This document shows positions 1 to 64,000 of a DNA stretch of 64,000 bases, piece by piece. The translations under genes and the position numbers were made by a program. The notes beneath the pieces are model-generated. The model did not search any database. It saw only the letters and a list, made by a program, of their open reading frames with translations, and had not been told where the DNA came from. Positions within the stretch are counted from its first letter, which is position 1. The number at the start of each line of letters is the position of its first letter. This DNA comes from Okamejei kenojei (lineage: Eukaryota): contig CM069144.1 of assembly GCA_035221665.1 (NCBI GenBank), forward strand, positions 56,110,001 through 56,174,000, given 5' to 3'.

Positions 1-260
1 AAACGTCACCTATTCCCCAGAGATGCTGCCTGACCCGCTGAGTTACTCCACCATTTTGTGTCTTTCTTCAGTAAACCATTATCAGCAGTTCCTTCCTTCA
101 CCTATCATTTGCTAGCACTTGCCTCACCCCTTGGCTTCATCTCTTCTGAACAGCTATCTCCCATTTACTCCATCAATCTGACCCAAAAGGTCGACTTTCA
201 ATCTCCCTCCACAGATGCTGCCTGACCAGCTGAGTTTCTGGAGCAGTTTGTTTTTTGCCC
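1..260 (+). mobile_element. Two Penelope-derived pLTR-like short repeat fragments
   Basis: AAACGTCACCTATTCC...AGATGCTGCCTGACCCGCTGAGTTACTCCA...TTTTGTGTCT at 1-65; more decayed second copy at ~180-260. Same unit as the 3' end of the GIY-YIG element at 28.9 kb. Confidence 0.7.
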
Positions 261-954
261 CTCATCCACCATGGCCCGAGCTAAATTTCTACCTAGATTT
301 TTCACAAATTTATAACTAAAGAGAATTCCCTCTTGATACTGAAATCCATCCCCATCTCCTATCACTGTCGCCTCCTGTTCCTCACTCCCTGCTTCATAGC
401 ACTGCCACTCCTTGCCAAAGAAGTTGCATCATCATCCGTGTAACCCACCCTCTGCGCTTACATTTGTGATCAGGACAACAGCAAGATGCCTTCTCAACAA
501 CTTGATAGAAGAACCCGGTGGAGCTATGCAGAGTCGAAACCAGGATGTTTTACCAGGGTAGTCAATAAAAAAAAAAAAATCACATTTATCAATTAAAATA
601 AAAAGAATGGAAAATAATTGAGATCAGCAGGGAGGGGTTAAAAGGTATCCAAAGTTTATAACACGGAGGTGTGCACCTCTGAACATATGAAGGCAAATTT
701 TCAGTACTGCTGCAGCTACTTGGGAATAAGTATTACTTGTTGCACCATTTTATAACAATCATTGACATTTATGTTCAAGCTTTAGCAATTTCTGATGTGC
801 CTGGTGGATTATCCAAAGGATAGGAACATTAACTTCATGACATTTGTAGAGTTAACGAATCATGGCGATACAATCCAGAAACATCCCTATGATCCTCTGA
901 GTCAATGCCAATCCTCAATCAGCCATTTACGCTAATCCTAATTTGATCCTTTTT

Positions 955-1380
955 TTAAATTCTCCCCACACTCACATCAACTTCCCCCCGTTTCAATCAT
1001 TTACCCACACAGTAAAGCTTGTTTACCATTGTCAATTAGTCTACCGACCCACATGTTAATGGGATGTGGGATAAAACCAGAGCACATGGAGTCAATCCAT
1101 GGGATCACAGGGAGAATGTGCAAACTCCACAAAGTCAGCACCCAAGGGCACGATGAAACTCCAGATTCTAACATGGTAAGGCAGTGGCTCCACGAGCTGC
1201 AACAATGTGCTGTCCTTATCCTACTAATGCTCACATCTTTGGGAAGTGGGAAGAAACCAGAGCACCCGGAGCAATCCCAGCTGGTCACATGAAAACATGC
1301 AACACCGGAGGACAGGATTAAATTTGAGTATCTTGTGTTGTGCTGCAGTGACTCTTCTAGCTGCATCAGTGTGCTGCCCT
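955..1380 (-). mobile_element. Decayed/composite HE1-like V-SINE
   Basis: Two reverse-strand GGGA(T/A)..GGGA..AAACCAGAGCAC...CACAGGGAGAA..TGCAAACTCCAC blocks matching the SINE body seen elsewhere in the window. Confidence 0.65.
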
Positions 1381-1404
1381 TGATTCATTTTTTCACGATG
1401 TGAC

Positions 1405-1800
1405 CTTTACAGGTAACGTCTGCTTTTGTTGTCCATCCCAGGTTTTTCATGTGCAGGTGATGGTGAAACAGCTTCCTGAGCTGCTGTACTCCATCTGACT
1501 GGGTCAGGCGTTGCAGCTTGTGAAGCTTGCAACAATGAAAGAAGGGCAGTTGATTTCTAAGTCATGATGGTGCATGGCTTGTGGAGGATGGAAGTTGCGT
1601 TCCCCTATCCTTGCTGCCTGGTCCATATTGGCAGTAGACTTGGAAGGTGTTACTGGGGGAACCTAAGAAATTTACTACAGTGAATTTTCTAATGGATTAA
1701 CACTGAAGCCACATCGTGTGCTGACGGAGGGAATGATGTTTCAGGAGGTGAATGCGGTGCTAATCATTCAAACTATCACCACCTCGCTGAGTTTCTAGTG
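1405..1800 (-). mobile_element. Old LINE 3' region remnant (family uncertain)
   Basis: TTTTGTTGTCCATCCCA...GTGATGGTGA...GCAACAATGAAAGAAGGGCAG...TTGGAAGGTG resembles a common elasmobranch repeat; heavily decayed, no ORF. Confidence 0.4.
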
Positions 1801-1867
1801 TGTTATAATTACTTGAATACCATGAGTCTCAGTGAGATACTAGCAAAACCTGTATGGATCAGATCAA

Positions 1868-1961
1868 GGGTACACAAAAGGCTGGAGAAACTCAGCGGGT
1901 GCAGCAGCATCTAAGGAGCGAAGGAGATAGGCGACGTTTCGGGTCGAGACCCTTCTTCAGA
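1868..1961 (-). mobile_element. Penelope-derived short element with intact hammerhead-like core
   Basis: Minus strand 1960-1933 reads CTGAAGA-A-GGGT-CTCG-ACCC-GAAA-C-GTC; flanked by direct repeat TCAGATCAA (1859-1867 and 1957-1965). Confidence 0.8.
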
Positions 1962-3299
1962 TCAACGTTGGAGGATGACTTGTGGTTTCCATGTTTGACT
2001 TTGTGTGAGGACATTGGAAGGTGATGTCTAATTTACTCAATATTGCTGAAGGCTAATGGTCTTAACCTAAAACATGGGCCATAATGTCACCATACTTCTT
2101 CAAATGGGGACACAGAATACCCATTTGGCAGATGTGAAGGCTTAGATTTAAGCAACATCAGATGTCTATTATGTTTGATCTAATAATTCCTTGCAAGAGC
2201 GAATCAATAATTGATGACATTGTTGCTGGTGCATTTTTCAGAAGACATTCCTCTCTCAATGTTGCGAGAAATGTTTTTGAACTCTGCCTAAGTTAGGTAT
2301 AGGAAAAGAAGAATGCACTCACATAATGCATTCATTCTGCAAGCTAACCTGAAGCTGAAGTTTGATTGACTACTTGAATCAGTAAAGCCATTGCTACATC
2401 CTGACTGGAGTTCAGTTGCCCTGGGTGCAAGCTGACATTGGTTAATATGGAGCCCATATGTACTGTATGTGACCATGAAAACGGCTTAACTCAGTTACTT
2501 TTTTTAATTCCAATATAATTAATCTCGTCAAAATTAGATTATCTATTTAATCCAAGAGATTTAGGTAGTTGGAAACAGCTTTGCGCAAATGAAATGCGAT
2601 GCCAGGGTCAAACGTATCTTTAGATTTTTCATGAACTGTTTCTCTTAAGTTACACTGTATGTATGGCCATATCAATGGCTGACATGACACATCTTTTCTT
2701 GTGATATCTAATATTTTCTTTATCTGGAAATGGTTCTGAATTTTGAGATCATTTTTCACAGCCAACGTGCTGGTTTGTGGCAATGGTAGTGGATTTCGTC
2801 AGAGGAATTTGGCATTTATAGGGTTAAGAATATTTGTCGCTGGCCTGAAAGCTTATTACACCTTTCCCAGATAACCCTAAGCAGCATCTTAATGAATCCC
2901 ATATCGCAGGATTTACAGGAAGGATTTGTTAAGATGTCAATGTGCCAGAGTCTCTGAAATGGGCCAGCTGTCTCCTAATGGTGAACAGCTTGAAGTGGTC
3001 ACTTCTATTTCCATCTTACCAGCACAGCAGTCAACAGTAGTGTTGATTAAGCAGGCCAGAGTCCAAGGCCTGTGTAAAACATAACAAAGAGAGACTTCTA
3101 CCAGGGAAAAAAATAACAAACGTCTGCTGCAGAGTAGGCTGATGCCTAAGTGAGCCCTTTTTCACTCTGCTCTCTCTCTCCACAAAGTGTAATTCTAACA
3201 AGGCTAACACATCAAACGATTCAAGGGCAACTTGTTGTGAAGTCCCTTTGCCCTCATCCTTCATCAAAAGAAATAAAAAATCCCCCAAAAAATCTTACT

Positions 3300-3960
3300 T
3301 TTGAGCAGAATCTGTGTTGTGTGGTGTTCCACAATCACAGCAAAGCAAAGAGTTCACTGATTTGATTGGCCTCCCAGCAGCAGTTCAACCTCGGGAGAAA
3401 TGGCCTTTAACTGTATTCTGATTGAAATTTGTGTGTCCCTTCAGAGACTGTTTTCCTTAAAATGTAAAATTTATTCTTTCAGCAAAAATATGTGCCGTCT
3501 CAGCATGGTTTTTGGCGGTGGAGGGGGAGGGAGGGAGGGAGGGAAGTGAGGCGGGAGGAAGAGAGAGAAAAACTCACACAGATGGATAAACACAGGGAGA
3601 AGGAGAGCGAAAGAAAGATGACGTTTCTGCTGATTTGCTTCTGTCAGAAAAGTAGAAAATGTGAAGATAAATCCAATTCAAGACAATTGGGTGAGGAGGA
3701 AGTAAAGAGCAAAAGCCCACTAAGTGCAGCTTGTTTTTTTTTCAAGCAGGGAATCCTAGTTAAATCCCAGGATTTAGTCTGGGCCCATATTGGTTCCAGC
3801 AGAGCCTGGTAAAGTTAATTAAGGGTGAGTAATGGAGCATTTTCTCTCCAATGATATCTGTGACAGAACAAAGCTGTCTGAGTCTTGTGAAGCAAAATTT
3901 GAGCTGAATGAGTATTTATGTGATCAGCTCTGAAGGGGCAGCTCACGATAGAGCAGAGAT
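3300..3960. promoter_or_regulatory. Candidate conserved non-coding/enhancer-like block
   Basis: Non-repetitive, TE-free sequence around a purine-rich spacer, with TTAATTAA and TGACAG/TGTCAG motifs. Conservation not tested. Confidence 0.25.
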
Positions 3961-4819
3961 TCATCAATCAATCCTACTGCCGATGGAACACTGGGAAATT
4001 GGTCTATCAGGAAGACTATGCTACCCTCCCCCATTTTCCTTCTATTCAATCAACCCTTAGGCTGAAATGCTTCTCTTTAACTTTGCCTCCAAACACCTTA
4101 AGGGTCAGCATAAAAAAAAGTCCCATCAAGAGCTTGAAAGCCTATAACAACACTGAGACACGATGCCTGCATCGGATATTACTCTTCATTGATAACCTCT
4201 TTAAGTGTATGCATAAACAAAGCATTAATACCTGTCATCAAATTAATATATTCTTAACAGGGGATTATACTGTAGACCCAGCTGTCTAATAAGTCCAGCA
4301 TGAAACAAATTGAAATGTGGGGTGTGGAGGTGTAGATTCTTGATTAGGGTCCCACTCTGATCAAATACAGAGCACTCAGTGTCCGATTGTATGGGAGGAG
4401 GGAACCTAACGGAAGAAAATCACTTCAGCCACTTATTCATCCTTCAGTGATCAGCTTTGAGAACATCAGCAACCAAATGTATAAATTAAATTGAATGAAA
4501 AGGAGCATTCCAGGGTGGAACTACCATTAAATAAATAAATTCATCTGGACACGTTGGAGAATCCAGTATTTGGATTTTGAATATTTAGTCCTAGAACCTG
4601 TTTTTATTTCTCTCATTGTTCCTGCAATCCGACTTTTGTTTCCAATGATTCAATTCAATTCAAAGGTACTTTATTGTCGCATGTTGCTCCGGAGAGCGGC
4701 ATGCTTTGTTTTGCATGCAGCCCGGTAAAGTCATGTAGTATTCCTCACTTACGCAGTACACAAATGTCGCCGCGTTTGGCTCTGACAAAGTCACAAAAGT
4801 TTCATAAGGTACTGTCAAG

Positions 4820-5544
4820 CAGGGGCGGAAAACACGGGGGCGCCAGAGGGGACACGTCCCCCCCCCCCCCCATGTTTTGAGAGGTGGGGGACATCCCCCC
4901 CCAAGTTTTTGTCATCCGGATTTTAAAATCTCCGCTTTCCGCGAGACAGTGGAGGTGGGACTGCTGGTCGAGGGCGCCGATTGGACGAGAGAGACGTCGG
5001 TCAGCAGGCAATGGAGGCGGGACATGATGATTCAGCGCGATGATTGGATGAGGGAGGAGTGGGGGGGGGGTTGGGACTGAGGATAGAGCGCGATGATTGG
5101 AGGAGGGAGACATGGCACAGACCTGCGCCTCATCCACAGCCAGGATCGATCCCGGCCGGGTCTCCGGCGCTGTCCCGTCCCCACCCGTGTGCCCCACCCA
5201 CGGGTGGCCAGAGAGGTCGGGAGTCAGACGAGAGCTGTACCCCCAGGCCCACAGTCAGCGCAGCGAAGCAGCGCTAAACCCAGCTTAACTCCGCCTGATT
5301 AACCTGCCTGGGCTTGCGGGAAATATGGGCAGCGCGGAGAAGCAGCGCTGGTGTCCCGTCAGTCCAGGCAGGGCTGTAGGTTAACCCGGCGAGACAGGCA
5401 GAGTTGAGCTGCATTTAGTGCTGGATCCGAAGCCTCGCGCATGTGTGTGTGAGTGAGCGCATGCGCGCGCGGCCATCAAAAAATGGTGTCCCCCCCCCCT
5501 GTCCCCCGGTCCCCTCCATGTTTTGCTAGCGAGTTGCGCTCTTG
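4820..5544. mobile_element. Non-autonomous hAT-type DNA transposon, GC/CpG-rich
   Basis: 8-bp TSD CTGTCAAG at 4812-4819 and 5545-5552; imperfect TIRs CAGGGGCG.../...CGCTCTTG; no transposase ORF. Confidence 0.8.
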
Positions 5545-6159
5545 CTGTCAAGTAAAAGCAGCAACTTTGGGATCATGGAGCATTTTTTCAGTGTGTTTCC
5601 TACCTTAAGGATGGGGTGGAATGAATGTAAATGACAGTGCATTACTGATGATCTATATTCTGCAAGAACCAAAACGTAATATATTGTGAAGGCAAAGTTC
5701 ATACACTTAAGAGGAATATACAATGTAATGTATACAGTTTAGCAGGGCCACATACCATAAATGCTGATGAAAGTGGTTATATACACATGCACAAATTATA
5801 TACTTGGGTAAATACATCCAAGATGTTTACCAAACCCTTTGTTCTACTAAACAAAATCTAGTCTGCAATCCTGGAATGAGTCAATTCTGTTTGACATTTC
5901 CTACATCCCTTATCAGATATTTGCCACAACGTTGGGACATTGATTATAATATTATCACTAAAGTATTTCAATGTTTTTTTCCCTGTGTAATTGAGGATGT
6001 GCAGACCAGGGGAAGAGTGGTTATGTGCCCCAAGAGCACAGAAAGTTGATTTGAAGATCTCCCATTGATCTTCTTTGTAAGATGTACTCACACCTGGCTG
6101 AGCTCAACCAGTGACAGGCTTGTTACTTTTCGGTATACTTAGAAGTTAGCAGGACGTAT

Positions 6160-6445
6160 TTTACTTTAGACTTTACTTTAGAGATACGGTGCGAAACAGG
6201 TCCTTCAGCCCACCGAGTCCGCACTGACCAGCGACCTGTACGCTACCCTCGAGGGACAACTTACAAATTTTACTGAAGCCAATTAACCTACAAACCTGTA
6301 CGTCTTTGGAGTGTAGGGAGGAAACCAGAGCAGCCATAGATCACAGGGAGAAGGTACAAACTCCATACAGGCAGCGCCAGGAGCAGGATCGAACCCAGGT
6401 CTTTGACACTGCAAGGCAGAAACTCGACAGCTGCACCACTGTGCC
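6160..6445 (-). mobile_element. HE1-like tRNA-derived V-SINE
   Basis: Reverse complement of the SINE from the (TTTAG/ACTTT)n tail through GGATCGAACCCAGG (B box) to the head. Confidence 0.85.
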
Positions 6446-6603
6446 AAGCTTTCTCTTCCAATTTTCACTTCTTCCTCTTGTTAAATTACCTCTCTCTCTG
6501 CACCACACATGCATTTCACCATGTTCCTAGATCTCTGAAAACCCATTGTTAGTTGGTAAACCACGGTGACTGGAATCCTCTTGTAATGCCTGTAGAGGCA
6601 ATA

Positions 6604-6790
6604 AAGACACAAAGTGCTGCAGTGAATCAACACGTCAGGCAGTATCTCTGGACAACATGATTAGGTGATGTTTCGGGCCAGAACCCTTCTTCAGGCTGAT
6701 TTTATGGGCGGGGAAAGAAAGCTAGAAGAGGGGAGAGGAGACCAAAGCATGGCAGGTAATAGGTAAACACAGGGATGGGAGGATTCTTTG
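6604..6790 (-). mobile_element. Penelope-derived pLTR fragment with hammerhead-like core
   Basis: Minus strand 6694-6667: CTGAAGA-A-GGGT-TCTG-GCCC-GAAA-C-ATC. Confidence 0.7.
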
Positions 6791-7354
6791 AACGGTCCCT
6801 GACTAAAATCGGGAAATAGATGTGTGGACTATCATGGTGCCACACCCTGTGCCAAAGCTCTATTGTTGCCTTGCCACTTCTGCAAAAAGAGTTCAACCTT
6901 CTGCAAAAAAGTCAAAGAGCAACCCCCTGATCAATAATTTCTGTAACAAGTTATGGACAGACTCAAATTCCCCTCAAAGTATGCCTTCCGAACGATTGTG
7001 TTCCTCCGACACTTCGCGTTTTCAACAGGATTTCAGCATCTGCAGTTCCTGGTGTCTTTCCTTCTTATATAATATTAATAAAAATCATTGGAATGAAAGG
7101 GAAACATTTGGAGCCATTTGTTCACCGTGGTTATCAAATTATCGAAGGCCAGATTGCACTCAGCAAACAGCTCAGTATATATGAGATAGCAGATATTCTT
7201 AGACTCTGCATCTAAACTTGAATATACACCACAGTATCTGAGTCTGAATCCCAGAACTCCGGTATTGTGGGACTACAATCTCACCACCATCTTCTCAATT
7301 AGGCAATAAATAATGGCATGCCTCAAAAAGTAAAAGTAAATACAATAAGTAAAT

Positions 7355-7688
7355 ATATTATGAGAAGCATAGAGTAGACAGTCAAAACCTTATTCCCAGG
7401 GTGGAAATGTCCAGCACTGGAGGGCATAGGCTACAGTATAAAGTGAGAGGGGAGAAGTTTAATACATATATGTGGGGCAAGTATTTTACACTGAGTGATG
7501 AGAGTCTGAAACACATTGCCAGGGGTGTCGGTGAAGGCAGATAATGATGTTTAAGAGGCTTTTGGATAGGAACATTAAAATGCAGGGAATAGAGGGATAT
7601 GAGATTGGTTTAATTGGAATCGTGTTTGGCACAAACGTTGTGGGCCAAAGGGACAATTCCTGTGCTGTATTATTCTATGTTCTATGTT
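7355..7688 (+). mobile_element. CR1 LINE 3' fragment
   Basis: Decayed ORF2 C-terminus plus 3' end GGGCCAAAGGG...CCTGTGCTGTATTATTCTATGTTCTATG. Confidence 0.75.
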
Positions 7689-7999
7689 GACGTCAGAATA
7701 TTGGTTGATCAATTATCCCTCCATTTCTCAAACATTAGGCCTCTCACCTGTAAAATGCTACATCTGGTGCAAGTGCAATCTTGTGATCTTGACACAATTG
7801 GTTCCAGTATTTTCATCCAATAGTAACATGTTTTCAATAGGAAACACAAGAGACTGCTGATGCTGGAACCTTGGGCAAAAAACATAGTGCTGGGGGAACC
7901 TAGCAGGTCAGATAACAAACCTTTCTTCAGACATTTTTCAAAACTGATTCCTTGGATCATCTGATATAATAAGCATGTTATGGTTATCACTACTTAATT

Positions 8000-8900
8000 C
8001 TTGAGTATTTAACGCCAAAACCAGCAGATTCGGAGATGGTTTTCCCATGAGTGTGTGTCACGATCCGCATGCTGATAAGTCGTATTCTTTAACAGGGTTA
8101 ATGAATACTTCAGAATTAAAAAGCTTACATCTCATCGAGCGCAACTGAGCCCAAGATGTATGAGTGCTGCACTCATGGGTCCGGCAATTTAGTCGATGAA
8201 TTCTCCCTAATTTAACAGAGCACTCTGCACGTTCTTATCCATGATTTATTTTATTTCGTACTTACTGTCTCAACTCAAGATTTGTTATGAATAGTAAAGT
8301 TACACAAATGCCCAAATTAGCCAATTCGTTTATACGCATTTTTACCTATCGTATACTTCAGCTCTTAAGAGTATGGGCAGTAACATCAGCTAGGTCTTAA
8401 CCTATGCATTAATAAATTGACTGCTTCCTGTCTGACTGAAAGAGGCAGAGGAGTCCTGTCAAACAATTCGAAATCTAATACACTCTGGTCTTTCAGACTG
8501 CCCATTTTATGTACACACTCTTGAGGCATGAAGTTTGAGAGGCTTCCCTCTCTATAAACAATCTGATGTGAATGGTGAAATTACTTGCAGATTCATCCCT
8601 TTAAGGAAAGGCTTGAGTTGTGAAAAAGGATAAAGTTGAATGTTCAGGCTTAAACTAACGTGGATTTCTTGACAGTAAGGAATGTTTTAAACAGAGACGT
8701 TGCATGGCTATACAGATAGCAGCCGCGACAACAACACACTGCATTTACAGAATGGCTTCTCATGAAATAAACAACCAGAGGTACTTACACAGGGTGAATG
8801 TTTTAGTGTAGATATAATTCCAGGGTGATAATTCGCTCAAAATTGGTCATATGCAGTAGTGAAAATTAATACAGGCACACAATATTGAAATGTGGGGCTT
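8000..8900. promoter_or_regulatory. Candidate enhancer-like unique block
   Basis: TE-free, some CpG retained; TGATTTAT (8242-8249), GATAAG/CTTATC and CTGTCAAACAAT motifs. Conservation not tested. Confidence 0.25.
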
Positions 8901-8961
8901 GACCTTGCAATATTGAGGCAAACCAGGGTGAATTAATGCTCTCCCCCTCATATACCCCTCA

Positions 8962-9394
8962 AGAATGGAACAACTGGGCTTGTATTGACTGGAATTCAGA
9001 AGGATGAGAGGGGATCTTATAGAAACATGTAAAATTATTAAGGGATTGGACAAGCTAGATGCAGGAAACATGTTCCCGGTGTTGTGGGAGTCCAGAACCA
9101 AGGATCACAGTTTAAGAATAAGAGGTAGGCCACTTAGAACTGAGATGAGGAAAAACTTTTTCACCCAGAGAGTTGTGAATTTGTGGAATTCTCTGCCTCA
9201 GAAGGCAGTGTAGGCCGATTCACTGGATGCATTCAAAAGAGAGTTAGATAGAGCTCTTAGGGATAGCGGAATCAAGGGATATGGGGAGAAGGCAGGAATG
9301 GGGTACTGATTGTGGATAATCAGCCATGATCACATTGAATGGCGGTGCTGGTTCGAAGGGCCGAATGGCCTACTCCTGCACCTATTTTCTATGT
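8962..9394 (+). mobile_element. CR1 LINE 3' fragment (relatively young)
   Basis: ORF 9004-9213 MRGDLIETCKIIKGLDKLDAGNMF...MRKNFFTQRVVNLWNSLPQKAV is the typical CR1 ORF2 C-terminus; 3'UTR ends GGCCTACTCCTGCACCTATTTTCTATG. Confidence 0.92.
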
Positions 9395-9867
9395 AACTAT
9401 GTATACAACCAGAGGTAAGTGCAAAAACACAGGCAACATCCAGCTTGGTGTAGATGGAGCATGTAAACTGTATGTCCATCCTCTTAGATTTAGGCAATGA
9501 ATAGGTTACCCTAGGCTGTGAAGACCTCAGGGGAGCCAGCGTACAAACAGTCTTGGTCATATTTACATTTTATTCTTGCTGGCCTGAGAGACGCAGGAAT
9601 GCTAAAGACCTTTAGGGCTCTTTTTGAGGATTGGTTGGATTTCCTGTCCCGTAGCCCCAAACCTGTCCTCAGCTCAACACAGGGTGTGAGTGATTTTCCA
9701 CATTAGCCAGGATTAGGAGCTGCCACTTGACTGCAGCAGTGCACCAGAAGTCTTTACTTGAAGGCTCTATGCCTGTAATTAATTCAACACTCATAATGGT
9801 CAGCCATCAGCTTTACAACTTGTTGAGCCGCTATCAAACTGTAATTTCCTTTTGTTCATTGACCGTA

Positions 9868-10265
9868 ACACATAGAACAGTACAGCACAGGAACAGGCCC
9901 TTTGGCCCACAATGTCCGTGCCGAACATGATGTAATGACCAACTCTCAACTGCTCTCACACAATCCATATCCATCCATTCCGTGCAGATCCATTTAATTA
10001 TCCAAAACTCTCCTTCATGCCGCTAACATATCTGCCCCCACCATGACCCTAGGCAGCACGTTCCTAGCACCCACCACCCTCTATGTTTAAAAAAAACTCG
10101 CCCCGCACATCTCCTTTGAACTTTGCCCCTCTCTCCTTAAAGCTACGTTCCCTAGTATTTAATTTTTCCATTCTGGGAAAAAGGTTCTGATTGTCTACCC
10201 AATCTATGCCTCTCATAATTTTATATATTTCTATCAGGTCTACCCGCAGCCTCCGGCATTCCATG
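9868..10265 (-). mobile_element. CR1 LINE 3' fragment
   Basis: ORF 10064-10276 ECRRLRVDLIEIYKIMRGIDWVDNQNLFPR; tail CATAGAACAGTACAGCACAGG. Confidence 0.88.
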
Positions 10266-11220
10266 TTCAGTGTCAAATGACTCTTCCTTATCTCACATTC
10301 GTACCACTTAAAAGACTCAAATTACCTCCCTCCTTTTTTTTCTGCCACTCATGTTTCAAGTCTACCTTCCTTCGCCCCTCCTTTTTTCCAGCTCTTTCAG
10401 CTGTCTTCTTCCTTCGGTATTCCCTGGCTCCTCTCCTCTTGTTTTCCTGTCCGGCCTCTCGCTTCTCCCTCGCTTGTGCTCTTTACTTGCGCCCACCTCC
10501 CTCTGCTCCACCCCACAAATTCTCCCCCCCTTGACTTACAGTGCGTGTCGAGTGCCGGAATCCATCCCGGAATACACATTATTGAGGCACTCTCGCTAAG
10601 TGGAGCCCTCGGCAAGTGTGTTGACCACAAGGCTTTGGAAAGGAAATCAAGGAGCCAGCCCTGATTCTGAAATTGATTAAAAATCAGAAACATGGTTTTC
10701 TGAGGTGCAAGTTTAAAAGCAAGCGGGGGAGGGGGGCGGGTGGGGGGGGAATCCTCAAACACAGGGTTGTTTGACAACTCCTAAGTGATGTTGTTTAAAG
10801 TGAGTGAAACTTGGGCCCACAAATGCAGATATAGGGCAAGAGGTGAATTAGCATGAATGACGAATTGTCAGTGAGTGGGCTTCTGTCGTTGTGCTGCAGA
10901 GCAGAGAATCTGCCTGTTCAAATAAGCAAGCCCTTATTGGCAGTACCAGCTTCCAGAGGGCCCGCAGCCACTCTGTAGCGTCGCCTGGATGTCCCTCATC
11001 CTTGTGAATAGATTGAGCTATCCTGTTTCCTGTGGTGAGGAGCTCACACAATTGGCTGCCTGGTACTCTCCAGCACTTTTCAGCACCACTTTGGGAGCTG
11101 AGGCTTCCACTCATGCCGAGCTGACACCCAAAATCTCCACCCAAGATCTCCGTCCAAAATGTAAAAACAGTGAGAACTGCGCTGAGTTTAAAAGGGGAGA
11201 AACAAGCTGAGACAAGTATT

Positions 11221-11352
11221 GATCTGAAGAAGGGTCCCAACCTGAAACGTCACCTGTCCATGTTCCCCAGAGATGCTGCTTGACCCTCTGAGTTACTCCA
11301 GAACTGTATGTCCTTTTGTGCAAACCAGCATCTGCAGTTCCTTGTATCTACA
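11221..11352 (+). mobile_element. Penelope-derived short element with hammerhead-like core
   Basis: 11224-11251 CTGAAGA-A-GGGT-CCCA-ACCT-GAAA-C-GTC followed by AGAGATGCTGCTTGACC...CAGCATCTGCAGTTCC. Confidence 0.78.
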
Positions 11353-11431
11353 TTGATTTGAAACGTACTGTTTGGGGTTGCAACAATAAACAACATAATT
11401 AAAATGCCAAATTATGGGAGTTTTATAGGAA

Positions 11432-11741
11432 GGGGCGGCAGAGTGGAGCAGCAGTATAGCTGCTGCCTTCCAGTGCCACAGACGAGGCTTCCATCCTGAA
11501 CACTGGTGCGGCCTGTACAAAGTTTGTACGTTCTCCCTGTGACCGCACGGGTTTCCGCTGGGTGCTACGGCTTCCTCCCACACTCCGACGATGTACAGGT
11601 TTGTAGGTTAATTGGCTTTTGTAAATTGTCCCTCGTATGTGGAAAATAACTAGAGTACAGGTGATCGATCGCTGGTCGGTGCGGGCTCGGTAGGCCGAAG
11701 TGCTTGTTTCCATGCTGTATCTCTAAACTAAACTAAACTAA
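11432..11741 (+). mobile_element. HE1-like tRNA-derived V-SINE, full length
   Basis: tRNA-like head, V-domain GGCTTCCTCCCAC, CR1-like 3' end and (CTAAA)n tail. Confidence 0.9.
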
Positions 11742-12154
11742 CATCACCAGATTCATGTTCACAGAGTAAGTTGCTATTCATCACACAGGGCGGCTTGTCA
11801 AAATTTAAATTGTCTTTGATAAAATGTCTTCCTCTCCAAGAAACCTTCCCATCCACAGAGTTCGATTGTCAATGCTTTCCCAGCCTGTTATCCCTGTGCC
11901 CAGCTGGTTGGCCTATGTACTGAAATGTTTGTTCTTTATGAGACAAATCGAGGATACTTCACTACCCCAGCAGGAATGCTTCCTTAAAACAAAACTGACA
12001 GGATTGACTGATGGAAAAAGCAGAGGAACGATTTCTTTTGTGTGAATACTTTTGTGCTCTTTGTGGTGGAGCCGGAGTTTGCGAAAGGAAGAGTTTCGAC
12101 TTCAGGTACCAGATGACATCCTGACGTTTTCCCATGATAACGCTTGAATTAATT

Positions 12155-12432
12155 TGCAAGATACAGCTTGGAAACAAACCCTTCAGCCCACTGAGTCCAC
12201 ACCGACCATCAGTCACCCGTTCACACTCGTTCCACGTTATCCCACTTCCTACACACCAGGTGTAATTTATAATGGCCAAATGACCTACAAATCTGTACAT
12301 CCCTTGGATGCGGGAGGCGACCGGGGCAAGCAGAAGAAACCATCACGGTCACAGGGAGAACGTGCAAACCCCACACCGACAGCATCCGAAGTCAGGATTG
12401 AACCCAGGTTTCTGTCGGTGTGAGGTAGCAGT
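12155..12432 (-). mobile_element. HE1-like V-SINE
   Basis: AGATACAGC..GGAAACA...CACAGGGAGAACGTGCAAAC...GGATTGAACCCAGG. Confidence 0.8.
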
Positions 12433-12609
12433 TCTCCATTTTGTCCCCCGATGGGGCATAATTCCAAATAGCATGAAACTCCTGCAACTCTATTTGACTA
12501 AAGTGTCTTGCTTCCATTTCAGAAGAACATATTTTACTCTAAGAGTATCATCATAATTTTCTCCAATTTGTTTAAGGTAGCTAGAAAATCAGGCAAAAAG
12601 TCAAAGAAA

Positions 12610-13520
12610 AAGTGGAGATGCAAGGGACCACAGATGCTGGAAACTGCCAGAGGAACTCAGCAGGTCAGGCAGCATCTGTGGAGGGAAATGGACAGATAGC
12701 ATTTTGGGACAGGATCCTTCTTCAGAATGATGGAGGAATGGGAAGGGTATGTGATGGAATGGAACGAGGAGAAGAAAAGGGATCGGACAAGAACAAGTAA
12801 GAGATAGGTGGGTCCATAGAGGGCGGATTGATTAGAAACATAGAAAATAGGTACAGGAGTAGGCCATTTGGCCCTTTGAGCCAGCATCGCCATTCAATAT
12901 GATATGACCATGGCTGATCATCCAAAATCAGTACTTCCTGCTCATCCAAAATCAGTACAAAATCTTCCTGCTTTTTCTGCATATTCCTCGATTCCTTGGT
13001 AGTAGGAATTGATAGGTAGAAGAATCAAGTATGGGGAGAGAAGGATGGAGATAGCAACCAAGACTGGAGGTGATAAGTGGAGAAGACAAAAAGGGTGCAA
13101 ATGGTGAAATCTGATAAGGAAGGAAGTTGGGGAGAGAAGTGTAGAACCAGAGGGAATAGAGGTGAAGAGAAAAAAAGGGATACAAAGAGTTTAGAGGGGT
13201 GGGAGATGAGTGGGTGGAGGTGACGGATGAAAGGACTGGTTACCATAGGCGGGGCAGTGGAAAGAAAGGTGCACAGAGACGGGGGAGGGAGAAGCTGGCT
13301 ATATGAGAGGGGGATGATCACCTGAAATTGGACTATTCAATGTTCATGCCATTCAATTGTAAGCTAGTCAAGCAGGATATGTGGCTCTGTACTTCAAGTT
13401 TGTTTGTGGCTTCACTCTGCCAGTGGAGGAGACCAAGGACACACAGATGGTATGGGAATGGGAAGGGGAATTAATATAGCTGGCAACCAGGAGCTCCAGC
13501 TGGCTCTGGCGGACACAATG
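12610..13520 (-). mobile_element. Decayed Penelope-like element 3' part, interrupted by a CR1 tail (~12833-13000)
   Basis: pLTR unit at 12620-12725, purine-rich spacer, and 13320-13520 resembling the endonuclease end at 29040-29230. Inserted AGAAACATAGAAAATAGGTACAGGAGTAGGCC is a CR1 3' end. Confidence 0.7.
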
Positions 13521-13684
13521 CATTGTTTCATAACGCTGAGAATCGTCAAAAAGTTGCGATTACTTAGCACCTTTCACACCCAACAGAGATGGACAGCAAG
13601 GAAATAAATGATCGGTTAATCTGGCATTTTCCACCATGTGGTGTGAAGAATACAAGAATTGTCTGACATAGAGAAACATTCTTT

Positions 13685-14205
13685 AAACTTTAGAGATACA
13701 GCTTGGTAACAGGCCCTTTGCTCCACCAAGTCCATGCCCGAACACTTAAGGGCCTGTCCCACTGTACGAGGTAATTCAAGAGTTCTCCCGAGTTTCCCCT
13801 GATTCGAACTCGGAGAATTACGGTAATAGCCGCTCGTAGGTACTCAGGGCTCTCGTGGACACTTTTCTACATGTTGAAAAAACTTCACGAGCTTACCGTG
13901 TTTCCCGAGTACCTGCCGTTAGCGTTATGAGCCGCTAAGAGACGTCCCAGAGCTCCGACGTACCCACTACGTACATTCTACGTACTTACCACGAGTTTGA
14001 TATTTATTTAAACTCAGGAGAGCTCTTGGGTAAACTCGTATAGTGGGACAGGCCCTTAACACTATACACTAGGGACAATTTACAATTTTACCAAAGCCAG
14101 TTAATCTACAAACCTGCACATCTTTGGAGTGTTGGAAGAAACTGGAGCACCAGGGACTGGTGACAGGGAGAACGTGTACATTCCATGCAGCACACATAGT
14201 CAGGA
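13685..14205 (-). mobile_element. HE1-like V-SINE split by a MITE
   Basis: SINE tail at 13685-13745 resumes at ~14057 (ACACTAGGGACAATTTACAATTTT...). Confidence 0.8.
13749..14056. mobile_element. PIF/Harbinger-type MITE (type A)
   Basis: TIRs AGGGCCTGTCCCACT...AGTGGGACAGGCCCT; flanks TTA / TAA. Confidence 0.85.
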
Positions 14206-14930
14206 TCTATCAGCTATCAGAATATCAGCAATTAAGCCCATCAAGTCTGCCCGGCAAAGTGCAAAGTGCATCTGAAGATCTAACTTGACACCAAGGTTGT
14301 AAAATGCACTACGATTAACTGAGTAGATGAATGGACAAAACTGTGGCAGGTTTCAGTGTGGGCAAAGGGAGGTCATCCATTTTGGACTGAGAAAAGCTGC
14401 AATCAGCTGCTTTCTAGAGATGAATCAAGAACAGAGTGATACTGAAAATAATCCAAAAGACTCGTGGAATGCTGGTTGTAATCAAGAGGATGAGAGGGCA
14501 GAAGGGTAATACTCTTCTGCCGCTCTGCAAATCCCTGTTTACACTGTGAGCTGTTGAAAGTACCACACTGTAGAAAAATACAGTGTTCTTGCGGGCTTAT
14601 CAGACTGACAAATAGACTTACAATTTCACAAACTAGGGTTGTGTTATCTGGCGAGTAAAGGTTCAAAGATGAGTTGGCTGAAGCTTCCTAAGAATTGGGA
14701 GGAATTGATGGAATACGCAGGGAGGCACTGTTTCTGTTCGTTGAAGTGTCCAGGACTTTTCAGCTGTGAGGCGAAGAATCATTTCTGCAGGCAGAGGGTG
14801 GCAGAACTGCTTTCTGTAATCGCCAGTTGGTGCTGGCTAGCTGGATATCAAATGTTAACTTTTTATCTGATTGATACATATTTGCTAACTAAAAGTAATA
14901 AGGGATACTGAGCTAAACCAGACACATAGA

Positions 14931-15070
14931 TCACCAGCACGGGTTATGGATTGGGGAGCAAGGGTTATTGATTGTGGACGATCAGCCATGATCGCAATGA
15001 ATGGTGGTGCTGGCTCGAAAGGCCTCCACCTGCACCAAATGGCCTCCTCCTCACCTATTTTCTACGTTTC
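14931..15070 (+). mobile_element. Short CR1 3' tail insertion
   Basis: GATCAGCCATGATCGCAATGAATGG...CCTATTTTCTACGTTTC; flanked by CATAGA at 14925-14930 and 15071-15076. Confidence 0.75.
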
Positions 15071-15106
15071 CATAGAAATAGGTCACAGATCAATCAGAAT
15101 CTAAAT

Positions 15107-15472
15107 TAATATTAACAATAAACCAAAGAAATTTCTTGGATTAATGTTTGATAATAGGGTAAAAATTAATATTGAAATTTTGGAAGGGAACATTATCCCC
15201 CACAATTAAAATGTGGACAGTGGAAATGTTGGAGACGTTGCATTTGGAAAGAATCAGATTTGTCCTAATGGACAAATACGAACTCTTTGAACAGATATGG
15301 TCTCCATATACAGAATATTTGAAGGGGTAGCTTTTCTTGGCATCTCAACTCAATGGGTGCCCGGCAGGATTAGATGAAAATAATTCCTTTTTTTTTTTTT
15401 TGATTTGTATACATGTCTCTTTTGATATCGTTATTTGAAATTGTGTTATTCACTATTAAGATGTATACTATA

Positions 15473-15545
<73 letters not shown>

Positions 15546-15815
15546 CTTTATTTTAATTAAATATATATAACAATTTTTTTTCTTTTTTTCTCTTTCTTCT
15601 CTCTTTCTCTCTCTATATAATCTAAATTATTATTTAATCACTATTCTTATTGATTAAAAGCTATTCTTTTCTTTTTTCTATTTCCTAAAAAATAGAAGTT
15701 TATAAGAATTATTCGTAACATCCGTATACTTATTGAAATAAGTTGGTTGTGTATTTGAAAAGTTGTTATACCATTGTTATGATGGATTACTTCTAATAAA
15801 AATATTATTAATAAA
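15107..15815 (+). mobile_element. 5'-truncated L1-clade LINE
   Basis: Translates to KLILKFWKGTLSPTIKMWTVEMLETLHLERIRF...EQIWSPYTEYLKG*, similar to fish L1 ORF2 C-termini. AT-rich 3'UTR, AATAAA, and an 11-bp TSD AGAATCTAAAT (15096-15106, 15816-15826). Confidence 0.85.
15479..15542. repeat. (TA)n microsatellite
   Basis: About 30 TA units inside the L1 3'UTR. Confidence 0.97.
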
Positions 15816-16061
15816 AGAATCTAAATGAATGGTTAAACAGTCTTGGTCTAAATGGTTTGTTCCTTTTTCTATAAGGCAGAATAATCTGTTCAGTTGAGCA
15901 TGAGTTACCAAATCATTTATTTGACATAGATAGTTTTGACTGCATAGGACATGTCGTTAATTGGATCCAATATTGTGTTATTACTAAAAATCATGCAGTT
16001 TTATATATAGAATTTTAAATCCAAATATATGTTGCTCATTTTTACAATATGTCATTCTTAG

Positions 16062-16820
16062 TTTTAGCGTTAAGTTTAATGTTGTCACGTTTACTGAGGT
16101 ACAGTGAATAGTTTTGTTTTGCATTCTGTCTAATCAAATCAGATAATGCCACATATAAATGCACTCAAGACAAACTCAAGTATGCAGATGACACCACCAT
16201 AGTGGGCTGGATACCAAATAATGATGAGGCAGAGAACAGGAAGGAGATTGAGAACCTCATAACCTGGTGCCAAGACAACAACCTCTCCCTTAATGTCAGC
16301 AAGACAAAGGAGATTGTGATCGATTTTAGGAAGCAAAGAGGTGCAAACAACTCCATGTGCATTGAGGGCTCCAAAGTAGAGATGGTTAAAAGCTCCAAGT
16401 TCTTAGAAATAAATATCACTGCCAATTTGTCCTGGACCAGGCACGTCAAAGTAATGGCCAAGAAAGCACATGAATCCCTCTACTTCGTCAGAAGGCTTAG
16501 AAAGTTCGGCATTTCCACAACAACCCTCACCAACTTCCACAGATGTGCTATAGAAAGCATTTTAGCGGAATGCACCATAGCATGGTTTGGGAACAGCTCC
16601 ATCTCAGAGTGCTAGGAATGGCAGAGAGTTGTTGACGTAGCTCAGACCAGCACGCAAACCGAACTCCCTTCCATCTACACTTCACGCTGCCTCGGCAAGG
16701 CTGCCGACGTAATCAAGGACTAGTCTCATCTCGGTCACTCCTTCTTCTCCCCTCTCCCATCAGGCAAGAGGTACGGATTCAGGGATAATTCCTTTCCAGC
16801 CATTATCAGGCAACTGAAAC
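16062..16820. mobile_element. Rex1/Babar-like LINE fragment; RT part on +, 3' tail inverted on -
   Basis: In-frame KYADDTTIVG (YADD at 16181-16192) continues into ORF 16202-16615 WCQDNNLSLNVSKTKEIVIDFRK...LYFVRRLRKFG. 16062-16175 is a minus-strand LINE 3' tail. Confidence 0.85.
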
Positions 16821-17704
16821 TAATCAAAGAATAATAAGATATATAACAAATTAGCTGTTCATCCTTGATCTGCAAACATGCAAATTATTGATAGAAAGCT
16901 ACATCAAAATTATATGTGCTTCTTTAAGAAAAATGATTTACAGCTCTCTGATATGCTCTTATATAAACAATAAGAAAAAACGAACCTACTGACTTCCCTG
17001 CAATGACAAAGCTCTTTTAAATAATGCTGTTAGTTTCATTTGGGCTGCAGTGGAAGAAGCTCCATATATCAAATGGTGGCTTTGGTTAGCATGATGGAAC
17101 TCGGATTTTAAAAGATTAACCTGGTTCTAACACATCCCAGATTACATTTTCTTACATTGAATGGATACTCGTTAAATGGGTCCAATTTGCACACAATGAA
17201 TGCCTTAAAGACTTGGACGATATAATATCTTGCTCTGAGCCAGCGCAGAGCCCAGTGTGAAAGCTGTGGTTACAACCTCCCCAGCTTCCGACTTGATGGT
17301 ATAGCTTTTGAATGGCCTGTCTGGAAGTCTCTCAAACTGATGCTGGACCACAAAACCCTGACGTCCTCTTTTGTTGTAACGACAATACCTATTAGGGCAT
17401 TCAGTACATTTTCATTGTCAACTAGAAATATCAGTATTTCAATTGCAATCCCACCCTTCCCCTGCCCTTATCTGCTTACGTTTGGTTGGCAACTTACAAC
17501 ATTGAACATGTTTGTTTATGGCTGTGCTAAATTCATTTTCTTGTTTTTTGTGTTTGCTCGATGTAACATGGTGGAACTTGTAATCAGAGTGGTGCAGCAT
17601 AATTAGCTAATTACTAAAGTGGTATCGAGCTACCCTCTGCTTGGCAAAAATGCCTGTGTCAAGCTGTAATGAGGCATCGGCACTGGACTGTAATATTTTA
17701 AAAT

Positions 17705-18050
17705 AAAATATATAAAATCATGGGAGGAATGGATCGGGTAGTCTTTTGCCCAGAGTAGGTGAATCGAGGACCAGAGGACATAGGGGAAAAGATTTAACAG
17801 GAATCTGAGGGGTAGCTTTTTCACACAACAGGGTGGTGGGTGCATTGAACAAGCTGCCAGAGGAGACACTTGAGGCTGGGACTATCCCAACATTTAAGAA
17901 ACAGTTAGACAGGTACATGGATAGGACAGGTTTGGAGGGATGTGGACCAAACGCGGGCAGGTGGGAGTAGTGTAGCTGGGACATGTTGGGCCAGTATTGG
18001 CAAGTTAGGCCGAAGGACCTGTTTCCGCGCTGTATCGCTCTATGACTCGA
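17705..18050 (+). mobile_element. CR1 LINE 3' fragment
   Basis: TTTTTCACACAACAGGGTGGTGGG...GGCCGAAGGACCTGTTTCCGCGCTGTATCGCTCTATGACTC. Confidence 0.85.
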
Positions 18051-18112
18051 AGACTCTATATGTTAATTTTATAGCAATATTTTGTAAAGAGAAATGTTTT
18101 GATTGATTGATT

Positions 18113-18408
18113 GAAAGATACAGCATGGAAAATGGCCCTTTAGCCCACCAAGTCCGTGCCAACCATCCAGCCCGCTTCATATTAGTTCTATGGTATCCCA
18201 CATTCCCTACTCACTTGGAGGAATTTATAGAGGCCACTTAACCTACAAACCCACATGACTTTGTGATGTGGGAGGATACCCGAGCACCCACACAATGCTC
18301 CCACACGGTCATGAGGAGAATGTGCAAACTACACACAGACAGCACCCGAGGTTAGGATCGAACCCAGGTCTCTGCCGCTGTGTGCATCACCTGCATCACT
18401 GTGCTGCC
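18113..18408 (-). mobile_element. HE1-like V-SINE
   Basis: Reverse-strand SINE with a (TTGA)n tail and GGATCGAACCCAGG. Confidence 0.8.
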
Positions 18409-19169
18409 CGTTAAACAGTGAAGGCTATATCCTCATTGATCAATATCTGCCTCAAAATAAAATGGTCTTAATTCTGACACGTGAGAAAATGTACATCTTG
18501 TTTTAATACCGTGGTTGAGATTATTCATCTTCTGCACTATTAGGAAAAAATTCTGACTCTATAGATCTCGCAGTGAGACAGTAGGTGGTAATAATACTGG
18601 TACATCAATATTACATCTGAAATTGTTGCAATTTCTAAGCGCTAAACTGCAAATTCCTTTTCCTGAGATGTCAGGTTGAATTATTAAGTTGGGAAACATT
18701 GAAGACACAACATTTATGTTCACCAGAATGGATTAGACAAAATGCAGAATTTGAAGTGGGATTTCTTGCTTTTTCACTTCCCCACTCAGAGAAACTGAGG
18801 CTGCTGTTAAAATCTACGTCCAAATCCTGGCTCCAGCTGAGGTTAGCTAATCCAGCAAGGGCAGAATATTGAAGCAGAAACAAGAGTGGACTATATGACT
18901 CAGTACTGTCTCAAGCTGTGCCTTTTCTTATGAATTGTGGAAATCTTTTTTAATAACCTCACGTGCTGTTGTTTTCTGCTTATATTTAAAAATAAAATCA
19001 GTTATCCATAATTCTCCTGACCCTGGCAAAAAGGTTTTGCTATGGAATACCGAGGAAGAATTTGATGGAAAATTAGAATTGCCCGGGATTGGAAATAAAC
19101 GTGGTGACTCAACTGGTGGGTTCCAATGTCAGGGAGGCACCAAATCTCACAATAGATTTAATACATTTA

Positions 19170-19496
19170 GGGCGGTCACGGTGGCGCAGCGGTAGAGTTG
19201 CTGCCTTCCAGCGAATGCAGCGCCGGAGACTCGGGTTTGATCCCAACAACGGGTGCTGTCTGCACAGAGTTTGTACGTTCTCCCCATGACCTGCATGGGT
19301 TTTGTCCGGGTTCTTCGGTTTCCTCCCACAGTCCAAAGACGTACAGGTTTGTAGGTTAATTGCCTTGGTAAATGCAAAACTTGTCCCAGGTGGGTGTAGG
19401 ATCATGTTAATGTGCGGGGATCGCTGGTCGGCGTGGACCCGGTGGGCCAAAGGGCCTGTTTCCGCGCTGTATCTCTGAACTAAACTAAACTAAACT
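19170..19496 (+). mobile_element. HE1-like V-SINE, full length, young
   Basis: GGTGGCGCAGCGGTAGAG (A box), GGTTTGATCCC (B box), CGGTTTCCTCCCAC, (CTAAA)n tail; CpGs retained. Confidence 0.92.
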
Positions 19497-19659
19497 CCAC
19501 TCCCAACTGTATTGACTCATGGTTATCCAACTCTGTCATTAATTGAGCAATATAAATACTGTATCTGTGATCGGCTCCCTGCAACTCAGATGCTCTAACC
19601 AGTAATTGAGTTTTTCAACCCTTATACAATAGCACCGTTTGGTTTTTGCCTGTAATTTA

Positions 19660-19984
19660 ACACAGATTGTCAAAATGTTTGCAATGGGTAAATCATGATA
19701 ATGTTTGCAAACTTTTGAATCAGCCATTATTTGGAATACATTGTGAAGAATGGTTACCAACAGGTAAACAATTTCATTTGAACCATCTCAATACTTACAA
19801 CATAATGGTTCAGAATAGTTGTCGGTTTTCAATCGAAAATCAGGTCTGAAATATTCAATATATTGGAATATGAAATTGTTTGAGATATTTTATTCAGGAT
19901 GTTAATATGGAAGTGGCTTAAATAGGCTGAACAATGTCTAAATGTATTCTCTATTAAACATATACAAGTACACATACCTATATT

Positions 19985-20016
<32 letters not shown>

Positions 20017-23000
20017 CGCGTGCTTGTATATGTTTAATGTGTGCTTGTATGTGTGCTTATATATACATATAATATATATAATATGTATATAGATACATCG
20101 TTTGCTAATTTAGAACAACATAACAAGAATTTGTGTGCTGTAACGTAGGGCAACTGTTTGCAGTAACTTGATCTGGAATTGTTGAAATAGTTTAATAAGT
20201 TGGAAGCAAATAGGAAACTACTCGTACGTTTGCAGCACATTTATTGGAAAAATTAAATCATGCAATGTTTTGATGTGGAGTGTTCATGTGGAATTATATA
20301 GAGTATTTGGGAATTGTTTCAAGCAGTTTTGACATTGTTTGGGAAATACTGATAGGGAATTAAATACTTTGGTAAGTGATTTTTCTTCGTACTTGTTTGA
20401 ATAGACTGATACAAGTATTTTAAATATTCCATATAATTAATTGAATGTTTTAATGGTGAGTTGCTTGGATAATATTTTAGACTTACAAAAAAAGGGATGA
20501 TTTGATAGTAAATATTTTTATATGGAATACCTTGACAGCAAACGCTCTCCACTTAATTGTTTGAATATTGATACAGAATGTCTGGACAGAATTATAGCTA
20601 AGGTTTAACGTTTGATTGGAAAAATGTTTTGATTAGTTGGTTATTAAATAATTTGGATTGATTTATTGTGACATTTCAAAAAAAATGAGGGAATTGTTTG
20701 AATTAAGTAATGTGCAATGGAATTAAAACATTTAAGCATGTCCATAATTTTATTACATATCAATTTGTTGGAAATTAATTAAAGTGTTTGATTATGATTC
20801 ATTTGAACTATATCATTATTTTCAAAAGAATTATTTGATAAACATTTTCACTAAATTCTGGAAAATTCTGGAAATTGTCTACAGGGATTTTTTGAATGAC
20901 TTGGAAATTAAATGTTGAATGATTAATAAGAAATTATTTGAGCAGAAATTCCCAGAAATGTTTAAAATATAATTATTTTATATCAAATGGTTTGTAATTG
21001 AATTATTCCGGGATAAGAAATTGTTTACAAGGAAATATTTTAATAAAAAATCAAAAATTACTGAGAGTTCATTGAGTGTGAATTGTTTTGAATTTAATTT
21101 ACCTGCGTGTTTGATCTTAAACTGTTTGGTAAAGAATTATTTTCTGTGGGAATTATTCAAATACTCTGCAGTGGAACTGTTAACCATTGATCAAGAGTCA
21201 TTTGCATAGCGAGTTGCATGATAAGGGATTGATAGGGAATTGTTTGATGGGGGATTATTTCAGTGTTTGATTGTTAATTATGGAATACATCGAAGAAACG
21301 TTTGAATTGGGGGCTGTAATAAATTGATGAGAAATTGTTTATTTGGGATTAGGTTTTAACAATTACAAAAAGCTGTTTAATATACCAGAAAAGATTCATT
21401 CTGAAACATTTGATGTTAAATAGTTTCACATGAAATTATTTCCTAGATAATTGTTTAGATCTTGTTTTCCAGATTTTTACCACTTTTATGAGGTGATTTC
21501 CATGGTATTTGCATGGAATCGTTTGTTTAAATGAGGAATTATCTGATATGGGATGCATAATATGGAACCGAGAGTTAGAATATTGAAGGGTGGTGGCAGT
21601 GTTGTTTGTTGAGATCGGAGTTTGTTAAAAGTTGTTCAATGAACAAATATGTTATGCATTTGTTCAATTTTCTTTGTCAATTTGGCATAATTTTATACGA
21701 TTAGTTGCATTCCTAGGGAATTGTACGCCCTGAAAATGTTTGAAGTAATTTGGAGTGGTGAGGTTTTAATTATTTATGTGTTTTTGACTGGTATGAAGGA
21801 ATTGTTTGGAATTGTTTCAGAGGAAACAAATTAGAATAATTCGATGTTCAATTGTTTAGATTGGGATGATAATCCAACACTTTATAAAAGAGCTATATTT
21901 ATAAAGTTGTTTGTGTTATCTTAAAAAGAAAACATTCAAACTATTTTGTTAAGAAATGATCTGAAGTGATTGCAAATTAATTGTTCGAACAGTTTTTTGA
22001 CTGGATAAATGCAGAATTGTTAGGATGGCTTTCCTTAAATGGATAAACATGATTCGACTGACAAAGTTTCAATGGTTTAAAGAATTTGTAATTTGTTGAG
22101 AACCATTTGTTTGAACTTTAACAAATTTTGGACATGCTGACTATGAAAGAAAATTAGAATAAGCTTTTCAAAAATATCAATGGAGAATCGCATACAGTTT
22201 GGAACAGAATTGTTTGTATAGTATCTTCCTTTCGTTCTTGTAAATCTGTGAAAATGATAAATTTACACAAGGATTTTTAAAAATACAGAATTCTGTTATT
22301 TAGAATAAGCTGGAGGGAAATAGTTTAGAGTATTCCAACAAGAGGTGGCATAGTCTAAGATGAGACATGTGGAACTGTTTACTATGGAATATCTTAGAAA
22401 GTTAAAAAGCTTTAACCACGATTGTTTACATATAGGAAAAATTAATAATAGCTTGAACAAAATTCTATGGATTGCTTGAAAATTAGCGGTAACGATTTCA
22501 AGCTGAATTGTTTCAGCAATCGGACAGATCTGAAAGAATTTGATGTGAAATTGCCAGAACATTTTCGTTCTTTGATCTGGAGCAGTAGGTGTTGTTCATT
22601 GTTGGATGTGGGATTAATTCAGAAGTAGAAATAGTTTTGGAGTCGATTTATTGTAAATATGGACTAACCACTGTGTAATTGATATGGACTGTTAAACATC
22701 ATTTTTCTGAATGCTGAATTTTTATTATCAGATTGCAATAGTTGTATATGGGATTAATGTGGCAGAATAAATGGATTTGGCATTGCTTAGTCTAATTAGT
22801 TAGTACAATGTGGATTTGAAAATCATTTTTGGAGTATTTTGAATTGATGGTTCAATTTAGAATTGCTGTCTTGTCATTTTAGAATCATTAGCAGTAACTT
22901 CAAACCCACTGCTAATATTGTATTTCCTTTTCAAAATCCATTGTCTTTTCAAGATTAAATGATGACAAACTTTCTGAATTGATCCCTCAACCCACATAAA
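19660..23000 (+). repeat. Decayed AT-rich tandem/minisatellite-like domain, unit ~GAATTGTTTGATATG
   Basis: Same-orientation GAATTGTTT/GAAATTGTTT/GAATTATTT copies, e.g. 19872, 20311, 20691, 21017, 21237, 21331, 21799, 21809, 22207, 22505; + strand is C-poor. Confidence 0.6.
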
Positions 23001-24647
23001 CAAACCACATGAGCTGTTTTTTAAATATTTTTGTAGTATTTAGGAACTTGCTGTGTGTAAATGCCTGTTAAGTCTGAATATCAGGGGTGACTACAATATA
23101 AGGCTAATTGCCTGTGAAATGCTTTTGAACAAAGATGCTTTTATATTTCCATATTGTTCTTATGTGGTGTTTGGTGATATTTTTCGTGGATTATTGATGA
23201 ATTTGAAGTCAATGGGTGCAGAATTAATAGTGATTAATACTGATTTTTTTTTAATGAGGAAAAAGTTGATAATTCCTAAAAGTATGAAACTTTTTCTTGC
23301 ATTTGGAATGGGTAAATGTGGATAAAGTTGTTGTGTTCAGAATAACTTTGGTGTCAAGTTATTGCTAGCTTTGGAGTTATTTCATTTGTAGATGCCGTTC
23401 AGAAATGTGGAGGCATTTGGATCAGTTTGACATGGAAGTCCTTAAAATTGGTAAAGTTTGATTATGTAATTGGTCCCTAAATATTTTGGTAAGTTGTTAA
23501 TACTATGTTTTGATCAATTGATAATGAAACAATTACCCAAGGAGTTTGATTAGTTTGGTTTGGTAATCTGCCTGGAACACATCCAACCTTTAAACTTGGT
23601 ATCATCTTGGAAATATATTAATGATTGTTCTCCTGTTTGCTATTGTCAGTCAGGTGCTGGAAAATTAAAATTAAAAAAAGTTTTAAAATGCTATAAACGT
23701 GCACCTGGTCCATCCCCATGTTTGTGAATAGAACTTATTTAGAGATTGCAATTTTTTTTTTGGTTGCAAAAGTTGTTGATAAATCCATAGCTTTAAAGTA
23801 CTTATCTAAGTTTTAAATAATTTGCTGTCAAATTCTGCGCTTTTCATTTGAAACTCATGCGATTGAATTTAACGACAAAGAAGTCTTTGTGAATATCTTG
23901 ATGATTAGAATCTTCTCCAGTGTTTAACTTTGACAGTTAAATTGTTTATTTTTCCCAATGATTAAATGAGGTAAGTAATCATTATAGAAAAATGAGAATC
24001 GCTCCTCCTTGATGTGGATGTAATCAGATTGGTGTAACTGTTGACACTAATGGGAGACGACATTTGTGGAATAGTTCCCCCTGAGGCCCATACTGTAATT
24101 GTTAGGCCAATTAGAATAACTGGTTGTGGTTTCACTTAATAGAAAACAAGATTTCTGTTCATTTCAAATGTTCAAATCAGTGAACCAGTCTGCTAGGTGG
24201 AATAAAGCTTAAGGATAAAATTAGCAGCAGAAGACATGGTTGTCAATAAGTGTTACAGGTAACAAAATCAACGTTTCCTAGATTAAAATGTTGCATCAGA
24301 ACTTTATTCAGATTTTGGCCCCATCAGACGATTAACAAGCAACTTCTGTGGTTTAAAAAAAACTTGCATTGGTATAGATTTGCTCAACCACACAACATAT
24401 ATAAACACGCTTCTAAGTCAACTAATTACCTTTAAAACGTAACCACTCTGGTGTTGTAGACAAATGCTTCAGAGAAATAGTAAATGTTCAAGTAAATTGC
24501 AATGTTATAAATAGCAATGGTTATCTACAAAGCTCTTCCATGTAACTGGAAGGGGAGATGATAGTGCAAGTTAGCCGCTCTGAAACCAAGCACTTCCAAT
24601 GATGCATCAGTCCCTCCGCATTGTTCCTGCAGGTCAGATATTGAGCA

Positions 24648-24775
24648 TGTGTGGGAAGGAACTGCAGATGCTGGTTTACATTGAAGATAGACACAAAATG
24701 CTGGAGTAATTCAGCAGGACAGGCAGCATCTCTGGAGAGAAGGAAAGGGTGATGGTTTGGGTCCTTCTTCAGAAA
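24648..24775 (-). mobile_element. Penelope-derived short element (core damaged)
   Basis: GGAAGGAACTGCAGATGCTGGTTTAC...GACACAAAATGCTGGAGTAA...CCTTCTTCAGA. Confidence 0.75.
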
Positions 24776-24949
24776 GGATGATGAAAGGAGAAAGGGTGAT
24801 GGTATGGTCTTGAGCAAGGTGAAGTCCCCACCTCAGCTTCTACTTGACTCTGTCTCTGAAATCTGAACGTCTCATCAGGAATCATGACAGTTTAGACCTT
24901 TGTGCCTCTGAACCAACAGGCTTTTGTTGCATCTGATTTTTCCCATCTA

Positions 24950-25225
24950 TACAATGTCACGTCAACACATACACTCTCAATGCTAAATTCTATCTTGCCA
25001 GCATTTTCCCCATGGTCTCTGAATAATCACACTGCTGCCTTAATGTCCAGTATTCGATGAACACCAGTGTCCTCCATTTAAATGTTAGGAAGACAAAAGC
25101 TATTGTCGTCAGCCAACAGCACAAACTTGGTGCCAGAGACACTGGCTCCATCCGCTGCTGGCATCTGTTCCAGGACTGAACCAAACTCTGTCGTACATTG
25201 CAGTCGTACTTAATATTGAGACACA
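24950..25225 (+). mobile_element. L2-clade LINE RT remnant
   Basis: Translates LHLNVRKTKAIVVSQQHKL, resembling the L2 LQLNxxKTEAIVFG motif. Confidence 0.55.
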
Positions 25226-25237
25226 ATGTACTATAAC

Positions 25238-26110
25238 TGAGCACCGGAACAGGCCCTTTAATCTATGACATCTGCGCTGACCATGATGCCAAATGAAACT
25301 AATGCCATCTGCCTGCATATTCTTCCATTTCCTGTCTGTTCGGGTACCTGCCTAACTACCTCTTAAATGTCACTATCGTATCCGTTTCTACCACTCTCCC
25401 TGATAGGTACCTATCACTCTCTGTGTAATAAAAAGCTTGCCTGTCCACATCTCTTTCCCATCTCTCTCCTTAAATCCATACTTTAGTACTTAAAATTTCA
25501 ACCCTGAGATAAACTCTCGACCTTATCTACGCCTCTCATCATTTTATATACTTCTGTTAGGTCACCTCCCAGCCTCCAAAACTCTAGAGGAAACAATTCA
25601 AGTTTGTCCAACCTCTCCTTTATAGCAAAAACTCTCTAATCCAGGCTACATCCTGCTGAACTCTTCTGCACCCTCTCCAAAAACTCCCCAACCTTTCTGT
25701 AATGTGGCAAACAGAACTACATTCCAAAGGCATGCAGGTTTGTAGGTTACTCCAAATATGGCCCGACAAAAGTTTTATACAGCTGCAACGTGGCTTCCTG
25801 ACTTTCAGGCTCACTGGCCAGACCAATGAAAGCAAGCATGCTGTTTATACATTTTTTTTTACCACCCTATCTACTTATGTTGCCACTTTCAGTGAGCTAT
25901 GGACTTTATCCTAGGATCACTCTTTATATCAATACTACAAAGAGCCCTTCCATTAACTGTATATTTTCCCCTTCCATTTTACCTGCAAAAGTGCACCATC
26001 TCACACTTTACGGATTAAACTCCATCTGCCATTTTTTCTGCCCATATTTCCAATTCATCTCTACCTAGCTGTATCCTTTGACAACTTTCCTTACTATTCA
26101 CAGCTCCATT
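25238..26110 (-). mobile_element. CR1 LINE 3' fragment
   Basis: GAACAGGCCCTTT tail through ...CTCTTCTGCACCCTCTCCA... and TGCAAAAGTGCACCATCTCACAC (RT C-terminal region). Confidence 0.82.
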
Positions 26111-26374
26111 ATTTTTTTTTTGTAATTTGGATTGAATATTTGTACCAATGTCATGGATGGATATTTGCAGCTTTCTAATAATGCTCCGTCTCATCCCTCG
26201 TCATATATATATGAGAGTGAATTCCTACATCCAAAGTTTTATTTCCACAGCACTCATCGCTAAATGTTCCAATCAAAACCCCTTCACAGAAGTGGTGCAG
26301 CCACTTCTGAAAGGTTCAGATTATATATATTATATTTATATATTTCGGGTTTGTAAAAAAAAAGTTGACTTGCT

Positions 26375-26679
26375 CAGCACGGTGGACCGGCAGTAACGCT
26401 GCTGCCTTGCAGCGCCAGAGACCTGACTTCGATCCTGACTAAATGTGTTGTCTGTACGGAGTTTGTTCGTTCTCTGTGACCTGCGTGGGTTTTCTCCGGG
26501 TGCTCTGCTTTCCTCTCACATTCCAAAGGCATGCAGGTTTGTAGGTTAATTGGCTTGGTAAAATTGTAAACTGTCCCCAGTGTGTAGGATAGTGTTAGTG
26601 TAAGGGGATCGCTGGTCGGCGTGAGCTCAGTAGGCCAAAGGGCCTGTTTCCACGCTGTATCTTTAAACTACACTAAACT
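26375..26679 (+). mobile_element. HE1-like V-SINE
   Basis: Full body with TTCGATCCTGAC B box and CTAAA tail. Confidence 0.9.
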
Positions 26680-27396
26680 CTGGATTTGAATCCGATGTGA
26701 AATCTCATTTGCACTCTGCATTAAAGGAGCAGCTTACCGACCTTGCCTCTCCATTGAGTTCTCAGCTATTTTAGCTATGTTTAACAAATTAAAATTAGGA
26801 TGACATGATTATTTTCTGTCGGACTGATAAAGTATCTTGCCAGCTTATTGAATCTTTCTTTTTCTGCTTTGGACTTGTTCAGATTGCTATAGGTTGCTAT
26901 TCAGTGTGAATGAAATGAATGTTTCAAAATCCTAGGTCCACTGTTAATATATATGTTGTATGCACTTAGATCAATATAAGTTTTTATTATGTAATTAAAT
27001 TTTATAAATATTATAACATGAAACCCTGCGTCCCGTTATTTGTGGAATATTCTCTTCATCGGAGCTCAGCTGAGTTGTTGTTAAGAAGAAATATATTTCA
27101 GTATGACTCTAACACAGTACCTCCCTCCTGTTATGATCATGTTTTATTAGTTTGGCTCTGTTCTGCAGAATTCAGATTTACAGTAAAGATATATACCAGG
27201 CTGACTCTAGAGGTCACTGCCGATTCTGTTTTGTTCATGAGACTTCTTTAAATAGTTGGTAGGGACTTTTCAGTCTTGATTTATAACTTGCATGTGGGCA
27301 GACGTCCATGAGGGTTTGCTGAAAATATTGGGTATTTGTCAATGGGAGTCATAATCCACTACCGAGCATAACTCAACTGAAGTTGCCGCTATTGAT

Positions 27397-27725
27397 GGGC
27401 ACCACGGTGGCTCAGCGGTAGACTTGCTGCCTTACAGCACGTACAGCGCCAGAGACCCGGGTTCGATCCTGACAACAGATGCCGTCTGTACGGAGTTTGT
27501 ATTTTCTTCCCGTGACTGCGTGGGTTTTCTCCAAGGTCTCCGGTTTCCTCCCACATTCCAAAGTCGTACTGGTTTATAGGTTAATTAACTTGGTATAAAA
27601 GTTTTTTTTTTTTAATGTCCCTAGTGTGTGTAGGATAGTGCTAGTGTGTGGAGATCGCTGGTCGGTGCGGACTCGGTGGGCTGAAGGGCCTGTTTCCGCG
27701 CTGTATCTCTATACAAAAACTAAAC
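27397..27725 (+). mobile_element. HE1-like V-SINE, full length
   Basis: GGTGGCTCAGCGGTAGA, GGTTCGATCC, CGGTTTCCTCCCAC, GAAGGGCCTGTTTCCGCGCTGTATCTCTA. Confidence 0.92.
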
Positions 27726-27910
27726 CAATGTCTTTGTGAATCACAGGCCAACATTTAAACTCCACGGAAAAGAATGACAAAATTCGTAAGGATTGTCAAT
27801 GTATTTTGTGGTAAGAACATAGAACTTAGAAGAGTACCACACAAGAACAGGCCCTTCGGCCCACAATATCTGTGCCGAGCAAGAGGCTAAGACCATCACT
27901 TATCTATCTC

Positions 27911-28138
27911 CACATAACCTATATCCCTCCATTTTCTGCGTGTCCATAAACGTGTTTGGATAGGCACATGGATAGGCAGAGAATGGAGGGATATAGGTTA
28001 TGTGCAGATCACAGGCAACAATATGGAAATTGTTAATACACCTTCCTTGGATATCCATATGTCTATCCATAAACGTGTTTGGCTAGGCTTATGGGTATCC
28101 AAGAAAGGTGTATTAATGATTTCCACATTGTTGCCTGT
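27911..28138. repeat. Two adjacent inverted repeats sharing an identical 17-bp apex
   Basis: Hairpins at 27911-28004 and 28011-28138; TCCATAAACGTGTTTGG at 27943-27959 and 28066-28082. Confidence 0.9.
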
Positions 28139-28854
28139 AAGGCAAACATCAGGGATGCTGTCGTTGTCAAAACTAATAAAATAATTTCAACAAAGACTAC
28201 CAGCCAGGTGAATTAGAGACCCTGAGCAATATGTTTTGTTGAAATGCAGAAGGCAGACTGCACACTCTGATGAGTGGAATGGGATAACAAGGCAGTGAAT
28301 GGAGAATTAAGTCGTAGGACTTGGGATTAATTCCATCTGACTGATTAAATTATCATGGTCTGCCTTGAATAAGTTTACGATTAAATATATCTCAGCACGT
28401 GGCTTGTATACAGCATGAGCTTCCTATAGTACATTTTAAGCTGCAATGGCAGATGAGTTCTGAGGATAATTGCTAGAATATTATATTTTTATGATTATTG
28501 GACACAAAAGTCAGTACCATTTTGCATGTTCAGATGTACAGCTAACTCCTGCTACTGTATATGTTTTGACAAACCACGTAGTAAAATTATTCTTCCCATC
28601 GAGGTACAGATTCTGTGCTAAGCTGTTCTTGACAATAATGGTGCTTCTATCACATGTAGTGAGGGGGTGGGTGGAGGTCAAGGAGGAAGAACATTTGTTA
28701 TAACAAGCCTGAGATTCTCAGGAGCCTTTCATTCCCAGATGCCAGCACATGTTAAGCTATTGTGTTTGTATGTATCGGTAATATTGATTTTTGGATGTGC
28801 ATGCATATTTTGCAAAATACTTTATATTATTACAGTACAGAATATGGTAAACCT

Positions 28855-29790
28855 TGGAGAAACTCAGCGGGTGAGGCAGCATCTATGGAGAGGAGGAATA
28901 GGCGACGTTTCGGGTCGATTCCCTTCTTCAGACTGATGTCGGGGGGGGGGGGCGGGAAAAAGAAAGGAAGTAGGCGGAGGCAGTAAGACTGTGGGAGAAT
29001 TGGGAAGGGGGAGGGGAAGGAGGGAGAAAGCAAAGGCTATCTAAAATGAGAGAAGTCAATGTTCATACCGCTGGGGTGTAAACGACCCAAGCGAAATATG
29101 AGGTGCTGTTCCTCCAATTTGCGCTGGGCCTCACTCTGACAATGGAGGAGGCCCAGGACAGAAAGGTCAGATTGGGAATGGGAGGGGAGTTGAAGTGCTG
29201 AGCAACCGGGTGATCAGGCTGGTTAACACGGACTGAGCGGAGGTGTTCAGCGAAACGATCGTCGAGCTTGCGCTTGGTCTCACCGATGTAGAGAAGTTGA
29301 CACTTAGAACAGCGGATGCAATAGATGAGGTTGGAGGGGGTGCAGGTGAACCTCTGCCTCACCTGGAAAGACTGACTGGGTCCTTGATGGAGTTGAGGGG
29401 GGGGGTAAAGGGACAAGTGTTGCATTTCCTGCGGTTGCAGGGGAAAGTACCCGGGGAGGGGGTGGTTTGGGTGGGAAGGGACGAAATGACCAGTGAGTTA
29501 TGGAGGGAGCGGTCTCTGCGGAAAGCAGAAAGGGGAGGAGATGCGTAGATGTGGCCAGTGATGGGATCCTGTTGGAGATCCACTACTGGCCACATCTCTA
29601 GCCATTGTCCATCCACCTCACCTCTATCCAGGTATCAATTGCCAGGTTTTGTCCCTGCCCCACCTCAGTTCCAGCTTTCCCCCACTGCTCCAATCAATCC
29701 CAAAAGGTACCGAGCCAAATCATCAACTATCCGTGTTCTCCAGATATCCTGCCTGACCCACTGAGTTACTCCTGTACTTTGTGTCTTTTT
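28855..29790 (-). mobile_element. Penelope-like retroelement (GIY-YIG endonuclease C-terminus, pLTR, inverted 5' pLTR)
   Basis: Frameshifted ORFs AFRRDRSLHNSLV...PGTFPCNRRKCNTC and FTCTPSNLIYCIRCSKCQLLYIGETKRKLDDRFAEH...PVAQHFN; hammerhead-like core at 28904-28931; + strand pLTR at ~29600-29790. Confidence 0.92.
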
Positions 29791-30009
29791 TTGAGTAATC
29801 CTGACCCATTAAATTATTGGGAATGTGTTAACTTGGACACATGAGAGCCAATTTTCAATAGATGCTCACAGTACTAGTTTAAGACAACACAGTACTAGTT
29901 TAAGCCCATTTTGCTCTCCTGAATTGACAGAGCTCCCTCTTATGCTTTGTGCTGGTGTATGTTTTCAAGATGCACTTACTTTTTTTGTCTTTTGATTTGG
30001 TACGTCTTA

Positions 30010-30344
30010 AGCCCCTGTCCCACTGTACGAGGTATTTCAAGAGTTCTCCCGAGTTTTCTCCTGATTCGAACTCAGGAGAATGTCCGTAGCGGGTCCGTAG
30101 GAGTCAGTGGATGTCCGTAGCGGCTCGTAATGCTAACGGTAGATACTCGGGACATCAGGTAAACGCGTGACATTTTTTCATCCCTGCAAAAAATGTCCAC
30201 GAGTAAAACAAATCGTTTTACTCATACGAGCCGCTACAAGACATCCACAAACTCCTATGGACCGACTACGGATATTCTCCGAGTTCGAATCAGAGGAAAA
30301 CTCGGGAGAACTCTTGAATTACCTCGTACAGTGGGACAGGGGCT
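30010..30344. mobile_element. PIF/Harbinger-type foldback MITE (type A)
   Basis: TIR AGCCCCTGTCCCACT extends to ~120-bp inverted arms; perfect TTA TSD (30007-30009, 30345-30347). Confidence 0.92.
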
Positions 30345-30874
30345 TTACTGGAGGCTGTGAAGCCAGACTGTGACATTATACGCATATCATAAGGCACTGC
30401 AGATGAACTGGTTTTCAGACACATTGTACATAGAGCAAAAGAAACTAAACAAAATCCAAATGCAAAAATAATAAAACATGCCAAACGCCTTTGCCCTGGA
30501 GTAATGTGAGTGAACAAAAGCTTAGGTTTGTTACTGTAAGATAATTTTTTTTTAAGCATTGTTTGACATTTCAAGCCAAATCGGTCTTCATTTGCAATGC
30601 AAAAACAGAAAATACAAAAGCCCCCACAATGTCAGGAGGGAGATCTGGTCAATTTTTCAGGGCAAGGAATTCTATCAGAATCTAAAGTAAGAAAACAAGC
30701 GGGTTTTAAGTAGTCAAAAAGGGGGAAGACAGAGGGAATATTTGTGATAGGATACAAACTAAAGATGTCAAAGTAGCCATTACTATAGAAACAGGCAGTT
30801 TCAGAGAAACTAAACAGAGAAAAGAACACCTTGAAATGGGAATATCTAGCAACATATGTCAAGAGATGAAAAAC

Positions 30875-31125
30875 TGTGAAGGAAGTAACTGCAGGTGCTG
30901 GTTTACACTGAAGATAGACACAAAATACTGGAGTAGCTCAGCGGGACAGGCAGCATCTCTGGATAGAATGGGTGATGTTTCGGGTCGAGACCCTTCTTCT
31001 GAAACGTGTAGGAAGGAACTGCAGATGCCAGTGAAATGTGTAGGAAGGAACTGCAGATATTGGTTCTTGAAGGGTCTCGACCCGAAATGTCACCCGTTCT
31101 ATCCAGAGACGCTGCCTATCCTGTT
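30875..31125. mobile_element. Inverted pair of Penelope-derived pLTR units
   Basis: ~30944-30997 is the reverse complement of ~31069-31120; the spacer holds two copies of TGAAA(C/T)GTGTAGGAAGGAACTGCAGAT. Confidence 0.85.
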
Positions 31126-31271
31126 CCATTTTGGCAGTTTCTTTTCTGTCTGCTCAGTAATTTGTTCATAGAAAATCAGCCTTTCTGCCCACATGGTTTC
31201 AGCGAAGGAGTAGGGTTCTTTAAATCTATTATCTTGTCATTACTTTCACTAAGTTTCATTGATGGAATGTA

Positions 31272-31600
31272 AGATACAGAATGGAAACAGGCCCTTCGGC
31301 CTACCGAGTCTATGCTCACCACCGATCGCCCATTCATACTAGTTCTATGTTATCCCTCTTTCTATCCCATTCCTTCAACACCTTGGGCAATTTACAGAGA
31401 TAAAATCTGCACATTTTTGGGATGTGGGAGGAAACTGGAGCACCCAGAGGAAACCCATGCAGTCACAGGGAGAACACGCAAACTCCACGCCCACAGTACC
31501 CAAGGTCAGGATCAAAAACAGTACCAAAGTTCAGGATCTCTCACGTAAGAGACAGTAGCTCTATTAGCTGCATTACTGAGCTGCTTTGCATCACAGTGCC
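31272..31600 (-). mobile_element. HE1-like V-SINE
   Basis: GGAAACAGGCCCTTCGGCC...GGGAGGAAACTGGAGCACCC...CACAGGGAGAAC. Confidence 0.82.
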
Positions 31601-32423
31601 ATCCTAAGTACCGCTGAGCATGTCAGTCTAGTACATTATTTGATCCTCTCTATTTGGAAGATGTGAATATATGTGAGCGTTTTTGACACTGTTTTGACGG
31701 ATTTAGATTTGTGGCTGCTGCATCCTGTCCACTATTCATGCTCACATGGAGCAGATGGAAGCAAGAGAAATGGGGCACCTCCCATATTCTGCTTTCAAGC
31801 ATTTGGCATGTTTTAGAAAAGTTGAGCCTGCTTTTCACACTGTAGGATTTGCCTGAGTGCCATGGCCATTTTCATCTTGATTCCATCCAAAAGAAATAAT
31901 CATAAATGATAAATGTTCCATTCTTGACTGCACTGAAATGGAATAATTCCTGTTATTTTTACTCTATTTGGAAATCTCTGGAAATGTAGCAGCTCCAAAA
32001 CCATCTGAACATAACCGGTTTTCTTCCATGATCCACAGGGGCAATAGTTTCGTTTTTAAATTGATACCATGGTGCAATTAATCCAACTGAAGTTAGATTT
32101 AGGGATAAAAAATCTTTCTTCGTTGACTTGCCAACTGTGTGAGAAAGTAGCAACCAAGCATATTACTTTGCCACAGAATTGCAGTTTATTGTCATGAACT
32201 TGAGCAGATCAAAATTGGGCACAGGATTTGAACAGGTATCTATTACTGGTCTGTGCATTCGCATGATCAATTAAGAATTAATTCCTACGCTTTGTGTTAA
32301 ACAAATAGATATCAATACTCCCAGGTCCAGATTTTAAAATTTGATGTTGGACACATAATTTTGTTTTCACATATTTTAATGAAATTGGTTTTATTTAGAG
32401 AGGAAAAAAATGCCCATCAAGTT

Positions 32424-32580
32424 GAGCGTACGGTTTGATTAGTACTGGTGTCAAAGGTTGCGGTGAGAAAGCAGGAGAATGGAGTTAGGAGGGAGAGATT
32501 GATCAGCCATGATTGAATGGCGGAGTAGACTTGACGGGCCGAATGGCCTAATTCTGCTCCTACCATTTATAACCATATGA
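32424..32580 (+). mobile_element. CR1 3'UTR fragment
   Basis: GATCAGCCATGATTGAATGGCGGAGTAGACTTGACGGGCCGAATGGCCTAATTCTGCTCCT. Confidence 0.8.
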
Positions 32581-32667
32581 GGGTAATTCTGTCAGAAGAT
32601 TTTTCCATTTTGAACTAAGCATTCCCAAGGCAGAAATACTATCGGTTAGATTGAAACTGCAGAGTTA

Positions 32668-33323
32668 AGGGCCTGTCCCACTTAGGCGATTTTTTCAGCG
32701 ACTGCCGGCGACTGTCAGAGTTGTAGCAGGTCACAGGAAAACCGGCCACTACGACAACGTCTACCCCCTACGACAACGTCTACAACAACCTATCGCCTAT
32801 TCGATGTCAAGCTACGACAAACGGTGATCCAATTTTTTCGGGACAGGACGTCCACCTACGACACACCTACAACAACCTACGACCACACGGGCGCCAACCT
32901 ACGACCACACGGGCGCCAACCTACGACAACCGATGTAAACCACAAGCTACGGCAAGCTACGACCCCGTCGGCGACAACTGAAGACAACTGAAGATAATTC
33001 AGTCGCCGGTACCTGTCGCCGGTTGACGTAGGTCGATGTAGGTAGTCACCAATGGAATTCACCAAAGTCATCACCTGGCGACAACCTGCGTCATCCTGGC
33101 GACAACATTCGACAGCACCTACGACAGGAGAAGACAAGCTACGTCAAGCCCACAGTCACCGAAAGGCTTTGAACATTTCAAAATCCAGCGGCGACAAGAA
33201 AAAAGTTACCACTCTTTAGGCGACTCGAGGAGACTAACCATACAGGCGTCACCTCGCGACCATGTAGCGACAGCCTAGTCGCCTGCAGTCGCCAAAAAAA
33301 ATCGCTTAAGTGGGCCAGGCCCT
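32668..33323. mobile_element. PIF/Harbinger-type MITE (type B) with internal CTACGAC repeats
   Basis: AGGGCCTGTCCCACTTAGGCGATTTTTT...AAAAAATCGCTTAAGTGGGCCAGGCCCT; 22-bp tandem duplication at 32876-32919; CpG-rich. Confidence 0.88.
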
Positions 33324-34064
33324 TAAAGCAATCCCCAAAACGTTTAACCCAAGCCTCAGAAGATCTCATGAACCTGTTCACTGCCAAGTTTTTTTTCCAC
33401 TATTTGCCAAGATCCCGGGTATACTCTGGAGTGGCACTGAATCGGTTAAATCTGGTGTTTTCTTGATAATCTTCCTTATATTATGTAAATAAATTGCAAT
33501 TTAGAGTCAAAATATGCCAACCTAGCAGCAGACCCGGGTTGAAGTTTCACAAGGCTTTATGCTCTTAAAATACCTGAATAACAAAAGGGAGAAGACTTTT
33601 GTCCCATCAATCCAGCTCGACTTGAAACAAAAAAATGCAGAGAAGAATCCAAACACAATTCCAGCTTCCACTTTCTCAGGATTATGTGGTTGAATAATCT
33701 GGAAAAGTGGAGAGCATAGCTTGTTCACTTTGCTGACTGTTGCAACATGATACCATTTGATTTCTTCACCAGTTTACAGATCTATACTCCAACAAAATCC
33801 TTGCAAAATTTGCTTTTGTGTAAAACTTTGCAACACTATCTTTCTTGACATTTGATATTTATTTCCCTAGAAATTAAGCTAGAAGATACTGGAAATAATC
33901 CGTCGGTCAAGTAGCACCTAGTGAAGGAAACTCAGTTGGCATTTCAAATTAATGATCTGAACTGTCATCACAAGTGCAAACGATAAAGTATTTAAATTGT
34001 ATAATCAGGATTAACATTCCTCTGCCATTTGCAACTGCGTAGGTGTTAGAAGTGAGTGTATATT

Positions 34065-34363
34065 TGTTTAGTTTAGTTTACGTTAGAGATACAGCCCGGA
34101 AACAGGCCCATCGCCCACCGAGCCTGCACCGACCAACAATGCCCGCACATACACTTTACACTGCCCTGCACACACCCGGAACAATTTTACATTTATAACC
34201 AAGCCAATTAACCAACAAACCTGTACATATTTGGAGCGTGGGAGGAAACCGATGATGGCGGAGAAAACCCAGGCAGGCCACAGGGAGAACATACAAACTC
34301 CGAACAGAGAGAACCCACAGTCAGGATCGAACCCGGGTCTCTGGCACTCTACCGCTACGCCAC
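34065..34363 (-). mobile_element. HE1-like V-SINE
   Basis: (TTTAG)n tail, GGGAGGAAACCG, GGATCGAACCCGGGTCTCTGGC, CTCTACCGCTACGCCACC. Confidence 0.88.
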
Positions 34364-36114
34364 CAAGCCTAAATATTTGTTACAATCAAATTTATGCAAT
34401 AATGAACATCACCGTGTAAATGTTCAAGAAAAATGTCTAACCGAGCCTTCACTGTTCAATCAATCAGCATTGTTGTATTTGATTGGCCAGATTGATTTTA
34501 TTGAACAATATTTTATTGTTGCACGATGGGAATCTTGGGGTGCAAGTCCATAGCTCCATGAAAGTAGCAACACAAGTGCATAGTGTGATAATGAAATTAT
34601 ATTTACCTCCATTGGCCAAGGCATTGCGCATAAATGTCGGGAAGTAATATTGCAACTTAGGTTGGGCCATACAGTGAACCCTTATTTTGACGTACCTCTT
34701 ATAAGGGATCTTGGTTGTTGCGGATGAAATTACTGATGGCTGTTGATGCCTCCCCCGCCTCCCGCGCTTGATTGCTTTTGTTTCTGCACCTCATTTTAAT
34801 CGGGCAATATGATAAATTGTAATTACAATTTTGACGAAGGTCAGCTATTTAGAATTTGAAGGAGAGCTGTGGCCTAAACTGTCCCAATCTGTGCCGTATT
34901 TCAATGGGAAGTAAATGCATCCACAAAATGGGGGAACTGATAACACAAAGGGATGCAATGGCAGTTGGGAGATCCAAACATATTTGCGCTGTTTGATATT
35001 CCTTTTATAATTGGAGGACAAAGGAGAGATTTCAGTGAATGACACGGATTGTGGTGTGTTCTTTGCGCCACCCACGCATTGACCATCCATCTCCTACCTG
35101 CCAAAACAGCTTCAATGAAGAGAGATGCTTTGCAGTCAGATGTCACCCTGCTCCTCTTCCTGTGGTCCTATTCTTCTCATTTCCAGTTAGGGCAGAACGC
35201 ATTTTTGGTTGTCTCGAATACATTTACTTGTACGTGTATATAGGTAGTTTTAATGAGTTAAGTTTTGAGTTTAGCTTATTGTCATGTGTAAGGTAATGCT
35301 TTTAATTCATGCTTAGCAGTCAGTGGAAAGACAATACATGATTACAATCGAGCTGTGAGCTGATGAATGTATTTATTTGAGGAAAATTATCTCTACTGAA
35401 GTTGAGCAAGTAACTTTTATGCCTTTGAATTGAATAAAATATTTGATCTGTACAGTTCTCTTTGTTGTGAATACAGGATAATAACTAAATCAGATAGCTT
35501 CTACTCCAGGGTATAACACGTTTTTTTCAGTAAACTGCTTACGAAGAAATGGTTCCAATAATTCATGACAAAAGGAAGTTGTATGCAATGTGGGAAATGA
35601 AAAGTCAGCTGTCTACATTGCAGAATTGAGTGTAGTTTCATGTGAGCCAGGAACCTTGCAGTGAGGAGGAACCTACTCAAGTACACTTGAAAGAGTTGGC
35701 TGATGAAGCAGCGCCTAGATCTGGCTTTTCATGCGTATTCCCTATTTATTAGCTGTAAAAACGAATGGTGTTTTTCTTTTGAAATTTTTCAAAACAAAAA
35801 TTAATTTGTTATCTTTGAATTAGCAGTAATATATTTCCATTTATTCTCCCTGATAAAAAAAAAAAACATGATTATACTCTGAGGAAGCTGCAGAACTTGA
35901 AAGGAAACAGGAAATCCAGTAAATGATGGAGAAAGGAGCAAAACTGAGAAAGTGTTAAAAGTGCAACATTGGTATCACAAAGTCATGCATTACCTTGAAT
36001 TAGGCTGTGGCTTCAATTCCACTCTACTACAAGGTGTTGCCTGCTTCAGGGGCGCTTCAGACTTCAATCTTCCCCCAGCTATTATTTTCTCTTTTAAACT
36101 ATCAGAAACAGTTG

Positions 36115-36440
36115 TTGAGCCTGAAGAAAGGTTCCGACCTGAAACATAACCTATCCATGTTCTCATTGTACCTCTGTTTGCTTTGTTGTCACCTTCTCTT
36201 AGCAGACAATGGTCTATTCTACATTTTCCTTGATCTCCATCTCTTTTGATCGCTTACACTTCCTTATCTCTGTAACATCCTCCTATCCTGATGATCAGTC
36301 TGAAGAAGGGACTCAACCGAAAACGTCAACCATTCCTTCTATCCAAAGATGCTACCTGTCCCGCTAAGTTACTCCACCATTTTGTGTCTATCTTTTCTAG
36401 AGATGCGTTGAGTTACTCCAGCACTTTGTGTCTATCCTTA
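36115..36440 (+). mobile_element. Tandem Penelope-derived pLTR units with two hammerhead-like cores
   Basis: Cores start at 36121 (CTGAAGA-A-AGGT-TCCG-ACCT-GAAAC) and 36300 (CTGAAGAAGGG...GAAAACGTC), 179 bp apart. Confidence 0.72.
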
Positions 36441-38562
36441 TCTTGCGTTGGCCTTGGGACCCAAACATGTGCAAAAAGGGTTTTAACATTTTCTCAGCTT
36501 TGCTCCATTAATGGATTTCCTTTTATGTTCAGCACCAACTTAACCAGAGTTAATGCACACTTTGATGCAATATGTAACTTGCAAACTGCTTTGTGTTGCT
36601 CTTTAGTTCAATGTTTAAATGCAGGAAATAAATAATCTGCTACTTTTTAATAACTTTCTGTAATAACCCTCTGTTACAAATCCAATAATAGAACTGACCA
36701 TTTTTGCACATCACTCATTATAACCAAGCACCAATAGGGTTTTTTTTTTTTTTTTAAATCAGTGCTTCATTGCATTGAAGAATGAGAGGAGCGCAATCAT
36801 TACTAAAGTGTTCCATCTGAGCACAAATATTTTGTCCTGTGACATTTACTGAAGAAGCTCAACTAAATCTAAATTGAACTTTTTGATAAAAATATTTTAA
36901 CTGCTCTGCTCATATCTCTCATTATCACTTTGCATTTTGTTTTTGCGAGATCTTTCATGTGTAATGTAACTATGTAATATATATTTAATTTAATCACCAA
37001 GCATGCAAACAAAGTATTTCCTAAGTATGAATCTATCTGTGGTCTCCTGGGATGCTACCTGACCCACAGAGTTATTCTACTGATTTGTCTTTTTTTGTAA
37101 ATTACCACCTGCAGTTCCTTGTTTCAACAAACTCAATCCTTTCTGTTTGTTTTTAAGGCTAAGCTTTTAGAAAATTTCCAAAGTGCAAAGAAGAAGCCAC
37201 CACATTTGTAACATTTACCTTTGAGTGGAAGAGAGGTCATTTGCAGTAACGAAGATGTGTCGCTCTGCAAAATTGTGTTTAGACCAGAGTGGACAGCACT
37301 ACCTTCTGTATCTACAATGTCAGATTCAGCATCTTGTCCTGGTCAATCCAATGAATCGGGGATCCAGATGGTTGAATGATAATTTTGAGCAGCTTATGGA
37401 AGTGAAAAATAATACCTTCCAGATAGTCATGCTGAACACTCCCCTGATGTAGCAATGCAATATGTGTCATTAGCCTCGCCCTTACTTTCAAAGAAGGTCA
37501 GGCCCATTGTACCCTTTGGATACCCCCAGATCCACATTGTCCAAATTAAATAGAAGAAGACCAGACTGATTTGTGTTTCACTTTAATGACTGAGCAAGGT
37601 TCACACTGATCCGTGGAAAATAACTCACTCTGGGATACATCAGAGATCCCCAAATGTGCCAGCATTTCAAAAAGCACGTTCGACCCGCTTCACTACCAAC
37701 CAAGAAAGGATACCTATGATGTTCCATCAGTCAAAGCAGTCATTTACATGGTGGCAAGCAGAGCATTACATTTTAGACCATGTTTGTGCTCACAGATAGA
37801 CACGTCTGTTTATAATCCAGTGCAAGTTATTTATCAGCTCAAACAGTCAAGTAACAAGTCAAACTCTTGTATTACCTTGTGAGTTACAATAAAAGATTTG
37901 AATAGTTCTTTATTGTTTGCAACCTGGACTACAGACTATAAAGTTCAGGCTGTGATGTTTTACATTTTGCAAAACCCAGTACCTCGTCACACACTGCTGC
38001 AGATTGCCAAAAGTTAATTATTACTCAAATTCAATGCATATAATGATCGTGAACCCTATCCTTTCAAACCTTAACTGTGTGACCTCATTAATTGTAGCAA
38101 GTTATTTTCAAGATGATGCTTGCATCCATCCACAAAGTAGTTTGCCCTCTCCATTAATTTGTATGACATGCCCCCACCAGAATGAAATGTCCTTTGCTTG
38201 CAGACCAAATTTGTTTTGTCAGTATTGTTGTGAGCATTGTTCACATGACATTGATTTTCAGTTTCAGAGTGAGTGCTTAAGATCTCTCTTATAAATAGCA
38301 TGGAATGCAGTGTTGCTGCAAATGGTGGGGAAATCAAGGACATCTCAAAGGTACTGTATATAGAACACCATCTAGAGCTCAGGTTAGCTGTTCCAGCTGT
38401 TTTCCTGCTGTAATAACTGTAGAAATAAACAAATATCCTTCACACAAATATTCAATTCCATGATTGCCTCCATTACCTCCTTTCATTCTCCCTGCCTTGG
38501 TCAGTGCAGGTCCAGATTCATTTGGATCCCATTGAGCTACCCAGTACCATATATGTTGTGGG

Positions 38563-38656
38563 TAGACAAAAGTGCTGGAGAAACTCAGCGGGTGCGGCAG
38601 CATCTATGGAGCGAAGGAAATGGGCAAAACGTTTCGGGCCGAAACCCTTCTTCAGA
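38563..38656 (-). mobile_element. Penelope-derived short element with hammerhead-like core
   Basis: Minus strand 38655-38628: CTGAAGA-A-GGGT-TTCG-GCCC-GAAA-C-GTT. Confidence 0.8.
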
Positions 38657-38780
38657 TTCCGTTGAATCGTTGAATTTATTCATATGCACAATGCCAGTGA
38701 GTTGTTTGTATAATGAAAATCTTACTTGCAACGGCATCACAGGCATGTAGACTTGGATGACACGCAAAAGCGTAATTTGC

Positions 38781-39375
38781 ATGGTGGAGTTGCTGCCTTA
38801 CAGCGCCAGACCCGGGTTCGATCCTGACTACGGGTGCCGTCTGTACGGAGTTTGTGCGTTCTCCCTGTGACAGTGTGGGATTTCTCTGAGTGCTCTAGTT
38901 TCCTTCCACAGTCCGAAAGGCATACAGCTTTGTGGGTTAATTGCCTTCGGTTAAAAAAAAAAAAGTAAATTGTCCCAAGTGTGTAGGATAGTGCTAGTGA
39001 TCGTTGGTCGGCGCAGACTTGGTGGGCCGAAGGGCCTGCATCCAGAACAAGGGGTCACGGTCTAAGGATAAGGGGGAATTCCTTTAGGACCGAGATGAGG
39101 AAAACATTTTTCACACAGAGAGTGGTGAGTCTCTGGAATTCTCTGCCACAGAAGGTAGTTGAGGCCAGTTCATTGGCTATATTTAAGAGGGAGTTAGATG
39201 TGGCCCTTGTGGCTAAAGGGGGTATGTGAGAGAAGGCAGGTACAGGATACTGAGTTGGATGATCAGCCATGATCATATTGAATGGTGGTGCAGGCTCAAA
39301 GGGCCGAATGGCCTACTCCTGCACCTATTTTCTATGTTTCTATCTGCGCTGTATCTCTAAAGCCTAAGGTCTAAA
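38781..39375 (+). mobile_element. HE1-like V-SINE interrupted near its 3' end by a CR1 fragment
   Basis: SINE runs to GAAGGGCCTGCATCC (~39043) and resumes TCTGCGCTGTATCTCTAAAG at ~39343. Confidence 0.88.
39041..39342 (+). mobile_element. CR1 LINE 3' fragment
   Basis: TCCAGAACAAGGGGTCAC...TTTTCACACAGAGAGTGGTG...CCTATTTTCTATGTTTCTA. Confidence 0.9.
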
Positions 39376-39389
39376 AGTAATAAATTGTA

Positions 39390-40535
39390 CATAAATTACA
39401 CATAAATACTACAAGCAATGGGAATAAGTGTCAAAAACAAGACATTGGTGCCAGATACAATTGAAAGAAACAAGTCTGCCAGGGTGTAACAAATGGTCCA
39501 TAGAGTTCAGTTACTGAGGCAGGGTAGTGATTATGCAGGTCAGATCAAGATCCTGTGGGTTCTAAGGAAGTAGCTGTTCCTCAATCTGGTACTGCGGGCT
39601 TCTGTACCTCTCGCCCACCGGTAGCATTGAAAAGAGCTCTTGGCCTGAATGTTTCAGATTCTTGATGAAAGATGCGCCCTTCAGGCAGCAGCCAGTGTGG
39701 AAGCTTTTGATGGTGCGGAGAGCTGTGCCCGCGATGGAACTGGGCTGAGTCCATCACTCTCCGCAGCCTCTTATGTTCCTGTGCATCATAATTGCACTAC
39801 CTGGCCATGATGCAGCCAGTCAGGCTACTTTCTAAAGTGCCTCTGAAGAAGATTGCTGGAGACATCTTCAATCTCTCCAATCTTCGAAGAAAATCTCTTC
39901 AATCTTCGAAGCAAATTGCATCTATGTGCTGGCAACAGGACAGGTCATAGGAAATGTAAATGCCCTGGAGTTTAAAGCTGCTAACTTTCTCCACTGCCAG
40001 CTCACCAATGTAAATAGGTACGTGGTCTTCAAATAGGTTTCCTATCTCTCTAGTGTATGTTTGCAATGATAGTGGTGTATCGGTGAATTTGTAGATGGCC
40101 ACAAGAAGGCAGCATCTATCATCAAGTCCCACCTTCTGGGTGAGGCCCTCTACTCACTGCTATCATTGCGCAGGAGGTACCGGAACCTGAGGTCCCACAT
40201 CACCATGATCAGGCACAGCTACATTCCTACTCTATGACTCTACTACTATGAGGTTCTTGAACTGACCTGCACAACCGTAGTTTTAACTCAAGAAATGTCT
40301 TGAACTACCCATGAACTTCTTTTCAAATTATGTATTTTTTGCATTCATGTCTTGTCTTGAGAACCATCTGTCGTATAGAATTTGCATGTAATTTATGCGC
40401 TATATATTTATACTATGTTTGTATGTGTTGTCTGACTCCATGTGTCAGTGATGCTGCTACAAACAGGATTTTCATTGTACCTGTCTCTCACCATACTTGT
40501 GCATGTGACTGCAAACACGACTTGACCTGACTTGG
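39390..40535. mobile_element. Two head-to-head decayed Rex1/Babar-like LINE pieces
   Basis: Minus piece (~39390-40095) includes IYKFTDT (decayed FADDT) and VEKVSSFKLQGIYIS. Plus piece (~40095-40535) ends in a (GACTT)n-like tail. Confidence 0.65.
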
Positions 40536-42186
40536 CAGTGGAGTCGCACTTAGCCACACAGTCGTCTGCCACGCCCTCTCATTACCCTTCCAAAACCTTT
40601 CCTTTCATTTTGCAATTAAATGTTTCACTTCACAACTTGCACTTTAATCACACTTCAAACTTAAACCCAGTGCAGTCCCTGCTGTGGTTTGTGCTGAGAG
40701 CTCAAAAACAGCAATAATTCATAAAGGGATATTTCTTCAACCATTGCTGCTGGCTGCTGTATTTTGAATGGTTAGTAAGACTTATGAAATACACCTTAGG
40801 TACACAGTTGTAAACACATTGTCACTCCATTGCGATAATTGAGCAGGATTGTGCAGGTCACTGTTCCCCACACGGGCTCTGACCTTGGGGACTCATCTCA
40901 TCTCTGGACTCCAAGGTGTAGTTTGGGTGGAGACCCTGTTACTGAACCAAAGAAAAGGCAAAGCAGGAGGAAGGGCTCCTGTCTTCTATCAAAACTGTGA
41001 CCGACTTTGATAATATTTTTACATTTCTAGTCTTCAGAGTCGTTTAAAAATAAATAAAATTAAACAAATTTATTTTTAATTCAATTGACAAAAATAATAT
41101 AATTAAAAGCATGAAAATGTCAATAATAAATAATCAAGTAATTAAAAACCATAACAATAATTGAAAACTAACACACTCTTCCCTTGCCTTCTAACCTGCA
41201 GGATTAGAATCCCTACTGAAATCAATGGGCTTTCTGATCACAGGCCAGCTCTGATCTGGCGTTGGAACCAAGAGGCAAATCCCCAGCCTTCCAAATCTGC
41301 CAACAAGACAGAGACTAGCAGTGCAAGTGTCTAAATCAGGGGTGGACTTCGGTTTGAATGGACGATCCCCAGAACTGCTGGTAATAGCCAGCACAATGTG
41401 GCCCATTCAGTCCTATCGATGTCAATATCTGATGGCATGTGCAAATGGCTGCCATTAGCACCCATTTGGGACTGCACACACATGACAATCTTCTACCCGC
41501 TGCACACCAGTCAACAAATATCTCCTCAGCTGCATTGATGTCTTTTTTACTAGCTGCATACTACAGTTTAGTCTTTTTAAATTTTTCTTTTTTCTTTCAG
41601 AATCACCAAACGAATAATTTAATTGCATGTTTTATTCAACATAACAACATTCACATTAGCAGTAAGCCTTCTGCACTCCAGTCAAAACTAGCCTTGCACC
41701 TAGCAAAGGACACTGTAGAGGATGGTTATATTTGCATGCATTTAAAATCAATCTCAGTTGCTTACAGAGATGTGGGCACCAATCGTCATTGACAGGGGAA
41801 CTACCCAACCATATCCACTCTGGCCGCCTCAAGATACATGACCTAAAATTGTATATTTCATTCCACCAAATTTCGCTTGTTTTTTCATGGAGAATTATCT
41901 CTCTAGTTTCATCTTTACTGCAAGGGGAATACGCACTAAAAAGAGGGATGTTTTACTGCAACTGCACTGTACGTTGATGAGACACAGTGGGACCACTCTG
42001 TATGCTTTGGGTCCTCTTGTTTAAAGAATGAAATGCTTCCCTGAGATACAGTGCAGAGAAAATTCGTAAGATTGACATTAAGTACGATGAAACAACCGAA
42101 TGAGTCAAGATTGGGAAGACTGGGCTATACTCCTTGGAGTTTAGAAAGTGACCTCTGGACCACTTAAGATCTTTATGGGAGCTTAA

Positions 42187-42440
42187 AGAGCCTGTCTCAC
42201 ATGGCTATTTTTCGGCGAGTGCCAGCATCATTGACTGACGTATCAGGTCACCGAAAAAGTCGCGGCGTGATGCGGCGTGACGAGGCGTGATGACGTATTG
42301 ACGTGCGGTGCTTCCTCAAGTGTCACAACATTTTTTTGTCACCGTTGGATTGCGAAATGTTCTAAATCTTTCGGCGACCCTGATACATCAGCCAAAGACG
42401 CCGGCAGTCACCGAAAACATCGGCAAGTGGGACAGGCCCT
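42187..42440. mobile_element. PIF/Harbinger-type MITE (type B, short)
   Basis: AGAGCCTGTCTCAC...GTGGGACAGGCCCT; perfect TAA TSD (42184-42186, 42441-42443); internal GGCGTGA repeats. Confidence 0.85.
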
Positions 42441-42451
42441 TAATAGTCTGA

Positions 42452-42743
42452 AGGAGCAGCACAGCGCTGCAGCAGTTGAGTTGCTGACTTACAGTGCCAG
42501 AGTCCCAGGTTCGATCCTAACAATGGGAGCTGTCCACACAGAGTTTGTGCATTCTTTCTGTGACCGCGTGGGTTTTCTCCGGGTGCTCCAGTTTCTTCTC
42601 ACATCCCCAAGGTGTACACGGTTTGTAGGTTAATTGGCTGCTGTAAAAATTGTAATTTGTCCCTAGTGTTTAGGGCGATCGCTGGTCGGTGTGGAATCGG
42701 CGGGCCAAAAGGCTTGTTTCCGCGCTGTATCCCTGAAGTCTAA
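42452..42743 (+). mobile_element. HE1-like V-SINE
   Basis: GGTTCGATCC B box, GTGGGTTTTCTCCGGGTGCTCC, CR1-like tail. Confidence 0.85.
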
Positions 42744-45700
42744 CGATGAACAGAAGGATGTTTAAGATATATATTAGGATAAATTTATTCTTTCAGAGAG
42801 TCGTGAGATATGGGATTCTCTGCCAGGGTTCTATGGTGATTGAGTCATTATGTTCACAGATGAGACGATCTCAAGTTAATAGACACGAGAGAGGAGATTT
42901 GAAGTATTTGATATAGTTAAGTAAGCCAAGAGGGTTTCAGCAGGAGATGTCTTTAAAAGGGGTGGTGTCACATTATTGCAAAACAGCAAATGTATACCCT
43001 TGATGGTGGTGCAAATATATAGTACTCAGATTCTGTCAGAGTTAACTATGCACTAATGTAGAGTCTGGTTCAGTCTTAGATGGCAGGATGGAGTAAGTGA
43101 CTCTGGAACGAAGTTTGCGACAGTGACTGAAAACAATGGCTGGTCTTCTTGACGTTTGCTATAAATCATATAATTCTCTTTATTTATTTATTTGTTTGTT
43201 TGTTTGTTTGTTTATTTATTTATAAATACAAGAAAGAATCTGGAGTAGCGGGATAAACATGCGATCTTTTTACAGATGGTAACAGTAAAATAAAAGTGCT
43301 AAATGTTTGGTTAAAACGTGACTAGCGGAAGAGTATGATGTTATAAAGTTGATAATGCTATATGTGTATTGCAACATAATGAATTTCCTGTGCTGTGCAC
43401 AGAATATATTTTTAAATTTCATAAATATACAACATAACCATTGTAAACTAACACCAGGATTATATATATTAAATATATTTTAGGCAATTGACTTTAAGTG
43501 TTAAATGGCTTTGATATGTGGATATTTATTATGATTTGGCTAATGCAGCAGATGGTGAGGAAGTGAGAGTGTGTGAATTAGCCTGCACTGGCTAGTATAT
43601 GGAGAGTATGTGGATATATATATGTAGTATATGGCTATGCACAGTCGTATATGGTCTAGGTAGTATATGGATATGCACTGCTGCTCCACCCACAGAACAA
43701 GACATGGCTTGTAACAGGAGAGAAAGTGTGTACAGATATGAAAGAGCAAAAGGTTAATGTGATACTCCATCCACAAAAACTGATATCAAAATCCTGGAAA
43801 ATCATTTGGAGTCAGACATGGTTCATTGTAGTGAGATAATGCAGAGTGTAGGAAAAAGGAATCACATCATTTTATTTATGGAAATAAAACTGTTCATCAC
43901 TCTTCAATTTCATTTTAAAAAATTGTAATTTCATAATTGTTTTATTAAGATAGTTCAACATATTCATTAAGGTTTCAATCAATTCAGAATTCATGCGTTG
44001 GACATAAATACTTGCATTAACACGTATATAAAAACATACAATATTCAATACTGTTACCACTTCATCAGTACATGAAACTATATTCTTATACATGCAACAA
44101 AAGAATGAATAGCGAATTGTTAAGGTCAGCACAGTGTTTAGAATGCTGTTCAGATGTATTTAGCTAAAAGGAGTGGAAGAAACTCTGGCCCGGTACAGGG
44201 TGGTTCTCTTCAGTGTTTGATTGCTTTGGAGAACTTGCTTGGCCATCGTTCCACTTTATCCCAGTAATTCAGGCCTGGCAAAGGTCATGTGCCAAATCTC
44301 TTGGACAGGAAGCCGAGCTTGGCAGAAAACGAGGGAAGAGCAAAGCCAAAGCTGGATTAAAATAACGATTCAAAATGAGATGTAAACAAAATATTAGTTG
44401 GAATCAACAATATAAATGCTTAATTTAAAATAATTTCACAAGTAAAAGGAAGAAGATTCCCTCCTTTATAAAAAAAATAATAAAATCATAGAAGTATCAA
44501 TAAAGAACAAAAACAGAATGTAACTAAAAATGAAACATATTGCCATTAGTTTTCCATATTGATGTACAACCGGAGACGAATGTGCAATATCTTAAGATTC
44601 AGATACCTAATTATATACAATCACACTTTGCATTCTTATAATTAAAGTTTTTAGGCAAACGTCTTGCATCCAGTGTTTGCTTATCATGTCTACATATGTA
44701 CCCGTGATTGAAAGCAGGGTGGCTGTAAAGTGTTAACACTCTTCCTAGAGATTCTTCCAAACACAGCCTCATAAGCAGGAACATAGAGTAAAATCCTGTG
44801 GGTCATTTGCATAGTTCAATTCAATCTCCACTGCATAACAAAAACTATTAGTCTCTATTTTTATGTATACCATCCAAAATTACTGCAAGCTAAAACACAC
44901 ACAGACGTTTATCTTCCCCACTTTACAATCACGCAGCATAAAAGCCCATTCAAATAATCATCACTGCAGCCAACTCTTGAAAGAGCCATTCCCATCCCCT
45001 TACTCCATCCCAGAAACATCTTCTTTCCATCCAGTATTTATTTGATTCCCTTATGAAAGAATGTTCACTTTTATTTTCATGTAATGCATTCCAGGTCATA
45101 AAAGCTTGCTGCTTATTTTCTTCATCTTCCGTCTGGTTTATTTGTTTATGAATCATCTTAAATATTGGCAGGATAATGAGTAACCATGGGATGCACGTTT
45201 AAGGTGATGCTGGAAACATTCTCCCTAACCACTATAAAATTCATGAATGTTGAATGCCTCCACTAAATATCCTCTTACCTTGCTGTACTCTTGGAGAATA
45301 ATCCCAGCTTCCATAATCTTTTCACATCACTGGAATCCCTCTGTCTTGCCACTCCTCCAGTAAATCGAAAGCATTAACATCCTATCCAAAGTACAGTGTC
45401 TAAAACTGAGCAAAATTCTCCAGCTGATGCCTAACATTTATTTTAAAAATAATACGTTCATACATTTAGTGATATATATACAAACAGTAGACCCTGTGTA
45501 TTTTTTTAACATATAAATCATATTTGATTTTGAATATATAATGTTCAAACAAAAATTGTGTATTGAAGCACAGGATAATAGATAGTTATGAAGTTGAGGT
45601 TGATGCGGTATAAGGGGGGAAGTCTTGAGGAGGGGGAAGGATTGGAATTGCCATGATCCAAGGCAATTAAATAGGACAGTAAATTTAGTTTTGGATCGGG

Positions 45701-46709
45701 AGACAAACAGTGGCACGGACACAAAGGCATTTACTGGCTTCCAGTCCAACTGTAAAAGTCAAAGGCTCATTGTTTTGGATCTTTTGTTTTGAAGTTGTGT
45801 ATTCAATTGTTATTGAAGAAAGATTAATGCGTGTACTGCCATTGAAAACTACCACTGTTGCAACCTAACTAATCAGGGAGAAGTTCCACAGGGGGTTCTG
45901 TTCTTATAAATATCTACCTGTAGTTATTTAGTATCCTTGAAGAGGAGAGAGAACATTAGAAAGTTTGGTCAGTAGCATTCCTCATTGAATTTTATTTCTC
46001 ATAGCTATTGGAATTTGTCATGCAATTTTAGTTTAAAATATCTTTAAAATAATTGACAATTGTTTAAGGGATATTATACAGGATGAAAATAGAAACGTGT
46101 TCTGCTGAACAATATAAATGTTTAAAAACAGAACAGTTATGAAGTTTCAAATAATACAAACACTTTATTCAAATATAACGACTATTTGTGAAAGAATAAT
46201 TAAGCTCTGTTGCGGGCAATATACATGCATGTGTCTTAGTTGCTTAGAAGCTGTAACACGACTCGAGTGAATATAGCTTTCCAATGACATGCAGTGAGGC
46301 AATACAATATTTCAAATTCCACTTCTGATTCAGGTCTGTTGGAGCCATCTGATTACCACTGTTCACTAGGAGATCGCCATCCCCCTAATCAACACCCTTG
46401 CCTCCACTACAACTGATAAACCGAATAGAAGAAAGCAGCATGTTTTGATAAGTGCTCTTATTGTAGGTCTCTCTGTGGTAGAAGTAGACTCGTGAACTCG
46501 GGAAGCAGAAATCAGCCAGGGGTCCTACTGTCAAATGCATGTACCTGACTATCAAGGGACCACAGGAGCACAGGCGCTTTGATGATGAAGCATAGAAATA
46601 TCCTGCTGACACTCACATACTCAGCACTCATAGCAAAGACAGCCAGTCGAGTGAAGTTCCAAGGAATACTGCATGCTTTTAAAAATATTTTTCAATTTGT
46701 TCACAAAAT

Positions 46710-46995
46710 ATAGACGTCACTGGAAATGTCAGCATTTATTGCCAATCCCCAATTGCCTCTGAAATGATGTGTTGACCATATTGAAGGGGGGGGGGGGGGG
46801 GGTCACACACAGAACTAGGTTGAATAAAGATGGTTTGATATCTTGCCTTGAAACTCTAACCTGTCTCAGCAAATTCAGTAGGATACATGTAAAAAATAAT
46901 GTTTTGTCATATTTATATATGATTATGAAGACATCCCAGGACTGGGGTGCTTTGATAAAATTGCATGTTTTATTAACCTTTTCAAGGCTCAATAA
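46710..46995 (-). mobile_element. Old SINE/LINE tail remnant (SacSINE/Deu-like, uncertain)
   Basis: GTCACTGG..TCAGCATTTATTGCCAATCCCCAATTGCCTCTGA resembles the 3' end of an old elasmobranch repeat. Confidence 0.4.
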
Positions 46996-47380
46996 TATTC
47001 AATGGTCATGACAGCAGTGTATGGTTACTTTGTACATGGAGCTTCTTTGTGTATTTGCCATTTTGCTATGTTTATAGGTAGTTATATAGATATAAATATC
47101 TATATTTTCATTCTAACACTTTTATGTTTGTTTCTGCAAAGTGTTGCACTCAGGAATGTCCTAAAGTAATATTATACAAGGATTAAAAGGATCTTGTATT
47201 CTCTGTTTTTATATACGAGGTTCAAATTGCATTTGCATCAAATTGCAAACTATATCTGCAACATAGATGAGACAATAAGTCAAACTCCCTTGTTTGATGA
47301 TAGTGAAACTTGCCATTATTTGTCAGCAAATGTTTCCAACAACCTTACAACAGGAGCAAATGCACAGTTAATTAGAACTA

Positions 47381-47619
47381 TTCACACAGAGAGTGGTGAA
47401 TCTGTGGAATTCTCTGCCACAGAAGGTAATTGAGGCCAGTTCGTTGGCCATATTTAAGAGGGAGTTGGATGTGGCCCTTGTGGCTGAAGGGATCAGGGGG
47501 TATGGAGAGAAGGCGGGTACAGGATATTGAGTTGGATGATCAGCCATGATCATATTGAATGGCGGTGCAGGCTCGAAGGGCCGAATGGCCTACTCCTGCA
47601 CCTAATTTCTATGTTTCTA
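47381..47619 (+). mobile_element. CR1 LINE 3' fragment (young)
   Basis: Near-identical to 39110-39342; ends TTTCTATGTTTCTA. Confidence 0.9.
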
Positions 47620-48842
47620 TTCAAAAGTTGCTCTTCTGGTTGTTTCATTCCACCATCCACCCATTTATGAAACTTGTGTCCCTCACTCTGCACTCCCTCC
47701 TGTATTAGCCATTGAATGGTGTGACATTTAATTGTTTCCTGAGCAGAAATGAACAAAACAACACAGAAAATTAAGTTGTGTCCATTTCCATTCATGTCAC
47801 CTTTTAACAATGTGCTGGGTGTTAATTGTTGCCAAAGAACAGTGCCTAAAATTTGTTATTACAACTGTTGCATATTATTCCTTTGTTTTTACTTTTAACG
47901 GGAGATGTTAAGAACCTTAAATTTACTTTACACTCAAAATCGTTTTTCTCCCTGTATTTTCTCTCTTTTGCCCGTCTAATCTTGTTAAACTCCCTTTAAT
48001 TGTCTTTCTGTACTTGATTCAGACAGTCCAATTTATACTTCCTCCTCAGTCCTTGTGCTGTTAATTTCACAATCCAGTCTCTTGTGCTCTTCTCTTGGGT
48101 CTTGGAGGCAATTTTCATCATTGTGCCCCAGCCAGTTTGCACTTTCAAAAACTTGCCACACGAAACAAGTTAAACTAAACTTAAAATAAACCAAAATTCA
48201 ACTAAGTCAAGATGTGTGAAGTTAACAGCAAATACCCTTTTATTTCCTAGTACCACATTACACTGGCCAATATTTAACACCCACACCAAATGCTGCACAT
48301 TTGCAATAATACATATGGGCAGATAATTGTAATCTTACCTAGACTTACAACGAGTAGTTAACTGACTTGAATTATACTGCCAATTCCGAGCTGTAGGATG
48401 GCCACCCATATGGAGTCTTATGTGTGTATTGAGCTCAGCTATGTTTGTGGCTAACCTTGAGAGGTTGAGAGGTAAGTTTAAAAAGTGCCCAACGGATCGC
48501 TTAGCCAAAGAAATATCGCAGTCAAGGAAAAATAATTGGAGATGGCCACCTAGTAAGAGGAAAATAAAGTTTTTTATCTCCCCATTTCTACTTGTCAGAT
48601 CAAGGCCTATTTCCTGAGGTACATGGCCAAACCCCATTTTACATTGTCAAAAGAATGGCTAATAGATTTGTGTTAAGCGTTAATGTATAAACTGAATTCC
48701 ACCTTGGGAAATATTGAGTTGCAATTGTTGAATGTTTCACCATTGCTTGCCAGCACTAATGTCCTTCTCACAGCCAAATGAAGTTGATATACACCAGAGT
48801 TACTTCAGTAAAGATAGCTTTACAGAATATAATACTCAAAAA

Positions 48843-49870
48843 CAGACACAAAGTGCTAGAGTAACTCGGTGGATCAGGCAGCATCTCCAGAGAACATGGA
48901 TAGGTGACATTTCGGGTCGGGTCCCAGCTTTTGACTGAATGGAAGGTGGAGGGGGAGAAAGCCGGAAGAAAGATGGGACAGGACAAAGCATAGCAGGTAA
49001 TAGGTGGATACCGGTGATGGGGGAGGGGGGTGGTTTGACAGGCAGATGATTGGACAAGGGTCAGAGATGAAAAGACAGAAGGCAAGTGAGACAAAATGAT
49101 TGACAAGTTGTAGATTGTGAAGCTCGAGCAATGAATGTAGAGGGAAGGGAAGGGGGAAATGAATTAAATGCAAGTCCAAGTGGGACACAGGGGAGAGACA
49201 TGGGGAAAAGGGGGGGGGGGGGGAAAGAAGGAGGTAGCTTTGTAGTTACCTACAATCAATAATGTTGGATTTTAAACTACCCATGTGGAATATGAAGTGC
49301 TGTTCCTCCAGATTGCATGTGGCCTCAATCTGGCAATGGAGGAGGCCCAGGACAAAAGGTCGGTATGGAAATGGCAAGGAGTGTTAAAATGGTTAGCAAC
49401 AAGGAGAAACAACAGACTTTGGCAGACCACGCATTGGTGCTCAGCACAATTGTCACCGAGTCTACGTTTAGTCTCGTTGATGTCCAGGTGTCTACATCTG
49501 GAACACCGGATGCAGTGGATGAGGTGCACGTGAAGCCCCTGTCTTACCGAGAGGGACCGCTGGTCTCCCTGGATGGATGTGGGGGAGGAGGTGTAGGTAC
49601 AGGTGTTACATCTCTTCTGCCTGCAGGGCTAAGTACTTGGGGAGGGGCTGGTTTTGGTGGGAAGGGATGAGTGAACCAAGTAGTCGCAGAGGGAGGGGGT
49701 CTCTTGAAAAAAAGCTGGAAAGGAGTGAAGTTGGGAAGATGTGACTGGTGGTGGGATCATGGTGGAAGTGATGGGCATGTCAGGAGATGATGTATCAGAT
49801 GTGGAGGCTGGTGGGGTGAAAGGTGAGGACCAGGAGAACTCTATCCTGGTTCCAACACTCACTTTCCTTG
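48843..49870 (-). mobile_element. Decayed Penelope-like retroelement
   Basis: ORF 49272-49529 LIHCIRCSRCRHLDINETKRRLGDNCAEH...VANHFN is a decayed GIY-YIG; pLTR unit at 48843-48940. Confidence 0.85.
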
Positions 49871-49899
49871 CATATTTTTCTCTCATATAAATGATTATT

Positions 49900-50130
49900 G
49901 CAAGGACCACACAGAAGGCGGTGGATATGTGAAATGAGCTGCCAGAGGAGACAGTTTGCGCACGTACCATAAACAGCATTTAAAGGACACCTGGATAGAT
50001 ACATCGATCAGAAAGATTTAGTGAGATATCGGGCCAAATGCGGGCAAATGGGACAAGCTTAGATGGGGCACTTTGGCCACCATGGACGAGTTGGGTAGAA
50101 GAGTCTGTTTATTTACTGTATGACTATGAT
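49900..50130 (+). mobile_element. CR1 3' fragment
   Basis: GAGCTGCCAGAGGAG...CAGCATTTAAAGGACACCTGGATAG...ACTGTATGACTATGA. Confidence 0.75.
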
Positions 50131-52780
50131 CCCAGTTCATCAGGTTCTCTTGAGCTAAAATGGTCTTTGCAAAGGATAACAAATGGTGTCCTTTCACTTG
50201 ATATAGTAAGAATTGCTGGTGCAAATCAATCATTAACAAGATTTGCAATTAAAAGAATCTGCATTGTTATATCCTGGTGGCCGGCTTATTAAACAACGCA
50301 AGGAATGGTGAACAGAGCAAGGAGTGGCAACATCGCATGGACTGTATAAAGCCCCAGTGAGATTCCCCTGTTACTATGCCCAGGCACACAGACACAGGGA
50401 AAATGTATCAAGTGTGACCCTGGGCTGGCTTTTTTGAGCTACATTGCCACGGTTGAATGAGTTTGCTCGGAACCATTGAAGTCTCCTACTGCTGAAGAGT
50501 GAAGGCGGGGATGCTGATACAATGGCGATCTTTCTCACAGTCGGTGGGCTTGGGGTGGGGGTGGAGGTTGAGGTGGTGGTCTCATGGAGTACGTGGCTGG
50601 GGGGCTGGGGGGGGGGGGGGGGGGGTCCCACACAAGCATCGAGCCCTGCGGGGATCGAGAACTCGACGGTCAAGAAGGTGATTGACGGAAACCCAATGTC
50701 CCCCCACGTAAAAGGTGGGCTGGAGGTAGCCCGCATTATGGGTCTCATGGCAACCCATAATGATTTGGATGAAGAACCGAGAAGTGGGATAAAGTAGGAC
50801 AGCTCCCCACTCCCACCCCCTCCTCCAGCTAGCAAGATACAACGGCGCGAATGGCCTTCGTTGTGCTGTAACCCGCTGCGATTCTCCTCAGCCCTCAGAG
50901 GGGTCTGGATACCTTTGGAGCTTCAGTCAAGGGGGCATGAGTTGACAAACCCTCACAAGTGTCCGAGCGGGGGGGGGGGGGGGTCACTTTCTCCCAGTAT
51001 GGGCTGGGTTTGAACCCAAATGGCCCTGTACTAACCTCGTGGTGCTTTCCAATCGTGAACCAAGTAACAGAGGGTATGAAAGTACCACCCGCGGGGCCGT
51101 GAAGGAGCGAACGCTCTCCTGATTGTGGTATTCGCGAGTAATAGCTCGACAGCAATGCTCAGCGACGCAGGCTCTCAAAAGGCTTTTTTTTTGTTGTTTG
51201 TTTTAAAAAAAAGTGGGACTTTCACAGAATTACATTCGAGGAACAAGAGGAACTAGAGTGTATCAACGTGAGTCCAGCCCTCGGCGGAGAATAATGGTGT
51301 TTCTATAAGTGATCGGTTTACTTGAAGCACTGTTTCCTGGAATTGAGACAGTGCGAATCCTCGTTCAATCACCCAGCTTTAAATGGAGAAAGTAAAAATA
51401 CGCTGTGATTTGTGTGTTCACTTAACAATCCAGTCCCCTCCCAATTCTCCCCTCCCCGGCTCAAAGTCTTGCTTGAATAACAGAAATGATAGATGTAAAA
51501 TATTCATCGTCCAACGAAACGGGGAGGGGAATGGGAAGTTAATGTGCCAAAGCCACATCAAATATAAATAGGATGACCTGACAATCTAACCGTTGCTAAT
51601 GATATTAAAAATCTGTCAGGCTCCGGTATACTGACAGTGGAGGGGTTGTTCTCTGGAGTTAGGAAGCGAGCTCGCTTTCTGCACAACACAATATTCTCTT
51701 AGTGCGTCTCCGGTGTAAAATAATCAAGCTTTCTGCTTCATTAAATGCGAAGAGAGGAACTGCTATGCGTCTGCCTAAAGGACAGTCTCCCGTCTTGGTT
51801 TCCTGTTTACAGTACACCGCAAGAAGGAGGCAGAATAATCGGTGCTAATTCTAAAAAACACACCATTCGGTCCCTCAAAGGCATGGAATTTGTAGTAAAT
51901 CAGCCCGCAGCAACCCTGGCAAGCAGGGCTGACCCCCAACAAATGAAAATAATCAAAAGTAATTAGAGGCGTGCTGGACTGCTCCTCAGAGATCTGTGCT
52001 GGAGAATAAACATGCCTTAGTGTGCAGAAACTCTGCAAAGACCTATGTCTGAGCTGTTAGGTGCCCTGACCTTGTCCATATAAAGATGTGATTTATGAAG
52101 TGCAGGGCATAACGGCAAGGCTTCTGTCTTTTTCAAGAAAACTGTTTTACTGTGGCGGAATGTAACAGTCTCTCGGCTCTGTGCCTCAATCTACGAAAGA
52201 GCTGAAAGTCGTTCTATATAATCCTACCTGGCAAGCAGAAACGTTATTTCAGGGTGGAAAAATCAATGAATAGACTACTTCGATAAAGGAAATATTAAAA
52301 GCAATATGCATACCTCGCCCTTCATTACCCCAAAGCGCCCTGACACATGTGTTATCTTTTCTCGCTATATGTTGGACACCTTCTAAACACTTGCACGTAA
52401 AATGGTCTTCCCTGCAACATCACGGTCGTAACTCTCAATATTATTCAGTAGTCGTTTCCAATATAATTCGTTTCAATTATCCGCTAAGCATCTTGAAGAC
52501 TATTAATTCGTTTCAAGTTGGCACCGCAGTGCAGCGGGAGTTTGTCTCTTCTCACTCCGATCCTGGGGTTATTTTATTGGCTTTTGTGACACCTCGTGTA
52601 GACATTAGTTAAAAAAAAATGAAATTTAAATAAGGAGGAACAGATTTTGAAAATGTTTAACTCATTACTAGATAAAGCTTTTTTTTTAATTGATTGTGCT
52701 AGATGTAGTCATCAGCCTTCGATGACAACTAGCTGTAGATCAGAGATTCCAGACTCCTACATAAAATATTTATCCATTAT

Positions 52781-52783
<3 letters not shown>

Positions 52784-52823
<40 letters not shown>

Positions 52824-52883
52824 AGACACATAAGACACATATACACACACACACACATAAGACACATAAGACCCATACACACA
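52784..52883. repeat. (CA)n / CACATAAGA compound microsatellite
   Basis: Runs into the assembly gap. Confidence 0.95.
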
Positions 52884-53080
52884 NNNNNNNNNNNNNNNNN
52901 NNNNNNNNNNNNNNNNNNNNNNNNNNNNNNNNNNNNNNNNNNNNNNNNNNNNNNNNNNNNNNNNNNNNNNNNNNNNNNNNNNNNNNNNNNNNNNNNNNNN
53001 NNNNNNNNNNNNNNNNNNNNNNNNNNNNNNNNNNNNNNNNNNNNNNNNNNNNNNNNNNNNNNNNNNNNNNNNNNNNNNNN
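52884..53080. other. Assembly gap
   Basis: Run of N. Confidence 1.
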
Positions 53081-55192
53081 ACATTTTAACCTTTGCGGAT
53101 TAACTAAATCAGGCCGGATAGGCCAAGTGAAATGATGTTCTTCCTACGAGTCAAATGTCTGCTTTTATTAGATGAAAGAGCAACTGCCCGTTGTTCAACA
53201 CGTCCAGTCAGTCGCCCCTTCCAAGGGAACCCCCGGATGACTACAGAATATATAGGGCGCTGAATCTCGACTGATAATATATATACGAAAATAAAACGAA
53301 AGTTCCTAATGATGTGTTGGAATGCACCCTGGACACGGGGAAGCCATTAGCACAACACATGTGAAAGGGTTCTGACCACCACTAGACCTCCTGTTTTACC
53401 CTCGGTTAGCCTGTGAAAGTAACCCTTAAAAACGAGGTATCCATTTACATCCTTGAGGGAGTATCTGTCTTAGAGTAATACCAACTCCTTAATACTCGGA
53501 GTAAAAGATTGACTCTTTTTTTTTCCCAAAGATAAATACGTCTTTCAATTTGCTACAATCAAAAAAAAGTTACGAGGTGAATAAAAAAAATGCTGTGGAA
53601 AGAAACCCCGCGGACGTTTTGTATTAAATTGCCGTGAACTCCGCTTTCTTGGAAGGACAGTTGTAAAGGGACGCAAACATGCTGATGATCTATGCTCTGC
53701 CTTGTCCAGTGCAGTCAGCCTGTCAGCTTTCACATCACATCTAGCTTTCATTAGCAGTAGAATCATTCCGTGTAAAGTTACGAGTCTTTGATTGACCACT
53801 TTATTTTGTGGGGTGGAGGTGGGGGGGGGGGGTGTTTTTTTTTTGGGGGGGGGGGAGCACAGCGCACAACTGTGTTGGTGGGTAAAAGGGTATGGAAGGA
53901 AGGGGGATATTGATTTTTGTAACTGCAACTGAAGTTTCAAGTTGAACGAGAAATCATCCTCTACCTTAAAAGCCTTCAGGTGAAACGGTAGGAATGATGC
54001 CCATCCAAAATTCTGTTAAAGAAATTGTGTCTAGTTAAACCGTGCACTCTTCAGATGAATAGAGATCATGCTTAACCCATAAAATCTGTCAAAAGTCCTG
54101 AAATGTTTCTACTTCAACATTAGATAAGTAGTGTCCTTTCAAACAATAGTTAAACCCGGCTACTGTTTTACTTCTGAACAGGCTGCAGACTTTTTTATTT
54201 GTTAGGGAAAATAACTTAACTCGTTCGATTCATATGCGAAGTGTAAATACCACATCTAGTGTTTTGCAGGTGTTAACAGGCTGGGGCTTTGTAAATTGGT
54301 CCCAATCATTCAATTCAGAACTGCCGATTGCTTATATGAAATTTCATGATGTGTAATGTTGAACACAAATGCGGTTTCACTGTTGCAGTGAATTCTTACA
54401 CTGATCTGTGCGAATGTTACAGTGTGTCCTCCAAACCTAATGTTATCCCGTTAGCAAATGGCAATCATCTTTAAAATTCATCTATTCGCCGCAAAGCAAG
54501 TCGGCGGGTGGAAAAAGCAGAGGATATAAGCATACTGGTTCGGTAGTTATGGCTGCATTTTGAGGGTTGTCGATGTGAACGGCTCCTGAAAAGAAAGAGG
54601 TGTCAGGCGTTTAAAGCGAGATATGCAACCGAAATAGTGAGACACAAGAGAAGTGGAACCAAGGACAGGGACACCTTGGTGTAAATAGCGTAGAGCTAGT
54701 GAACTGTCGCAGTTTTTAAAAAAAAATCTATCACTAATATAATAAATTGACACCAGTTCAACATTTGAGTTCGAACTGTTGTAATTTAACTTTCAAATAT
54801 ATATTTCATCGTGTGATCAAGAGTTGACCGTTTGGTTTCAAGAGACAGAATGCATAGCCGAAGGATTAATACGATTTGCAGTGAAAATGTGCAAGTCCTG
54901 GCTTTCTTGTCTATATAACCAAAATATTACAGCTAAATTGATGACTGCAGAGGTTTCTAAACACGTCTTGTAAATAGTATTGGCCCTGTATTTGTAATTG
55001 TCATTGTGTGCAGTACGTATTTTCCATTTGTCTGAAGGGATGTGAGACAACACCTGGATTAAAATTGTTGTTAATCCCAGGCAGGCAGAAGAGATCTCCG
55101 ATCCACCCACGGTGTTTGAGGAAACTGTTGATCTAATGCACAATTAGGACGGATACCTGACAAAATAATTTGCAACATTAAATCTCATCTGC

Positions 55193-55328
55193 ATTTTCAC
55201 CCCTGCCATGGGGAAGAAGGTACAGGAGCCTGAAAACTGTAACGTCCAGGTTCAGGAACAGCTACTTCCCTACAGCCATCAGGCTATTAAACACTACAAT
55301 CTCAAATAAACTCTGAACTACAATAGAC

Positions 55329-55384
<56 letters not shown>

Positions 55385-55614
55385 ATTATTACACTTCTAT
55401 TGTTTGTTTTGTGTGTGTATATATATAATATATATATGTGTGTGTGTGTATAATTGTGAGTATGTGTCTATATACTCACTGAACTTTATTTTTCTCTCTC
55501 GTTTATCATACTGTTTACAGTGTACTATGTTTACATATTCTGTTGTGCTGCAGCGAGTAAGAATTTCATTGTTCTCTCTGGGACATATGACAATAAAACA
55601 CTCTTGACTCTTGA
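55193..55614 (+). mobile_element. Rex1/Babar-like LINE 3' end containing (TTA)n
   Basis: GAAGGTACAGGAGCCTGAAA...CAGGTTCAGGAACAGCTACTTCCC...GACAATAAAACACTCTTGACTCTTGA; (TTA)n at ~55329-55390. Confidence 0.8.
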
Positions 55615-57553
55615 TTTACATACTGTGTACTAATTAGACTGTATGGGCCGAGATTTCCACCCGACCCCTCTATCTGCCTTTTGATCAGCTTTCTAAAACA
55701 ATACGGGTCATCGCCCTACAATCGTTATTTGAATAACCATTAAAGGAAAATGTGCTTCAGGATTGTCTCCTCCCTAACAGTTTCTAGGAACATCATTGAC
55801 AAAGTAAGGTCTTAAACTCAAAAATGTGGCAGAGTTTGCCTTTGGCGGGCGCGGTAAGATGTTGATCGTGTGTAATTGGTATAGGGACACCAATGCAGCC
55901 GTCCAGTGTGTACAGATGATGCCACACATTGTATATTGGCAATGTATGTTTAAGGTCTGTATTTCTCTCTCCTCGAGTTCGTATTCCGGCACGGCTAAAC
56001 TTTCGTTTTGTTTTTGAATCTTTCTGGGCATTGAACTGCGATTTGGTTAAAAGTTGGCTTTTTTTTCCTGTAAGATATAATTAAAATGCTTCAGCTAAGG
56101 GATAAACAAACCAGTGAAGTGATCCCGTGTCTGGCATTTTCATTACTAATAAATATCTAATATCTCGGCGTTTTAAACTGACATAACCTCCCCCGTCTCT
56201 AAGTGCACGTTGGGACGTTGGATATGTCGAAGTCAGCCTTTCGCCCAATCCAAAAGCCCCGACTGGAAAGTTCCCGGACATCAATCCCCAACTTGAGGAT
56301 GCCGACCGGGCTGAACGTGGGAGCAGGTAAAACAAATACCGAATGGAGAACTGCGAACCGCTACGAGTGTTTGAGGAAGATTAGAAATACGTCTTTAAAA
56401 AGCCTCTCCCACGTGGAGGAATAAACAGATCACCGATACCCACCTCCCGACTGCTCTCTCTGTCTCCGTTCACTTTTTGAAGTTGGAACTAGCGGCGTTC
56501 TGACACTGATCGGGGGGTGGGGGGGGGGGGGGGGAGTGAAACCAAAATCACGGCAGGGATTAGTGGAGAGCAAAAAATGACAGAAACCTCGGAGAAAAAA
56601 CCCTTCGAATTCAAGTAATAAGGAGTCTACAACGTGAATAAAGATCCAGGATTAATTTAAAAAAAAGACTTGCTCTGGTTTCCGATTTGGTTTCCCATTG
56701 AACACAGCGGCCGGTCCCAGTTCCCGAGCGTGGCGTGTCGCGTTTAAACAGCGAAGGTGTCGTTTTGATGAGGCGAACGGAGAAAGTTGATGAAGTATAG
56801 TCGCGGAGAGCCTGGTAATTGTGAGAATGATGAATGGAAATCAAAATCACGCCGTCACAACTAGCGGGGCCAACAAAATATTTGGGGTGGGGGTGGGTGG
56901 GGGGGGGGGGAGAGAGAATCGCGAAAACAAGCAGACTCGGGAGATACCGTCAGAGTAACTGGAGGAACAATATTGAGAGACTGTAAACACGGGGTCCCAG
57001 CCAAATTGCGCTTTCTGCTTTATACCCCAAATACATTTTATTTAATCTGTTTTATTTCAAACAGTCATAAATTGAAACGTTTGGAACGAACATGATAAAA
57101 TAAAGTTTTATTCTTGTTAACTATTCCCCCCATTTTCATCCACTTTCGTATCCAGTCTATTTATTATCGGGGAAGCGAGGGAAATTTCAGAGAGATAGAG
57201 ACAGTTAACCTGCCCAATGTTGTTTATCTTTTTGGAGGTTATTTTTAACGTTACAATTTAGTCAGCGATGTCCGTGAATGTGTTTTTTTTTAATTAAAAG
57301 GTCGCCTGGTTGCCAACGGGAATGCACGTATTGAGATTAATTGTTGTTTTTATACTCAGGGCTCCCAAAATATCTGCGCGTTATTCACAATGTAACATGT
57401 GAGCAATTAAACGTAGATCCTGCGGCTTGGAACTCCCTCCAGCAGCCCCTGTACGAATGGGAATCGCTTCCTCTTGACCGGAGCGCCGGGTTTCTGTGGA
57501 GTCCCGATCTACAGTGTTTGATAAATTGAATCAACTAGACAGAGAGGGGGTGG

Positions 57554-57557
<4 letters not shown>

Positions 57558-57596
<39 letters not shown>
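57558..57596. repeat. (CA)n microsatellite
   Basis: About 19 CA units. Confidence 0.97.
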
Positions 57597-57598
<2 letters not shown>

Positions 57599-59729
57599 GT
57601 AACTCTATAAGCGGTACATTATGAGTTGTGGAACACTGGCACTCTTTGCATCGTTCATCATGAGTGGTGTTTAAAACACATTTTTTAATTGAGACAGCAG
57701 ATTTCCAGTCACCGCTGTTTGGCTGCACCAAGAGATTCCATTAATTAAACGCCGGTACACATGTAAATAATTAAGGCAAAGAGACGGTAATTACACAATA
57801 CAGTCCTCAACTTTTACACACATGGCCCATATAATTGCGCGTACACTTACTCTTAGTTCAATATCAGATCTTTGCGTCCACAGCCACACAAAACCTATAT
57901 ATATATATATATTAACAAATATAATGTGTTATTCAAATTTTCATTTTAAAAGAGGAAAACGAATCAAATGTTAACCTTATTCTAGCCTGAAAGCAAATGT
58001 TTTTTGTTTTACTTTCGTTTTATTAATATAAAAAATCCACGTTATGTAAATATTATCAAATATATTGACCTCAAGATTTGTCATCTGCCCCGAGACGGAC
58101 ATGCCGTGACTATTATCCGTCAGTGCCGTCTCAGCATAACTTTCGTGTAGAGGTGGCCGGTGGATAAAGAGTGGTCGGACGCTTACATTCCTCTATTCTC
58201 ACTGTCAAACCCTCACACTTTGGTTTTTGATCATTTCAAGATTTTCTTTTCATGGCAACGTTTCTAAAAGCACCGAGTCGCCGCGTGTGAGGGAAGCGAG
58301 CGGTCTTGTCAACTGGCGCTAGGAGGTGGGTTGGTTAACATTTCCGCATGAGCCGCAGGTCGCTGCTTTCCTTCGCCGGCTCCGATTAACAAATCACCTC
58401 TTTTGCACGGCAAATGAAAAATATCCTCTTGAGGCGAACTGCGGAAAGTTTGCGAGAAAACAGAGGTGTGTGTGTGTGTGGGGGTGTGTGGGGGTGGGTG
58501 GGGGGGGGGGGGGGGGGGTAGCTTTTAGTTCCCTTTCTGGTTGAACTGAGACCATTCATCTTACACAAATCACTCGTTGAGGATGCGTGAAAATTAACAC
58601 GGGAACCGCGCCCGCTGAAAGTCGGGATGAGAGGACAAGATCAGTCCCAGGAGACCCAGGACACGTTGGTGTGCGTCGCTGGATCCACTCATCCGAGTTT
58701 CATCAAATCGCACACGCATCAAAGGCGAAATGAAGTGGCTACAATTAAGAGACCAACCATTCGAATTGCAGAGGAGAAATAAATACACTGGCATTCCTAA
58801 TACACGAGCATTCGAAATCACATTCAGTATCTATTCAAATACACATTGTACACAGAGGCAGAATCACAAACTCAGTCACATACACACTACACAGAGAGGT
58901 CTACAAGGGCCCAGGAACGCACACGCTATAATTCTAGAGAAACAAACGTGAATGTAGTTAGCAGGTGTTTGACGGCACACACGCACATACTTTAATAAAC
59001 AGCCTTAATCCCAGCGTCATGTGATATCCATAATTATTTCTTATTTAATAAGTGAGTGAAAGGTGACGAGGAATCTGATCAAATCCAGTGTCTTTAGGAA
59101 GGTGCAAATGGCCGCAGTGACAGTCCCACTATTTCTACAGGTGGTCGGTGATGTTTGGGGTCGGGATGTGTATTTTGTGGATAGCGTCATGAAGAGAGCG
59201 CACGTTTACTGCCGTTTTCGTTTACAACCTCGTTGCCTCTTCAGAATTTGGTCGACACTGTTTTGTGTGGTTCTAACCGACCAGCTACTGGAAGGGAAAT
59301 ACTACTTTTGGGAGAACACGGAGGTGTATTTTCTACTGGCACTCATTGGATTCGATTCCGGACAGCCAGTAGCCACGAGATATCTCTTGGTACTTTTACC
59401 ACGGGGCCGGGAGAGCAACAGGTGGAGTTAGTGGGGGTGAGCAAAGGCGGGGAACTCACACCTGTTTCTCGAAAATCGGCTCGCCTCCTGGAGTGGGCTG
59501 TTACACCTGGTGGAATTGGAAATATTTGATTTTCAGGATTTCATACATTTAAATTGCGAAGAAGGTTTATCGTCAGCTTTGGCGTATTTTCTTTTGGATG
59601 GGAAGAAGTGAATACCATTTTGTGGTTTTGAAGATTATGGATGAAACTAATTGTCTCTGCTGTCCCAAGCAAAATCTTCCCCGAGGAAAATAATTAAATT
59701 GCCAGTGTTGTTTTCAAAATTGCAACCCT

Positions 59730-59890
59730 GGACACCATTTAAAGGACATTTGAACAGGCACATGGATAGGATAGGTTTAGAAGGGTGTGAGCCAAGCACA
59801 GGCAGGCGGGAGTAGTATAGATGGAGCATTTTGCTCGGCGTGGGCAAATAGGGCCGATCGGCCTGTTTCCTATACTGTATCTCTATGACT
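59730..59890 (+). mobile_element. CR1 3' fragment
   Basis: CATTTAAAGGACATTTGAACAGGCACATGGATAGG...GGCCTGTTTCC..ACTGTATCTCTATGACT. Confidence 0.8.
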
Positions 59891-59972
59891 AATGTGCCTT
59901 TCAATTAATCATAAGTCAAGAGTCATAATAGATACTCATAAAATGCATTACTAGATATCAACCCATAACCCA

Positions 59973-60148
59973 GGGAACTGCAGATGCTGGAATCTGGAGC
60001 AAATGTGCTGGAATACTCAATGGGACAGGCAGCATCGGGGGAAGGAATGGATAGGCGATGTTTTGGCTCGGGGGCCTTCTTCAGACTGCTCCTGACCCGA
60101 AACGTCGCCTACCCATAACCTCCTCAGATGCTGCCTGGCCCACTGAGA
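59973..60148. mobile_element. Inverted pair of Penelope-derived pLTR units
   Basis: Minus unit to CCTTCTTCAGAC (~60087), then plus unit GACCCGAAACGTCGCCTA...AGATGCTGCCTGGCCCACTGAG. Confidence 0.75.
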
Positions 60149-60294
60149 AACCGAATGGGATTGGAACCAGGTTAGGACCAAAGACCAATGGCACATTCAA
60201 AGGTACTAGATGTTTTTTTAAATGGTTTCAATGTTTGGACCATTAATCCAGATAAGAATTTGAATCCTGCCATGGCAGGTGGGAAATTGAAATT

Positions 60295-60832
60295 CAAGTA
60301 GAGTCATGGAGTTGCGCGACACAAATATTGTCCCTTCGGCCCACCACTTCCATACTAACCTTTTTGCCCATATACACAAATTCTGCCTCACAGCACCAGA
60401 TATCCGAGTTCAATCCCGACCCCAGGTGCTGTCGGTGTGGAGTTTGCACAGTCTCCCTCGGACAGCGTGGGTTTCCTCTGGATGCTCCAGTTTTCTCCCA
60501 CATCCCCAAGATGAGCAGCTTATGGGTTAATTGTCCCCTGTAGCTTGCCCCAAGTGTGTAAATCATAGATGTAGATCACAGATCATAGCGTCTACATCTA
60601 AATCTGTCCTATCTATGTACCTGTCCAAATGCTTCACAAACGTTGTGATAGTACCTGCAACAACTACCTCCTCTGGCAGCACCTTCCATACACCCATCAG
60701 CCTCTGTGTGAAAACGTTACCCCTCAGGTTCCTAATAAATCTTTACTCCTCTCACTTTAAACCTAAGGCCCTGGTTCTTGATTCCCCCTACTCCTGGCAA
60801 GATATTCTGTGTTTCTACCCGATCTATTCCTC
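60295..60832. mobile_element. CR1 3' fragment (-) with an inserted partial V-SINE (+, ~60385-60560)
   Basis: CCCTTCGGCCCACC tail; SINE GAGTTCAATCCCGAC...CTCCCACATCCC; then TCCTATCTATGTACCTGTCCAAATG...CCCTCAGGTTCC. Confidence 0.72.
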
Positions 60833-63800
60833 TTGTGAATGTGTGCACTGTTCAGTGAAGGTAATCTGCAATCCCTATGTGACTTTAACAATGGCTGTCC
60901 CTGAATGGCCTGGCATGCAATGAGTGCTTCTAGTAAAGAAGGGTGCTGGAGTAGACAGGTGAAGGGGGTTTGGATATTCCAGCATCACCAATTTGGAGAG
61001 ACTGGAAGGGGCAGATCCTGCAGAACTGTGACCTCTCATGAGCAAAATTAGGAATCATGATGATGAAGCTGAGAAATTGGGCATAGCATTTTTACCTAAG
61101 GCATAATAGATTCAAGGAATGCTATTAAGGAAGATCACTGATGCGGAGAATTAAAAGGGGATAAGGAAATAATTGACCAATGGGGAGAAGGTGATATTCA
61201 CCTTTTGTTACTTCCGACCCCCTCCTCCCACACAATAGAATCACCCTTTAATTCCTCTGATGCAGATCATTAACTCGCGATATGTTGTAAACTCTATCAA
61301 CTATTTCAGCACAAATCCCTCTTGGCCATCCCCTCTTTTTATATTTTAAGTATTTTTCTCCAAACCCACCATTAGTGCCAAACCTTCTGTTGCCCCTGTT
61401 AATCTCTCCTTTCATCTTATACTACAAAACAAAAGCAGGCCATTTGGCCCGCCAGGCCCTTGCCAGCTTGCAGGGAAAGAATCCCTGCCGTATTACCATT
61501 CTCCCCATAACCCTGCACCTCTGCAATCTGCTTTTTCGCATGCATGCCCTTCACCTCCCCCTTGATTTATGGTTCAGTATCGATTCATTCATTTCAGTCC
61601 TCCGATCAAATATCTTGGGACAGTCTCTATCTTAAAACTATGGTATTTATGTTTGTCACTCTCCGACATAAAAATTGCTGGCTTCTCCTGTTCTGAAATC
61701 CTTTTCAGGAAATGTCTCCCCAAGACGTTGTTTAAAGAGGAAAGCTTCTTTTTAAAATTAAAAAAAAACCCTTGTTCGTTTTAAAGGGGTGATGACACGT
61801 GCCAATATCACATTTTGTATGAAAATAACTACTTTTTATTTATATTAACTTCAAAACAGGCTCAAAGAGGCAATGGAGTTATTTTCCTTAAGTATACATT
61901 TCATTATGTTTTAAATATGTATGTGTTTAAGGTTGCCGGTGCAATTCGGTTTGTGTGCATGTTTTATGTGCTATTTTCGTATGTGCAGTTATCTGCATGT
62001 CTGCATTGTTTCTCCTTATCTTGTTGTACGAGTCCATGAGCAGTGGGCTTACTTCAATAAGAGCTTCTGTATTTTTGTATTTTTGTGTATGTCCATGCAC
62101 AGTAAAGAGAGAGAGAGAATGGATATTTATTTATTCCTGTACTTGTTGTTTTCCATTTCATCTCTGATATAGTTGTTCCATGTGTCTCAAAAGCTTGTAT
62201 TCTCTTATATCGTCATACTGTCCCTCAACGCTTTGTCAGATAATTGTTGAAGTAAAAGCAACTTGAAAGATATGAGGTGATACCAGGTTCCCTGATGCAT
62301 TGATGTAAAGGACATATCAAATATGCCCCGTGGACCATTGGTATGTCTGGAAAATTCAGTTCCCTCCATTTGATTGTTAGGATAGGATTCCATGACTCCT
62401 ATTTTTGGTGGTTATTATTATTTTTTTTTCCAATATTAAGACAACAGTTATGTATTATCACTGAGGCGATATTGTGTGTACTGTATTCACTGCTCCTAAG
62501 CCCTGCAACTATTCAGGATGAGGGCAATAAAATGCCACAATCACTTTGGAAAAACTCTACTTTTTTAATCTTTATTTCTTGCCTGTCCTTTTTTTCCAGT
62601 TTAAAAAAAAAATTCTTTACAGTTTCCTAAAGCCACGGGTTGTGAAAATTGTCCTTTGGTGGTAAAGCAACACTAGCAACGGGGAATTAGCAGCCGGGTT
62701 TTCACCAAATCCATATCCTCCTCAATTGAAATCAATGAAAAAGAACATTGAATGTAGTGTAAGTTTGACCGCCAGTTTGCCGTTGATGATTTGATACTCA
62801 TCCCACCATGGTGTTCACCCCGCCCTTGACCCTTAAGAGGCACAGATTCTCGAATCTATTCCAGCTGGTCACTTGCAATGTCTGAGCCACTTGAGTAAGT
62901 GTCAGCACACTTGTTTCCTGCAGAAAACATCACTGTTCTCGCCCAGTCTGGATACAACCATGTTTTCCTTTAGGGGATACAGCCAAGTAATAACCTACCT
63001 CCCTATTCAAAACTCACCATCCCTATTCAAAGACCTCGAAGTAAAATGTGGGGCCGAGTTTGACATCGGGGTACATTGTAACACGGGGCACTGTTATTAT
63101 TCTGTTGGGCATTGCAACAGAATGTAAATTGATGTCTCTTTAGGGGCGCATTTTCCTTTGTGCGTATATGCTTTGCCCTGTGCATGTCTGTGGGCGTATT
63201 TCTGTCCCGGCGAATATGTCCACGCATCTATCTGCTGGTGTGCGTAAATTACTTCATATAGATGCGAATGTCATTAGGTCTATCTATCGAATCGATTCTG
63301 AATGTCTGTGTGTACAAGAGCCGGCGTGTGTATGCTTTGATGACCCGGTGTAGATGTAATAAGGTAACATCGACAATTCAGGTTGGGGAAGAAAACTTAG
63401 TTTATGATGAATTAAATCTTCCCGACCACTGCCCCTTTAAAAGTTGCCGTAGATCGAGTTATTTTCATGAACATGACTACACAGTACAAGTTATTAATGT
63501 CATTTCCTGGATTTCTGTGACTTCTCAGCCGAGTGCACGATGTCCCAGTCCATTAATTGTCTGGTTTCTCCTTGGCTGTTTGGTCTTATCGTCGAGTGTC
63601 CTGGTATTGTTCTGGCTATTCTTCGGTTACAACTGGTCAGAACTGCTGTCAGGACACCACGGTCAAATGGCGCAGAACAAGGGGACTCGGACACAGAATC
63701 CCAGACTCAGGAAAGTAACATGAAAGTTAGAAGAATTTCCCCAGGCACAGTTAGAATCACAACTGTTTTTTTACAGTAATGCCGAGATGAGCATATTTAG

Positions 63801-63870
63801 TTACGTGCAAAAACAAATGGTACATTGGCCAAAATGAAATCTAATGTCGGATCATTTTAGTATCGATTGC

Positions 63871-63888
63871 GATTGCCATCTGCTGGTT
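63871..63888 (-). promoter_or_regulatory. CTCF-like motif
   Basis: Minus strand AACCAGCAGATGGCAATC matches the CTCF core CCASYAGRKGGCR. Confidence 0.5.
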
Positions 63889-64000
63889 AGTTCCTGGCAT
63901 TGGCGCGCCAGGAAACCGAGTCCGGCTCCCAGTCTCACTCTGCCTTATCAATATAAAGCTAATTTGCCCAGGACTTGCTCCCGATTCTCGACCCTTTTGT

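Follow-up and report, generated by a model that had tools for sequence, protein, structure and literature searches.

Dispersed units with a predicted hammerhead motif in Okamejei kenojei: decaying end pieces of a Penelope-like element

Units and Penelope-like fragments in the window

The window, a stretch of 64,000 nucleotides of Okamejei kenojei (contig CM069144.1, positions 56,110,001 to 56,174,000), contained 20 matches to an iterated nhmmer profile of one short repeat, 18 of them within positions 1868-60148 (one weak, E=0.008). One reversed and four shuffled control sequences gave 0 matches. The original prediction, which spanned 1868-60148, had put the repeat at about 15 units or about one per 4 kb, which is right or slightly low given these counts, and the six motifs that it quoted are all present at their positions with the stems described. 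Window features were as follows (coordinates, strand).

1-113 (+): pLTR unit truncated at the window edge, present from GAAA on and with its tail; not within the span of the original prediction
176-258 (+): old degraded unit, core lost; also outside that span
1855-1963 (-): solo unit; intact core at 1933-1960 with stem II 4/4, ACGU, GUC; helix I 1 bp
6602-6698 (-): unit; core and stem II 4/4; ACGT lost (ACAT)
11221-11344 (+): unit with tail; intact core at 11224-11251
12590-12729 (-): unit with tail; G12 lost, stem II broken
24647-24774 (-): unit with tail; stem II deletion
28849-28935 (-): pLTR unit at the 3' end of an element truncated on its 5' side; core at 28904-28931, stem II 3/4
28936-29040 (-): pyrimidine-rich 3' UTR between endonuclease stop and unit, ending in CAGT
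29040-29560 (-): frameshifted GIY-YIG endonuclease end of a Penelope-like ORF; C-x4-C-x2-C linker (PCNRRKCNTC)
29703-29798 (+): degraded unit in inverted orientation to the endonuclease fragment, of which it is likely the inverted 5' partner
30865-31122 (both strands): complex with both cores damaged; unit 30865-31002 (-) and inverted unit 31068-31122 (+)
31002-31065 (-): two tail-only pieces within that complex
33874-33945 (-): weak old fragment, E=0.008
36118-36164 (+): 5' half-unit with core boxes retained; pair 10.1-11.1 is A-U, ACGT is lost and the triplet is AUA
36296-36438 (+): unit, stem II broken, preceded by a piece of pyrimidine-rich 3' UTR; a short 3' part is duplicated
37025-37124 (+): degraded 3' part of a unit, no core
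38560-38658 (-): solo unit; core at 38628-38655, stem II 4/4 (U-G), ACGU, GUU triplet
48835-48936 (-): unit whose 5' core is destroyed; it lies downstream of the second endonuclease fragment, the older of the two
49272-49628 (-): degraded endonuclease fragment, same Cys linker (PCRQKRCNTC); no Pfam match
59974-60148 (both strands): head-to-head pair, both cores damaged; 59974-60088 (-) with tail and 60078-60148 (+)

Pfam scans for host-gene context covered 10 of the 67 ORFs in the window and gave no match; three further window ORFs were also scanned.

The unit is the pseudo-LTR (pLTR) of a Penelope-like element (PLE), lying after the GIY-YIG gene and ~165 nt upstream of the ORF start. The fragment 5' of the copy at 28904-28931 matched Pfam PF01541 (E=4.8e-5), confirming that this core sits just 3' of a GIY-YIG fragment. 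The endonuclease region at 29040-29560 shared 88-91% identity over ~700 nt with 29 other loci, and in all 30 loci the unit immediately followed the endonuclease on its 3' side, partly by construction as the unit was part of the query. In 17 of 30 loci obtained with an ORF-5'-end query, one model spanned the core region through the ORF start. The same copies carried reverse transcriptase (RT) motifs upstream (Atlas RVT_1/HTH_animal clusters at 0.95); a Pfam search with the decayed RT frame of one locus (L008) gave no match. The order of RT and C-terminal GIY-YIG endonuclease (EN) is that of EN+ PLEs, and a CX2-5CxxC linker separated the two in 4 of 4 translated loci and in the window. A looser linker expression, matching 29 of 30 loci, was set aside, as it can also match the CxxC before YIG. 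An open frame running from the CUG of the core into the ORF was also dropped; by eye it holds in one subfamily and appears shifted in another. An RT-EN ORF is linked to the unit, the absence of such linkage being already excluded, and this linkage together with the pLTR position supports the Penelope-like origin originally proposed. The element is likely of Neptune type, an assignment based on the Cys linker, which is common to Nematis as well.

Across 100 arbitrary 10-kb stretches of the genome (999.5 kb), 394 copies were detected (0 in the reversed control of the first 60 stretches), which extrapolates to ~1.1 million copies, in agreement with the very high copy number claimed at first. A single 28-mer was present 48,215 times in the genome. 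Hammerhead motifs passing the descriptor numbered 43 in 999.5 kb against 0 in two controls, or ~119,000 when extrapolated to 2.76 Gb; one of the 43 fell outside the called units and belongs to the same family. No second hammerhead family, sought for cross-family covariation, was found in 999.5 kb, and an Rfam scan of the sequence returned no hammerhead at E<=10 (0 of 17 rows). Judged by their sequences, the repeats are real and ordinary in kind: decaying PLE end pieces with a known, tiny RNA motif predicted to self-cleave.

Hammerhead anatomy, decay and predicted folding

The anatomy expected of a minimal type I hammerhead was recovered. The CUGANGA, GAAA and NUH core was the majority sequence of 152 sampled copies, with both boxes intact in 53 of them. 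Helix II was in majority a 4-bp stem, with an extra A after A9 (140/149) and G10.1-C11.1 (86/145), and the palindromic helix III was in majority ACGU, lost through CpG change. Helix I measured 0, 1, 2, 3 and 4 bp in 5, 4, 27, 4 and 2 of 42 descriptor-passing copies, respectively, and its pair 2.2-1.2 gave p=0.04 (uncorrected, among 10 pairs). Most intact copies have no helix I longer than 2 bp (36/42 at 2 bp or less), a result that by the original prediction's own terms counts against it. Within the window, exact CTGANGA and GAAA boxes with the family's 13-nt spacer were retained in only six units, to which the copy at 36300 (12-nt spacer, broken stem) can be added, and not in the about 15 said to carry the core. 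An exact core match at 35879 was rejected as an unrelated chance occurrence. Only three window copies (1960-, 11224+ and 38655-) kept the core, the 4-bp stem II, ACGU and NUH together.

Stem II was not conserved as had been claimed. The covariation check proposed for it gave nothing beyond neutral expectation in silico, either in the 152 sampled copies (shuffle p 0.27-0.69) or genome-wide for the two G-C to A-U pairs (OR 1.05, 0.84-1.31), where compensatory doubles numbered 235 and 455 and non-compensatory doubles 295 and 345. The impression that stem II stays paired arose from the copies chosen and from common ancestry. At non-CpG sites the rate of change was 6.4% in the core and 7.8% in the flank, and at non-CpG stem II positions 13.1% of cells were changed, above the flank; G12, a CpG site, was altered in 40 of 147 copies. 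Sequence comparison thus indicates that the core decays like its flank and that the dispersed copies are not under selection as ribozymes. Subfamily-diagnostic sites were absent from core and stem II (0/19) and present downstream (14/58, p=0.016), the p-value at source level being post hoc and dependent on a 12% threshold.

In the folds predicted for 35 intact copies, stem II lost out to a rival hairpin (median P(stem II) 0.02), and in 23 of them the 5' half of the core was mostly paired downstream in the predicted fold; these folding energies leave aside tertiary contacts and protein. Forced active dimers had energies of -11.5 and -12.7 kcal/mol against minimum free energies of -19.9 and -21.3 kcal/mol, values that omit helix I and are indicative only. 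Among the 394 copies, 68 of 92 close pairs were head-to-head and only 16 were in tandem (mostly damaged), so that the tandem arrays of non-LTR retrozymes were not found here. Because pairs were mostly head-to-head and stem II was predicted to be outcompeted, the proposed dimer-competent reservoir looks unlikely.

Insertion record and its possible origin

The units are discrete insertions with 8-22 bp target-site duplications (TSDs). Among 131 isolated copies, TSDs were found in 19 at score>=10 (0 in controls) and in 36 at score>=8 (5 in controls), leaving 95 without one at the latter score; 30 of the 36 TSD-bearing copies ended 0-7 nt before C3. A single window copy had a TSD of score 8 or more, and its match falls within the partner arm. 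Most solo copies began 0-7 nt upstream of the CUGAAGA core, and 124 of 168 had no common upstream sequence. In those 124, upstream letters agreed at T-1 (93), G-2 (91), A-3 (76) and C-4 (50), reaching background by -7. The other 44 solo copies extended upstream of the boundary; of 17 ORF-linked copies, seven stopped at the same 5' edge (by eye) and 10 extended upstream, so other templates exist. No 5' end fell at the cleavage site (0 of 394 copies at columns 34-35).

The 3' ends were bimodal, forming two clusters, and both an optional tail and inverted 5' copies (the 68 head-to-head pairs) were present. Pairs combined a long and a short arm in 51 of 68 cases (p=2.5e-5), and one TSD surrounded the whole pair in 27 of 67, against two in controls. 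A test for cap-G was not significant (12/27, p=0.06). By eye, several inversion junctions lay in self-complementary parts of the motif.

Taken as a whole, this record is probably best explained by PLE pLTR pieces that inserted singly, are now decaying and, for the most part, are likely complete cDNAs of uncut element RNA. Most units would be full cDNAs of the first 95-140 nt of that RNA: the RT-endonuclease would nick the target, and reverse transcription, primed internally at a site either about 90 or about 130 nt downstream of the core, would run to the RNA 5' end. This end would likely fall on the A three bases upstream of the core, in an initiator-like start, and the sharp unit start at the first letters of the motif is likely due to element RNA starting there, a likely transcription start placed from DNA ends only. 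Where both target ends prime, two cDNAs would join head-to-head, usually one with and one without tail. The hammerhead would likely be kept by selection in source elements only; the ribozyme is predicted to be folded off by the rival hairpin and would cut only with help from a partner RNA or from the element's protein. More tentatively, and with less than an even chance in our view, the roughly one million insertions may form a fossil map of 5' ends, with a start three bases before the hammerhead, a ribozyme that the rival hairpin keeps off during copying, a dimeric RT-endonuclease that primes from both target ends at two different internal sites, and SINE-like solo pLTRs and asymmetric inverted pairs that are self-made.

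The same neutrally decaying element might instead owe its 5' boundary to structure. In the rival hairpin the core pairs with the pyrimidine stretch downstream, and RT would stop once the cDNA had covered the hairpin's 5' arm and snapped back, or on meeting a protein-bound fold. This is unlikely, but it has the predicted hairpin base at -1 to -3, where ends pile up, the downstream pairing of the core's 5' half in 23 of 35 predicted folds, the self-complementary inversion junctions seen by eye and the non-significant cap-G excess on its side. It is countered by TCAGTCT or CCAGTCT, which we take to be initiator-like, preceding the core in all upstream families seen, and by a boundary that appears constant across subfamilies whose hairpin details vary. 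We regard as very improbable the strong form of the original prediction, in which many dispersed copies are maintained, cleavage-competent and cut host transcripts as dimers. The 43 motifs (0 in two controls, ~119,000 extrapolated), the 48,215 identical 28-mers, the chance that some copies may cut if transcribed, and the 2-bp helix I variant of D. virilis (PMC4209133) speak for it; lack of covariation, the 13.1% change in stem II, helix I of at most 2 bp in 36 of 42 copies, and tandem pairs limited to 16 of 92 speak against it, as do the published minimal hammerheads, whose monomers showed no cleavage and dimers little in the account cited (PMC4209133).

Least probable of all is that the CAG preceding the core acts as a 3' splice site, as in D. 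virilis Penelope; (back-)splicing from a donor-like AAG/GTATGT at the ORF start would then give tandem or circular RNAs that lack the ORF and in which the hammerhead can dimerise. A pyrimidine tract with CAG does occur in all upstream families, three of six genomic junction matches (two loci) were the exact join, and one contig joint lay within 1 nt of these positions in run X1, which is probably DNA. Six matches among about a million copies are, however, explained equally well by AG microhomology, the exact join still yields a 2-bp helix I, and ends at -2 and -3 are left unexplained. Splicing from a donor at the endonuclease end, giving a longer helix I, was rejected (one contig joint each in X1 and X2, 0 genomic joins). 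The complete-cDNA reading of uncut element RNA remains the preferred one.

Comparison with known systems

At an extrapolated ~119,000 motifs in 2.76 Gb, the scale is near the 126,247 of axolotl, a genome much larger than 2.76 Gb. The axolotl hammerhead motifs are those given in parts of two accounts (PMC7229834; Li et al. preprint 10.64898/2026.07.22.740005), while coelacanth has ~4,000 and Xenopus ~9,000 (PMC4209133). Minimal type I hammerheads have been described in pLTRs and in fish Xena, Poseidon and Neptune (Cervera and De la Pena 2014, PMC4209133), and, with motif and host already known, the original prediction adds mainly scale. In the parts of that paper drawn on, metazoan PLE minimal hammerheads share with the present family the core boxes, the unpaired nucleotide between 9 and 10.1, G10.1-C11.1 and the palindromic 15.2-16.2, as well as the pLTR location, mostly single motifs from truncated elements, and opposite-strand pairs (PMC4209133). 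Helix II is 4 bp here and 7-8 bp in Schistosoma, helix I is 2 bp here and typically 4-5 bp (2 bp in D. virilis), and one uniform family here contrasts with many in the published set (PMC4209133). No match to the motif string was found in the literature searched.

Non-LTR retrozymes are likewise short, PLE-related, hammerhead-bearing non-coding units (PMC7229834; Li et al. 10.64898/2026.07.22.740005), but as described they form tandem arrays with canonical hammerheads (PMC7229834), whereas most of the present units are solo or head-to-head and carry a minimal motif. With Neptune/Nematis EN+ PLEs they share RT, the CX2-5CxxC linker and GIY-YIG at the C-terminus (Craig et al. 2021, PMC8557442), along with partial tandems, an inverted 5' copy and an optional 30-40 bp tail at one end (PMC8557442); the clear 8-22 bp TSDs and the dominant ribozyme-edge 5' boundary did not appear in the part of that account used (PMC8557442). 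In D. virilis Penelope, transcription starts 46 nt before a 75-nt intron ending at helix I and not at the ribozyme edge (PMC2377424; PMC4209133, in part), a difference that counts against the start-site model. No report of a 5' boundary at the ribozyme was found in the literature searched, and supplements of PMC4209133, PMC11167929 and the Li preprint may show the family or the boundary.

The insertion record implies that cut RNA serves as template rarely if ever, and it is the useful part of this analysis, turning the purpose of PLE hammerheads into a narrower question that can be tested. A known counterpart is the anole Poseidon PAc, for which internal two-site priming, the use of uncut RNA as substrate and cleavage assisted by protein were shown (Frangieh et al. 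2024, PMC11167929). In the parts of that study cited, two internal priming sites match the tail and both strands are nicked and extended, in common with the units here, and uncut RNA is used with no reads at the cut site (PMC11167929); the ORF starts inside the hammerhead in anole Poseidon, a different clade, and ~165 nt downstream here. Shared TSDs, tail asymmetry and the sharp 5' edge support, in vivo, the internal priming at two sites that was observed in vitro with anole Poseidon.

Hammerhead units in the window and genome

All six hammerhead motifs quoted in the original prediction were present at their positions. Searching with a profile made from seven of the window's copies gave 20 matches across the window, and five controls gave none. 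Eighteen matches fell inside 1868-60148, where about 15 core-bearing units had been predicted, so that the unit count held while the core was lost in most. Both core boxes (CTGANGA and GAAA) and the 13-nt spacer were kept in six window copies, and an Rfam scan of the window gave no hammerhead match.

Features of the window
1960 (-), 11224 (+), 38655 (-): the only three copies with core, stem II, ACGU palindrome and NUH triplet together
28849-28935 (-): unit downstream of a frameshifted GIY-YIG end and pyrimidine-rich UTR
16112-16615 (+): decayed LINE reverse-transcriptase fragment (weak RVT_1, ALKBH8_N-like C-terminal part), unrelated to the Penelope-like element
11429-11732, 19287-19484, 26477-26672, 27402-27718, 38791-39050, 42450-42742, 60378-60703, plus inverted partners: second abundant dispersed repeat family, SINE-like, 150-300 nt
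9160-9399, 12828-12903, 32512-32562, 39110-39342, 47381-47624: third repeat with conserved hairpin-like end, presumably LINE 3' ends
50480-50797, 59060-59529 (+): open frames resembling possible host exons, no Pfam match
28029-28120, 30009-30345: near-perfect inverted repeats (65-nt arms, 95% complementary; mir-1 model below threshold on both strands), likely MITE-type elements

A sample of 100 arbitrarily chosen 10-kb stretches, 999.5 kb in all, contained 394 copies scoring at least 30 bits, or about 1.1 million by extrapolation to 2.76 Gb. A single exact 28-mer occurred 48,215 times genome-wide (control 0), and a generic minimal-hammerhead descriptor matched 43 times in 999.5 kb (controls 0; about 119,000 extrapolated).

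The unit as a pseudo-LTR

A genome search with the window stretch including the unit found another 29 loci in which GIY-YIG end, UTR and unit follow in this order. Walking upstream from endonuclease loci reached reverse-transcriptase motifs and a C-x4-C-x2-C linker, a type given as a hallmark of Neptune and Nematis in passages of PMC8557442. A further walk extended to the 5' end of the ORF. At 17 of 30 loci of this kind, the unit was continuous with the ORF, which starts about 165 nt downstream of C3, the first core base. Position after the GIY-YIG end and continuity with the ORF start identify the unit as the pseudo-LTR (pLTR) of a Penelope-like element (PLE) of roughly 3.6 kb (locus L103). 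The repeat content would suit a skate or ray genome. Among the other 13 loci, 12 began at model columns 31-162 and one lacked such a match. By eye, at least four distinct upstream UTR families were joined to one and the same unit.

Eleven of the 30 ORF-bearing copies (L117-L138) began at columns 92-162, in or just past the tail (the optional 3' extension), a candidate second preferred 5' boundary zone. Near position 1500-1520 of loci L182, L183 and L184/L185, a pLTR end before the ORF start was joined to the next unit's start; these joins were rare and matched a predicted splice junction exactly or to within 1 nt.

Insertion and the sharp 5' edge

The 3' ends of the 394 copies formed two clusters about 35 nt apart, corresponding to the PLE tail, which parts of PMC11167929 tie to two internal priming sites. 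Target-site duplications (TSDs) flanked 19 of 131 isolated copies (0 in controls), or 36 at a lower cut (5 in controls), leaving 95 without; 30 of the 36 ended 0-7 nt before C3. The core start was reached by 242 copies (72 with an inverted partner, 2 at stretch edges, 168 remaining). No common upstream sequence was found in 124 of the 168, composition reaching background between -2 and -7. Starts at the cleavage site (columns 34-35) were absent from all 394 copies, and five started at columns 36-37. Long (tailed) and short units were combined in 51 of 68 head-to-head pairs, and one TSD was shared round the pair in 27 of 67 (2 in controls); head-to-head pairs are therefore single insertion events.

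Priming would occur at an internal site, from one or both target ends, followed by synthesis along uncut RNA as far as its 5' end. The edge itself is best read, from its sequence, as a putative transcription start at an initiator-like TCAGTCT. That the cap-G excess at unit 5' ends did not reach significance (p=0.06) counts against a start here, as does the D. virilis Penelope start, which PMC2377424 and PMC4209133 place some 120 nt farther upstream, ahead of an intron that ends at helix I. As the main rival, synthesis may instead halt at the base of a predicted hairpin. Less probably, the edge is a splice junction with two candidate donors: one gave 0 genomic joins, and the other gave 6 matches, of which 3, at 2 loci, were exact; microhomology would account for these matches just as well. 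We consider the full mechanism, transcription start included, somewhat probable.

Ribozyme decay and relation to known hammerheads

The repeats are real and of a known kind, and the ribozyme is not conserved in their dispersed copies, which are mostly dead. Decay was assessed in 152 motif-covering copies among 259 matches in the first 60 stretches. Both core boxes were intact in 53, together with stem II in 32, with ACGU in addition in 22, and with G10.1-C11.1 on top of all these in 16. Departure from the majority was 6.4% of cells for non-CpG core, 7.8% for non-diagnostic flank and 13.1% for non-CpG stem II; G12 was altered in 40 of 147 copies, as expected of a CpG site. The conserved stem II of the original prediction did not survive: its change exceeded that of the flank, and the covariation check it had proposed, run within the family, found none, either in the 152 copies (pairing no better than column shuffles, p 0.27-0.69) or genome-wide (compensatory doubles 235 and 455 versus non-compensatory 295 and 345; odds ratio 1.05, CI 0.84-1.31). 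The G-U and A-U stem II variants it cited are as expected from CpG decay and chance. Its caveat of a weak stem I agrees with a helix I of at most 2 bp in 36 of 42 copies. Predicted folds of 35 intact natural copies gave a median P(stem II) of 0.02, with predicted pairing of the 5' core to a downstream pyrimidine stretch in 23. Subfamily-diagnostic sites (core and stem II 0/19 versus downstream 14/58; p=0.016, post hoc) gave a weak sign of constraint on the hammerhead at the source-element level. The units are almost certainly neutrally decaying PLE pLTR pieces.

A literature search confined to main texts found no published account of this unit family or its 5' boundary. Tandem retrozyme identity was rejected on the 394 sampled copies, among which 16 of 92 close pairs were tandem. 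Judged by its sequence, the Okamejei kenojei motif is a member of the metazoan PLE pLTR minimal hammerheads, resembling those described in portions of PMC4209133 in core, helix II, palindrome and position, but with helix I at the short end and within-family covariation absent here.
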